A DNA stretch of 61,816 nt, counting the filler, from Nemertoderma westbladi (lineage: Eukaryota > Animalia > Xenacoelomorpha): assembly GCA_032718475.1 (NCBI GenBank). It is 2 parts of 2 records of this genome, joined end to end, with 100 filler letters (N's around TTAATTAATTAA, not from the genome) between each part and the next. Parts side by side here need not be neighbours in the genome. Positions count along the whole stretch, not along the records: positions 1 to 31,625 come from JAUCBJ010003705.1; positions 31,726 to 61,816 come from JAUCBJ010000411.1. One strand, given 5' to 3'. Under the pieces are notes generated by a model. The model had not been told where the DNA came from and searched no databases. It worked only from the letters and a program-made list of their open reading frames with translations. Positions 1 to 61,816 of this stretch are shown here, piece by piece. The position numbers were made by a program, and so were the translations under genes. The stretch's first letter is position 1, and each line of letters begins with the position of its first letter.

Positions 1-562
1 TTGGCGCCAGACTGTCTGGGTGACAACTCCTAATTAGGCTAATTAGACCCAAATTGACAGGTGTCATCAATTAATTAGTACAATTAAACCCTAATAGGTG
101 TCTTATGACTCCAAATAGGGTTTAATTGATTATCCTAATTAATCAGACCGTTTAGCGTCCCAACACGCAATGATTATCAGTGATGTCCAACTGTCGCAAA
201 GCCGGCCAAAGGGTGTCATAAGTGACACCGCAGCTCTTTTATTTTTAATACTTATTTATTTATATTTATATTTAATTTTAATTTATTTAATTGTATTTAT
301 TTTTACTTTATTTATTTTAGATTTACCAATAATTAGTTTTATATATTGGTTTCTATATGACCTCATTGACTTTCATCTCGTTATACTTAGACATAGGGTA
401 TACAGCTCCCTTACTGGTAACTAATTACTCTTATCTATATCCAGACAACTTTATCGTTGACCTTTGACCCCCAATTAGCTTTAACCAAGCAACAGCTTAT
501 TAATAATAGTTGTATCCAAGCGCCCCGCACCCCTCTCGTGACACCTCTGATTACTCTATGAC

Positions 563-706
563 TCACTGAGGCACAGACTATGCCTCATTGAGGCACAGAC
601 TATGCCTCACTGAGGCACTGAGGCACAGAATGTGCCTCACTGAGGCACTGAGGCACAGACTATGCCTCACTGAGGCACTGAGGAACAGACTATGCCTCAC
701 TGAGGC
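563..706. repeat. Tandem array of short palindromic units (TGAGGCA-cagacta-TGCCTCA), about 5 hairpins
   Basis: Unit read directly; the 7-bp arms are perfect reverse complements. Confidence 0.8.
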
Positions 707-804
707 AAGTTGCGGGGGTGTGCCAATATGAACCCCCGCCCCCGATGTTTTTTTTGTTATAACACTAAAAAAACACAGTTTGGAATCTGAAATTTTATGA
801 CTTT

Positions 805-1283
805 TGTGACGGGATCTGAGGATCCCGACCGGTTGATTTTAGTTACGCGTCACCGCACGGTTGAGAAAAGAGTTTGTTGTTGTCGTTTCAGTATTGTTAA
901 TAGGGTTGAAATATAGTATACAATATAGAATATGATAGCATGAGATAACTTGGATGTTGTACCGTTAAATTATATATTGATTGGTGACAGCGGTGACGGT
1001 ACTAAAGTGTCACCATACTGTCCTACGTGACTGAGATAACTGACCGGTAAAGTGTGCTATGCTGATAATATATATTGATTATTTCTACACTAGCTTGGCC
1101 TCTGTACCTAGCGGATGCTCTCCTCTCCCATTGGTTGATATACCAATTCTCGGCTCACACCTCTGTGGGAGTGCTTCCCCCCCGCTGCTGTCACTTTCCC
1201 TCTCCAGGAGGCTTAACCTCTGACCTCCCTTTGTGTGGCCCTTTGGGGGTTTGTTGTCCCCGTTATTGGTTGTGTGATACGAG
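805..1283 (-). repeat. 3' LTR of element A (about the first 95 bp of U3 and the PPT are deleted)
   Basis: 805-960 and ~1232-1283 match 20564-20768; the match stops at GATACGAG and runs straight into the 3'-UTR block shared with element B. Confidence 0.88.
1038..1135 (-). promoter_or_regulatory. Putative LTR core promoter: CCAAT box, TATATA, Inr-like TCAGTT
   Basis: Minus strand has CCAAT (~1130-1134), TATATA (~1069-1074) and TCAGTT ~30 nt downstream (1038-1043); same spacing in LTR B (TATA ~9763-9770, TCAGTT 9733-9738). Confidence 0.55.
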
Positions 1284-1994
1284 TGCGCTTCAATTCCGCT
1301 GGAACCCGATCTACTATCGGGTGTGGGGTGGACTTATCTTACTTGGAGTCGGCTTTCCAGTCCGCTCCCTCTGGGTATGATGTTACTACCCTCTCTTGGT
1401 GCAACTCCAACCTATGTTGCACCAAGACATCTGGCATCTCTGTTCGAGACAATTGTGGATTTCTCTCACACAATTTTATCTCCCCACTACTCTCTCCACT
1501 CTAACTCCACTCTGACTGACTCTAACTTCTCCACTCTCACCATGATTCTCCTCTACTTCTCTTCTACCTTCACTCTAATTTTCGGACCCTCTGTCCCTCA
1601 CTCTGCCTCTTACTACTCCCCCCCCCCCCCCACACTTGAATTGCACTCGCATCCTCTCCACGCGTTCTATACTCGATTCATATTCGCTCCTGATGAGCCT
1701 CACCCTCCCCTTCCATGCCGTCGCACTTAAGAAGCATCAAGTGTGTAGTGCTACGTCTAGTCTCCCATCCTCCTGTCATGGTCAATTGGCCCCCAGTCCC
1801 AGTAGCTAATTCGAAAAAAGGTTGCATGACTATAGTACTTACTTTGGTTATATTGGTTATATGATTATATTCTATTCTAATGATTATTACATATGTACAT
1901 ACTAATTGCACTTTTAATTAAATTTGCACTTAGGAGTTCGTATTACTTCACATGTGGTGCCTTCCAGGCATCCCCACATCTCCCCCTCTAAGTT

Positions 1995-4900
1995 CTAGTT
2001 TGCTCCTCCTGACTTTGGTAACCATCTCAGTTCCTTCCCTCTGTCGTCCTCCTCCCTCGGTCGCTTCCTGGTCGTCGCCGCTCCCTTGTTCTTATCCCCT
2101 TTAAGGTTCCTGATCCTTGCCGTCACTTCTCTGCTGATTCCCATCGTTGACTCATTGGGTGCTGGTGTTATTAGCTCCCGGTATCGTTTCGCGGGTGGCC
2201 CCTCCGAATGGCCCTGTTGCTTCCCCCTAGTGGCGTCCCATAGGATCACCTTCATAGCCCGCGGCACATGCTCCGCCAAGAAATCTCTGAACTCTCCCCG
2301 GTTCTGTGGCGTCCACCTGTCTAAATACCTCTGCGTATTTATCACTCTGGCATACGACGCCGCCGTTGACACTTCCTGATAAGTAAACGGAAGTCTCCGT
2401 TTAATGATTTCCAGGTGGGCCTCCTGGTTGATATTAAAGAAGCTCCACCGGAATTCCTGGGCCTTCATCCGCTGCCGGGTCATGGCGCCGACATCGGCCC
2501 ACTCCTCGAAGATCCTAAACTTCTCCTCATCGTCCATCCAGTCGCACTGGCGTCCGTAGTGCCCCCGGAAGTTGCACTTAGAACACCGGTTGTGCAATCG
2601 TGGACACGTCCCCATCCTATGACTCATTCTCGCGGCAGTAGAGGCAACTCGTCCCCTTCTGGAATCGATACAAGCAGCTCCTTTCCTGGTGAGTTTGCCT
2701 CCCGCAGTAATCGCAGCTGAGTACCAATGCCTCCCGCCCCACGTCGTCTTTCGTCCCAAGCGATCTCCTCGGTCTATGGAGTCGCTGGTAAGCGAACTTC
2801 TGGACGTTAGCGTCCCTGTCCACGTCTATCTCCTCACCTCGCCTGGGCATCGTCTCTCCGAAAACTACCCGTGGTGCTGTTCCCGGTTGCTCGCCCAACC
2901 TGATGGTGCTCCCCGCGAAATCCATCGCCGGCTCCTCATGCACCCAGGCCCGCTTGCCGGGTCTATCCCAGAAGGCCCTCGCCCCGCTGGCCGTCACCAC
3001 TCTCCCGCCAACCCAGTCCGTGTCCGAGTGGCCGATTCTCCTGATGGGCAGCATCTCTCCGAACTCGTCGTCATCCTCGTCCTCCTCTGGGAGTGGCTCC
3101 AAACCCGGGATCCTGGTGGATCCACTGTGTCCCTTCCCACCTTGGCTTTCGCCCATGACTCTCCATCCTTCCAGTTCCCCTGTCCTTCTCTCCGCGAAAT
3201 CGCCCTCGGCGCCCGCTGGTATGGGCGTTGTCTGCAATCCCGATGTCGACTGTTTCGGTGATCCCACCGTCCACCCCAATTCTCGCCCTAGAGACTCGCC
3301 CGAACTCCCTGATGTCCAGTGTAGATCGTCTAAGGCCGCCTGTTCCTCGAACCCGTAGCCCTCTCCTCTAGCTTCCGCCTCCCTTTCTTCTGCCTCCCTC
3401 CTTTCTCATCTAGCGATTTCTTCCAATCGCTTCGCCTCTCGTCTATCCGCCTCTAGCTGCTCCCACCTCTGATATGGCGTATCCACCTCCCTGTCTACTA
3501 GATATCGGCAGTTATAATATACCGACTTGCCCTTCAGCCCCGGGTGGTCTACCAGACCCTCGAAAGCCACTTTGAAGGCTCTTCTGTAGTTCAGGGGTGA
3601 TCCCGATAGCAGGAATGCCATTGGTTCTCTCTCGATAACCACGGTCATGAATAGGTTTAGCAAACCTATCATTATCCAGTCCTCCTGCAGGATATATCGC
3701 TTCTGATATATCTTTATCGCTCCTCTCCGGAATTGATACACCTCTTGCTTCCCCGGTCTCGCTCCCCACTTCAGCGAGTTCGTCAACTCCGCTCCGTACT
3801 CCTCCCTGAATTTACCCCAGTCCATTGGCTTGTGGCATACGAGCCCCATTAGCTGGCGGCCATCGCCACCGCTCCACAATGGCCCGCGTTCTCTACTAGT
3901 CCCAAACCGTCTGGCGCTGTCATAGCCATGTAGACCGTTTGCATGTCCAGGAGGTTGGGGGTCTCCGGACCGATGATCCTCTCAGCATCGTCGTGGATCG
4001 CCGATCCCACCTTTATTATTGACTTCTCTCTAACTAGGCTCCGCACCGCCTTTGGCAACCGGTTTAGCTTCGGCCCATTCTTCTTCCCATACGTTCCTAG
4101 ATCGAACAGGAATATATCCCCATTTGGCGCGGCCAAATGCAGGAGTATGGTTCTGGCCGACCTCGCCGACCCTCTTCTCAAACCTTCCTCATCCTCCACG
4201 GTCCCCTCATCGTCTAGGACCATGTATCCTCCCCTGCTGACGGACTCTACGAACCTCTTCCAGTCCTTTCTCGGTGGTTCCTTTGGATACTTCGGTATCC
4301 CGAACTTTCGCCTCGTCTCCCTTTACCACGTAGTGGAAATGCTCGAAGATCGCGTTGTCTAGCGACGGTATCCCGTAGGTCCCGACCAGCCGCTGTTCGT
4401 GCACCTCCCTGAAATGGTCCTGCAGCGCATCGTCGCGGATAGCCGATCCCACCTTTATCGTTGACTTCTCTCTTACTAGGCTCTGCACCGCCTTTGGCAA
4501 CCGGTTTAACTTCGGCCCATTCTTCTTCCCATACGTTCCCAGATCAAACAGGAATATATCCCCATTTGGCGTGGCCAAATGCAGGAGTATGGTTCTGGCC
4601 GACCCCGCCGACCCTCTTCTCGAGCCTTCCTCGTCCTCCACGGTCCCCTCATCGTCTAGGACCATGTATCCTCCCCTGCTGACGGACTCTACGAACCTCT
4701 TCCAGTCCTTTCTCGGTGGTTCCTTTGGATACTTCGGTATCCCGAACTTCGCCTCGTCTCCCTTTACCACATGTGGAAATGCTCGAAGATCGCGTTGTCT
4801 AGCGACGGTGTCCTGTAGGTCCCGACCTGCCGCTGTTTGTGCACCTCCCTGAAATGGTCCTGCAGTGCTCGTGCCTTGTGACCCTTCTCTAACCGCTCAT

Positions 4901-5003
4901 AGTATCCCCTCGTATTCTCTTCCGGATGCCTTTCGGTGAAATCCACCAGTATCTCCTTTCCTCCCAACTCCGCCTTTCTCTTTCTAACAAGTTTCTCCGC
5001 CAT
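1995..5003 (-). pseudogene. Accessory ORF3 of element A: DEDDy-like (WRN/RNase D-type) 3'-5' exonuclease + coiled/acidic linker + triple CCHC zinc knuckle; frameshifted, internally duplicated
   Basis: Joined ORF pieces give ExoI LDDEG, LLHLA..GDIFLFDL, KVGSAIHDDA (ExoII), LLDMQ, QKRYILQED (ExoIII-like), then CDYC..H..C, CLYC..H...CP, CSKCNFRGH..C. Confidence 0.8.
3985..4866. repeat. About 440-bp diverged tandem duplication inside the exonuclease domain
   Basis: ~3985-4426 aligns with ~4427-4866 with scattered substitutions; ORFs 3849..4223 and 4207..4770 encode near-identical peptides. Confidence 0.9.
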
Positions 5004-5489
5004 TTTGAACCCTCCCGATCGCTCAACTATAAGGTGGGGCCTTGCCAAGGCACAATATAAGTGAGTGATGTAGTTAGGATGGTCTGTACGGTCCGATAAT
5101 GGCCTATCTCTGTCTGAAATGCTAGGTTATTGCTTAATTTCCTTACTTTTATTTCCTAAAAGTGCCAAATTTACTAAATTCCCTAATTTTGTCAGTTACT
5201 TTAATTATATTCTAGAATATCTTGCCTACTGTTACCATAATTTGTCTAATTTTTTATTTTTAATATTTATTTAATCCTACAACTGTGCTATCAGTATCTA
5301 CTAATGGATTATTTCTTCTTTTAATCCATATTCTGGCCTACTCTATGGGCTTGTGCAGTACAGTAGTATGTCTCGTGTGGCCTACACGATTTGTCCTGCT
5401 GTACCCACGTGCCCCCCTCTCACTACTCACTACTAACTCTGCTAACTTTCTAACTAATTTCTACTAACTCTTACTAACTCCTACTACTA

Positions 5490-6275
5490 ACGGTACTACA
5501 CGTACCCTCTTACTACCAACTCTTGCTACTAACGGTACTACACATACCCTCTTACTGACTCTTCTACTAATGGTACTACACATACCCTCTTACTAAATCT
5601 TCTACTAACGGTACTACGTACCCTCTTACTAACTAACTCCACTAACTCTTACTAATGGTACTACGTACCCTCTTACTAACTAACTCCACTAACTCTTACT
5701 AACGGTACTATGTACCTTCTTACTAACTAACTCCACTATCTCTTACTAACGGTACTACATACCCTCTTACTAACTAACTCCACTAACTCTTACTAACGGT
5801 GCTACATACCCTCTTACTACTAACTCCACTAACTCTTACTAACGGTACTACATACACTCTTACTAACTAACTCCACTGACTCTTACTAATGGTACTACGT
5901 ACCCTCTTACTAACTAACTCCACTAACTCTTACTAACGGTACTATGTACCTTCTTACTAACTAACTCCACTATCTCTTACTAACGGTACTACATACCCTC
6001 TTACTAACTAACTCCACTAACTCTTACTAACGGTGCTACATACCCTCTTACTACTAACTCCACTAACTCTTACTAACGGTACTACATACACTCTTACTAA
6101 CTAACTCCACTAACTCTTACTAACGGTACTATGTACCCTCTTACTAATAACTCCACTAACTCTTACTAACGGTACTACGTACCCTCTTACTACTAACTAA
6201 CTCTCTAACTAACGGTACTACGTACCCTCTTACTACTAACTAACTATCTAACTAACGGTACTATGTACCCTCTTA
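5490..6275. repeat. About 47-bp minisatellite (~18 units), each with a GGTAC-tac-GTACC hairpin
   Basis: Cores at 5610, 5657, 5704, 5751...; a 5-unit higher-order block is duplicated. Confidence 0.9.
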
Positions 6276-6461
6276 CTACTCTTACTAACTTCTATCTGCC
6301 TACTTACTTACTACTTACCTACTATGTACTATTACTTTCCTTTCTCTTACTCTCTTTCTATTATTTTATTTTTATTTATTTATTTTTTTTTATATTTGTG
6401 TGGGAAGGGCGTCTCGCCCTCAATCCCACCCCCCTCAGTCCAGCACTTGGACAACTAAACT

Positions 6462-8319
6462 CTACGGTGCCCCTTCTAGCAGGCAACATTTGCCTACAGC
6501 CCTCCTGTAGGTCTTCCTGTCTTTCGCTACTATCTTACCCCCTATCCGCACTTCCACCGATCGGACTCTTCCATCCTCGTCGGAGTAAGTGTCCACTATT
6601 CTTGCTAATCTCCATTGATTGTTGATAATGGTGTCGTCCGTGACGATCACCAAATCACCCTTCTTTAACTCTCTAGTGGTATTTCTCCACTTACTCCTCC
6701 TATGTAGCGTGGGTAGGTATTCCTCGACCCACCTCCTCCAGTACTCCGCGCTTATCGCCTTAGCGACTTTCCAACTCTGTCGGGAGTGTATATCGTCTGG
6801 GTCTACACCCCACATGTCGATGGTCGCTGGCCTCTCCAGTAGAAAGTGACTGGGTGTCAGCACATCTAATGATTCTGGGTCATCATTTTCTGGGTATAGC
6901 AGTCTGCTATTAATGATACCCTCGCACTTAGCTAGCACCGTCTTTAGTACATCTTCTGTTACCATGTGGGTGTTCATCAACTTCGTCATCAGATGCTTGG
7001 AACTACCCACGAGTCTCTCGACGCACCCTAAAGTATGCGGAGCATACGGTGTCCTCCTTTCCCACTTCACCTGTCGTCTTCTTATGGCTACCCTGACTTC
7101 CTCCCCTTCCACGATGTCCAAGGCCTCTGCCAGCTCGCTCTCCACCCCCACAAAGTTGGTTCCATTATCGGAGTATATTACCGCGATTGTCCCACCTTTG
7201 CGATCTCTGAACCTCTCTAGGGCATTGATGAATGCCGATGCGGTTGCGTCTTGGGTGAGTTCTATTCCTACCGCCCGTGTGTTATTACATACGAAGATAA
7301 TGCCGTAGCGCTTCTCCGTGTGCCGCATCACCCTGATCTTTATCGGCCCGAACATATCTACACCGCAGTGCGTAAATGGCGGGTCGTGCTGTCTCACCCT
7401 GCTGGCCGGTAATGGTGCCATCTCTTGTACGGCCCGCTCCTTCCTCATCCGTCGGCAGGTCTGGCACTGCCCCACTATCGCCTTCACCTTCTTCCTTAGC
7501 TGTGTGATCCAGAAGGTCCTCCGTATCTCTGTGAGGGTCCGGTTGGTGCCCCCGTGCAATATCGACTTGTGGGAGTCCCAAATGATCTGGTGGACCATCG
7601 GCGACCTATTCGGAATGATGATGGGTTTCGGTGGGATAATGAGGCTGTTGTTATTTAGCACTCTGGAGTTCATTACTAAGATCCCATCGTCATTGAGTTG
7701 TGGCAACAGTGTGATGACCTTGCTGTCCCGTCGAAGATGTTGTTGTTTACCAACGCGCTCCATTTCGTCGCCGTAGTTCTTTCACTGTTCGTAGTGAATC
7801 ACGGCCTTGGCCGCTCCCATTGATGTTTGGTTTCTTCTTGGTGTCTTTGCCGACTCCCTTGAGGAAATCCCCGAAGGCTCTCCAGTACGCCACTAACTTA
7901 TTGGTCTTGTACCAACTTGAGCTGTAGCTGAGGAGTTTGTCCGTTGGGTTATCGCATGGTTCTTCTGGTTTTGGTTGCACGTCCCTGATCTCCCTCACCA
8001 TCTGACTATATATCTCTTCACCTTCTGCGTCTCCTCCCTCTTCCTCTAGTGTTACTTCCTCTGAGCCCGGGTCCACCTTCTTCATCAGTGGCCAGGCTGT
8101 CTTATCGTTCAGGAATTGTGGCCCGTGCTGCCACAATACTTCCTTCTTCAAGAAAGTGTGGCGTGCCATGCCCCTCGATAACAAGTCCGCTGGGTTCTCG
8201 TCCGTTGGGCAGTAGTGCCACCTTTCCAATTCCGTCGTCGCCCTTATTTCGTCCACCCTGTTTGCGACGAATATAGGGTATCTCGTCTTCTCATTATGTA
8301 GCCAACCAAGCACTACCAG
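6462..8319 (-). pseudogene. Element A pol: RNase H C-terminus and integrase (frameshift near 7750-7800)
   Basis: VLGWL, FVANRV, NPADLLSRG; HHCC zinc finger; GVDMFGP, SDNGTNFVG, ERLVG DDE core; W..EYLPTL and D.DGRVRSV C-terminal domain typical of Bel/Pao. Confidence 0.93.
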
Positions 8320-8900
8320 TATGTTCAGTAGTATGTTTCCACTATGTTGGGAATAGCATCCATCAGGTAAGCTGTTTGTTCTTTTTGTATTTACATTATT
8401 TATTTATTTATTTGATTTATTTTACATTACGTACGTACTTACTATATATACATTTTCTTTTTTTTTTATACCGCCCTGACTGGCTTCTTTTTGGACAAAT
8501 TAAGTGTTAATCAATTAGTTATTGGGTATGACTGTTGATAACAATTATAATTAATTACATCGCATTTTCTACCGTGTCCGTTTGAATCTGTATTTGTGTC
8601 TTGTCATTGATCCCGCTTGCATATCATTAGTTTATCATTATTGTTAATCGATTAATTATTATTACTTATGAATCATACACTTATTGTTCTCGTTCCCTAG
8701 TGGTCTGCTGCATGCTATAGTTTGTCACATTGTTCTTGTTATTGTTTTTATGACTGCTTACAAATGTACTGTATTTGTTTGTATCAATGTTGTGTCTTCC
8801 TTACATATATTGTTATGTTACCTGTTTGTATTTTTCTGTTACTTTCTTTCATCAGTCGCTTGTGGAACTTAATTATGTCAATAAACTAATCTAATCTAAT
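8320..8900 (+). mobile_element. Probable 3' end of a non-LTR retroelement inserted in the RNase H of element A
   Basis: AT-rich block interrupting RNase H between ELTAVRLGVRA and LVVLGWL; ends AATAAA-(CTAAT)n; no TSD seen and some host codons appear missing. Confidence 0.55.
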
Positions 8901-9486
8901 CTGGCCCTTACTCCTAATCTAACAGCTGTCAACTCGAGTTTCGGGACCGATGCTGAATCTGGCGGCGTCGACTTTGATTTGCTGAATGCAAGTCTGGGCT
9001 TATGAGCCCCCTCCCGTTGTACTAGGTAGAGTGCCGCTCCGTATGCTTCCAACGACGCATCAGAGAACATGTGTAGATCCAGATTGGTCATGTCCCCATT
9101 CGGGAAATACATGCGTGTCATGCTGTATGTCCAAATCTGTTCTAAACTCTCTGTCCACTTGCTCCACTGCTTGCTGATCTCTTCCGGGACCTCTGTATCC
9201 CACTTGTCCTTTAGCTTATATACTTTCTTAAGTATTTGCTTCCCCATGACTAATAGTAGGGATGCTAGGCCTAGGGGATCGTATTTCCTTGTTATGTACG
9301 ATACATAGCCCCACTTTGTGTGGATGTCCGCGCCCTCTTGGCTCAGTTGGTACTTGAACTCGTCTGTCTCTCGGTCCACACGATCCCTAATTCCTTCTGT
9401 TGGGACTCTACCCTTTTGTTCGCCATGTCCTGTCCCTTGGCTGTCGTGGGATTATCCATGGTCGACTCTGACCTCCTGTCCTCTAT
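8901..9486 (-). pseudogene. Element A pol: RT C-terminus/connection and RNase H N-half
   Basis: KELGIVW/DRETD (frameshift), YDPLGL, LHMFSDASLEAYGA, SVPKLEL; in frame with 17380-17875 once element B is removed. Confidence 0.9.
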
Positions 9487-10048
9487 TGTGACGGGATCCG
9501 AGAGGATCGCGGTTTATCCGGTGTGTTTCGTACGCGTCCCCGCCGTGTGAATGGAAAAGGTAATAATTGTTCTAGTGTCGTTGTCGAACTCTGATACACG
9601 TTGAGATAATAATGATGAGTGATACAGATAGCACAGTAGATAAAGCTAATATACCGGTAATATGGTGACGGTGGCAACGACGGTCTTAACAGTCACCGTA
9701 CTGCCTTACTGTACTGGGATAGCTGACTGAGTAAACTGACTATAATGATTACCGTACAGGTAATATATATTGCACGGGTTTGGCCGTTACAGTACTTAGT
9801 CGATGCTGTCCCCCCATTGGCTAATACCCCTGTTGGCACCCTTTGCCCCCCTCTGAAGTGCTTCCCTTCGCCCTTGCTGTTCTCTCTTGGTTAGGGGTTT
9901 GGCCCCTGACCCCTATTGTGTGTTTCTCCTTCCCTTCCCACTTTATTGGGGCGACACGAGGTTGATATTGGTAATCAACCTCGTGCTCCCAATATTGCTT
10001 AATGGCTCGCTCTATGGGTCTGTGTTAGCGGAATTGGATAAGCTAACA
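9487..10048 (-). repeat. 3' LTR of element B
   Basis: Direct repeat of 16818-17379; I found only three substitutions. Confidence 0.95.
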
Positions 10049-10620
10049 CTCCCCCCCATGCTATCTTCCCGGTAAGAAGATAGCATCCAACTAAAGTGCG
10101 CTACAATTCCGCTGGAACTCGATCTATTATCGGGTGTGGGGTGGAGTTATTTTCTTGGAGTCGGCTTTCCAGGCCGCTCCCTATGGGTATGATGTCACTA
10201 CCCTCTGGCGTCTCGTGTCGGGCCGATCGTGCGCTTCTCTCACACAATTTTTGTTTCCCCAACACTCTCGCCACTCTAACTTCGCTCTCTAACTCAACTC
10301 GCTCTCTCCCCACTCTTACACTCTCCCCACACCTGAATCGCACTCTAACTTCTCGCCAACAGCTCTTCTCACTATCTCCTCTCTACTCTCTGCCACTTTT
10401 TAAGGCCCTGACCTCTAATGCTACCCCTGTGCTATCATACTATATACCTTATCTAACTTACTAACTCTAACTATCTAACTCTACTAACTCTACTCTCTGC
10501 TAACTCTTACTACTTCTAGCTCTAACTAAAGCCTCTAACTTTCCACTAACTCTAACTAGAACTCTCTAACTCCACTACTAAGTCTACTAACTCTTTTCTA
10601 ACTCTAACTAAAATCCTCCA

Positions 10621-11400
10621 TCTACGTGGCGCTTGTGGTGCCCACAACCATTCTACTACTACTTCTAACTAAAATACCCCTCTTACTAACTCTGCCTCTA
10701 TCTACGTGGCGCTAACGGTGCCCACAACCACAACCGGTACTACGTACCCTCTTACTAACTCTACCTCCATCTACGTGGCGCTAACGGTGCCCACAACCAC
10801 AACTGGTACTACGTACCCTCTTACTAACTCTACCTCCATCTACGTGGCGCTAACGGTGCCCACAACCACAACTGGTACTACGTACCCTCTTACTAACTCT
10901 ACCTCCATCTACGTGGCGCTAACGGTGCCCACAACCACAACTGGTACTACGTACCCTCTTACTAACTCTACCTCCATCTACGTGGCGCTAACGGTGCCCA
11001 CAACCACTCTACTTACTACCACCGTCTACGTGGCGCTTGCGGTGCCCACAACCACTCTACTACTAAGACTTCTACTTTGCTACTACCTCTAACTCTACTT
11101 AGTCTACTCCTTTCTACTCTCTACTACCTGGCACCCTGTGTGCCCTCTCTACTACTCTACTCTCTGGCACCCTATGTGCCCTCTCTACTACCTCTAACAC
11201 TCTAACTCTACTACCTGGCACCCTATGTGCCCTCTCTACTACTCTACTCTATCTACATCTCCACCTCAACTAATACCTCTATCTACGTGGCGCTTGCGGT
11301 GCCCACAACCACTCTCTGCTACTACTTTCTACGTGGCGCTTCCGGTGCCCACAAACCCTCTCTTGCTACTTTCTACGTGGCGCTTCCGGTGCCCACAACC
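10621..11400. repeat. 69-bp tandem repeat (4+ copies) plus dispersed hairpin monomers in the 3' UTR of B
   Basis: Unit TCTACGTGGCGCTAACGGTGCCCACAACCACAACTGGTACTACGTACCCTCTTACTAACTCTACCTCCA from 10701; shares GGTACTACGTACCCTCTTACTAACT with the array in A. Confidence 0.9.
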
Positions 11401-11627
11401 CCCCTACTACTCGTGGCATGACAATATGCCACACTCCCTTACCCCGCCGCCTTCTAACTTCTCTACTACTACCTAACTTCTAACTGCTACTTCTTACTAT
11501 CCTCTACTAATTATTATTTAATTATTTTAATTATTTGTTTTTAATTAAATAATTATTTTCTTGTGGGAAGGGCGTCTCGCCCTCATTCCCACCCCCCTCA
11601 GTCCAAAATATTGGACGACTAAACCTC

Positions 11628-14600
11628 TTAACTAGGGCGATTCTTCCAACAGGCAGTCTCCCACTGCTGCTCTTGTAGGTCCTGTAGGATTCGCCACACT
11701 CTCTTCGCCAATTCCATCTCACCAGGAATTGGTTCTCCCTCTTCTGCCACCCTGAAATCGGGTCTCTCCGCCGCCTTCTTAACTAGCTCGTCTCCTGGCA
11801 TCAAAATGCCACCTCCCTCCTTGTTGTCTCCCGCCGGCAGAATGAATAGAAAGTGAAAGAACAGGCAAAACAGGAGGTACAACAGCAGTCCTACCCCTCT
11901 CCATCCTGCCTTCCTTCTCGACTTCCCCCTTGTCGGTATGCCTCCAAACCGGACCTGCGCCTCTTCCGGACACTCCTCTGGACACTCCCCCGGAGTGTTG
12001 TCCTCCGGACACCTCGCCGTCCGCTCCGCTCCATCTCCATACCGATGCTTGTTGGGAAACCTACTCACCTCTGCCCACTTTCTTACTGTCACCTCCCTAT
12101 CTGGCTCTACTACCTCTTGTTTCTCCTCTACTTCCTCTGCGTCTTCGGTGCCTGGTATCATGCACCCAGATGTCTCCGTCACACTGCATAGGATGTTAGT
12201 TTTAACTGGGCCGCTAAGCGTCCATCCGAACGGCGTGAGGATCGCCGTCGGGTCCCGCTGCCTGTCTTCGCCGAAGACCGTCTTCATTCTCTCATGGGCC
12301 GTCGGGCAGTCCATTCCTACTATAATGGACACCTTCCTAACGTCCACCTTTGGTATTGAGAAATCGATACCGTCCAGGAATCTATATTGCTCGACCTCAA
12401 TGTTGGTTGGTCGCCTGGCGTAGATGTTTATCGATTCTATGACGTGGATGGGGTCGATCGTCGCCCCATAGTCATATCCCGGTGCAATTGCTGCTATCCT
12501 ACACCGCCCCGTCCTCGTCTCCAGGACCTCATCTTTACTCGAGACGGTAGTCACCGCCATTCTATTCGGCCTTGTCTTTAGCCCTATCTCTTCGGCCACC
12601 CAGTTCTCCACCAGCGTGAAGGCTGCTCCGCTGTCGACCAGCATTAATGTCGTTACTGATCGACCGCCCTCTCCTGATATCTTCACTGGTACTACCCCGA
12701 GTAGTACTTTTCTCTTCTTCTCCTCTTCTGTCGTGCTTGTGGCCATTGCCTGGCCTCCAGTCTCGGACTCTCTAACTGCTGTTTCTCTACACTCTCCGGA
12801 TCTGTGTCCTTCTACCACACATCGATGACATAGTCCGTTTGCGTCTGTGTAGGCTATACGATCTTGTTTGGGCAACGCTTGCCAGTGCTTACAACTCCTG
12901 GTCTTATGTGTTCCGTCCCGATGTAATTGACATTCGAATCCTGGGTTATAGCGTTCCCTGTATAGTCCCTCACGTATCGCGCCTAGGTTTATATGTACCA
13001 ATTTAGTGTTTTGGTTGTCTGTATTCGGCCTACTGGGTATGTTGGGATTATGTTTATTTATGGTGTTATTTTCTTTCTGTCCCTGCCACGGTGTGGCCCT
13101 ACTACCAGCTAACTGTGGACTAGCAGTCCCCTGTGTGGCCGCATGTGGTAGTGACTGTCCCACTCCCGAGAATGGGTCTGCAGGATCGTGTTCGGGTTCA
13201 TGGCTTGTCCCCAAACTATCCTCGCTATAGACTGGGTCTGTTATTAATTCGGCTTCATAGTTGAGGAAGCTCGACATTTCTTCCAAGCCCGGTTCCACAC
13301 CCTTCTTCTCCCGTGTGGAGAAGGCTATCTTCCTCCACTTCCTTCGTAACCAGATCGGCAGTGCCTGCGCTATCGTGGTGATGTTGTTAGACGCATTGAG
13401 TTCGTATGGTGCATCTAGCGTCTTTAACACGATTAACGCCTTCTCGACCTTGTTTGCAAAGGTCCTTATGCTAACGGGATTGTCCTGTAGGCCACCCGAT
13501 GTTATGCCTCTCAGGGTTTGCCGGATGATCTTGGCCGGGTGCCCGTATTCCCTATCTAGCGCCCGCCATGCTGTTGTGAAGCCGCCCTCGATGCCCTGGT
13601 ATTGCCTCACGATGTCGTATGCTGGGCCTCCTGTATATACTTGCAGATATTTTAGGCACTCCGCCTGCGTCAAGTTCTTACTTAATATTTGGTTACTATA
13701 CATGCGCCGAAACTGTAGATATTCTTCCGGCCTACTCCCATCGAATTTAAATGGTTCCACAGGTGGTAACTCGATCCTAGTTTTTAACGCATCGATTAAC
13801 GTGGCCATCCCCATCGCCTGCGCTTCCAATGGGTTCGATGGATGTTGTATAGTTTCTCTTACAGGGTACGGTCCGTTCGTCCTATCTGCTGTTGACTTCG
13901 CTTGTTGCGTCGGGTATATCATTGGGGGTAACGGCCCCCTCCATATTTCCGTGTCGCATGATCTGTTCTCGTCCAAGGGGTTCGATGTTCTTGCTCCTAT
14001 TGGGGTATATTGTTGATATTGTGATGGGGGAATGTCACCCTGTCCCCCCCCCCACCGGTATGTTTGGTACTGGGGTTGATGTTAATATTTTGGGGCCCAT
14101 ACATCTATCTGCAATAATTCCCCCCTCCCCTGGATATATGTTGTGTCCCTGGAAATTATAGTCATGCTGCTGTACCGGTACCGATATAGGCCTATTCACT
14201 TCTTGCCTACCTACCGGTATGTACTCCGCGACTTCCGGGTTTAATCCCGTCGTCCGCGCTACCCTATCGCCTACTCTATCTCTCCCAGCATGGCCTATAA
14301 TAGTATGTGCAGTAAGGCCTACAGTATGTCCTGCAGTCTGCATGTGCCCTTCCGAATCGAAGTTTATTCTTCTCGAATCTCGAATCTCCCCGCGACTACC
14401 GTACTCTCGATCGGCAGCTATATCCCGTCGGGAAGCTTCTCTTCGATCCCCATTCCTGTTCTCTTCTTCGTATCGGTACATCCTGTACCCCTCTCTTGGT
14501 GTGCGGTGCGTTTCTCCGGGGCGACGGCAATCTCCCGAAGTTCGACCCCACTGACTCCCTACCTCCATCTCTACTATCGACGGCTCGCTATCCGTTCTCG

Positions 14601-16766
14601 CTCTCCGGTTGCTCCTAGCAACGACTCTTCTATTATCTTCCTTTCTTCTCTCTTCGACCTCTCGGTTAAACTCTACTAATCTTCTCCTATCTTCGACCTC
14701 TCTATTAAACTCTACTAATCTTCTCTCTTCTGACTGGGCTCGACGTTCCGTCGCCCGCCCTCTCGCGACGTCAACCTGTCTCTCTCTGCTCGATCGCACG
14801 CCGCTGGGGATACTCGCAATCCCCCTATTACTCTCCGTCGCCGGGTGTTGCGGTTTACCTAATTCGGCCCGCGCATTATCCGCCGACGCCTGTGGGACAC
14901 TCCCTGCCCCCCCTCTCTCGCTACTAATCCCTCGCGGTGGGGTGCCCGTAGCCCCCCCCCCCCACCCGCTACTTCTAACTTCACTATCTCTTACTACACT
15001 TCTGCGTCCCTCTTGTCGGACACTCTCTACCCCCTTTCTCTCGCCACTAATCTTCTGTGGTGGGGTGCCCGTAGCCCCCCCCCACCCGCCACTTCTAACT
15101 TCACTACCTCTTACTACACTTCTACACCCCTCTTGTGGGGCGTTCTCTGCCCCCCCTCTCTCGCCGCTAATCTCATGTGGTGGGGCGCCCGTAGCCCCCC
15201 CCCACCCGCCACATCTAACTTCAATATCTCTTACTTCGTCTCTACACCCCTCTCTAGTCGACACACTGTCTCTACTACGGCTGGGTCTATTCACCCCCGC
15301 CTCTCTCCCTACTACTGCGAGGCCTACCAGGCCCACCCCGGGTTGGCTCAACCCCGCTACCTCCTGCCTACCAACTACGTGGCCTACCAGGCCGCCGTCG
15401 GGTTGGCGCAACCCCGCCACTTCCTGTCTACTAACTACGTGGCCTACCAGGCCGCCGTCTGCCGGGCTATACACGTCTGACACGCTCATATTAATAGCAC
15501 CATTCCCAATATTATTTGTTAAGTCGATTAAATTATTAGAATTTGAGACGTGATTATTATTTAAATTAGAATTATTATTATTTTCAAAATTTAAATTGCT
15601 ATTCGAATTATTTGAATTATTTTGATTATTCTGAATATTTGAATTAATATTATTATTTGAATTTAAACTTAAATTACTACTACCGGGTAAGATATTTCCT
15701 GTAATAAAGGGTTAGGGTTATCTACTACGGTACTATCAATACAAACATTTCCTAACGTACTACTACTACCCCCCCCGCCCGTACGGTTACTGTACGTACT
15801 GTAAGTGTACCGCACGCTCTGTTCTCTTGCCTCACGCTCTTCGCGTTCACTCTCTCGCTCCTTCCTTCCCCTCAGTCGCCACTCTAATTCTTCAATTTTT
15901 AATTTATATGCAGCCAGATTTATCTCCTGCACCCTTCTTTCTTTTGCGGAGGATGTAGCAGACTTATAGGTTGCGACGGACTCCCGCCGCCCCTCCGTCC
16001 TACTAACTTTCCCCCGCTTTCCGGGGTTCTCGCTGACCGACGAGACCGAATCCTCGGAGCTAACTTCGGATTCGCCCTCGTGCGGTCCCGCCCAACCCAC
16101 TAACTTAACTTCCCTGGCATCGACTAAGTATGGCCCTATGTACACTACACCAGGCCCCATACCCCTATGTTCCCATAGCCCAAACAGTTCGAAGGCAACC
16201 CCTCTCGCTCTCTCCTCGGCCAGTTATCCCTGCCCAGAACGCACTAGGTAATCAAAGTATCTGTTCGACTCACCTAGTCGTCTCCTCAACTTCACCTGGT
16301 CTATCTCAGCCCCTCCTCTAGCTTCCTTCAGTTGTTCCCGGGTCGCGGCGTAGGCTCGTCGAAGTCGATCAGAAACCCCGACATCCTCGTCGCCGACCTC
16401 CCCTCCATCTCTCCGGGTCCGACGTCGTACCGGCGGCCCCACCGTTGCCGTTCCGGTGGGCCGTCCGTCGCCCTCGGCCTGTGGCTGGCCGGCGACATCG
16501 GTACGTCGACCCTCGCTCCGCGTCGACTCGTCTTTCTCCTCTCCCGTCTCACTCTCTCCTCTACTCGACTCGCTCTCTCCTCGTAGACGACCCCCCACAT
16601 CTTGGTTCGCCGGGTTGCTCGTTATCGACGTGGCGTCAACCGGCGTCGACGTGGTCGACGTAGCATCGACCGGCGTCGTGGGTTCGTATCGTCTCGCCGT
16701 GGCCTCGCGGATCGTTAGATCGTCGTCCGGGGTCCGCGGCGGTGTCGTTCCTCTCTCTCGACTCAT
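11628..16766 (-). pseudogene. Element B gag-protease polyprotein broken into several ORFs
   Basis: KFDG/LQVYTGGPAY Bel-type gag core, Cys/His knuckles (C..H...H....C; CHRC...GH....C), protease LVDSGA, AILTPFGWTLSGP; premature TAA at 16224-16226 where A has GAA; internal 120-bp and 60-bp repeats at 14900-15470. Confidence 0.9.
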
Positions 16767-16817
16767 CTTCGTCTTTAGTAGTCGTCAGTCACAGCTCGGC
16801 AGGCCTAGTGTTAAGAC

Positions 16818-17379
16818 TGTGACGGGATCCGAGAGGATCCCGGTTTATCCGGTGTGTTTCGTACGCGTCCCCGCCGTGTGAATGGAAAAGGTAATAATTG
16901 TTCTAGTGTCGTTGTCGAACTCTGATACACGTTGAGATAATAATGATGAGTGATACAGATAGCACAGTAGATAAAGCTAATATACCGGTAATATGGTGAC
17001 GGTGGCGACGACGGTCTTAACAGTCACCGTACTGCCTTACTGTACTGGGATAGCTGACTGAGTAAACTGACTATAATGATTACCGTACAGGTAATATATA
17101 TTGCACGGGTTTGGCCGTTACAGTACTTAGTCGATGCTGTCCCCCCATTGGCTAATACCCCTGTTGGCACCCTTTGCCCCCCTCTGAAGTGCTTCCCTTC
17201 GCCCTTGCTGTTCTCTCTTGGTTAGGGGTTTGGCCCCTGACCCCTATTGTGTGTTTCTCCTTCCCTTCCCACTTTATTGGGGCGACACGAGGTTGATATT
17301 GGTAATCAACCTCGTGCTCCCAATATTGCTTAATGGCTCGCTCTATGGGTTTGTGTTAGCGGAATTGGATAAGCTAACA
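16818..17379 (-). repeat. 5' LTR of element B
   Basis: Direct repeat of 9487-10048; followed on the minus strand by a short leader and the gag ATG at 16766. Confidence 0.95.
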
Positions 17380-17875
17380 TCTATGGCTTTCATAAACTCT
17401 TCTGAGCTGGATTGGAACTTGGTCAGGTTAAACCCAGATCCCTTCAGGATGTCGCGAACCTCGCGCCCTGTATCCTGTAGTTCTTTAACCGTGTTTCCAG
17501 ACTCCATTCCGTCGTCCACATAGAAGCCGCGTCGAATCATATCGATGGCTTTGGCGCTATATTTCTCCTCTTTCCCCTCTACTGTATCCCTTACAGCCAC
17601 AGTCGCCGTAAATGAGGACGACTTGGCCCCCATATTCTGCACCACCATCTTGTACATCGGTATTGTCGACGGTTCCTCGTCGCCGTTGTACCATAGGAAG
17701 CGCGTGCTGTCACTATCCTCCTCCGTCACACGGACTTGGTTGAACATGCCTTCAATGTCGCAGGTGAAGGTGTGCCTTCTGTTTCTGAATCTGAGTAGGA
17801 CCTCGATCCCCGAGTTATAGATATTGGGACCCACCAGCAGATAATTGTTTAGGCATTTGCCATTGGCCGTTAGCT
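17380..17875 (-). pseudogene. Element A pol: RT catalytic core
   Basis: CLNNYLLVGP, LLRFR, DIEGMFNQV, RFLW, MGAKSS, FYVDD, GFNLTKF. Confidence 0.93.
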
Positions 17876-20487
17876 CTCTAGTCGACGCACTATCTCTACT
17901 GCGGCTGGGTCTATTCACCCCCGCCTCTCCCTCCCTCTATCACTGCGTTGCCTGGCAGGCTCCCATCGGGTTGACTCAAACCCGCTACTCCCTGCGTATT
18001 GACTACGTGGCCTACCAGGGTCCCGTCGGGGTCTCTCACCCCCGTTACTCCCTGCATACTAGCTATGTGGCCTACCAGGCCCCCGCTGGTCGGACCACCT
18101 GCATCTGCCGCGTTCATATTAATAGCACCATTATCAATACTATTTTCTAAATTATTTAAATTATTGGAATTATTCTCTGAATTCGGATTATTATTTAAAT
18201 TATTTTGTATATTTTGGTTAGAATTGGGGTTATTTTGTTCGTTTGAATTAAGATTATTATTTAGATTATTTTGCGTATTTAAATTTAAATTATTTGAATT
18301 ATTTCCTACATTTAAATTAGGATCGTTCGGATTTAAATCACTATTATCGGGCAAAATATTATTTCCTGCAATGAGAGTTTGATTAGGGTTATCCACTACG
18401 GTACTATTAATATTAACGTTTTCTAATGTATTGTTATTACCCCCCCCCCCCCCCCCCCCCGCCCGTAAGGTTACACCAGTCTTGGGTCTGTCGTCCGGTC
18501 CCTGTAAGTGGGGTATTAACAAATGTTTCCATAACTTCTGGCTCCTCGTAAACACTACCCGAGCCAGCCTCACTCTGGCGCTTCTGTTTGGCCTGATATT
18601 GCATAAGCCCCCTCAACCGGGCATGCATATTATCATCCCGCACATGCTTTCCTGTTCTCTCTCTCTCTCTCCCTATCCTCTCGCAAACTCTGCTCGGCCA
18701 ATTCTGCTTCTCTCGCAATCCTCTCAAGCCGTCTCGCCTCACGTTCTTTTCGCTCGCTCGCCCCTCTCGCCTCACGCTCTTTACGCTCATTCTCCTCTCT
18801 CGCCCCACGCTCTTTACGTTCACTCTCCTCTCTCGCCCCTCGCTCTTTACGTTCGCTCGCCTCTTTCGCCTCTCGCTCCTTACGTTCGCTCGCCTCTTTC
18901 ACCTCTCGCTCTTTACGCTCATTCACCTCTTTCGCCTCTCCCTCTTCTCGCTCCTTTCCTTCCCTTATTTCTATCTCCTCACACTCTCTAAAGTTTCTCG
19001 CGATCCTCTCAGCCCTCTCTTTATTCTCTCTCGCCAGTTCTCTCTTTCTTTCCAACAACACAGTTCCCTCTTCCAACTGCCTCTCTAACTCTTTCTGGTC
19101 TAGTGCCACCATGTCCAACTGGCATGCCAGATCTATTTCTAACACCCTTCTTGCTTTTGCGGATGATGTAGCGGACTTGTTGGTCGCGACGGACTCCCGT
19201 CGCCTCTCTGTCCTACTAACTTTCCCCCGCTTTCTGGGGTTCTCTCTAACCGACGAGACCGAATCCTCGGGTTAATCTCGGATTCGCCCTCGTGCGGGTC
19301 TGCCCAACCCACTAACTTAATTCCCGTAGCATCCACTAAATACGGCCCTATGTACACCACTTGGGGCTCCATTATCCCGGACCGCCACAGTTCCAATATA
19401 ATATTAATTTAATTGCGCCATGGTACTGGCATTATGGTAGATAAAAACGGTATTTAATTAAATCAAATAAATAAGTAAAAACGTTAAAGAGTTAAAAGAG
19501 TTCGGTAAATTACGTATCATTAGAGGCCCAGGAGGTTAGCGTTCGCGAGTTTTCCTTGCATGTTAGTAGGTGGTATAGTGGGGCCGGGTCTCCGCACAGC
19601 AGACATACACAGCTCTCCAGGTTGGGGGCATGAAATTTATCTGTCGCACAGATCTTATGATGAAATCCGTGGACCGATACCCGTGTTGTTACGTGCCGAC
19701 CGGATTGGTTAGGTTCTGTCCATTTTCGGTTCTGGAATGCCGGGCTGCTCCAGAACTCGACCGGAATTTCCGACTTCTTGGTTACGATATCTGCTCTATA
19801 TTCCATCAAGGCAGCCGTATCGTTTAGGTGCAGATTACAAATGATGTCCTCGACTAGAGTGTTCTCCCCGCACAAAGCTATCACAAGGCGATTCAATGTG
19901 CTTTTGTGTACGCCCAAGGTTTTCTTTAGGTAATTAGTCTTTACTCTGTTACACAGTTCCAATAGTTCGGTGGCGACCCCCCTCGCTCTCTCACTGGCTA
20001 GTTCTCCCTGCCCGAAGCGAACTATGTAGCTTAAGTGTTTATTCGCCTTACCTAGTCGCCGGCTCAACTTCCCTGGGTCTATCTTTACTCCTCCTCTAGC
20101 CTCCTTGAGTTGTTTCTTTGTTGCGTTGTAGGCTCGTCGGAGCCGGTCACTAGTTCCGACGTCCTCGTCGCCGACCTCTCCTCCTCCCCTCCTGGTTCGG
20201 CGTCGTACCGGCGGCCCCACCGTCGCCGTTCCGGTGGGCCGTCCGTTGCCCTCGGCCTGTGGCTGGCCGGCGACATCGGTACGTCGTCCGCCGTCATGCG
20301 TCGACTCATCCTCTCATCCTGGTAGACGGCCGCCCCCTGTTTGGGCTAACGGATCGTCTCTTTCCGGCGAGTCTGGCGTTGCGGGTCGATACCGTCGCGC
20401 CGCGGCCTCGCGGATCGTTTCGTTCGTATCGTCCGGGGTCCGCGGCGGTGTCGTCTCTCCCTCTAGGTTTCGGGGTTCTCCGTTCAT
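17876..20487 (-). pseudogene. Element A gag N-terminal region (coiled-coil E/R/K repeats, Asn-rich tract); gag core and protease deleted
   Basis: Collinear homology with B 15250-16766 (TTPPRTPDD, VVYIGPYLVDA, SRSRDS.STRE), then a direct jump into RT. Confidence 0.85.
19399..19951 (-). mobile_element. 5'-truncated LINE fragment (ORF2 C-terminus with CxxC..HxxxC and 3' UTR)
   Basis: 13-bp TSD CACAGTTCCAATA at 19386-19398 and 19952-19964; absent from the homologous position in B; encodes LKKTLGVHKST...CLLCGDPAPLYHLLTC. Confidence 0.85.
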
Positions 20488-20563
20488 CTTGTAACTCTCT
20501 AATGGTGGCTGGCAGTCACAGTTCTGGCAGTTGTCTAGGCTTTGTACTAGGTGACTTTAGTAC

Positions 20564-20862
20564 TGTGACGGGATCAGAGGATCCCGACCGGTTGATTTTA
20601 GTTACGCGTCACCGCACGGTTGAGAAAAGAGTTTGTTGTTGTCGTTTCAGTATTGTTAATAGGGTTGAAATATAGTATACAATATAGAATATGATAGCAT
20701 GAGATAACTTGGATGTTGTGTGGCCCTTTGGGGGTTTGTTATCCCTGTTATTGGTTGTGTGATACGAGGTTAATTGGGGATTAACCTGGTATCCCCAATA
20801 TTGCAAAAAGGGCGCCGTTTCCCAACTTTATGGGGTGGTGGGCGGAATTGAATCCACTCACA
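20564..20862 (-). repeat. 5' LTR of element A with a ~270-bp internal deletion
   Basis: Joins the equivalents of 960 and ~1232 at a TTGT microhomology. Confidence 0.9.
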
Positions 20863-21689
20863 ACTTTTACTAAAATCTATTGTCTTCCTAATAGTGGAAA
20901 CGGTTTTCAAAAATATTAGGAAGTTTTTGAGTTACAGCACCAATATTTAACCCTACTTTTGGCACTTTTTTTTAAGACGTTTTTTGAATATTACATTTCA
21001 TGACATCTGATTTGTAACATCTCTATTTTTATTTACACCGGTTTTTTGTTGTTTGCAATTAGGCAGAATTCACATAAATTAATTTCGAAATTTCAGACTT
21101 GTTTTTTCTGTGGGTGCCAAATGGTGCCAGTACTAAATTTTGAAATATGTCAATTTTGTAAATTAATTTTATGAAGGGGTTTTTGGGGTTCTGGTTTCGA
21201 TAGAATATATAGGAGATGCACCAGCCACCTCAAACGTGTATTTTTCTGTGCTCTGTGCAAAATTTCGTGCCAGCACGAAATTTTGAAAATCCATTCAGTA
21301 GTTCAATTGATTGTGACAACTTATTTCTCGCATTTTATATGTTTATGGATATGGGTTCTGAATTCAATTGAATAAATAATTTTCTAACTGGACATCTGAA
21401 ACTTGTATTTGTCGGAAGGGGGTACAAAATTTGGTGCTAGCACCAATATTATATCAATTGATAGTATCACCTTGTTTTTTTGCGTTTTACGGGTTTGTGT
21501 GGGTTGGAATTTAAATGGAATAAGTAAAAATTGCATAAGAGTTTTCAAACTTGTATTTTTCGGCGGTGGTAAAAATCTTCGTGCCAATACCAAATTGTCG
21601 AAAATAAGCAAATTGATCAATAGATAGTATCATCTTGTTTCTTGCGTTATATGGGTTTATGAGGGCTATGTGTCAGATGGAATCACTAA

Positions 21690-22030
21690 AAACAGCACAG
21701 GACATCTCAAACTTGTACTTTTGGGTGATGGGTACGAAATTTAGTGCTAGCACCGAAATTTGCCATATTATGCCGAAAAATACGGGTAGCAATGATCTGG
21801 AAAATTAGAAATGTATTCCATTAGAATCAGCGCCCAAGAAAACCTGAAAATGTGGTTTTATAGCATCGTATAAGTCAATTTAAATTTTTGTGTTCAAACT
21901 GAAAAGTGCTGGTTACTTGTTTTTTTTTTTCATTTTTCCTACGTAGAGGACATAAACTGCCATTTATAGTAATCAGATCACTTTTAAATATTTTCCAATG
22001 GATTCAGCGCCCCAAAAAACCTATATTGAA
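21690..22030. repeat. Interspersed repeat; inverted copy at ~34870-35210
   Basis: TAGCAATGATCTGG..ATTAGAATCAGCGCCC..AAAAGTGCTGGTTACTTG found reverse-complemented in the second copy. Confidence 0.75.
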
Positions 22031-23144
22031 AAACATTTAGCTGAAAATTGTAACTTTCAAATTATTTGACAATTTTTCATTCCTTGAAATTTTGGTGCTG
22101 CAAAATAATCACCCCAGTCAATTTTTTCACAAAATTTATTTTCCCAAATACCTTAACGAAAGCAAATGGTATACAATTCCCAACCTCATATTTAAGATAT
22201 TACAGTAGCTGTGAGTTGTTATCTAAAAACAATGACATAAATTCGTGCTGCTACGCAGCACGAACCACCATTGTTTTCGGCAGCAATTATTCGTCTCCCT
22301 ATGTTTAATAAATAAGAAAAGTGGTTCATTATTAAACATTAATTTTCAGTTGTATATATTGTGCATCGATGTATATAACTTATTATGTAAAAGTACATTT
22401 TTATTTCATACAATCATTAATAAGAAATTCGATCCATTATTAGTTCCTTAATTCTAAATCAAAATCAACCTGCAAATAATGAAGACTTTGTTTTGGAATT
22501 TCAAAACCATGCTATTCAGATGCGCGATATCGCGTTTAATTCAAATTATGTCTACTACCCTAGATCCAATGACAATGTAGATAAGCCGCTCTCTAGTTAC
22601 GTAATAAACTATTCGAGAACACTAAATTATTTAACATTGAATTGAAAATTACATTAAATTGACATTAAAAAAAGTAGAACATTTTTTAAAAATATTCTCT
22701 CGACCCTATATTAATCTCGCTAGCAGCGCTCGGTAATTACAATGCCTCAAAAATATAGAAAAAGTGTTACGTTCTTCCCAAGTAATTATTATTTCTTGTC
22801 TTTCCTGCCCTTACCGTATTATTGTTATTAATTTATATATTCGTGATTCCATTATTGTACCCTAACTACCTTAGGTAAATAAATATTGTTTGGATAAACA
22901 AATAAAATATAATTATCTTTCTATTTCAGAATGCCGGCATACTCCTCTCATTATTCATTTACATTAAGTTACTAACCCACCGATGGCATTACCTTTTTCA
23001 AACACCGTTGGAGACAACCCCCAACTCGCTCCAGTACAACATAAAGGATACTCTTCCCTGCCCCTACATCCCCCACCCCACCATCAGAAATAGTTAACTT
23101 ACGTATGGGTAACTTCATGGACAAACGGAAGGTTATATGTACAG

Positions 23145-24552
23145 TAGGGCGGTGCGTTTTTTACTTTTTTTCGATTTCATTGTTCTACCGGTGCACAAAA
23201 GTTGCCAAATGGCAAAAAAATAAGGCAAAAAAAATTTCTTTCAATTTCATCTATATCTTCACGGATCCCAAGAGGGTTGAAATTTTGTACCATCGCGATG
23301 CACCATAATGAAATTTATAACAATATAACACATTGATGAAAGATCAATGACTCAAAAAAGAACTTCCTGCATGCATCAAATGTCATCAAATGGGTCCAAA
23401 CTTAGTTAGATACCAAAATTTTAATTTTTGGATCAAGGGAAGTAGTGCCACAGGCACATGACCAGAACCTACTCTTTGGCGCAAGTGATGATTATTCTCA
23501 ATTTTGGTGATGGACAACTTTTAGTTCTCCTACGGCATTAATATTATGCTCATTAGAACCACAATGACCGATTTAGTAGGGGTAGACACCATCAAAACAA
23601 GCATAGAGCGAATAGATCTTGAGATATTGCAGAAAATGTTAAGTACGGCACAAGTCAACATTACCGCCTTGATGATTTATAGACAAATACACAAAAATGT
23701 TACTTCTAATTATCTTAAGGCATCAAAAATATACACATCACTGCAACAAATTGATTTAGTTTATACAGACAACTTCAAAATTAAAGAGTAGTGATTAATT
23801 CACTATAGTTTTTGTACAAAATGTGTGGAATGGGTCAACTCAATATCAAGTATTAATTGGTGGACATAGTCTTGACATTTTGTAAAATAACTCAAGAACT
23901 AATGACTCTACTCTTATTTTGAAGGTGTCTACACCCACTACATCGATCATTTCTGTGATGTGTCTATTCGTGATTCCTTGAGATAATTCAAAATATCATT
24001 TTTAGTGTATTTGTCCATATCACATCAAGGCGGTAATGTAGACTTGTGCCGGACTTCACATTTTCAGCGATATTTCAAGAACTATTCGCTCTACGTTTGT
24101 TTTGAAGGTGTCTACCCCCACTAAATCGGCCATTGCGGCTCTAATGAGCATAATATGAATGCAGTAGGAGAACTTAAAGTTGGCCATCGCGAAAATTGAG
24201 AATAATCATCACTTGCGCCAAATGGTAGGTTCTGGCCACGTGCCTGTGGCACTAGTTCCCTTGATCCAAAAATTAAAATTTTGGTATCTAACTAAGTTTG
24301 GACCCATTTGATGACATTTGATGCATGCAGGAAGTTCTTTTTTGAGTCATTGATCTTTCATCAATGTGTTATATTGTTATAAATTTCATTATGGTGCATC
24401 GCGATGGCACAAAATTTCAACCCTCTTGGGATCCGTGAAGATATAGACGAAATTTAAAGAAATTTTTTTTGCCTTATTTTTTTACCATTTGGCAACTTTT
24501 GTGCACCGGTAGAACAATGACATCGAAAAAAAGTAAAAAACGCACCGCCCTA
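23145..24552. mobile_element. Non-autonomous hAT-type foldback element/MITE with ~550-bp inverted arms
   Basis: TAGGG...CCCTA termini; 8-bp TSD ATGTACAG at 23137-23144 and 24553-24560; no transposase ORF. Confidence 0.9.
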
Positions 24553-25652
24553 ATGTACAGTACAATAATTTAAGTAGACAATATTCTCAAACCCTTCAAC
24601 ATTGGTGGTACCACCCGCCCCCTCAAATTGGCCAACCGGGTAATAGTAATATAATACTCAAGTAATACAACTCGACAATGCCCAAATCTTCTTTCTATCA
24701 ACATTCGACAATATAGGTTAATTATACGTATAGGATAATACAATATATGAAAATATAGAGATGTAATAATGATGTGATATATTGATAACACATAATTATT
24801 GTTAGATTCTCATATTTTCACATCCCATTCATACAGCAGTTGGATAAATAGTGATCCAACTACTGTATGCATTAAGTAAGATATACAAAAGATATAAACT
24901 GGAAGTAATTTGCAGAGATTTGTCGCAATAATAGGATCAAAAGAAAGTTCGCAATAATTGGAACATAATTATCTTTATGTCCCTATGGGATAGTTCGCAA
25001 CTAGAATATCCACCATTACAGTAGCTATAGTGTGAGGCGAGACTCTTAAGCTATGGTGAAGAAAATAATGTGTGTTATGCTCTTTATAGAGAAGGACTAG
25101 TTTCGTCCTGATCTCCTTCGCTTGCTTTATCACACGGGTAAAGACTGAAAGTAGGCCTACCTATTTGGAAATTGCTAGACTCTGACGGCATCTTTTTAGG
25201 GGGCCTACTTACGAAGAAACAGTGATAGACGTGTATTATTGCCCCAGGTTGATTTCTATTTGTCAGTTTAACTGACTAATTTGTAGAGAAGTGTTCCTTC
25301 TAAAAGTACCCACTGCTTCCCATGACTTCCAAAACCTTATTTTATAACACCCACAGCAATACGCAATAGTATGGCCTTCCATTTTGTACAGTAATCACTA
25401 TATGATATAATATGATGTTGAAATATCAAAGGATATTTTTAAAATACATTTTTAGTTGATTGGAATGGAACAAAGTATTATATTATATGGTATGGCAAAT
25501 TATTATTTTAGCAATTAATTATTATATTATTTTTAAATAAATTATATTTCAGCCGATTGAAAATTATAGGTTATTATTATTAGGTTTACATCAATGTCTG
25601 GCAGGAATATTACGTAGGTCGCCTCACGGTTAACCAAATTATTGGTACTAAC

Positions 25653-25770
25653 CTTATATATTTTGTACTCTCGCAACGTGACACCATCAGACACAGCTAG
25701 AGTTTTACCGATGTCTAGAAATTGTTTACCATCATGGATGCAAGTTGCTGTTGTAAGAATGTGCATTGGA
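25653..25770 (-). CDS. Coding exon 2 of the same protease homologue
   Basis: TTCTCTTTCAG acceptor, GTTAGT donor; the spliced product CTGILITPMHILTTATCIHDGKQF matches the CTG.L....HVLTAAHCIHDGK signature. Later exons were not located. Confidence 0.75.
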
Positions 25771-26502
25771 CTGAAAGAGAATAATGAGTTACTGTGAACG
25801 GTAAATAAGTAGGCTTAATGTATTAATTGTATTGATATTTCATTGGATCGTAAAGTTTAATTAATATACTGTATACTGTATAATATATCATATTATCTTG
25901 TTTCACAAATCGCATAATGTCTGCTAACTCGTATAGATCGTTTCGATTTGTAAAGTAAATTAAACTTTATGGCCATTATAATAATATAAATTATCGATAC
26001 CTATGTATATATATTTATTTGGAATGAATATGATATATTTAGGTTAGTTTAATTTTTTGTTAGTACAGTACGACTCATTTGCATTTCTATCAGTTTGGCA
26101 TGATCCCATTATTCATCCAAACCGAATATATTATCAATAACTATTTTTAAATTTATGTCAGCGTTTTTATTGTTGCGTCGACTTTACTTATATTAGAAAT
26201 ATATACTCTATAGGCTTAGATTTTTTGCGTATAAATTATTATTTATAATCCTTGTTAACAGTAACCTACAAAGCAACGATATACGTATATTCTCTTATAA
26301 TTTTCGGCTTAATTAAATCTGTTAGTTTTCAACCATTAAACCTTTTCCTTGACTATAATTTTGGATATTATTATTAACCGACAATTCAGTTAATATTATA
26401 GGCCTACAGTACATTATAATACTGTATACAAAGTCCGATAAGGTGTTCTACCTCAGGAGATTTGAATTTGTATTAAAATCAAATTTAAGATATTCAACTT
26501 AC

Positions 26503-26660
26503 GTGATTAATATCCCAGTGCATTTAGTTTGCGGTATGGAAACAATATTTGTGTATATTGGATTGTTGTTATTAGTCAAATCATCACCACCCTTAGGTGG
26601 TTGCATGGCAGCATCAGTAAACATTATGGTTACAAATATAAACCAAAAAAATAACGCCAT
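26503..26660 (-). CDS. Coding exon 1 of a secreted trypsin-like serine protease homologue (PRSS23/PRSS35-like)
   Basis: MALFFWFIFVTIMFTDA (signal-peptide-like)...PIYTNIVSIPQTKCTGILI; GTAAGT donor, phase 2. Confidence 0.72.
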
Positions 26661-28773
26661 ATTTATTAGGCCTATAATATTTCTGTATAATTATTACAGT
26701 TATTGATATCCCAGTGGCAGATAACTTCTACTTTTCCACAAAGCAGTAGCTTGACCAGAAGCGGCCAATGTTTGAAAAAATTGAAAGATTTGAAAGATAA
26801 AACCTATTTTCTTGTATTAAGAAGAAAATAATTAAAGAAGATACAACGTCTCATTGGATAATAACTATTGAGAAACCGTATGTTATTGGCTTGCGAACTT
26901 CGATTGAAGTTTTTCAATTGACAAAATAGGCCTGCCTACATTGGTCCAATTATTTGGCCAGCTCTGATTGGACTTTTTCATGTTTTGTGATACAACCCAC
27001 TATGGGTTGTATCTTAAGGGGGGTAATTCCTTTACCTTGGATAATTCTAAATTAGGAAAACATTAGGGAAACATATGAAATAAAACACTGTAAAACACCC
27101 GGTTGGCACATAACAGTGAAAATATTGAACAGCAAGAAATTTAATACATGGACTACTCTAAGTCAACTTCTCGCAAAGTACCCCTTAAGTAATCACCTTA
27201 AAATAAAGAGAAAACACTATAAACCCTCCGGGAAAAAGTGAAAAAATAATCAGCATTGCATTTTATCTATATTATGCTGCTATAAAATAAATTGAAAGAA
27301 TCTAATACTAAATAGAGAGCATTGTTGCCAGTCAACCATGAAACAGTAACCAATCAGCAGGCAGCTCGCACTATCCTTGTTTTCATTTTTAATGGTCAGC
27401 CGATACTGACACATTAGGAGCCCGCATCACTTGCGGATGCATCATCGACCAATCTAAATAACCAACCATCCACTTCTAGAGGAATAGAAGTTTGGACTCC
27501 TCCTATTGGCTTGTTTACTTTGTTGGTGTAATACTCTAGTCTGTTGGGTTTTCATGAAAAATGTTAGACTAGACTATCTCAAGGTTTACTGTATGCAGTG
27601 CTTCCCCAACTGCGGTTGGGTGTGTTCCCTGTGTTGGCCTTTTGAGTTACTGCTATTAATCTGGTAAATTGTTTTAAGGGGGGGGGGGGGGGGGGGGGGG
27701 TGTTTTCGTACCCAAAAGTCGAATATTTGAAACATATGCTATCTAATGCAGAATTTCATGCTGAATCAAAACATTGAAACCGTTTTCCCATATCTTGCTT
27801 AGTGTTCAAGATACCTGGGGTAGAATATACTGGCTCTGATATATCGCAATATCGGTAAAGGCGATGAAGTTTGAGGTTTGCATTCAATTTCTTGAAATTT
27901 ATGTTCTCATTGGTGCCAATTGGATTTCTCCACGAGAAAGGGCACAAAATTTTAATTGATAAGGTATTTTTTATGATTATTGGACCTACTAGTCAGTTTG
28001 TAAGACAACTTCAAGTCTCCGGAACAATGATGGGATTCTATTTAGCGACTCTGCGGGATTACACATAATCTCCAGGTCTAGTGGTTGTACAAAGTTCATT
28101 TTAGGCTCATTCGAAAGCGCTTTTCTCCCAGAACAAAGTTACAATTTGATTTAAGATAAAATGTCTGTGATGTAACATTAATTTGGGTAAAACCGGCAAG
28201 CTTAACCGGTGGTACAGCCAGCTTACAAGAGTTTGCCAAACCAAATAGTATCTTTGTTCTCTGAGAAAAGATCTTTCGAATGAGCCTAAAATGAACTTCG
28301 TATGATCACTAGAACTGGTCACATTTCGAATATCTCCTATGAGCGGTACAATATTTCAACCCCATTTTTCGGTTTTACCAGTGATATTATTTGTTCCCCA
28401 CCAATGGACACTCCACCCATGATGCGACACCGCAAAATGTCTGTGAACACCGCTGACCACGAATTGTTGTCTACATTGTTAAGGCAAATGCGGGTTGATC
28501 CTGAGGAGGAAGTCTTCGATGAGAGGAAGATGTGAAGTGACGACAGCATGAGTTTATTCAGTTAGTTCTACGAGGAGATGGAAATGTGACACATCAGGTT
28601 CGGACTCTGCCCCCGCATGGAGATCAAACCCGAAATCCTAGTGCACGAACATCTCTAACTGCACTAGCCCATTCTGCTGTGGCTGCCCTTCCAGTTCCTT
28701 TCAGGACACATATCCCGATTTTATTGCCTGGAGACAGAATTTTCGGGATTTCATCACACTACAACTACAGCAT

Positions 28774-31530
28774 ATGCCACTACTAGATTATGATGAACAG
28801 ATAGCCAGACCTCGATCAACACTCAGCGATGATTTAAAGCAGATGATTGAACACGATGCAATTGAAATTCAAGCTGTAAATCCAGATCAACCAACTGTCG
28901 ATGAAACTGTGGATGCGATTGGTCATTATCTACATAAATGGCAAAATCCATGGGTGGATCATATACGATTTGAAGCTCGTAAACAATGCCAAGGGGAATC
29001 TTTTGATGATTTCTATCTGCCGCTCTGTGATTTGGCAAAAGATGCGGATATCTGCAGTCAGGAATTCCATGACAAACGTATTGTGATCCGGATACAAGCT
29101 AGCCTTCAGTATACGGAGGTTGCCCGCCGTCTATCTGAAAAGGAGGAATTCCCAACTCTTCCAGAAGCAGTTGATTTCTGCCGAAGAGCTGAATCCGCAT
29201 AGAATAGCGATAAAAGAGGAAGTTCTACTGATAAGTCGAAATTACCACAGAGAGATTTTTCTCCTAGTCGTGGATGTGGCAGATGTGGTTATAAGATTCA
29301 TAAAGGGCCACATTGCCCAGCTGAAAAGGCAGAATGCAAATACTGCCATGCCCTTGGACATTTTGCCTCAGTTTGTTTTAAAAATAAGGCAAACTATTGT
29401 GATTCACCCCAGTCTTCGACAGGGTCTGCTAAACCTATCGCAAAGACTTATTCAGTCCAGATATTGAGAATAATATCTGTAGTTAATACACCCCAAATTC
29501 AGATCATAATCAGTCCAAAAGATTTTCCAGCTATGAGTTGTCATACTCAAGCAACTCCCGATACAGGAGCGGAGGTAACGCTGCTTCCCAAGCAGAAATT
29601 TAAGGACTTTGTTTTAGATTATGGATTACTCTGCCTTTTCTCCTAGTCGTGGATGTGGCAGCTGTGGTTATGAAATTCATAAAGGGCCACGTTGCCCAGC
29701 TGAAAAGACAGAATGCAATTACTGCCATGCCTTTGGAAATTTTGCCTCAGTTTGTTTTAAAAAGAAGGAAAATTATTGTGATTCACCCCAGTCTTCAACA
29801 GGGTCTGCTAAATCTATCGCAAAGACTTATTCAGTCCAGATATTGAGAATAAAATCTGTAGTTAATACTCCCCAAATTCAGGTAATAATCAGTCCGGAAG
29901 ATTTTCCAGCTATGAGTTGTCATACACATGAAACTCCCAATACAGGAGCGGAGGTAACGCTGCTTCCCGAGCAGAAATTTAAGGACTTTGGTTTAGATTA
30001 TGGATTACTCCACCCATCAGACCTAAATATAGTTAATGCAAATCAGAAATCTTTGCCTTGTTGTGGAATGTTTGACAGTATTGTCCAATACAAACATGAA
30101 CAGGCTATGGTTCAAGTTAATGTTTGTCCAGTTGTCAAAGGAATGCTCCTTGACTGGCAAACTTATAAAAAACTAAATATAATCCCACAATCATTTCCAG
30201 AACCAATTCCACAGTCAACTATTGTTCATTCAGTTGCGAATACCTGGGATAATCTTCTAGTTGTAACCAATCAATGGATTTATAATCTCTCTAAAAATCC
30301 ACTAGAGGTCAAGATTGAGGCAGTGCGGTACAGACTGTTGGATGAATACAAAGATGTATTTAGTTTGGAAGGTGCTCTGAAACCAATGATGGGGGATCCA
30401 ATGAAAATTCAAATACGAGACAATGTGTCCTGTTCTGTCTGACATCAGCCCACCAAGTCCCTTTCGCTCTCCATAGTAAAGTCCAATCTGAATTAAAGAA
30501 AATGGAGGAACAAGGGGTAATTGAGCGTATTGGAGATGTTACAACAATGTGGTACCATCCCCTAGTCAGAAAAGCAGATGGTGGAATCAGAATATGTATT
30601 GATTTTACCCATCTTAATAAAAGTTGTGATAGGCCATATCACCCTCAACGTACTCCGAAAGATGAAGTTGATTATGTTAATTTTTCAAATAAATATTTCA
30701 CGCGTATAAGGGATATTGGCAAATTCCTCTAGATGAAAAGAGTCAAGATTTATGCACATTTATTTGCTCAGAGGGTAGATTCCGCATCTTGCATGCACCC
30801 ATATTGGTGACCTCATATTCTCGGAAGTTGACAATCTCGAAAAAGTGGTCGATGATATATTAATACACACTGATACATTCGTAACACATGTTGAAACGGT
30901 GATTAATTTCGGAATCACTGCCATCATAATTCTATAACCCTAATTCCAAATAAAATTCTATTTCTGGCATACGTGGACTGTTATTCTTGCCAGATGTTGT
31001 TTCATTTGGCAAACGTTTTCCAAATCCTCATCACATCTTTAGTTACACTGGGATGCCAGTAAAGTTGAGATCTGATGGTGGTTCCCAGTTTACTTCTCGT
31101 GAGTTTGACATCTTTGATAATTGGTGATTGGAATTTCAATCATATTTTGAGTGCTCCTTGATGTCATCAGAGCAACCTGACTCGCCAAGTCTGCAGTTAA
31201 AGTGATGTCTCATTTAGTTGCAACCTCAACATCCAATGGAAATCAGGACATTGATGAATTTCATAAGGGTCTTATCGAATATCGAAATACGCCGAGGGAA
31301 CATTTCTGGCTCAATTGTTGTATGGTAGACCATTTCACTCATGCATACCCACCCACCATTCTGCTTTTGATAAAAAGTGGAAAGAGATTAACGAGTTTAG
31401 ATGATGAAGAAATGTGTAATGAAGAAAGCGCAAGATAGGTCTCAAATAACACGTAATCTTAACCCATTAGATGTTGGCAATATAGTTTGGATTCAAAATA
31501 GAATGTCTAGAAATTGGAAGTCTGAATAGA
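28774..31530 (+). mobile_element. Degenerate Ty3/Gypsy remnant (gag, protease, RT, integrase fragments)
   Basis: Q..GESFDDF gag, CxxCG..H....CPA....CxxC knuckles, PDTGAEVT protease, KADGGIRICIDF and VDDIL RT, SDGGSQFTS and EYRNTP integrase; no LTRs found. Confidence 0.85.
29256..30010. repeat. About 378-bp tandem duplication of the knuckle-protease segment of the Gypsy remnant
   Basis: TTTTCTCCTAGTCGTGGATGTGGCAG...TTTAGATTATGGATTACTC occurs twice. Confidence 0.85.
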
Positions 31531-31625
31531 CAATACCAACAGGGATTCCCATGTTTCTGTAGTATACGAGATAGATCAAGGATCTGGACATCCTCCGTAT
31601 AAACATATATTGGTGTGAAGAAATA

Positions 31626-31725
31626 NNNNNNNNNNNNNNNNNNNNNNNNNNNNNNNNNNNNNNNNNNNNTTAATTAATTAANNNNNNNNNNNNNNNNNNN
31701 NNNNNNNNNNNNNNNNNNNNNNNNN
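31626..31725. other. Artificial contig spacer (44 N + TTAATTAATTAA + 44 N)
   Basis: Exactly 100 bp, symmetric; the palindromic 12-mer gives stops in all six frames. Confidence 0.92.
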
Positions 31726-31850
31726 ATATGTGACATACAGTACATACATACAAAAATGCCGTTTTACAGGAAAAGTTAATTTTGTCATTTAGGTTGTTTG
31801 AAAATGAAAGGGACGATTTCATTGTTATAAATACTGTAATATGTACATAC

Positions 31851-31957
31851 AATGTCGCAGTTTTCTTTGTTGACGACGGCTGTATGAGTCTCTGAACTCC
31901 AGCCAGATTTCCGGTTCGGCAATATTCCATTAACTGCCGTTCCGCATCTTTGCCCAT
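31851..31957 (-). CDS. First coding exon of an ankyrin-repeat scaffold gene (ANKS1/Caskin-like)
   Basis: MGKDAERQLMEYCRTGNLAGVQRLIQ resembles the MGKDQELLEAARTGN..VEKLL N-terminus of the family; GTATGT donor follows. Confidence 0.7.
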
Positions 31958-34175
31958 CGTAAACAATATTTATTTATAATAACAATAATAATTAGTATTT
32001 AAGGTTAATTTAAAGAATAACAATTAGTAATCAACTTAACCAAATAATAATAATGATTTTAATGTGATTTCGCAAGTGTTTGAACGTAATAATGGATGGG
32101 AATAAACGAGAAGACAGTTTGTTTTTACTACCGGTATATTTCGGATTCCTTACGGATAACCGTCGTCAGCCAGTATATACTGTAACACAGTACTGTACAT
32201 TAGAAATACAGAAACGCAACAGACTGCAAAGTGCACATATTTAAAAATCCCGCCCTTTTTATAAGTGAAAATATGACTGCAGAAAAGATATCCCAATAAA
32301 GAAAGAAGTTAGTTAGTCCACTCAATTATCATAAATGCACTAATGTGAAAAATTTAAGTAATGAATTGAATTAATTGTATTAATTAAAAATTAATTAAAT
32401 GAATTACAGTATTAAAGAGGTTACGTGCAAATACAAAAATATATTAAAACCACCGACCACGAAAGATGTACGTAAAAAAAGATGTTAAAATTCAAAATAG
32501 TTCGAAATATAAATTCACAAATACACAAATACAGCTAAACTGTAGGCAAAAGGTCAATTGGGTTGTCATTTCATCATTCCCATAGGGTTAAAGTTAAATT
32601 AATATTGAAAAATTAGTGCCTAGAAGTAAAAGTTTTACTGTAAACTGTGTTCCTAAATTTAGTTTATTGTTTTGGTTGGAAAAGTCTGCCATTATAACTT
32701 GCTACTTTCATTTAAAAGGTAGGCCTACCTTAAATGCGAAATTACTGTAAGTTAATATGTTAAAAATAGGCTGAAACGACACCCCAATTGGTAATATGCA
32801 AACTGTAATATGGCTTGCACATTAGTCCTGTATTTAATATTGGCATTCCAGCCTGATGATGCCTACTGTAGTTCTTTCTGCCCAACACTTTGCCCCTTTC
32901 AGTTTCAGAACTGTGAATCACTTAATAATCCTGAGTCTTATATTATAATACAGTGTTAAACAAAATAAGTGAATTATTTTATTGTAAAATATGTATAAAA
33001 TAATGAGAAAATAATTAAACTAAAAAAAGGTTATGCATAAAAAAACGAGGAGAAGCCTACTTTAGGGACAAAGTATTAATAAATATAATTAGTTTGGGTT
33101 ATAATGCAACTCCATATGGAAACAGTAATATATTTGTCGGAAAATAAAATAAATAATATAAGTTAATGAAATGATTTACCGAGAGTGTTCGCTAGCATAT
33201 AATGACGTCATTTACATACAGATTGTAAATCAATGCCAATATATCTTACATCTTGGCGTATTGCGGACATTAGTAGATAAGGTATTATTGGCAAATACCA
33301 AAGTATCTAGCAGATATAGAACTTCCGTGTTTGCCGTAACGTCTCAGGTTCTGGTTGTAAAAGTAAATAAATACGTAGGAGACCCGCTGCGGTTTGTACC
33401 TAAACTGTAGGCCTACATGTGTACAGTACAGTACAGAACATCGTACCACGCACTCTATAATATTTTTTTTGTATGTACAGAATATGCTTACACTATTGTT
33501 TGTATGGAACAAATTGTTTGTACTTATTTGAACACTGTGTGTTTTGTAATGGGCTACCTGTTTTAAAATTGGCATTTCTGAAGTTCTTTGAGCTTTAATT
33601 AAATCGATAAGTGGAACCGCCATTAAGCTGGTCTTTGAACATATGTAGTTATCAGTCTGTTATTATTTGGTTTACAGTCTATATAATCGTAATATACATA
33701 TAGCACATATTTAGCATAGCATACACACCCTATATATGCTATATATAAATAAACCACCTGACCCACGTATGGTTGGTGTTGAGAGAGATGACAACATTTT
33801 TGTATAGCATATATATATCTATATAATACGTATAAGTACAACGGGCGGGTGTGATGAGTTATTAAAAAATTAAATAAAACCGATATCGACACAACATTGT
33901 TTTAATATATAAACAAGAAATATTATAGGAAATAATATTATTACACAGGCTTTCGATAAATTATTTTTATCTTCTTCAAGTGTTAAATTATTTCTTGAAC
34001 AATTTCCTAGACAATAAATTATGCATTATTAGTATTAAGATTTTAATTAAATAAATTCTCTTGATTGCATTCTAAGAGTCCGGATTGAATGAATACATTT
34101 AACCCAAAGTTGTTAACAACTGCTTCATTTGTAGAGTTTAGTCCAAACGGCTTCATTGTTAACAGGAGGGGGGTG

Positions 34176-34331
34176 AGAGAGTGGGGACCTAGAGAGAGTG
34201 GGGACCTAGAGAGAGTGGGGACCTAGAGAGAGTGGGGACCTAGAGAGAGTGGGGACCTAGAGAGAGTGGGGACCTAGAGAGAGTGGGGACCTAGAGAGAG
34301 TGGGGACCTAGAGAGAGTGGGGACCTAGAGA
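34176..34331. repeat. 19-bp purine-rich minisatellite (GAGAGAGTGGGGACCTAGA) x ~8
   Basis: Read directly. Confidence 0.92.
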
Positions 34332-34720
34332 AAGCCGCCCCCAGGGGGGGGGGGGGGGGGGTGAGGACCTAGAGGTTTTGGTGGTAGATTAACCTACGGT
34401 ACGGGATCCGAGAACCTGTCGTTCCTGTTAGGTGGCGGGCTATGGGGCGCCGTGGGCTTCAAAAATATGATTGAGTTTAGAGTTTAGATTAGATACGAGT
34501 TTAGATTTCGGCTTAAATCTAGGCCGAAATCTAAGCCGAAATTTTGGAGGGAAGTCCTACTGGCTACTGGTGCAGTTTGTGCTTTCTTATCAGTCTATGT
34601 TTCTCTGTTACCAGTACAGTAATGGAACCGCAGTGCCCTAGTGTGTAATTCGACCCTACAGTACGCTAGCTCGCGCTGTCGCCCAACAGACGCCAGCTAG
34701 CGCTTAGAAGATGAACTTAT

Positions 34721-34830
34721 ATAATTCGCTCAACTCAGAAATCAATCACTCAGGCAATAATTCGTTCAACTCAGAAATCAATCACTCAGGCAATAATTCG
34801 TTCAACTCAGAAATCAATCACTCAGGCAAT
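34721..34830. repeat. About 36-bp tandem repeat x3
   Basis: ATAATTCGTTCAACTCAGAAATCAATCACTCAGGCA repeated. Confidence 0.9.
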
Positions 34831-36756
34831 AGATAGGGAAAATAAAGCTAGATGAAAGTATAGTTTTTCAAAACAGGTTTTCTGGGGCACAAAATCCATT
34901 GGAAAATATTTGAAAATGATCTGATTATAAATGGTTGCTTTAGTCCTCTACGTAGGCAAAAATTTAAAAAACAAGTAACCAGCACTTTTCAGTTAAATCA
35001 CAAAAATTTTAATTCACTTATACGATGCTATTAATTGAGATTTTCAGGTTTTATGGGGCGCTGATTCTAATCGAATACATTTCTAATTTGCCAGATCATT
35101 GCTACTAACTACTTAATTTTACAAATTTTGGTGCTAGAACCAAATTTCGTACCCATCACAAAAAAGTACAAGTTTAAAATTTCCAGTGCTGTTTTTATTG
35201 ATTCCATCTCAATCTTGTTACAAGATTGATGTACATACGGGCGGGGTTATACAGTTAATATATATATAGTTAATATTTAATGCAATGTCATCGAGTATAC
35301 TTTATTCTTCATTACAGCATTAGGGCCGTGCAATATTCCATATTCCTGTATTCTGTCACTTTACACTTTATAGGCCTACTATGTAAATATTTACTAATTA
35401 GTATTCTTAGGTAGTTCTACTACATACTATGTAAATAATAACGGTACCTAACTATAATTTAATTTGAATTTGATAACGCAACGTTTATGTAATTATTTCA
35501 AGTAACTGTATCGTCCTTGATAAGGAGACAAGATCTCGAAATCGATCGGAACAAATATCTTTTTAGATACAAGGGGAGTCCCCAGTGTTGAACCTATCAA
35601 TCATTACTGACCGATTAACAAACTTCAGACAGTCAGGTTTGAGCGGAAAGGTTCAAATTTTAAAGCAAATTATCTCGGAATTACATTTCACGATATTTCA
35701 ATTTTTCAAAATACTACTCCTCCGCCGTTTTTCACCTCAAATTCGATAATTTATGGCTCGTTTGAAAGGTTTTTTGAACATCTTGAAAAATTATCCAGAA
35801 CATTTTTGAAAATTTTTTTTTTAATATTATTGAAAATTTTAATTAATTTTATTAATTTTAATTAATAAATTTAATTAATTTACTTAAAAATTAATAATTT
35901 AAAAAATTGGCTGGATAATTATTGTAGAAACGATGGTCCTGAGTCCAAAAAAGTTGGTTTCAAGAAAATTCGATAAATATTAAGGGACTAGTAGTGTTTT
36001 AGTGAAATATTTAATTCCGCCACTCGCCGCTAGAGGGACACAAAAAAATTTAAAATTTCAATTTGTGTTACCCTTTGGCCTTCCCTACGTTGGATCAACA
36101 CAACATAACAATGATATTGACCTACAACACGAAGTTTGAGCTGCTGAAAAAAAACTCTCCTGAGGGGGTACCCCCCCCCCCCCCCCCCCCCCCCCCTTAA
36201 TGTTTGCTTATAGTCTGGGTTGAAAGAGTGAGTGATTAAATAAACACTTGGCACAGAAAGTACATCCTTGTTAGTTAGTTGGCCCTTCCTCTATTGAATA
36301 TAATTACTAGGTCATCGCTATCTATTTTTCATGTGCTCCAGCTGGTGTTTTATCATTGTGCCTATGGCGCTTTTTCGTTTGTGACTATTTTTCGAGCCCT
36401 CATTATAGCGGGAAACGATAGTGGTCATCAAAACATTGCGTCATGCAAAATTTTAACAAAATCGTTAGAGCCGTTTTATGTTATTTCGCTCCAAAATATT
36501 GCTATTACTACTACTACTACTATTACTAAAATTATTACATCAAATTCTTATTATATTACTTACATTACAGAAAAAAGAAAGTAACCTTCGCTTCCTAATA
36601 AAGTTGTTGGAAAATAAATATAGAAAGTAAAGTAATATAATGTTAATTGTACTTTAATTTTAGTAAATATAGCTAAGCCTGCCAGTAATTCGTTAAATTT
36701 GAAAGTAAACATTGCATTGCAAGACGAAATAAAGGAAATCCTGCAAGGATTAAAAC

Positions 36757-37131
36757 ATGGAATACGAGATGAGAAGCTGCTTCTATAAGAAGGCAGAGGG
36801 AGACCAAGACATCATACGACTTCAACGTAGGTTTATCAATGCGCATGAGAAAGCGATGACCACAACCTACGGGACGCATGGACTAGTGCAAACCGACAAA
36901 AGAAGTTTATATTCTGTCACTGGATCGAATGGGAATCCCAAGCTCGACCAAGTAACATAAGGAAGAGAGCCTTGGACAGGGTTCATTGGAGTTGTGATAG
37001 AGACCGGTGTCATGATTTATGACGCGGAAGGAAAGCTCGGAGATATTCGCTACCTACATATCTGCAATTTAGCAGGTAATGTTTTCATATTTGAATTAGG
37101 AACCTTCACTAGCGTGCCAGATGGAACCGAT
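36757..37131 (+). pseudogene. 5' half of a decayed DEDDy exonuclease gene homologous to ORF3 of element A
   Basis: LQRRFINAH..TTYGTHGL, then (through a stop) GVMIYDAEG..YLHICNLAGNVFIFELGTF, aligns with LQDHFREVH..GTYGIPSL and GYMVLDDEG..LLHLAAPNGDIFLFDLGTY. Confidence 0.8.
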
Positions 37132-37266
37132 GGCACTCCTTAAATATAGGGCACCCTACTTTTTTTTTCAAAATTTTTTCTATATGTACCGGTAACTATT
37201 TGTTAGGCCTACCTCTGTACTTATATAAATTATTACAATTATTATTATTAGCCTATCGGTTAAACG

Positions 37267-38154
37267 ATGTTGTTAAAGGAACTTGCCAAGGTTATTTTAT
37301 CGACAGAGATGTCGCTGGAATGGCTACAACAGAAACACTGTATAAGGAACCATCCACCACCCTGTGCGACCTGTAACAGGGATATGTCACATGTCGACGA
37401 CGCGTCGAATGGCGAAGGGTACATTTACCAGTGTCCCACACACTGGAAGAAGAAGGCTATTCAGATCAATTCATACTGGTCTGAATCTAGGATGTCGCTG
37501 CTGGAACTGGTCCAGTTACTTTGGTGCTGGGCCAATAAGATCCCAAACATCCAGGCCATGGAAATGATCCCGTGCAGCGAACCGACTGTAATACAGTGGT
37601 ACTTCTGGGACATCGCCTTGTGGTGGCTTGTTCACCACCCACATCTTATCGGCGGACCGGGCGTTATCGTCGAGATCGACGAGAGCCTCATAGTGAAGCG
37701 GAAGGTGAACGTGGGCCACATGGTGCCCGAGCAGTGGGTATTTGGCGCCATCTGCCCCTCTACACAGGAGGGCTTCCTCCAGATTGTCGACGACTGCTCG
37801 GCAGCTACGTTGCTGCCCCTTATTGGGAACAATATTACGCCTGGATCTATAATTCATTCCAATGGATGGGCAGCGTACCACGGGATCAGTGCCATGCCAA
37901 ACATGGTTTACACACACCAAGTCGTGTTCCATAACGATAACTTCATCGACCCAGTTACCGGGGCCTGCACCAACCACGTCGAGTGCTACTGGAAGAACTG
38001 TAAGCGCCGATTCAAGTCGCTGTGTGGTGTCCAGGGGACCATGCTGCCCAGTCACCTGGACATGTTCATGTGGCGCAAGTTGTATGGGAAAACTGCGACC
38101 GCCGCCCTTACAAACTTGCTCGCGCATCTCAGTGTGTGGTATCCCACACCCTAA
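37267..38154 (+). CDS. Merlin/IS1595-family DDE transposase (second catalytic Asp appears as Asn)
   Basis: N-terminal Zn ribbon, VEIDES, QWVFG, PGSIIHSNGWAAY, NFIDPVTGACTNHVECYW. Confidence 0.88.
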   Translation: MLLKELAKVILSTEMSLEWLQQKHCIRNHPPPCATCNRDMSHVDDASNGEGYIYQCPTHWKKKAIQINSYWSESRMSLLELVQLLWCWANKIPNIQAMEMIPCSEPTVIQWYFWDIALWWLVHHPHLIGGPGVIVEIDESLIVKRKVNVGHMVPEQWVFGAICPSTQEGFLQIVDDCSAATLLPLIGNNITPGSIIHSNGWAAYHGISAMPNMVYTHQVVFHNDNFIDPVTGACTNHVECYWKNCKRRFKSLCGVQGTMLPSHLDMFMWRKLYGKTATAALTNLLAHLSVWYPTP

Positions 38155-38214
38155 CCTATAGATAGGCCTATATTGAATATGTAATAAGGTCTTGGGTCCC
38201 AAGATGGGAATCCC

Positions 38215-38783
38215 AAGACAACAGTTATATGTTGCTACAGTCCAACCAATGCCTCAGAGCCAGAACAAGCAGTCAAGTTTTATGAAGAATGGACTAGACT
38301 TATTAAGGACATTCCGAAACACAATGTTAAAGTCATTGCTGGTGACCTGAATGCGCAAATTGGCCCAGAAGACATCAAGGGTTACACCTATAACACCAGT
38401 TCTAACAGAAATGGGTATTTACTTTTAGACCTAATGGAAGAATGTGAATTGATACCAACAAACAACACATTCGAAAAGAGTAAGGGGAAGCTATGGACCT
38501 TTCAATACCCTAATGGAACCAAAGCACATCTGGATTACATCCTTATAAACAAAAAGTGGAGAAACAGCATGATCAACTGCGAGGTATACAGCTCATTCAA
38601 CCTAATTGGTTCGGACCACAGAATTGTTACTGCAGAGATCAGACTCAGTTTGAGAGCCAGCAAACCCAGGACAAGCAAGCAAATCAACTATGACTGGGAG
38701 AAACTCAGAACTGACAATGCTGTAAAGGATGCTTATACAGTAGAAGTTCAAAACCGCTTTGAAGCACTTCAGTCAATGGAGGA
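38215..38783 (+). mobile_element. RTE-like LINE, APE endonuclease part (continues at 51870)
   Basis: YSPTN, GDLNAQIG, NRNG, LDYILI, SDHRIV motifs. Confidence 0.85.
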
Positions 38784-40025
38784 TGTTCGCGCTTTTGAAG
38801 ACCTTTAGCAGTTTAACCTGCCAAAATTTATATGTCTTTTAGTTAATTAAAACACCTTTAGCATACGACAACAATTTATGCTAATACACAAAACATTAGC
38901 CGAAGTCAGCCCATGCGCGATCATTCACCCGATGGATCTACACCCGGGAGACTGAATTCGGATGCTTAAATTTTATTATTGCAGTGTAAGGTTGCAGTGT
39001 ATACCTACTGTATTATTCGATAGATCGTTAATAATTAATCTCTGACAGATATTATTGGCTTTCGGGAAATATTAACAGTTCCTTTAGGACGTGGCGCTCT
39101 ATCTATTTAAACAGAACTAGGACTTATACTAAACGCAACGATACTGCTTATGATTAAAGTATAAAGCGTATTCTTTAGGAAATACTTTGTTACCAATCAC
39201 AATCATGCACACTATTCTGCCGACCGTCAGTACATTTGATCACACATAAAGAGAGCAGTAATTGACTCATGTAGGGTCTGCTAAATAACATTTGATTCAA
39301 TACACACCACATTAATATAAATCGCAATTGTTATATATAGCCCGCCTCTCTAACCTGTAGTGTATCAAGAAAATTGGGAATTTGGGTGATTTATCCGTAT
39401 TATCCAAAGAGCAATATTTCCATCAACAAATAGGTACAATTAATAACTGACGGTAAAATAACAGTACAAACAATATGATTAATGCAGTTAAATTAAGTGA
39501 GATAGTGAGTTCATTCGATTAGTGAGATTAGTTAGGTAACAGTTTATACTTTCGATAATTTAAGCAGTTTTACTAGAGTTTCTAGAGCCGGTGTTTCTGG
39601 CTTAGACAGCAATAACAACAAAGTATCAAGTAAAAACAGTAAGACTGAACACTCTCCTTATGATCGGCCGAAAAGCTACACGTCGACAGGAAAAATCACT
39701 CTGATTGGCTCAAGCCAAACAAAGAACCATGCGTCCAATGGCTGTTTCCATGTCAGCAACCAGCTGTTAGATGTCGTAATATGAATCATCACGGCTAAGC
39801 TGTGAAAGGTAGTTGGTGCATTGCAGGTTTTTTGCCTTACCATGTCCGCCAAAACACGTATATAGCAGAATGACTTTTATGTCCGTTAAAACACCTGTAA
39901 CGGTACCTTGCGGGCGAGGGGAATATATATACAGTTAGAGAACCTTTTTAGAGTATTCCAGCGCCTGGGGGGAAACTGGATTGCGAAGCAAAAGGGGCCA
40001 GTTATATCCCACAGAAGCTTTTACA
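38784..40025 (-). repeat. 3' LTR of element C
   Basis: Direct repeat of 50641-51869 with few substitutions and small indels. Confidence 0.95.
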
Positions 40026-40103
40026 CCGCTCCCAGAAAATGGGATTTGAGTCTATAAATATACAAAAATCACAGTTTCTAATATACGTAAATACTCTAAA
40101 CAG

Positions 40104-41553
40104 TTAGTCTTTCTTGCGCGGACGGCGTTTACGCAGTTTTTTAAAGCTAGCAAGAGTCCTTTTCTCTTTGGGGCGAGCCACTTTACGAGGAGGGCTATAA
40201 CTCCTGGGTGAAGGGTGCAATATGATTGCATCAGAAGGTATGGGATTGCGATCGGTATATCCGCCGGTCGAAGTACCGGGTTGATTGACATCAACGTCCG
40301 GGGAGAGGGGTCTAACGGCTTTGAGAGCTCGTTTCAAGACAGCCGCTCTTACGGGTCCTTTACGAGTGGTCTGAACGAGGGCCGTGGGTGGACCATAGGC
40401 AGTTAGAAACTTCCTTGGTTTAATGGTTCTTTCCAACTCGCGTTCGCGGGCTCTGTACTCGTAAGGCCGTCGATATACTTCCTGTAACTCAGGGTGTGAG
40501 TTGACAAATAAGTCTCCATAGGCCGGATCTTTACGGATAAAGTTTATTAAGTTATACGAATTGATGTCACTCGGATTAATGCTTCTGAGGAATTTGCGTA
40601 CATATTTGGTTGAAATACATTCTCCAACGCGCTTCAATAGTTCATAACTTGATAGGCGCGATTTCTGCTCGACGGAGGCAAACAAATATGGATGGAACGC
40701 ATAAACTCCTTCGTAGGCGCGTCCAGGATAATAGCGATGGCGTGAATCACAATGTAAATCAGCGTTCGCTTCCCAAGCTCTGATATAACGTAGTACAATC
40801 ATTTCATCTACGCTCTCTAAATCATGGTTAAAAAGGGCAATCGAAACTGGCGCGTCCCTTTAGTTGACAATGGTGACATTGAGTCATAAATTGAGGGCAA
40901 ACCGCAAAAATGTGCAAATTATTAAATCTGCAATACGCGCAATAAATTTCCATCGCCGGTTGTTCGTGGAAATAGGAACAGCGGACGTTTGTGTCCATGG
41001 GCGTAACATGGTCTCTCGATGCGCATAACCGACAACGTTGCCGAGAAACATAGTTGGCATGGCGATAATCGTACGCAGTGAGACACTGTGGACCTTGATA
41101 CCATTCTAGGATGTAATCGTTGTCGCTGTTCCGAGCGCGATAGGCTGAATCTCCTCAGATTCTAGACATATTGGTTCGTCTTCCCAGTCTGTTACGAATA
41201 TAATTTTCGTGATCTATTCTCGTTTTATCGTTACGACGCCGCTGGGTATGATATTTAAATAGAACCATTTCCCTTTCGGTGTCTACATCGTCCGTCTCAT
41301 GTAAATCGATAGGATGGCCGGTAGTTAAGAAGTCCATATACGTACCATTACGATTCGTATAGCGAGCGGTGAATTTTCTATAGTCCGCTTCACGCGTAAG
41401 TTGTTCCTGGGACATCGGCGGTTCGATATAACGACCATCGTCCTCCGTAATAGTCGGATCGGCTTCACCGCGTATCAATCTATCCACAAACGCTTGCAAA
41501 GGTAGAGTATATCGCTCTCTAATACCAAGGTCATCTTCTATCAATTCCGTCAT
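40104..41553 (-). pseudogene. Accessory ORF3 of element C: triple CCHC knuckle protein with basic tail (one TGA, one frameshift)
   Basis: Reading through TGA 41155-41157 gives CRLCASRDH..C, CAYC....H....CP, CHHCQLKGR....C, then WEANADL..SRHR; homologous to the C-terminus of A ORF3. Confidence 0.8.
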
Positions 41554-43169
41554 ATCTGCTATCTGAGTTTATTAATATCAATATGAGTTAATATTTTAGG
41601 CAAGCGGGCGTCGCTGCCCACCAGGCTTTTGCCCCAGGACAGTGGGTTTCTCAGCGCCGATGTACCGCTGTCGCAGTGTTTACGCCAACATGTAGCAACA
41701 GCACGACAACGATAACCGGCACAAGTCCCACCACTGTCCGTCCCAAAGGCTTGAATCCACTTGAGGTTATCTCGGTGGAGTTAGGGCTATTTTACAATTG
41801 CGATTAGCTACTGTAAACACACTTTAGTAGTAACATTCACCTATAAACGCACAAATTCCATACAATCATTACTTACTGCACACATGCATGCCATTTGTCC
41901 GTTAGTCAGTGTCTTCCAGAATGTCACGTTATTACTATGTATCCTTGGATACTAATAGTGCGCTATGTATACTCTTATGCTACGCAATGGGGCAAGCTTT
42001 TATTGGTCCTTTAACTTGTTTCTAATTCTAGCGTGGGTGTTGCCATGGTGACATTATGGAAAACTAGCGGTAGAATTAGGGCAATTCTCATGTATACAGA
42101 TCTGGGATGTTATTTAATAGTAATTCTTTAATTGTCAATATCCTCTTTATGCATGATTTTATAAATTTTATCGGCTATTGACTATATGTTGGAGATTCTC
42201 ACACTCTAGTACACTCAATATGAATCTCCGCTCCCATGATCTATTAATTACTGGAATTTTGGGAATGTTATAAATTGTACAAAATGACAATTTATGAAAT
42301 TCATTTGAATATGAATTTAAATTTATTCCCGTGAATTTTATTATTTGATATTAAATTGACATAAATTTTATTCCAGAGCATATCTGGGGACTTAGGATCC
42401 TTAATTCTATAAAATAGTCCTTCTAAGAATATCGGTAAATACTGCGATATCTTAATTGACTAGAAATTTTGAAGGATCGGGATTTTACAGATTTTAATAA
42501 ATATTAAATTAATATTTAGGATGGGCACCAATTTATTCCAGAACTTGTCTGGGGACGTTAACCACTGATTCTAGAATTTGTCTTTCAAGTATATCGGTGG
42601 GTGCCACGATATCTTAATCGACTAGAATTACAGATGGTCAAAAGTTTAACAGATTTATTTGCGATTTACGCTACTGTTAGAGGGACATCACGCTACTATA
42701 TGTATTATTTGTTATAAGGTAGAAGAGCAATATCGCACGAAGCAATGTCAGTGTGAAGAGGCAAGTCGTCTCCAAGGTCTACCCAGAGCTTGGTTTAGCC
42801 GAGACACGAGGATCTGAACTTTGCATTCCTAATACTCTGCCTACCAATAATACTTAAATATAGTAGTGGCTTTATTGTACTTTAAGAAGTACTGACATGT
42901 CATCTTACTATAGTCTCGCATTTATAATATAATACGGACAGTAAGGAAAGAGAAAATAATTACTTCTTGCCGTCGCACTAAATATATTATAAGTAATTAC
43001 GTAATAAACACTAATATATTGCACTAATTTACTAAATATTCTAAAAATAACCTTTTACTAAATAAAATTAAATAAAAACGATTATAATAACGTACATAAT
43101 AACATTTACATAAATATAAAATAAAAACAAATATAAAATGATATAGTCACACGCCCACTCCACATGCTA

Positions 43170-46100
43170 TCACGTTATGGAGTCCCTAGATATTTGTCGG
43201 ATTAGGGAAGTAGTCGTAGGAAGAGTATCTTGCCTTCCATAGTTTCCGGACAGTTTTCGGTCTCTTTCCAGTAAACATAAACGACTAGCTGGGCGATTGA
43301 GTTGTTGTGTTACTTTCTCCGCTCCCTTGGCCTGTCTAATTTCTGCCGTGGTAAGATGAGGAGGCCATTCTTCTTCTTCTTTACTTAAGGAGTCGGATCC
43401 ACCTAACCAGCCTGGAGTATCTATCAGTTCTTGAGGAGTTGCTCCTCTGGAAGCGATGTCGGCTGGATTAATCGTCCCAAGGCAATGTCTCCATTGATCT
43501 ACATTGGAGTTAACATCGTCATTATCTGAGGAGTATGGTGTTCCCTCAGTTGGATCGTCCACATCACTGCTCTCCACTTCCCATTCCTTTACTTGGTATA
43601 CCTGTTGTTGAGGTAATCTCTCTTTGAGAGTTCTACGGGAAGGGCCAGTGAAGTACCAACCTACTCTAGTTCTTACCGCATAGGTTTGTAGTGGCTGTGG
43701 TTGAGCAGGCCGTTTCTCTAATGGCTCGAGCGCCTCATGCGCGTTTTGGCCGATGAGTATTTGCACTCCAGGATAATCGGTTTGGAATCGAGGTATCTCA
43801 AGATGTTGGATGCACTCGTCCTCGTCCCAGTTATAAGGTTCTGCTTGAGTAGTAGCAAAGTTCTTTATAGCCACCATTTTTACTGACCCTATACCTTGTG
43901 TTCCTAACTTATCCTGGGGGGTGGACAATACACCTACATAGTAATCTGCCGTTAGGGTAGATTTCCAAACCTGCATAATTCCTGACATATTCAATTTAGT
44001 CCGGAACTTGGGTTGTCCAGCAAAGATATCTTCGGCTAGTTCTTGATCGATGAATGTTCCTGTGCTGCCGGAGTCAAGTAGGGCGTTCACTATGTAACTC
44101 TTGTTGGGACCATGAACTCGAACTTGCACTACAGGAAATTCTCTTATTCCTATGTTGGAAGTTGGAACTTTCCAAGATGGTTGTTTGTCAAAAGGAGTTG
44201 GAGTAAACTCGTCAGTGTCCTTTTCATCCGTAAGTGCTCGATACACTGTGGTATTTATTAGATAACAGGATTCGTTGGCATCGGAGAAATCGTCTGTATA
44301 GAATCCTTCCCACTCAGAACCTTGGTCAGTGTCGTTCACATCACTGAATTGGACATGTAGTTCGGGCTCACTTACCTGACTCGGGTTGTCTCGTTCGAAC
44401 TCACTGTGTAACAAGATGTGATGTTTCGCGCCACACTTTGCACACTTTACGTCGGAGTAACAGGTTCGCCGTTGGTGTCCTGATCTGAGGCAATTATAGC
44501 ATAGCCGCTTATTCCACAGGACTGTACGTCTGTCTACAGGGGATTTCTTTAGAAATTCAGCACACGCACTCAAACGGTGGGGCCCGTCGCACAGCGCACA
44601 TTTTGGTTTGATGTTACTCACCTTAACTTGGTTAACGTTCTGCACTCTCGTTCTTTCTTCGGGCTTTCTTCCGTGAATTCTCTTAGGAGACGTAGGAGGA
44701 GTTGTTGTTACCTGTTCTCTCCTGTCACTGGTTCGAGACTTGTATTTACTTACGTCTTTATAGGTCTTGTTGTCATAGTAAGATTTTGCTGTGTCTTTCC
44801 CGCTGTCCTCTTCTTGAGCAGCTTGGCTTTCGCCGTCGTCAGTATAACACACTGGTATTATCCTTCTCCTAGAAACGGGTTTCTCACTTACCTTATTTTC
44901 CGATGTTTTCTCTCTGGACTGCCTTATGAGTTGTAATTTTACTTCACTATCTAAGAAGGACATGAGATCAGCCATGGTAGGACTTCGTCGTTGTTGTTCA
45001 TTCATGTACAACACTTTCTTGTCCCAGCGCGTACATACTCCACCTTTTGGTAAAGTAGAGACTACGGCTCCAATGACCATGGAACTCTGATATTCATGCG
45101 ACTTACCTAACCAGTCCAGTTGTCTACAGATCTCTTGAATCTCATCGGAAAACTCTATAATCTCGCTACTAAGGAAGTGTCGGGGGGCTACTAATTTTGC
45201 ATACAAATACTTAGCTATGTTATCCTTATTACCATACCTGATGTTTAATGTATCCCAAACTTGTCTTAATCCATCTGGATGTCCAATAAACTTTAACGCC
45301 ATTAACTTGGGAGGTCCTTCCAAGCACTTGATGAGGAATCTAAGTTTCTCTCCGTTAGATAGTACAGAGTTCTGTATGCTATCTTTGTAATATTCGTTGA
45401 AAGGTAACCATTTCATCTCATCTCCATTGAATTTGACGATCTCTCCCACTTTGACCGCTTGGCGGGCTTCTGTTCTAGCCATCTGACGCGTAAAGCTTTC
45501 TTGGGCCATCGTGTTATTTAATATCGAATTATCGGTATATAAATTTCTCGGATCATATATAGGTCTATAGGGAATATCATTAATAACAGGTCTATAATCA
45601 CCCTTAATAGGGTTTGCTATAGGAGTTTCAACTTCACTAGCAGTATAGATGCGTGTAGGCTCCACACCTTGCGCATGTAATACTTCAGACCTAACAGGTT
45701 GACACAATGTTACAGGGGGTATTGGTATGCCCTTTTGTATATTGACTAATTTGTCGCATTCTAGCGCGATACTTTGCTGCACTTCCTGCAACTCTGCTCT
45801 ACTTTCCCTCACTGTTCCCTTAAGTTGGTGGACAGTCTCCTGCATCTGTCCTAGCAGGAGATTCATCCCCCGCCGTCCCTCTTCCACCCACTCAACCGCC
45901 GAAGCGGGAGTCGCCAACATAGTAGCGGGCTGACGCGGGACGACGGGAGACAAATTATTGATTTCTCTCTCTGCTATCTGGACAGGGATATTCTCTTGGA
46001 CTGTTCCACCGGGTACAGGCAGTGTAGTACTATGTAAAGGGAATTTAGAGTTAAGCTCTGGAAGTACAGGGGTCTCTAACACAGAAGTGACTTTGGGAAC

Positions 46101-46356
46101 GACAGGCCTAATTATTTCAGGCTCATCAACTATTGTAGGGAGTCTTTCTATTTTAACCACCTGGTCTATGGGTTCTGTACTACCTAAGTTGGTGTTATTT
46201 AGTTGCCTTCTAACAGCTGGAGGCAAATCAGGCAATTTATGACGGTGGGATGTTCTTCCACGTCTGCTTAGACGAGATCTATTTCCTTTGCCTTCAGTAT
46301 CTGTTGTATCTCCTTCATCAGAGGATGTAACGCTTGCGTCCTTCTGGGCTCCTCTC
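43170..46356 (-). pseudogene. Element C gag-protease fused by deletion to an RNase H tail
   Basis: KFNGD, EKLRFLIKCLEG, three knuckles (CALC..H....C; CYNCLRSGH...C; CAKCGAKHH.LLH), ALLDSGST, RTRVGW, then WRHC....NPADIASRG. Confidence 0.9.
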
Positions 46357-47586
46357 TGATGACTCCGAGGCGCACCCATGAGGCGGACGCTGTCCCACCA
46401 CCCTTGGGGCCAGTCCGACTCCGTTTTTATCAGACTGGGCCGGAGGGTAGCCCGATGCTTCCCGGGTTCACTTTTCAATCCCCCGATCACACCGGCACAG
46501 CTCGTCGGTGTAGCCAGATGGTCGGCTACTGTCAACTTACTGTGGCCTGACTGTACATTGAGCCAACTCAGAGAGTCAACCGGCGGGTGGACCAGTCGAT
46601 AGCGATCGAGCATCAAGGTCGCCCTTGAGCCAAACCGACGGTCTTGTCCCAAGCGGGCTTGCGCTACCCACATGGAATATTGACCGTTTTCACCCGCCTC
46701 GCCGGCAGTATTGAGGGGAAGTCGGTTCCGCAAACAATACTGACTAGCTCGAAAGCTAGGAACAAGTAACCACTTACCAGTCACTGTACACGTGTACTCA
46801 ATAGATGCTCACGAAATCAAGTACACTACGGTAAACACAAAATCTGACGCATACCACGCACACACAGAGGACATAATCGGGGAAGACAAAATCGGTGACA
46901 AAATCAGAGGGGACAAAATTGTATCGACTAATAAAAAGTCGAGAGTACTTTATTTTACCGACAGGGTAAAATAACTTTGTGTGCACAAAGTATGCTGGGG
47001 CGCAGTAAAATATGGTCCTACTAATAACCGGCGGCGACTGAACCAACCGGCAAGGTTTCCCACACTCACTCGCAGTGGCCATACATACACTCACGTATAC
47101 CACGTACACACACAAACCACAGATTCCAGAGTATCATTCACTCGGACCACACTACAACACCAACCCCTCCTTGCAGCCGATATTCCGGGTGCCACCTCCA
47201 TTCCAATAGTAGTACCAACAGAATCATCAGAACCTGTCCATTCCGATGCAACACCTCCATTCCAATAGTGCTACCCTGGGAAAAAACACGTTTTGGCAAC
47301 CGATCGGAGACAGTACAGAGTCTGGTCAACTCATACATACCAAACATAGACCTACCACATAAACCACATAAACCACAGATCACACTAAGCCACCACCCCT
47401 ACTGTGTACAGGACTGGCAGTACGGCAACAGGCCGACTAGACGGTACCACGGCACCATGTTAATTCATGGTTCGCAAGACACGAGGGCCTTCAGTAACTC
47501 CCCTGCACTATAAAGACGATTTAACATGCCCCCAGACCCTCACGAGTCCGCCGCCGCCTGTTAGGGACACCCCTATAGAGACCTCA
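46357..47586. mobile_element. Possible solo LTR inserted in the gag of C
   Basis: Imperfect inverted ends TGATGACTC...GAGACCTCA; flanks CCTCTC / CCTCTT; separates the two gag ORFs. Confidence 0.45.
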
Positions 47587-48456
47587 CCTCTTTGGGTATC
47601 CCTGTCTCTTGTAAGTAGTCCGACTTATCAGCTGCATATCACTAGCCGTTATCTGTTTATTTAAGTAATCGTGCTTCTCTTGAAGATTCTCCAACTCTAG
47701 TTGGACCCTTTCTTTAGATGCCCTCCATTCCGCTTCGGCCACTGCTATTGCCGCTGTCTTTCTGTCCTCTATCTGTTTTTTCTTCAACTGTTGTTCCCAT
47801 TCTCTAACGATGCGGATTCTTTCATCAATTTCCTCTCTATTCGCTGCCAACATTTCCACATCTATTGCGTCCAACACAAACTTGGCTCCTTCACTATTGG
47901 GGGAAAGTCCAGACAGTCGTCTCCTCAACTCTTCGTCTCCTAAGAATCGCTGATAGTCGGATAGGTAGATGTCAATGGCGTCTCTAGTTCGCGGCTTCTC
48001 TGCTGCTGTTAATTCGCTTTCCACTTCGCTTTCCACTTGAGAAGAAGTGGCGTCGGTTGATTCTTCATAGGTTGGCCGCTCATCATAAACCGTATCCGCC
48101 ATCTCCGCTCTGCGTTCGGGCGCCCGCTCAACAGCATCCGAACTACTGGAGCTATCGGGCCGCTGAGAACTAGGTTCCTGGCTAGGATGTTGCTGCTGCT
48201 TGACAGCTGCTTCTTGATCCCGCTCGACTTGGGCCCGAGTGCCGGTGATAGACCTACGTTGTTCTACTAGCCTAGGGTCTGACACTACTACTGTAGGGAT
48301 GGCCTTTTTTACAATAGTAGGTGACTTAGACTTGGATCTAGGATGTTCTATACTTGGATCTTGGTCACGGATCCTTTTAATACGCTGTCTAAGTCTAATA
48401 CTCATTCTAACACTTTCTAAGAGACTATCTGACAGTGATTTGGTTGAATCTGACAT
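47587..48456 (-). pseudogene. Probable N-terminal coiled-coil part of element C gag
   Basis: 290-aa charged helical ORF in sense orientation upstream of the gag core. Confidence 0.6.
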
Positions 48457-49821
48457 GTTTGTTTACACAGTTGAATGCCTACGGCTATAAATACAGTTAA
48501 AGTAAGTCTAGTAATTCCGTATCACTGTTAGCCTAATAATTAATTACCGATACTGCTACTCAGTGTAGCGTGATATATATATAATATATTAGAATACCGG
48601 TATGCTTATAATATATAAGTATTATTACAGACTAGATTTGTCACAGAGTACCGGTATATAATATTTAGCACAAATATATATAAATATATAATAGGCCTAT
48701 CGTGAATACCGGTAGACAGCTTACACTTATATTATATATAAGTATAATTATGAACTTGAATTAATTACAGAGTACCGGTATGATTTCAGCTCAAATTTAT
48801 AGAGATAAATATAATAAGCCTATGGTAAATACCGGTATGTCAATTATTTTTAGAATAATTGAATTTCTGAATATTTTTAGGGTTACTTGGTTACTTTAAC
48901 TTACTTTATTACCGTTATTTAAGCAGTAGTCCAACTGATATTGAGACCTAGTTGTTGTATGGCAGGCCTACTATTTATAAATCGTTTGAGTTGATTTATA
49001 ATAGATATACACCCGTTTAAATGGGTTTTTGTCAATATTCGAAATAAATGTTATTATTTCTGGGGGAGTCACTACACAGAAGCTGAACGCCTCTCAGTGA
49101 AGTGCTATTTATTTGACACTAAAACTGATAATTCTAATTTACCTAAGTTACTTAATTACTACAAATTACTTACGATACGGGTGAGATTAATTCTCTAGTT
49201 AAACACAACAAAAATATTACGTACGAAATTTTTAGGGTAATTTTACAGGAAGTCTACAGACCAGCCTAACAAAGGGTTAGAATTCTGGTTATTACAACGG
49301 ACAGGGTACTACGGTATTTGAAATAATAGGTAGTAAATATATTGTACTGTCCAGATAGGAAAATACCACCGCCTGACGACCTATAACCGTATCGCTATAG
49401 GTACTACGTTATGTATCACGGATTGTTCCTACCCAGAAGCTAATAGAGCTAACGAATGTGCCTATCAACCACTTTACAACACAAATATACTGCCTACACT
49501 AATTACTTCGGAAAGCACTGTACACTAAACCCTAAATTAGGTACAAGTACCGGTATAACAAATAATCAGTAGTTAAATATACTTGAACAGTTAAAAGAAC
49601 CACGGCATCTGCTGGAGTGACCGAAGCACAAAGTCACCAGTCTTTACCTACGCCGAGCAGCCCTGATGTAGTACCGGGGTTAGTTTAACTATAACGGTAT
49701 GTATAACAAGCACAATTACTGTAGGAATAAACTTGGGGACATGAATGTTGCGAATAATCGCATAAACTCTGAATAATAAATATTACGCTACCCGTACAGA
49801 ATACTCAAACAAATACAAACC

Positions 49822-50290
49822 AAACGCTGGCAAACTACTATCAAGCCTAAACAAACTACAGTATGTGCAGATTCTGAAACTGTTAGTTAGTATGCGTTCT
49901 AGCACGGTAGTACGACTTATTCTTTAAGAGGGGATTGACCTTACCGCATATGGCTGCCCCAACTTACTAACGGCACTTTATCAGACCAACTCTACACACG
50001 CAGCAATCCCTTCAGGCCTAAGAATAGCTAGACAACAATCCAGCCTACAAAATATTTGAGTAATAACTATTACGGTACCTGAACAGACCACACAAACAAA
50101 CACAGGCTAAAACACTGGCAGACTACGATCAAGCCTAAATAAACTACAGTATATGCAGACTCTGAAACTGTTAGTTAGTATGCGTTCTAACACGGTAGTA
50201 CGACTTATTCTTTAAGAGGGGATTGACCTTACCGCATATGGCTGCCCCAACTTACTAACGGCACTTTATCAGACAAACTCTACACACGCC
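49822..50290. repeat. Two copies of a ~170-bp block (spacing ~290 bp) in the 5' leader of C
   Basis: TCTGAAACTGTTAGTTAGTATGCG...GGCACTTTATCAGAC occurs twice. Confidence 0.85.
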
Positions 50291-50640
50291 GTAATCTCTC
50301 CAAACTCAACACAGTCAGACAGCAGTTCAGCCTACAATTATTTGAACAATCTGAGCAGACTTACACGTCTTCAGCTCAATATTAACTTACTAGGAAATAA
50401 AACCGACAGAAATAAGTAAGCTCCAAAAGAAACAAGGGGTGTACAGTCCCTAATCTCTTAAACAGCCTACCGGTATACAATAATCAAAATCGAATAATAC
50501 TAAATGTACTTGTACAGCAGTACCGGTACCGGTGATGACAGTTAGGCCTACTGACCTACAGAAGTACCGGTTCAGTTTTACCAGTCACTACGGTATTTTG
50601 CAACCTTATTGCCTACTGCAATAAGATTATAAACTGTTAC

Positions 50641-51869
50641 TGTTCGCGCTTTTGAAGACCTTTAGCAGTTTAACCTGCCAAAATTTATATGTCTTTTAGT
50701 TAATTAAAACACCTTTAGCATACGACAACAATTTATGCTAATACACAAAACATTAGCCGAAGTCAGCCCATGCGCGATCATTCACCCGATGGATCTACAC
50801 CCGGGAGACTGAATTCGGATGCTTAAATTTTATTATTGCAGTGTAAGGTTGCAGTGTATACCTACTGTATTATTCGATAGATCGTTAATAAATAATCTCT
50901 GACAGATATTATTGGCTTTCGGGAAATATTAACAGTTCCTTTAGGACGTGGCGCTCTATCTATTTAAACAGAACTAGGACTTATACTAAACGCAACGATA
51001 CTGCTTATGATTAAAGTATAAAGCGTATTCTTTAGGAAATACTTTGTTACCAATCACAATCATGCACACTATTCTGCCGACCGTCAGTAATTGACTCATG
51101 TAGGGTCTGCTAAATAACATTAGATTCAATACACACCACATTAATATAAATCGCAATTGTTATATATAGCCCGCCTCTCTAACCTGTAGTGTATCAAGAA
51201 AATTGGGAATTTGGGTGATTTATCCATATTATCCAAAGAGCAATATTTCCATCAACAAATAGGTACAATTAATAACTGACGGTAAAATAACAGTACAAAC
51301 AATATGATTAATGCAGTTAAATTAAGTGAGATAGTTTTTTTCGATTAGATTAGATAGTTCGATTAGTGAGATTAGTTAGGTAACAGTTTATACTTTCGAT
51401 AATTTAAGCAGTTTTACTAGAGTTTCTAGAGCCGGTGTTTCTGGCTTAGACAGCAATAACAACAAAGTATCAAGAAAAAACAGTAAGACTGAACACTCTC
51501 CTTATGATCGGCCGAAAAGCTACACGTCGACAGGAAAAATCACTCTGATTGGCTCAAGCCAAACAAAGAACCATGCGTCCAATGGCTGTTTCCATGTCAG
51601 CAACCAGCTGTTAGATGTCGTAATATGAATCATCACGGCTAAGCTGTGAAAGGTAGTTGGTGCATTGCAGGTTTTTTGCCTTACCATGTCCGCCAAAACA
51701 CGTATATAGCAGAATGACTTTTATGTCCGTTAAAACACCTGTAACGGTACCTTGCGGGCGAGGGGAATATATATACAGTTAGAGAACCTTTTTAGAGTAT
51801 TCCAGCGCCTGGGGGGAAACTGGATTGCGAAGCAAAAGGGGCCAGTTATATCCCACAGAAGCTTTTACA
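50641..51869 (-). repeat. 5' LTR of element C
   Basis: Direct repeat of 38784-40025. Confidence 0.95.
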
Positions 51870-53135
51870 GAGGAAGACCTATCCACCGATTCAATATACC
51901 AAGCATATCGCCCAGAAACCCAAACGAAAACAGTATGTGCCATGGCAAAACTCTGAGGTTACTTGTAAGAGAGAAGATCTTAAGATAGCCTACAAAGTTA
52001 AAACCAAACAACCAACAACCGAAAACATTAACAAGGTTGAGAAAGCTAAGGATGATCTTAAATTGGCCTACAACATCAGCCAGGAAAAGTACATACAGGA
52101 TAAAACTGAAGCAATTACAACTGCTCACATACAGCAACAATCAAGACTTACCTGGCAAACTGTAAAAGAGGTATCTGGTCGGAAAAGTTGTGCAAAGGGC
52201 CTCAAAGCTGATAGTCCTGAAGAACGTGTTGGGAAGTGGAAAAATCACTTCAGCAACATGCTTGGGCAGCCACCAAACATCGACGTCAGCCTTACAAGGA
52301 CACTACCTATAGAAACAGGGGACTTCACACCTGCCGAACTCCAAAGAAGCATTAACAGCATGTCCAATAATAAAGCGAGTGGATTAGATGAAATCCCAGC
52401 GGAGGTATGGAAAACCGGAGTGCTAAACAGACCATTATTGGATGTTTGCAACCAGATGTTAAAAGGGGAAAAGCCACCACCAATTTGGACTAAAGGTCAA
52501 CTAAAGCCTCTCCCCAAGAAAGGAGACCTCGGCATACCAACAAACTATTGTGGGATCTGTCTGCTTGTGGTAGCTGCCAAAATATACAATAAAATGGTTC
52601 TATATATGTGTGATATTATACTAGTATTTACAAGAGGCCATGCCCTGTGACTTGGTGGAGGGGACCGGTTAACAATTTAGAGTTTGGGGCATCATATATG
52701 TACCGGTAACCTAGGCCTTGATATCGACTGATCATATATAATGCTGTAACGTGTAATGCCTGAAAGTGTATATCAGTATTATCTGTATTATATGATGAAG
52801 GAATTGCTGCATTAAGTAATTAATATAACTTATTGTTACATGCTGTGGGCAGGGAGAACCTTATAATATAGGATTAGGCCTCACATAGAGAAACTACTGC
52901 GTAAGAGCCAAAACGGATTTCGACCAAGTAGATCAACAATAGCTCAGATACTTGCACTACGGAGACTGATTGAAGGAATTAAGTCAAAGACCGCAGTCAT
53001 GACTTTTGTGGACTTCAAGAAGGCATTTGACTCCATCCATAGAGGTAAAATGCTTGAAATCCTAAGAGCTTATGGAATACCAGAAGTAATTGTTGCTGGC
53101 ATTGGATTGTTATATTGTGACACAGAAGCGCAGGT
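51870..53135 (+). mobile_element. RTE-like LINE, RT N-terminal part (degenerate, interrupted ~52600-52860)
   Basis: KASGLDEIPAEVWK, LPKKGDL...NY.GI.LL, QNGFR..RST, FVDFKKAFDS. Confidence 0.85.
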
Positions 53136-54420
53136 ACCCAAATTTTGTTGCCAGTTCCCAAGAAGGGCAACCTAACACTCTATGGTTCTTTTCGGGGAAT
53201 CTCATTGATCTCGATTGCTGCAAAGCTATACAATAGGATTCTATTAAATCGCATCAGGGATCCCATTGAGAGACTGCGCCGTGGAAATCAGAATGGGTTC
53301 CGTAAAGGTCGTGGGACCATGGAGCCCATTTTGGCACTTAGAAGGATAATTGAAGAGTTATCAAAAAAGAAAGACAGGCATCTGGCTGTTATCTTTGTTG
53401 ACTTCTTCAAGGCCTTTGATTCAGTCTCTCGCTTACGTATGTTCAGCATACTTTCATTATATGGGATTCCTGATGAAATTATTGCAGCAATCAGATCAGT
53501 ATACGATGGTTCGACAACATTTGTGTCTACTGTTGACGGTGACACAGAACCATTTGAAGTGTTATGGGGCGTCCTCCAAGGAGACACACTTGCACCATTC
53601 TTGTTCATTATTGTGGTTGACTATGTTCTACGCATGTCCTTAGATCATCATAATGGTGATGGGGTGATGGTAACTCCACCTACTGGCTCCAGAAGTCGAG
53701 GAAATCCTGCCAAGTACCTAAGTGATCTAGACTTTGCTGATGACTTAGGAGTACTCTCAGAATCATTAGAGGGAGCCCAACGGCTCCTCAGCGCATTAGA
53801 ACATGCTGCTTCTAGTGTTGGTCTTTTTATTAACTCCAAAAATGACCAAAATCTTGACAGTTAACTATGAAAGTCCTCAGCAAGTCCTGACCGGATGAGC
53901 ATAAGCGTAAAGGATGGTATGCTTGAGCATGTGGACGACTTCTGAATACGTAATGGAAAGGCATGGGCAGCCTTGAATAGGCTTTCCAAGATTTTGAAGT
54001 CAAATAGAATTAATCGGAAACTTAAAGCCCGATTATTTAGAGCAGCAGAGCCCATATGCTGTGCTCAACTGCTGAGGACACCTAATCTCTGGATGGCACA
54101 TTCACAAGAATGCTACGCCGGGTTCACTGTTTTAAGTACAATCCATACATCCCCAACCAGACACTATATAACATTGGAGGTGTCTCATTAGTTCCCCCAG
54201 GCTTAACACTAGAACAAACCCGCCTCCGCTTTGCAGGACATTGCTTTCGCTAGACTGTACCAGTCAGTGCGTAGCATAATCTTGTTCTTTGGCAGCCTCA
54301 TGGAGTGAATAAGCTGGTGGACAGCCCTTGACTTTCTTGAGACGCATCTTAAAGGATACTGGCCTTGAAGATTCGGATGATCTAGCAAATGTCATGGGTG
54401 ATTGGGAGTTGTGGCGGCTC
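53136..54420 (+). mobile_element. Second, different RTE-like LINE RT fragment
   Basis: PKKGNL, QNGFRKGR, FVDFFKAFDS, GVLQGDTLAPFLF, LDFADD. Confidence 0.88.
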
Positions 54421-55035
54421 AATTTTGTCGTCAAGCCGGCACAGCATTTTATTTATTGCGTTTATTGTGTTTATTGCTTTTTAATCAACCATGGATCACA
54501 ATATAGATGACAATGTGTTTCAGAAATTAATAATTCCAGTCATCAGAAATCATATAGTGGTAACATACATCCATAAATACAAGCATTCATTGTCTTATAT
54601 TCGCATCAAGGTTCTGACCCCCCTTTGGTAAGATTGAGAAATTAGCGATTGGAAATGCAGAAACGTATGTTCTATTGTTTAAAAAAGAGAACATTTTTTT
54701 AGGATTCTCTATTTTATTTTGAAAATGAAAAATATAGAATGTTATAAAATATTTTAATTGAATATATTTTATATGTTTGAGAACATTTTACAAATGAAAT
54801 TAGCAAAAACTTGGTAGTATAACCTCCCCCCCCCCCCCCCCCCTCCCCAATTCAGTTTCTAACCAATTTGAAACGTTGAAATAATGTTACCAACCAATTT
54901 ATAACGTTCAAATAATGTAATTTAAATTTATTCTGAACATCTTGATTTTCAAACAATCAATAACACTATAAGAAACATTAGAATAACTATGTTCTGTAAT
55001 GTCGGGTCCCCTATATTAAGGAGTGCCGAACCGAT

Positions 55036-56150
55036 GAGATAGAACGTCTACCATGAGCAGTGAAAGAACTCATATTAGATCCAAAGATTATTCTCTATAG
55101 ATCACAGGTGTCCTAAGGATTTATCCGAAGTAACTAGATGAAAGGTTGGGGCAACTTTGGACTCTCGGGTCCTTTTCTCCGCAGCAATGAAGTCGACAGA
55201 CACTTCCAAAGGTTTGGGAATGGTGGAAAGGTCAGACCGAAGGTCTGCAGGATCCATCTCAGTAGCATTAGGAATGCACGACCCAGATGCGATGAAATAC
55301 GAAGCTTATCTAAAGCGATACCCGAACACAATGCTAATAAGAAGTGACTTTAAAGCGAGACCAAACCTAGTAGTCAGCTTCTACAACTGTAAGAAAGGAG
55401 GTCTATCACCAGTACAAAAGGCCTATGGTATACAAGAGGACAAATCTCTGATATCCTTCCTGAGTGTCTTTGTCGCACATGTAATCAGGCGGGAACCTAA
55501 GAAGTTTCGTGGGGTCAACATACCAGAAGCAATCCGGATCATTACTAAACCATTGTGGGGAATTGGAATAAACAAAAGGGTACATTACAATATCTACTGG
55601 TTCATGGGGACCCATGGAAACTGAGAATGTTGGAGAGAGGAAGCGGATTAAATACAGCCAGGAGTTGTTCAAAGACATGCACACTCCTTCAAGTTTCGAT
55701 CGTGAAGAACTTGGCATCAAATAAGTATTCATTCCCTACCACTCACAAGGACAGATCAGATGACACAAAAAACAAAACCTGGAACCCGCAATTAAACCAC
55801 AGGATCACCAATGAGATCGCTCCACATGAAGAGACGGCGAAGTATCGGTAGAACATGAAATAAGCTCGCTATCAATATCAATGATCATAGATTGAGATAC
55901 AGAGGACAAAATACCCTGGACAGACTCCGTGCAATTTTCTAAAACCAAACAGATTGATCAATTTCAAGGACAGTCTTGGCTCTGAGTCAATGCAGAAAAT
56001 TGATGGAACCCAGATCCGCAAGGAACAATAACGAATTTGGAAGAAAAAGACCCTTTACTCAGGAACTAATCCCACACGGTTCAGGTGACCCACGGGAACA
56101 TCACCCAGACCCCTCGACATACCAATCCTGGATGTGGATTCTATCAAATT
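55036..56150 (+). pseudogene. 3' half of the decayed exonuclease gene split by the Merlin
   Basis: ERLP*AVKELI, GLGMVE, ARP, QKAYGIQED, VIRREP, KRVHYN align with NRLPKAVRSLV, GLGLVE, ARP, QKRYILQED, VIEREP, KSVYYN of A ORF3. Confidence 0.82.
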
Positions 56151-56805
56151 TCGACTCTATCAAAACCTTTGTCAGATCAGTTGTAAAAAGTCCTAAGTGC
56201 TCTAAAAATCATTTAAATATTCTTCCCACTCATTCCAAGCTGTCGCTCTATTTTAATATTGCTGTCAAAATTGTATTAAGAAGTTTTAGTATCCCTTGAT
56301 GCAAAATTTAGACAAATAGCCTGGTATTAACCGTTTTTTTCCATCTCATATGATCACTTTTTTAAACGCGATTTCTGAGGCTTCGCGTAACACCGCTTTT
56401 TAAGTAGAAAGGTACCCATATCTCGAGAATGAGTAAAGATATTGTGTTGAAATTTTCAGGGGTTGTTTGAAAACCCATTACACAACTTTGCATACGATTT
56501 GGACTTCCAAAAGTTCTGATTTTTTAAATTATGATTATTGAAAATGTGGGCGCTTTTTCCAAAACATTAATGGGCTATATTTCGAGAGAGTGTTGGTCTA
56601 GCCCTACCATTTTGTATGCAAATTCTTACTATATGCCATAGAGATCAACTGGTAAAAATTTCAGCCAATTAGTTCTCAAACAAATGGTACCTTTGTTTAT
56701 CATTACGGTCTATGGAGAACTGCGAAGCCGACATCACCCCTTAAACAGAATAAGATCAAGGAAATGGGGAAGGTTATACATTTTGCCCACTAGCGGCAGT
56801 CTGTA

Positions 56806-56920
56806 TAACTGTTTATCATGGATAACTGTTTATTATTATTATGGATAACTGTTTATTATTATTATTATTATGGATAACTGTTTATTATTATTATGGATAA
56901 CTGTTTATTATTATTATTGA
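56806..56920. repeat. Short tandem repeat GGATAACTGTT(TAT)n
   Basis: Read directly, ~5 units. Confidence 0.85.
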
Positions 56921-57796
56921 TAACCGATTACCGACCCCACAATGACACAGGATGTGTTCTATCACATATCTGACAAGTTTCAGCTTGCGGAATGGGGCAA
57001 ATATTTTTTCTATTTTAAATATTCTTATTTGATTAATTTAGTTTTTCGTAATTTAATTAACCTTTCTAGACAGATTACAATAATTCCAGTTCAGATTACA
57101 ACACTGCGGTTGACATTTGCACGATGACGGAAGAAGGCAACGGAAGGAGGCTAAACAACAATGTGATAATGAATACTGTATAGTTAAAAGGCAAGTTAAA
57201 TATATTAGCATGCCCAGACTGGCAAGTTAATGTATATTCGCTTGCTCAAATTCGCACGTACTGTAGTGTAATGTATTGATTTGGTTTTGATTTATTATGT
57301 TCAATTGAGATTTGTAGTTTAATTCTAGTGCATTATTTATGTTTTGAATTGAACTACCGTTAGGTGTTTTATGATTTATGTAACAATAAATGCAACAGGA
57401 AACTGCTATTTTACAAAATCTTTACGTTTTAGGAAAGCGACCTCTTTTACTTTCCTGCAAAGGGGTAAAGGCGCGGGACTCTTCTCCACCGTGTATTTTT
57501 TTAAGTCCCCATCCGTACACAATATTTACATCACCCTCTTTAATTGTACGAACCTGCCCAGAAGGCCTTTAACTTGTGACTTTCTGGGCCTTACAATAAT
57601 TCATGGTTGACACGACGACGTACAGAGTATCCTATACAACACTATTCCAGGGCAGGGAAGTTAAACTTTTATTAGCATTGCAACTAACGAACGAAAGTGC
57701 TATTGTGTTGTATATTTATAATGTCCTGCTTGTTTCACTTTTCATTTTACTTGTATTGATTATAGTAATGTATTCTCCTGCAATAAAGAAATAATT

Positions 57797-57985
57797 TTGC
57801 CGAAACGCAACTTTTTTGCCGAATCGCGACTTTTGCTGAAACGCGACTGTTGCCGAAACGCGACAGTTGCCAAAACGCAACTTTGCCGAAACGCAACTTT
57901 TTTGCTGAAACGCATCTTTTTTGCTGAAACGCAACTTTTTTTGCCGAAACGCGACTTTTGCCGAAACGTGACAGTTGCCGAAACG
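57797..57985. repeat. 18-21-bp tandem repeat TTGCCGAAACGCRAC(T)n, ~10 units
   Basis: Read directly. Confidence 0.88.
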
Positions 57986-58377
57986 CGTCGACACCACAGA
58001 ACCATTGAAGGCTGCACCATTCTATGCTCCTGTTGAACTGTTCGAGGATGCCACTGCCTCAGGTGATGATATCTCAGAGAATGGTTTCTGGCAATCCAGT
58101 TATTCCTGATGAACCAAATGACGTGTTTGTTAGTAAATTTATCATTTGTTTTGGAGTAAGCATTGCAGAGACTAAAGTTTCAAAAACTTTTCGAGTGTGT
58201 GCATAAATTACTTAATTATTAATTTGAATAATTTTTAATTAAATTTGTTTAAATCAAGCAAAAAAAACGTGCAAAAAAGCAACCCATTTATATTTTTTTT
58301 ATTCATGTTAATGTGCTACTAACTATTAATCAAGACCGGAGATCACCGCTTTTCAACTTCGTGTTAAAGTAAATAAA

Positions 58378-58615
58378 GAATTTGGACTCACGTACAGTAT
58401 TTCAACCATAAAGAGAATTAGGAGACAGCTCGGATGGGTTCATGCCAACGCCAAATACTGCCAAATTGTTCGTGAAGTAAACAAAGGGAAACGAATAAAG
58501 TTTGCTGAAAACTTGCAAAGGAACATATCAATATTAAGAAATATTGTTTTCACGGACGAATGCTGCGTCCAGCTGGACAACTTCCGTAAACAATTTTTCA
58601 TTAGACGTGGTGATG
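58378..58615 (+). pseudogene. Tc1/mariner-type transposase fragment
   Basis: Manual translation: SISTIKRIRRQLGW...KYCQIVREVNKGKR...IVFTDECCVQLD (HTH plus first catalytic Asp). Confidence 0.72.
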
Positions 58616-60779
58616 CTTTTATGATAGAGAGCCCCCAGGGTGTAACATAGCGGACATAGGCTGTATTGGTATAGAGAGAAGTACATACAAGATCACATGG
58701 AGATTCATGGAGTGTATGGGAGTGGATGGAGTTGAATAATTAATTTAGTGCAGGGAGATGTCACGCCATTAGTCTGACACCGAGAGGGCACAGAGAAACA
58801 CCAGAACATGCCCTAACATCATTAACTATAGGTCTACTAGATTCAAGCAAACTGACAATTCAAATAATCAACAAACAAACAAAAAAATAGATAGATACAA
58901 TGTAAATTAAGCGAAAATATTATACTACATAGCTTCAAAATATTCTAGAACACTGTGGATTAATTTAGATAACGATTGGGCGCGGTGACTATCGAAACTA
59001 TTAAATAAATTTTTCAGATTGGAGTAGTCAAGGGTATTGTGCTTATCTCTGATATGTATACAATGCATCTATAGATGGCCAGTTGTAAACTATGAATGTC
59101 ATTGTTCGCACCCCTTGTATTTCCCACATTCCTATGATATTACATGGTAAAATCTGAATTTGTTTCACAGTTTTAACATCTGGAGTCCGAGGGTTAGTAT
59201 CACTTGCTGCATCTACTCTAACTTGGTGCTCAACATCAAATGTATCATCTTCATTTTTTGACTGAATGAGACCAATGTGCCACTTTCTTCCATTTTGATA
59301 ATCCCATATCACTGATTTCATATCATTAATCTGTATATCATCATCATTGCTATTGTCAGAAAGTACATACAGTAAAATAAGGATGCGATATTTCATTCGT
59401 TGTAAAGAGCAAAAATTTACTTTTGAACCCAGGAAACGTTTATTGACAATAAAAGAAAAAATAACCAAAAGGTAATAAAACATTGTTGCGCGGGTGTAGC
59501 CTACATGTATTTTACACATTTTTGTGTGGCATTGTTAAATAATTTACAATAGTTTTTGAGTTATTAAAAAAATCAAGTCTCCCCTAAAGTCAAGTCTCCC
59601 TCACTCACCCTACATAGATAAGTGTCTATAACCCTTGAATTACCATTAATTAACGGTACTATTAGTTCAATATAACACCGCACAAACTAAATATATTAGT
59701 TGTATCGATAAAATCCAAAGTTTAGGTGTTAGTTATATTATAAATTGGACAATTGAACAAAAAAAGAAAAAAGAACTAAAAATCTAAAAAACTTACAAAT
59801 ATAGCTAAAGTTACGTTAGGACACAATATGAATAGATTTAATTATAATTGAGACGAATGTACTGTACCAGTAGTTATAATAGGGTGCGTTGTAGTAAGTT
59901 ATAAATATAATAAAAAAATTTTGTATTCAACTATACAATCGATAAAATCCAGAGTTTAGGTGTTGGTTATTGGTTATGTGATAAATTGGACCGTTGAACT
60001 TGAATAAAAAAGAAGCAGTTATAAATCTTTGATGTACGACATGACAATATGTTGCGAAGTATTAGTAATTCTAAAACATTGAATATTTACAGGTACACTA
60101 GGATGGCGGCAAGTTTGTGTGATTATTATGTAATAATTGGAAATAAATGAAAAGTTATAAGCCGGCAGGTCACACGTGTACCACATAGTAAATATTTTAT
60201 AATGTCATTTAGTGCATTGCGGTGGGTTATATTTACAATAGTGGATACAATAGTACTTACAGTATAACATGATACACATTAAAGTTATGCGTGTTGGTGG
60301 CGAAACTCGAGTATTTGTGATATTATAATTAATCATTGAAATTGGAAATAATTGTAACGCCACCAGATCATGTATGCAGGTTACAGTAATAATATGTACG
60401 AGCAAATTTGTTAATTGCACAGAGATAAGTTCACGTATAATTCGTTAAAATTTTTAGTTACAATAATTGGGGTTCGGTTATATATGGTTGGAGGTTATAA
60501 ATCAGTTTCGTTATAATACAGGAAGCACACAAATTAATTATAATATATGAACTTTCAGTTATGGGCGTACGAATTAAATTAAATTGTGGCACCAATATAT
60601 TTTTATACTATGAATGGTAATAAGGGTATATGGTATCATTCGATACGTGTTTGTACAAAAAGTAATAATAATATACAATGTTTATATGGCGGGTCTGACT
60701 ATATTTAAAGTAGGATTATGTGCACAATCAGATTTGCTTCAGCAGCTAAGAGGTTTGGAATGTTGTTGTAATGATGCGT

Positions 60780-60967
60780 ACAGGCTACTCGGAAGTTCGT
60801 TGTTCGTCAAAAAGGATATAGAAGTTAGGAAAGCAAAGGCTTGGGTAGCTCTATCAAAAATGGATACCATCAGGAAATCAGATCTCTCCAGGCACCTGAA
60901 GACTAAGTTCTTTCGAGCAACAGTGGAAAGTGTATTTTTATATGGGGGTGAGACCTGGACTATGTAG
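60780..60967 (+). mobile_element. RTE-like LINE RT C-terminal fragment
   Basis: KDIEVRKAKAW...LK.KFFRATVESVFLYGGETWT. Confidence 0.75.
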
Positions 60968-61816
60968 ATGACTAAAACAGCCATTTATACTAATCAGTTT
61001 ATTCCAATGGATTTTACGCACCAGAAAACCACCCCAGTATTTTTTTTCGAAATTTTTTTTCGGTCGGATTCAGACTAGTGAAATCTACGTACAAACAAAA
61101 ATCAGACGTTTACATTAAAATTTGATGATTTTAGAGGGGGGGGGGGGGGGGGGGGGGGGGGGGTGGTGTCAATATGACCTCTACTGATAAAGAACTTAGT
61201 TGGCATGCCTCCAAAGTAATTTATTATGATGACATCGGATTTCACGTCTTTCGAAGATGCTATAGTGTATTGCTGATAAGATAGATAGTTTTTTTGTTGC
61301 AAACATCAATAAAAAAACATTAAATTTTAACATTGAAAAGCCAAGTCATACATTGAAGTTATGTGGGGCGAGCCATGCGGTAAAGGCGAGCCTTAGCACA
61401 CAATTATAATTACTAAATAGGGCAAAATTTAATGTTCGTCTGTCTGTAATGAAAAATTAATTAGTAAATAACTATTGAAGATTTTAACCATTTTCAACCA
61501 ATTTTGTATGGGCATACTAGTGAAAAATGTTCCACTATTTTTGAAAGTTACGGGCAAATACCAATTGAACTTTTGACTCCAGATCAAATCGAACTTGTTT
61601 CGAACTTGCCCAAGTTCGCGTGCTGCGCGATGCCCCACGAAGGTGTATAATAACTCTAGATATATGTGTGAAATTCGAATTCTTCCGACTTCGAAGCAGT
61701 GTTATTAAAAGCGAGAGATATGACAATGAATGGTTATTCTTACAAAGATATCCTGTATCAGCATCGAATGGGTGCAAGGGAAGGCGTCACTTTCATATTA
61801 TCAGTTGATGGGCAAT

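Follow-up and report, generated by a model that had tools for sequence, protein, structure and literature searches.

A candidate self-priming arrangement in three Bel/Pao elements of Nemertoderma westbladi

Known priming systems and anatomy of the elements

Self-priming is known for the Tf1/sushi group of Ty3/gypsy chromoviruses (Tf1, Tf2 and Tj1), and the Tf1 primer consists of the first 11 nt of the RNA (PMC7175516; bioRxiv 2022.12.06.519325; PMC4600332); the Tf1 cDNA retains a copy of the PBS at its 3′ end (PMC11042837). It has also been predicted in plants for the copia TAR lineage and for Tcn1, the TAR test calling for at least 10 nt that start 0–5 nt after the LTR and are complementary to it (PMC6317226), so that the statement of a preliminary description of this DNA that self-priming is described in Ty3/Gypsy, which holds for Tf1/sushi, has to be widened. 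For Belpaoviridae, the ICTV profile describes a PBS of 18 nt that matches tRNA-Arg or tRNA-Gly (PMC8742986), and our literature search found no report of Bel/Pao self-priming.

The window (the whole analyzed stretch of 61,816 nt, two joined records of the N. westbladi genome with filler) holds three Bel/Pao elements, A, B and C, which have LTRs with TG..CA ends and 5-bp TSDs; all features described below lie on the minus strand, and B is nested inside A. The 3′ LTR of A (805..1283; TSD 800–804 = 20863–20867) is missing the first ~94 nt, as is the PPT, and in the 5′ LTR (20564..20862) an internal stretch corresponding to about 961–1230 has been deleted, so that the promoter and the stretch complementary to the PBS, here called the partner, are kept only in the 3′ LTR. 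A reverse transcriptase piece (17343..17936) is split by the B insertion, with no gag core or protease found upstream of it, and the 3′ part of pol (6462..9451) comprises Peptidase_A17 (8891–9451) and an integrase with H2C2, rve and DUF5641 (6462–7781). In B, the 5′ LTR (16818..17379, 562 nt) ends in a terminal U5 hairpin, and the 3′ LTR (9487..10048; TSD 9482–9486 = 17380–17384) is adjoined by a clear PPT (10049–10057). The domain search identified gag (DUF1759) and an aspartic protease (11628..14081) in B, and found no RT, RNase H or integrase. As the two LTRs differ at only 3 of 562 positions and both TSD and PPT are present, B was copied recently with its present PBS. C has LTRs at 38784..40025 (3′; TSD 38779–38783 = 51870–51874) and 50641..51869 (5′, 1229 nt), a short PPT, and a gag (DUF1759) with a short pol remnant (43170..46808), where zinc knuckles and a protease-like region were seen by eye and the domain search found no RT or integrase. 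In C, an AG precedes the partner and there is a donor-like word at 51685. The copies of all three elements are defective and none is autonomous (0/3), which counts against self-priming.

In domain set and order, in LTRs, in the Pao peptidase A17, DUF1759 and DUF5641 and, clearly only in B, in the PPT, these elements resemble tRNA-primed Belpaoviridae, whereas none of them has a tRNA PBS. Since the family placement rests on proteins, the missing tRNA PBS marks a variant. With Tf1/sushi they share the absence of a tRNA site, a PBS complementary to the own LTR RNA, a U5 hairpin and the predicted need for a cut 3′ of the duplex, but they belong to a different superfamily, with Bel/Pao domains (RT, Peptidase_A17, integrase and DUF5641 in A; DUF1759 gag, with pol missing, in B and C) and no chromodomain match; TAR and Tcn1, from plants, likewise belong to other superfamilies.

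Complementarity between the PBS and the own LTR

The first 10, 9 and 13 bases after the 5′ LTR of A, B and C, respectively, exactly complement a segment of the own LTR, and the match begins at the first base after the terminal CA in each case, which argues for self-priming. The A PBS (20554–20563) pairs over 10 nt with 999–1008 and, past a 2-nt bulge, its 4-nt extension (20550–20553) pairs with 1011–1014; the B PBS (16809–16817) pairs over 9 nt with 17014–17022 and with the 3′ LTR copy at 9683–9691; and the C PBS (50628–50640) pairs over 13 nt with 51380–51392 and its copy at 39536–39548. These coordinates had all been given in the preliminary description and hold, as does the absence of TGG, which was not found within the first 10 nt after any of the three 5′ LTRs. 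A comparison with the own LTR had been suggested there as well: the match was reached by 2 (A), 5 (B) and 0 (C) of 5000 dinucleotide shuffles of that LTR, and by 5, 28 and 1 of 2000 when a start 0–5 nt off was allowed. By the TAR rule, A and C pass and B, at 9 nt, is one nucleotide short.

Matched against the LTRs of the other two elements, each PBS gave just 3–5 nt. Across 552 PBS-LTR pairs of 24 elements, a strict cross control yielded one pair at 9 nt and none at 10 nt, while a liberal one, with offsets and splice junctions, yielded 18 at 9 nt, three of which involved the B PBS (matching three foreign LTRs at 9–11 nt), so that the 9-nt match of B is weak on its own. Terminal inverted repeats were rejected as a source of the matches, the partners lying 275–478 nt inside the LTRs.

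Between A and B, 4 of the 9 PBS positions differ and all four are still paired, and the partner directly follows the same GGTGAC in both, confirming that it occupies a homologous place and that both sides have altered. This covariation argues for self-priming and consists, within the window, of two sequences only. Because A and B form one clade, the supposed three families, each matching its own LTR, reduce to two independent lineages and one covariation pair. The gag of C is only 23% identical to that of B, yet the layout of PBS and partner is alike, which again favors self-priming.

The outside set comprised 16 Bel/Pao elements of other genomes in which two copies define the LTR ends. A self-match longer than 6 nt was seen in none of the nine that carry TGG, whereas six of the seven without TGG match their own LTR over 10–15 nt, five across a predicted splice junction; the remaining one (L053) has neither TGG nor self-match and counts against self-priming. 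In L097/L099 the exon end and the PBS have altered together, which speaks for it. The base after the duplex is C in 10 of 14 self-matching elements, and a bulge followed by a few extra pairs recurs in A, L097, L099 and L100. Like A, B and C, the spliced outside elements lack TGG and have a duplex, of 10–15 nt, but their partner is put together across an exon junction. With a contiguous partner, as in A, B, C and L004, the unspliced genome RNA could prime itself. A search for splice-dependent pairing gave nothing in A, B or C. The free integrase tree placed A outside the self-matching outside clade, which counts against self-priming, and the RT tree did not settle its placement; in the AU test, the joining of A to that clade was neither rejected (p 0.13) nor demonstrated.

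From the sequences we infer that the primer of minus-strand DNA synthesis in A, B and C is probably the element's own RNA and not a tRNA. This inference, which sustains the self-priming system first suggested, is well supported by the A/B covariation and by the split between TGG and non-TGG elements in outside Bel/Pao.

Predicted folding, RNA start and course of priming

In the predicted folds, a hairpin of A with arms 992–997 and 1009–1014 has a loop of 11 bases, 10 of which belong to the partner. Neither in B (pair probability 0.17, at 1.7 kcal/mol above the minimum) nor in C (pair probability about 0, at 4.1 kcal/mol above) is the PBS duplex the state of lowest energy, which counts against self-priming. 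This cost of forced pairing, with the partner competing with a local hairpin, and two further 10-nt leader-U5 matches in C (50833–50842 and 50844–50853, complementary to the leader just past the PBS) would suit a structural or regulatory LTR-leader helix, serving packaging, dimer formation or a translation switch, while another RNA binding here or nearby is the true primer. We consider this unlikely, for such a helix would have no reason to start, in each of the three elements, directly behind CA or to be absent from all nine TGG elements, and no other primer site is evident.

Also counted against self-priming are the weak flanking helices (19, 26 and 12 of 500 shuffles) and flanking single words (543, 641 and 72 of 1000 shuffles). 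A leader word of B (16785..16791), shared with the A leader and complementary to LTR 17055–17061 near the predicted RNA start, is not significant alone. The terminal U5 hairpin of A, B and C (9, 0 and 12 of 300 shuffles) favors self-priming. Lin and Levin are said to have reported in 1998 that a U5-IR-like structure is needed by Tf1. The three-duplex pretzel of Tf1 is not evident in A or B and is partial in C, where the two leader-U5 matches resemble one arm. An Rfam scan gave no matches and no ribozyme.

Motif scans predicted a promoter in A (1038..1134; CCAAT 1134, TATATA 1074, initiator-like TCAGTT 1043) that is homologous to that of B (CCAAT 17151, TATATA 17100, initiator-like 17070), and in C an initiator-like site at 51492 with CCAAT 51552, or alternatively TATATA 51775. 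Judged from these motifs, the partner would start 33–98 nt downstream of the RNA start and the primer 3′ end would lie about 43–111 nt into the RNA, behind a long 5′ tail, whereas the Tf1 primer is the very 5′ end; these start sites are predicted only. That leaves some room for a sub-case of self-priming exactly like that of Tf1, with a second start site that puts the partner at the RNA 5′ end, as Tf1 relatives start at their self-primer (bioRxiv 2022.12.06.519325). We regard this sub-case as quite unlikely, because A and B agree in the order and spacing of CCAAT, TATA and TCAGT, 33–46 nt before the partner, and the exon-junction partner of spliced outside elements lies 30–202 nt from TATA+30 (five with a TATA found).

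Self-priming from an internal partner would begin with transcription from TCAGT, 32–33 nt past the TATA box in A and B, placing the partner at +34..+43 in A (999..1008, the candidate primer 3′ end), at +47..+55 in B and, less surely, at +99..+111 or further in C. The partner, which in A and B lies within or next to the loop of a hairpin, would anneal to the PBS of the same or a co-packaged RNA; a nuclease, most likely RNase H as is the case for Tf1, would cut or trim the RNA just beyond the final pair (in all three, AC followed by C); and RT, supplied in trans for B and C, would extend directly into the terminal CA with no spacer. By established LTR replication, plus-strand synthesis would then copy the last bases of the primer back into the PBS, which would itself yield matched changes, with the 3′ R region serving to restore the first 43–111 nt of the RNA. 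No AATAAA or ATTAAA was found after the partner in A or B, so that the R overlap which self-priming requires is only presumed; this counts against it. It had been argued that the primer must be released by another step than in Tf1; this does not follow, since a single cut 3′ of the duplex would be enough and would give a longer primer, and since the RNA starts are predictions.

Host RNA, chance and the extra gene of A

Were a host half-tRNA or other small RNA the primer, the LTR match would be secondary; half-tRNA priming is known in copia lineages (PMC6317226), and only one tRNA gene was found, in the loci, with none in the window. This is very unlikely, as three distinct PBSs and the outside ones would each need a host RNA plus a chance match to the own LTR, and A and B have altered on both sides together. 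Chance, or an artefact of defective copies, to which the loose shuffles and foreign-LTR matches of B lend some color, is hardly credible against matches in all three elements, their homologous position, the both-sided changes, and contigs from three samples (records 9, 19 and 26) that span the B partner with no substitutions, gap positions not being displayed. Among the 40 of 966 host-contig variants listed, none falls at a PBS or partner, which proves nothing, and no relatives were found among viral contigs.

If true, self-priming would extend to a third LTR superfamily, one whose Belpaoviridae are officially described as tRNA-primed; it would free the elements of tRNA supply and of tRNA-fragment silencing at the PBS, and would account for those Bel/Pao copies in which annotation tools report no PBS. 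B, which is non-autonomous but has promoter, partner, PBS and PPT intact and belongs to a very abundant clade, lends itself to end mapping. What would be new here is a long-branch Bel/Pao lineage with an intron-free, loop-presented primer and, in A, a DEDDy-like extra gene. If the primer is internal and carries a long 5′ tail, the question arises of which nuclease makes its 3′ end.

The extra gene of A (1995..5126), broken and located after pol, has two weak zinc knuckles and a DEDDy 3′–5′ exonuclease-like piece (3852–4322), partly duplicated at 4426–4749. The top Atlas match of this piece scored 0.95, with 191 shared features and the family on 40% of members (DNA_pol_A_exo1 fold); no Pfam or PDB sequence match, no homologue in longer proteins at an E of 0.01 and no counterpart in 106 loci was found, and its structure model folded poorly (pLDDT 36.7). 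Its product might trim the self-primer. It is conceivable, though doubtful, that a large part of Belpaoviridae dropped tRNA priming for an internal self-primer, which splicing would make in one clade and which, in this distant lineage, would be a contiguous stretch presented in a loop; here the element's own DEDDy exonuclease would trim a co-packaged LTR transcript to the PBS duplex for a 3′-OH. In the available part of their description, ORF3 of the bdelloid elements Juno and Vesta, which are of other lineages, carries no described link to priming, but it too is a DEDDy exonuclease-like gene after pol (PMC5408684).

Complementarity between the PBS and the LTR in three defective elements

All three Bel/Pao elements of the window lie on the minus strand: element A (805-20862) is flanked by TSDs at 800-804 and 20863-20867, element B (9487-17379) is inserted in the pol of A, and element C (38784-51869) in a LINE. 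Pfam placed A in Bel/Pao by Peptidase_A17, integrase and DUF5641, and B and C by DUF1759. Each is non-autonomous. The RT of A is split by the insertion of B, no gag core or protease was found in A, and its 5′ LTR lacks the promoter and the stretch complementary to the PBS (the partner), while its 3′ LTR lacks the start. B and C retain gag and protease, and no RT or integrase was found in either. B has 3 mismatches between its two LTRs over 562 bases, and C has 8 mismatches plus 2 gaps; host DNA contigs contain many and varied members of the A/B clade.

The preliminary description had claimed that each PBS, the bases directly after the 5′ LTR, pairs with the element's own LTR. This was confirmed as an exact match of 10, 9 and 13 bases from the first base after the LTR in A, B and C, respectively, with minus-strand partners in the LTR RNA at 999-1008, 17014-17022 and 51380-51392. 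Dinucleotide shuffles of the own LTR equalled the match in 2, 5 and 0 of 5000 cases, and in 5, 28 and 1 of 2000 when a start slip of 0-5 nt was permitted, and matches to the LTRs of the other two elements reached 3-5 nt only. The claimed mismatch right after the duplex was likewise found, the next base being C in all three, with which the last A of the LTR cannot pair. In the related A and B, an identical GGTGAC directly precedes the partner, which fills a hairpin loop in A and occupies the apex of the homologous hairpin in B. As also described earlier, both sides have changed: 4 of 9 PBS positions differ and the partner matches each. In LTR elements the primer sequence gets copied into the PBS; with a self-primer, this step alone would give matched changes on both sides. 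In a sister contig, at window position 20557, the first 7 bases of the A PBS are shared before the sequences diverge.

Several other features were observed. The first ORF of A (19510-20313, minus) extends past the part shared with B by ~130 aa, which include several Cys and His residues and have no Pfam match; two ORFs of C, at 40104-40859 (minus, just before the 3′ LTR) and 47584-48462 (minus, upstream of gag), also have no Pfam match. A and B carry tandem arrays of 47, 69, 120 and 60 nt at 5415-6320, 10609-11400 and 14891-15459, located in gag and in non-coding sequence, and share a conserved post-pol block (6359-6460 with 11512-11624). An inverted repeat pair (21675-22034 and 34863-35209; 360 nt, 83% identity) possibly represents DNA transposon ends.

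Self-matching among Bel/Pao elements of other genomes

The control pool comprised 106 Bel/Pao loci from three scans, the metagenome scan contributing 80 of 566. Most lacked a usable LTR pair and 21 were tested; near-duplicates (L032, L082, L092, L098) and ambiguous loci (L055, L106) were left out. The LTR end was set by two copies in 16 elements, via 55-nt overlaps in L018 and L038, and at the contig end in L095; in the 21, the PBS begins 0 to 7 nt past the end of the LTR. The proposed comparison of relatives' post-LTR bases with their own LTR split the 16 elements: nine carry TGG, expected with tRNA priming, 0-7 nt after the LTR and never self-match above 6 nt, and six of the seven without TGG self-match over 10-15 nt. 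The match is contiguous in L004 and in the other five spans a GT[AG]AG..AG junction within the LTR, these introns being predictions from sequence. The seventh, L053, has neither TGG nor a self-match; at L053:135-345, the post-LTR bases are complementary to the LTR start, so the true LTR end may be further on. Five further non-TGG elements match across a predicted junction and weigh less, because their LTR ends were picked after the sequence was viewed. As background, a liberal cross-pair test gave at least 9 nt in 18 of 552 PBS-LTR pairs, two of these being one family. Between L097 and L099, the exon end (CAC, TAA) and the PBS (GTG, TTA) shift together. PBS matches to nothing but a predicted exon-exon junction of the LTR were seen in L081:2079-2790, L095:1851-2260, L038, L097, L099 and others. 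L004-L016 and L097-L106 are animal-type Bel/Pao loci in records labelled bacterial, including a Wolbachia chromosome, and are likely host contamination.

In an integrase tree of 20 rows, from which L013, L014 and L099 were dropped for insufficient length, L053 grouped with the outside self-matching elements in a single branch (99/99), and A was a long branch outside it. Constraining A into that branch was not rejected (p 0.13), and self-matching may have arisen either once or twice.

Predicted transcripts and the candidate primer

Self-priming, by the element's own RNA instead of a tRNA, is the simplest account of the PBS-LTR match, and A, B and C are probably self-primed. The LTR stretch would pair with the PBS, the annealed RNA would be cut or trimmed directly after the last pair, and RT would continue from this primer into the terminal CA. 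A motif scan showed CCAAT, TATATA and TCAGTT to follow one another in both A and B; the distance from TATA to the A of TCAGT is 33 nt in element A and 32 nt in element B. Starts predicted from these motifs place the partner at +34..+43 in A and +47..+55 in B; in C it would fall at +99..+111 from an initiator-like word at 51492, or deeper from the TATA at 51775. A U5 hairpin terminates the LTR in all three. Additional pairing between the RNA 5′ part and the leader was borderline (19, 26 and 12 of 500 shuffles for A, B and C), and C has two 10-nt leader-U5 matches, one such word being reached in 72 of 1000 shuffles. Against the model count the absence of the PBS-partner duplex from the minimum-energy fold (probability 0.17 in B, about 0 in C) and of a canonical poly(A) signal downstream of the partner in A or B.

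In Tf1, the PBS is paired with the first 11 bases, which an RNase H cut behind base 11 separates from the rest of the RNA (PMC7175516), priming is set in a three-duplex structure (bioRxiv 2022.12.06.519325), and a PBS copy is retained at the 3′ end of about half of the cDNA (PMC11042837). The suggestion that primer release requires a step unlike that of Tf1 does not follow: a single cut would suffice in both, the difference being the long 5′ tail of the primer predicted here. RNase H is the slightly favoured candidate for making the primer 3′ end; supply in trans, by a transcript that is short or has been processed, is less likely.

The family-level ICTV profile gives tRNA priming (PMC8742986). 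Self-priming is described in Tf1/sushi and predicted in Tcn1 and copia TAR (PMC6317226, PMC4600332, PMC2864245), and two Bel/Pao surveys (PMC3118150, PMC554778) contain neither PBS nor tRNA as words. No report for Bel/Pao was found in the open literature searched, where the passages retrieved on self-priming concern other groups; an earlier mention may exist in supplements, Repbase, GyDB or subscription journals. We consider the match a real feature, which would represent a known mechanism, here in modified form, in a family without a report of using it. Self-priming in Bel/Pao, proposed here from the sequence of defective copies, would surprise specialists and is directly testable.

The exonuclease-like gene of element A

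A carries a broken extra gene after pol (1995-5126, minus) with a DEDDy exonuclease-like piece, two weak zinc knuckles and an internal duplication of 442 bp (3985-4872). The piece at 3849-4322 resembles DNA_pol_A_exo1 clusters (0.95); it had no match in Pfam, PDB or database searches. This gene prompted the option that the primer 3′ end is made by exonucleolytic trimming, the least likely of the three routes; the piece has no relative among the outside loci, and such a gene is thus not a general requirement. DEDDy ORF3s are known in LTR elements of bdelloids (PMC5408684). A second, degraded exonuclease-like fragment (36964-37107, plus; 31% to the A piece, E 1e-4) lies shortly before an ISXO2-like transposase ORF at 37264-38154.

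Follow-up and report, generated by a model that had tools for sequence, protein, structure and literature searches.

The window analyzed here, a 61,816-nt stretch of Nemertoderma westbladi DNA made up of two genomic parts joined by filler, contains a BEL/Pao retrotransposon (element A; 805-20862, minus strand) bounded by a 5-bp TSD (ACTTT at 800-804 and 20863-20867). Domain searches recover pol domains in BEL/Pao content and order (RT, Peptidase_A17/RNase H, and integrase with DUF5641), and the LTRs are of the TG...CA type. Pfam typing of its integrase relatives gives at least 120 of BEL type among the matches listed, the best of these being only 31-40% identical; an integrase-based search of viral contigs returned 0 and 1 loci. 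Between the integrase and the 3' LTR, in the same sense as the integrase ORF, lies a third ORF (ORF3), starting 1458 nt past the integrase stop and ending 713 nt before the 3' LTR. Its length, ~855 codons when just one unit of a 442-bp duplication is counted, agrees with the initial annotation, which had described a sense-strand ORF of about 850 aa after repair. The features in and around ORF3 are as follows.

7781-6462, minus strand: BEL/Pao integrase ORF (DUF5641 E = 7e-25, Integrase_H2C2, rve)
5027..5034, minus strand: candidate splice acceptor CCTTATAG, its end 23 nt upstream of the ORF3 ATG
1995..5003, minus strand: ORF3 (ATG at 5003, stop at 1995-1997)
4767..5003, minus strand: N-terminal piece of ORF3 (ATG context CAAAATG), without a family match
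3985..4872, minus strand: 442-bp tandem duplication, ExoI through ExoII (units 3985-4433 and 4427-4872, 94.9% identical)
4206..4214, minus strand: ExoI-like D-x-E (D 4212-14, E 4206-08), D and E both kept in the second relic
3987..3995, minus strand: ExoII-like H-D-D, its last D (3987-3989) aligning with the RNase D ExoII D
3679..3696, minus strand: ExoIII-like Y-I-L-Q-E-D, whose E takes the place of the canonical D when aligned to RNase D (two alignments)
2850..3480, minus strand: Glu/Arg-rich helix and acidic, Gly-rich linker (from translation), including the stop at 3406-3408
2544..2715, minus strand: three CCHC zinc knuckles (2674-2715, 2604-2646, and 2544-2585)
2469..2510, minus strand: FE..AD.G..T..R motif FEEWADVGAMTRQR, post-knuckle, with a look-alike in the ORF3 of element C
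1998..2120, minus strand: basic C-terminal tail, possibly a nuclear signal

The window copy of ORF3 is damaged, with frameshifts near 4768, 4310, 3855, and 2627 and a single in-frame stop (3406-3408) that separates the exonuclease from the knuckles. An env role is ruled out by hydropathy: the maximum over 19-residue windows in the five pieces is only 1.46, with no membrane-spanning helix, and ORF3 is therefore not env-like. The splice-acceptor sequence proposed ahead of the ATG is present as a sequence pattern, being the sole match to that pattern within 400 nt upstream, and the base directly after its AG (position 5026, sense) is G in nearly all covering contigs.

Translation located all the nuclease motifs that had been claimed, namely ExoI DxE, ExoII D, and an unusual YxxQED, and the other unit of the duplication has its own D-x-E at 4648-4656. 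In place of the canonical ExoIII Y-x3-D, both exonuclease copies in the window read Y-x3-E-D. Because the motifs are correctly spaced, a second relic keeps them, and ESM Atlas matches the region to PF01612 (top score, 0.95; 188 of 256 features in common), assignment of the N-terminal half to a DEDDy-like, RNase D/WRN-type 3'-5' exonuclease is supported as a prediction. PF01612 is carried by 28 of the 30 Atlas matches listed, the top cluster is commonest in Rotifera, and scores of at least 0.95 arise in ~1 of 100 shuffled proteins, with the ten best family matches all concordant. Alignment of the exonuclease region to RNase D with hhalign gave weak profile support (P = 0.079 and P = 0.018), the second alignment pairing KWGARP with the RNase D DWLARP and QKRY...E with QCEY...D. 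A small profile of 8 sequences placed HDD on ExoII, with an equal score in 6/500 shuffles, and a MAFFT alignment did not set the D-x-E on the RNase D ExoI. No match to the separate exonuclease pieces was found in Pfam or NCBIfam at E ≤ 10 or among PDB sequences, and no homolog was found by HMMER over 1.84 billion protein representatives, by word-seeded searches, or in phage, plasmid, viral, and metagenome contigs. Two AlphaFold models of the region had unusably low pLDDT values (36 and 37), and a wide fold search with the first of them reached a best Z of 3.6.

The three CCHC knuckles and the FE..AD.G..T..R motif were likewise located, the knuckles beginning ~320 codons past ExoIII. The outer two are perfect CX2CX4HX4C and the middle one is broken by the 2627 frameshift; their Pfam zf-CCHC scores are weak and under the cut-off, and the knuckle piece gave Atlas leads below 0.9 only, with low recognition. 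Further BEL/Pao elements and a second exonuclease relic lie elsewhere in the window.

36760..37131, plus strand: second exonuclease relic, N-terminal half, carrying D-A-E
55036..55624, plus strand: second exonuclease relic, C-terminal half, with YGIQED at 55424-41
9487..17379, minus strand: element B, a nested BEL/Pao derivative with gag-protease, without the RT/IN core and without ORF3
38784-51869: element C, BEL/Pao, with its ORF3 (40104..41568, minus strand) a knuckle module without the exonuclease

The second copy of YxxQED in the initial annotation is real, as YGIQED, and belongs to a distant plus-strand relic whose halves, parted by a DNA transposon, are 28-33% identical to the element A exonuclease. 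Both copies share D-x-E and Q-K-x-Y-x-x-Q-E-D; the ExoII region of the relic is decayed, and no knuckle match was found past its C-terminal half. Elements B and C are both defective. As to whether the ORF3 knuckles could be a duplicate of those in gag, they differ from the knuckles of the element C gag in spacing and last ligand. When the ORF3s of A and C are compared with knuckles included, no shuffle equals the match (0/1000), a score that comes partly from Cys spacing; the post-knuckle segments alone are not significant (300/1000 shuffles; BLASTP E = 2.9). Among 80 metagenomic BEL loci, none matched the ORF3 pieces (0/80, many of these loci ending within a few hundred bases of the integrase), and none of the 19 ORFs scanned downstream of the integrase in these loci matched PF01612. 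One metagenomic element, L045, has an intact 2045-codon gag-pol frame without ORF3, its 3' LTR lying 166 nt past the integrase match.

Other copies of the element A family were seen as short contigs in 4 runs, which represent no more than 3 samples. These covered 700-6500 in 30/30 bins in 4/4 runs and span the whole of ORF3, which refutes a one-off insertion. The 3855 frameshift is absent from every covering contig (9, 4, 4, and 1 contigs), the 2627 frameshift is absent from ~85-100% of covering contigs by depth, and one contig crosses 3329-3454 without gaps. The 3406-3408 stop, which lies between the halves in the window copy, is not among the 40 entries listed (of 80) in the comparison with the contigs. 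The exonuclease-knuckle fusion is a probable property of the family, and ORF3 is probably a real gene joining a DEDDy fold to zinc knuckles. Purifying constraint, which the initial annotation had proposed to check, is indicated between the duplication units (dN/dS = 0.23, P = 0.008, 108-codon core), with the N-terminal 32 codons of the duplication showing none (dN/dS = 1.18; 1 silent and 4 replacement changes). The contig substitutions also favor silent sites, with 22 of the 40 listed at third positions (P = 0.004). A joint in one contig cuts out ORF3. To judge from these copies, ORF3 is a family-wide accessory gene, broken in the window copy, and its exonuclease is dispensable, being absent from B, C, L045, and that one contig.

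The initial annotation had linked ORF3 to a non-tRNA primer-binding site (PBS). The features that bear on priming in element A are the following.

20564..20862, minus strand: 5' LTR, with an internal deletion that takes out the PBS-complementary segment
20554..20563, minus strand: PBS, adjoining the LTR terminal CA, without TGG
805..1282, minus strand: 3' LTR, its U3 start missing, with a TATA-like motif (1069-1074) and an Inr-like TCAGTT (1038-1043)
999..1008, minus strand: 10-nt PBS complement, placed by folding prediction in an 11-nt hairpin loop (hairpin 986-1022, -16.5 kcal/mol)

The PBS is indeed of a non-tRNA type and seems to be self-complementary. None of the three elements A, B, and C has a TGG after its LTR, which speaks against a PBS for a tRNA 3' end (an internal tRNA fragment may still be the primer). 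In each element the PBS pairs with its own LTR, over 10 nt in A (0/2000 shuffles), 9 nt in B (16809-16817 with 17014-17022; 1/2000), and 13 nt in C (50628-50640 with 51380-51392; 0/2000 in a 12-nt test), pointing to self-priming. Matches across families reach only 3-7 nt, and A differs from B at 4 of 9 positions on each arm, PBS and complement alike. Under the Tf1-type definition (at least 10 nt, 0-5 nt after the 5' LTR; PMC6317226), A and C qualify and B is one nucleotide short. Extending the complement across a splice junction gains at most 1 base in A, B, or C, and the PBS duplex in the folded B leader has a pair probability of ~0.17. Since the PBS of L045 is also self-complementary, over 11 nt, in an element with intact pol and no ORF3, a causal link between primer type and nuclease is unsupported and the claimed link reduces to co-occurrence. 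Most likely, the self-complementary PBS is a sign of Tf1-like self-priming for which ORF3 is not needed, and the missing tRNA primer site would seem to be a trait of its own.

We propose, tentatively where the whole chain and its substrate are concerned, that the family encodes an accessory exonuclease with knuckles that destroys short RNAs. ORF3 would be translated from a spliced subgenomic mRNA, the knuckles would act as an RNA clamp, modelled on trypanosome RNase D, and the exonuclease, not needed for priming, would trim or destroy short RNAs, of which the silencing RNAs of the host are the most plausible target. We infer catalysis even though the fourth acidic position is E. An anti-silencing role is plausible, by analogy and because ORF3 behaves like a gene that evolves fast and can be lost. 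Counting against such counter-defense, the 2'-O-methyl ends of mature piRNAs resist 3'-5' exonucleases of the DEDDy kind.

An alternative that we consider unlikely, and the first to be weighed, is that the exonuclease fold is weakened or dead and forms, with the knuckles, an RNA-binding scaffold or decoy, like Maelstrom and EXD1 in the piRNA pathway. The E, not D, at the fourth acidic position of both copies and the knuckle-only ORF3 of element C would fit such a protein, and inactive DEDD derivatives do occur in piRNA biogenesis (PMC5408684). However, element A retains the ExoI D and E, the ExoII D, and the ExoIII Tyr, the residues D, E, Y, E, and D survive ~70% divergence between the copies, and the rotifer ORF3s, also altered (DEED), were nevertheless judged possibly active (PMC5408684).

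Less probable still, ORF3 could mature the element's own primer, in a scheme where the hairpin loop of LTR RNA pairs with the PBS, the knuckles hold that RNA in place, and the exonuclease removes its 3' tail as far as the duplex, leaving a priming 3'-OH. The significant, family-specific complements in A, B, and C and the 4 of 9 A-B differences matched on both arms would accord with this, as would the position of the complement in A, ~35 nt downstream of the Inr-like motif; unlike in Tf1, it may therefore sit inside the transcript and require processing. On the other side, L045 has this PBS type and an intact frame without ORF3, B and C have it without the exonuclease (both are defective, and supply in trans is possible), and Tf1 requires the RNase H of RT alone, as the title of reference 14 in PMC4600332 puts it. 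The broader version, in which a BEL/Pao lineage swapped tRNA for its own LTR RNA and captured a primer-trimming DEDDy/knuckle enzyme acting at the 10-nt PBS duplex, which would be the first retroelement-encoded primer-processing nuclease outside reverse transcriptase, is quite improbable.

Equally doubtful is a role on DNA, in which the enzyme would polish or proofread the 3' ends of cDNA within the particle. PF01612 does take in polymerase proofreading and WRN domains, the Pol I ExoIII (YAAED) has a similar E-D ending, and single-stranded DNA is a possible DEDDy substrate (PMC5408684); the CCHC knuckles and the W.ARP motif nevertheless favor RNase D-like RNA enzymes, and most BEL elements lack ORF3 (0/80 metagenomic loci match, many ending near the integrase). 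That the N-terminal half is not DEDDy at all, its motifs and language-model match being coincidental in an orphan protein, would fit the blank HMM searches and weak profile support and is most improbable given the rarity of such Atlas scores among shuffled proteins, the concordant best matches, and a set of residues shared by the copies whose identity, order, and spacing agree with the predictions of the motif model.

With respect to known systems, DEDDy ORF3s are on record from bdelloid rotifers, in the LTR retrotransposons Juno and Vesta and in Athena/Terminons (Rodriguez et al. 2017, PMC5408684). Of the earlier statement that such ORFs occur in rotifer and nematode elements, the rotifer part holds; for nematodes, the word is absent from that paper and nothing relevant was among the entries listed in our literature search. 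ORF3 shares with Juno/Vesta the post-pol env position, the lack of a membrane helix, an altered acidic motif, and predicted activity, and no alignable relative was found in the 1.84 billion representatives. The host element here is BEL/Pao and belongs to no rotifer clade. At ~855 codons, ORF3 carries a long linker and three CCHC knuckles that the text of PMC5408684 does not describe for ORF3; nor does that text mention a PBS. Our literature search found no earlier report of a DEDDy ORF3 in BEL/Pao. Exonuclease-type ORF3s would thus now reach beyond rotifer elements, with RNA-binding knuckles added, and a class of retrotransposon accessory genes, of open function since 2017, would gain a concrete, testable job.

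The ICTV profile of the Belpaoviridae (PMC8742986) agrees with element A in the gag-pol order PR-RT-RH-IN, Peptidase_A17, DUF1759, DUF5641, TG...CA LTRs, and the 5-bp TSD. It specifies an 18-nt PBS for tRNA-Arg or tRNA-Gly and a third gene that is at most env-like, whereas the element A PBS pairs with the LTR and its ORF3 is not env-like. As in Tf1/Tf2/Tj1, Tf1/sushi, Tcn1, and TAR (PMC4600332, PMC6317226), a tRNA site is lacking and the PBS, starting at the LTR end, is complementary to an LTR segment of at least 10 nt. Those elements are Ty3/gypsy or copia. In Tf1 the RNA 5' end itself serves as complement; in element A, to judge from motifs, the complement apparently lies ~35 nt inside the transcript, in a hairpin loop. 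Three natural states occur in the one window (exonuclease with knuckles, knuckles only, and no ORF3), all with a self-complementary PBS, so that priming and counter-defense can be decided between by within-genome comparison.

The knuckle fusion singled out as notable is so within retroelement ORF3s, and it has a cellular precedent in trypanosome RNase D (TbRND; PDB structures 7C42-7C4C). Gao et al. 2021 (PMC7797062) describe a 3'-5' exonuclease with CCHC fingers at its C terminus, a pairing that they call "very unusual"; the fingers increase RNA binding and cleavage, and overexpression lowers small guide RNAs. This exonuclease-plus-knuckle layout is what makes TbRND an efficient small-RNA trimmer. 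TbRND is cellular and mitochondrial, its linker has 28 residues and its fingers number four, whereas ORF3 belongs to a mobile element and carries three knuckles ~320 codons past ExoIII; since no homology was detected between them, the resemblance is likely to be convergent.

ORF3, the extra gene of BEL/Pao element A between integrase and the 3' LTR, is a real, family-wide gene and a so far undescribed variant of the exonuclease ORF3. The features of the element, and of element B nested in it, are as follows.

805-20862, minus strand: element A, BEL/Pao retrotransposon, TSD ACTTT on both sides
17346-17936, minus strand: RT of element A (Pfam)
9487-17379: element B, inserted within element A's RT; LTRs 99.5% identical, TSD TCTAT
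8894-9451, minus strand: Peptidase_A17 of element A (Pfam)
6465-7781, minus strand: integrase with DUF5641, element A (Pfam)
5027-5034, minus strand: candidate splice acceptor CCTTATAG, the sole match to the acceptor pattern within 400 nt upstream of the ORF3 ATG
4206-4214, minus strand: ORF3 D-x-E motif
3987-3995, minus strand: ORF3 H-D-D motif
3679-3696, minus strand: ORF3 Y-I-L-Q-E-D motif

The best relatives of the element A integrase are 31-38% identical (among 120 proteins listed), and identity to 80 metagenomic BEL loci does not exceed 40%, indicating an isolated lineage. With 3 differences over the 208 bases that can be aligned between its LTRs, the insertion is young, though the copy is defective. 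Element B lacks ORF3. Upstream, gag-leader ORFs (15250-20313) are 72-86% identical between A and B and bear Asn-rich and Arg/Glu repeat tracts, with an additional upstream ORF in A (19510-20313) whose 3' half is not common to B. Right downstream of the integrase end lie arrays of tandem repeats, with units of 47 bp (A, 5415-6350) and 69 bp (B, 10606-11411), that have a core motif in common. The stretch preceding the 3' LTR is 92% identical (A, 1282-1394; B, 10095-10206), although the LTRs, where they align, share only ~59%; in A, the 3' LTR is missing the U3 start and polypurine tract.

In element sense, ORF3 runs from 5003 to 1995, beginning 1458 nt past the integrase stop, and measures ~855 codons once one unit of a 442-bp duplication is removed. 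Frameshifts near 4768, 4310, 3855, and 2627 and a stop at 3406-3408 interrupt the frame. Some 80 residues without assignment precede an exonuclease-like domain, in which LLDMQ and KWGARP lie between H-D-D and Y-I-L-Q-E-D, followed by a Glu/Arg helix, an acidic linker, three CCHC knuckles, an FE..AD.G..T..R motif, and a basic tail; no piece contains a membrane helix (hydropathy maximum 1.46). The possible splice acceptor suggested by the initial annotation was recovered, with G directly after its AG in nearly all covering contigs, and splicing may take place there.

We surveyed the family in four DNA runs, which represent no more than three samples and in which depth does not equal copy number, and found 13,891, 7,304, 7,441, and 94 contigs on 700-6500. 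All 30 bins of this stretch were covered in each run, mostly by contigs <99% identical, placing ORF3 in other family members and not in a one-off insertion. The frameshift near 3855 is missing in every covering contig (9, 4, 4, and 1 in the four runs) and that near 2627 in about 85-100% by depth. In one run, contigs have loose ends at 4428 and 4770, consistent with copies that lack both the duplication and the first frameshift. One contig spans 3329-3454 gap-free across the stop position; among the substitutions listed (40 of 80, selected by the tool), neither the 4310 break nor the stop comes up, and 22/40 fall at third positions (P = 0.004) and 23/40 are silent. Between the duplication units, dN/dS points to constraint over 108 codons (0.23, P = 0.008) and when pooled (0.34, P = 0.012), but not across a further 32 codons (1.18). 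These values suggest that the units are two constrained family members joined via template switching. Family members likely carry the exonuclease-knuckle fusion.

A second, decayed exonuclease copy lies elsewhere in the window.

36760-37131 and 55036-55624: second exonuclease relic, split in two by a DNA transposon flanked by an 8-bp TSD

This relic is 28-33% identical to ORF3 and keeps D-x-E and Q-K-x-Y-x-x-Q-E-D, so that the unusual ExoIII, with E at the place of the fourth D and D one residue further, recurs as initially described. ESM Atlas returned PF01612 in 28/30 matches (best score 0.95, 188 shared features), the top cluster being commonest in Rotifera. The C-terminal half of the domain aligns weakly but in register with the RNase D profile (P = 0.018; KWGARP over DWLARP; Q, Y, E over Q, Y, D), and the N-terminal half shows no meaningful alignment. 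An eight-sequence profile scored the domain at 1.2 bits (equalled by 6/500 shuffles) and placed HDD on ExoII; a multiple alignment made alongside it did not recover ExoI. No relatives were found among 1.84 billion representatives or in further homolog searches. The blank Pfam, NCBIfam, and PDB sequence searches with the exonuclease pieces, and two folds without a usable model, would suit a mistaken fold call, which the Atlas matches and the motifs kept in the relic make very improbable. A DEDDy fold for the exonuclease-like domain is highly probable, and a fused exonuclease-knuckle gene probable.

The transposon interrupting the relic (37132-55027; terminal inverted repeats, TSD GAACCGAT) encodes an IS1595-type DDE transposase (37264-38154, E = 5e-10), is presumably Merlin-like, and holds a LINE that holds element C. 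About 2.3 kb upstream of the relic, a short sequence (34385-34430) similar to the LTR terminus conserved between A and B may mark its lost parent element. Also present are a decayed plus-strand gag-protease-RT fragment (28642-30732), whose knuckles lie within a 379-bp tandem duplication, and long inverted repeats (21675-22034/34863-35209 and 23138-24559), probably further DNA transposons or MITEs.

Knuckles and exonuclease also occur apart.

38784-51869: element C, BEL/Pao type, TSD GAGGA; its ORF3 contains a WE.NAD look-alike besides three knuckle-like motifs

The element C ORF3 is without exonuclease; its knuckles 2-3 resemble those of A (score 77, reached by 0/1000 shuffles), and the post-knuckle part alone does not (300/1000 score as high). 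No knuckle match was found in the second relic. A single contig of run X4 joins 4926 to 2847, dropping the exonuclease in frame by coordinates, for which the chance is one in three. RT and integrase are missing from C, ORF3 being kept nonetheless, and the N-terminal part of this ORF3 (41158-41568) has no family match.

TGG after the 5' LTR is absent in A, B, and C. From the first base past the terminal CA, each PBS is the complement of a stretch within the same element's LTR, over 10 nt in A (0/2000 shuffles), 9 nt in B (1/2000), and 13 nt in C (12-nt test, 0/2000), with merely 3-7 nt against other families' LTRs; the A and B pairings differ at 4/9 positions, on both arms. The complements of A and B fall within the loop of a predicted hairpin, at a distance of 194-196 nt from the end of the LTR, and an Inr-like box common to both lies ~35 nt upstream of them; the 5' LTR of A itself has lost this stretch. 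ORF3 pieces match 0/80 metagenomic BEL loci, many of them short. LTR ends were callable at eight (five TGG-type, two ambiguous, one self-complementary). In the last of these, L045, the self-complementary PBS measures 11 nt, one intact frame spans 2045 codons, and the 3' LTR follows 166 nt past the integrase match, with ORF3 absent. From this one case, the self-complementary primer type therefore exists without ORF3; B and C, both defective, more weakly favor its independence from the exonuclease gene. The non-tRNA PBS noted initially is borne out, its link to ORF3 is unproven, and the primer site is interesting in its own right. In L045 (145-337 and 6694-7103), the PBS complement is confined to the 3' LTR; the copy in the 5' LTR diverges within those 11 nt, at a pyrimidine tract followed by CAG, a pattern to be expected if the complement were a splice junction. 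The splice-junction form does not hold for A, B, or C. At another locus, L036, an ORF matching a tyrosinase domain (6549-7187, E = 6e-11), ~470 nt downstream of integrase, is either element cargo or a flanking host gene.

By analogy with trypanosome RNase D, the knuckles would grip an RNA and the exonuclease would trim its 3' end, a plausible mechanism. The 2'-O-methyl ends of mature piRNAs resist enzymes of this kind. Counter-defense is the best-fitting, if tentative, role, because the gene is dispensable, fast-evolving, and captured repeatedly in rotifers. An inactive RNA-binding scaffold is rather unlikely; primer maturation is more doubtful still, since L045 has its self-complementary PBS without ORF3, and cDNA polishing ranks slightly lower.

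Our literature search, with most subscription journals, supplements, and Repbase outside its scope, found no report of exonuclease ORF3 or of self-priming in BEL/Pao, nor the nematode precedent for DEDDy extra ORFs cited initially. Term searches gave no matches in PMC6238403 and PMC8556966, and an earlier description may exist in Repbase entries or in supplementary alignments. The rotifer exonuclease ORF3 described in PMC5408684 has a DEED motif. Trypanosome RNase D offers the nearest working model. According to PMC7797062, this exonuclease carries four CCHC fingers at its C-terminus, against three knuckles here; the fingers increase its binding and cleavage of RNA, and its overexpression depletes guide RNAs.
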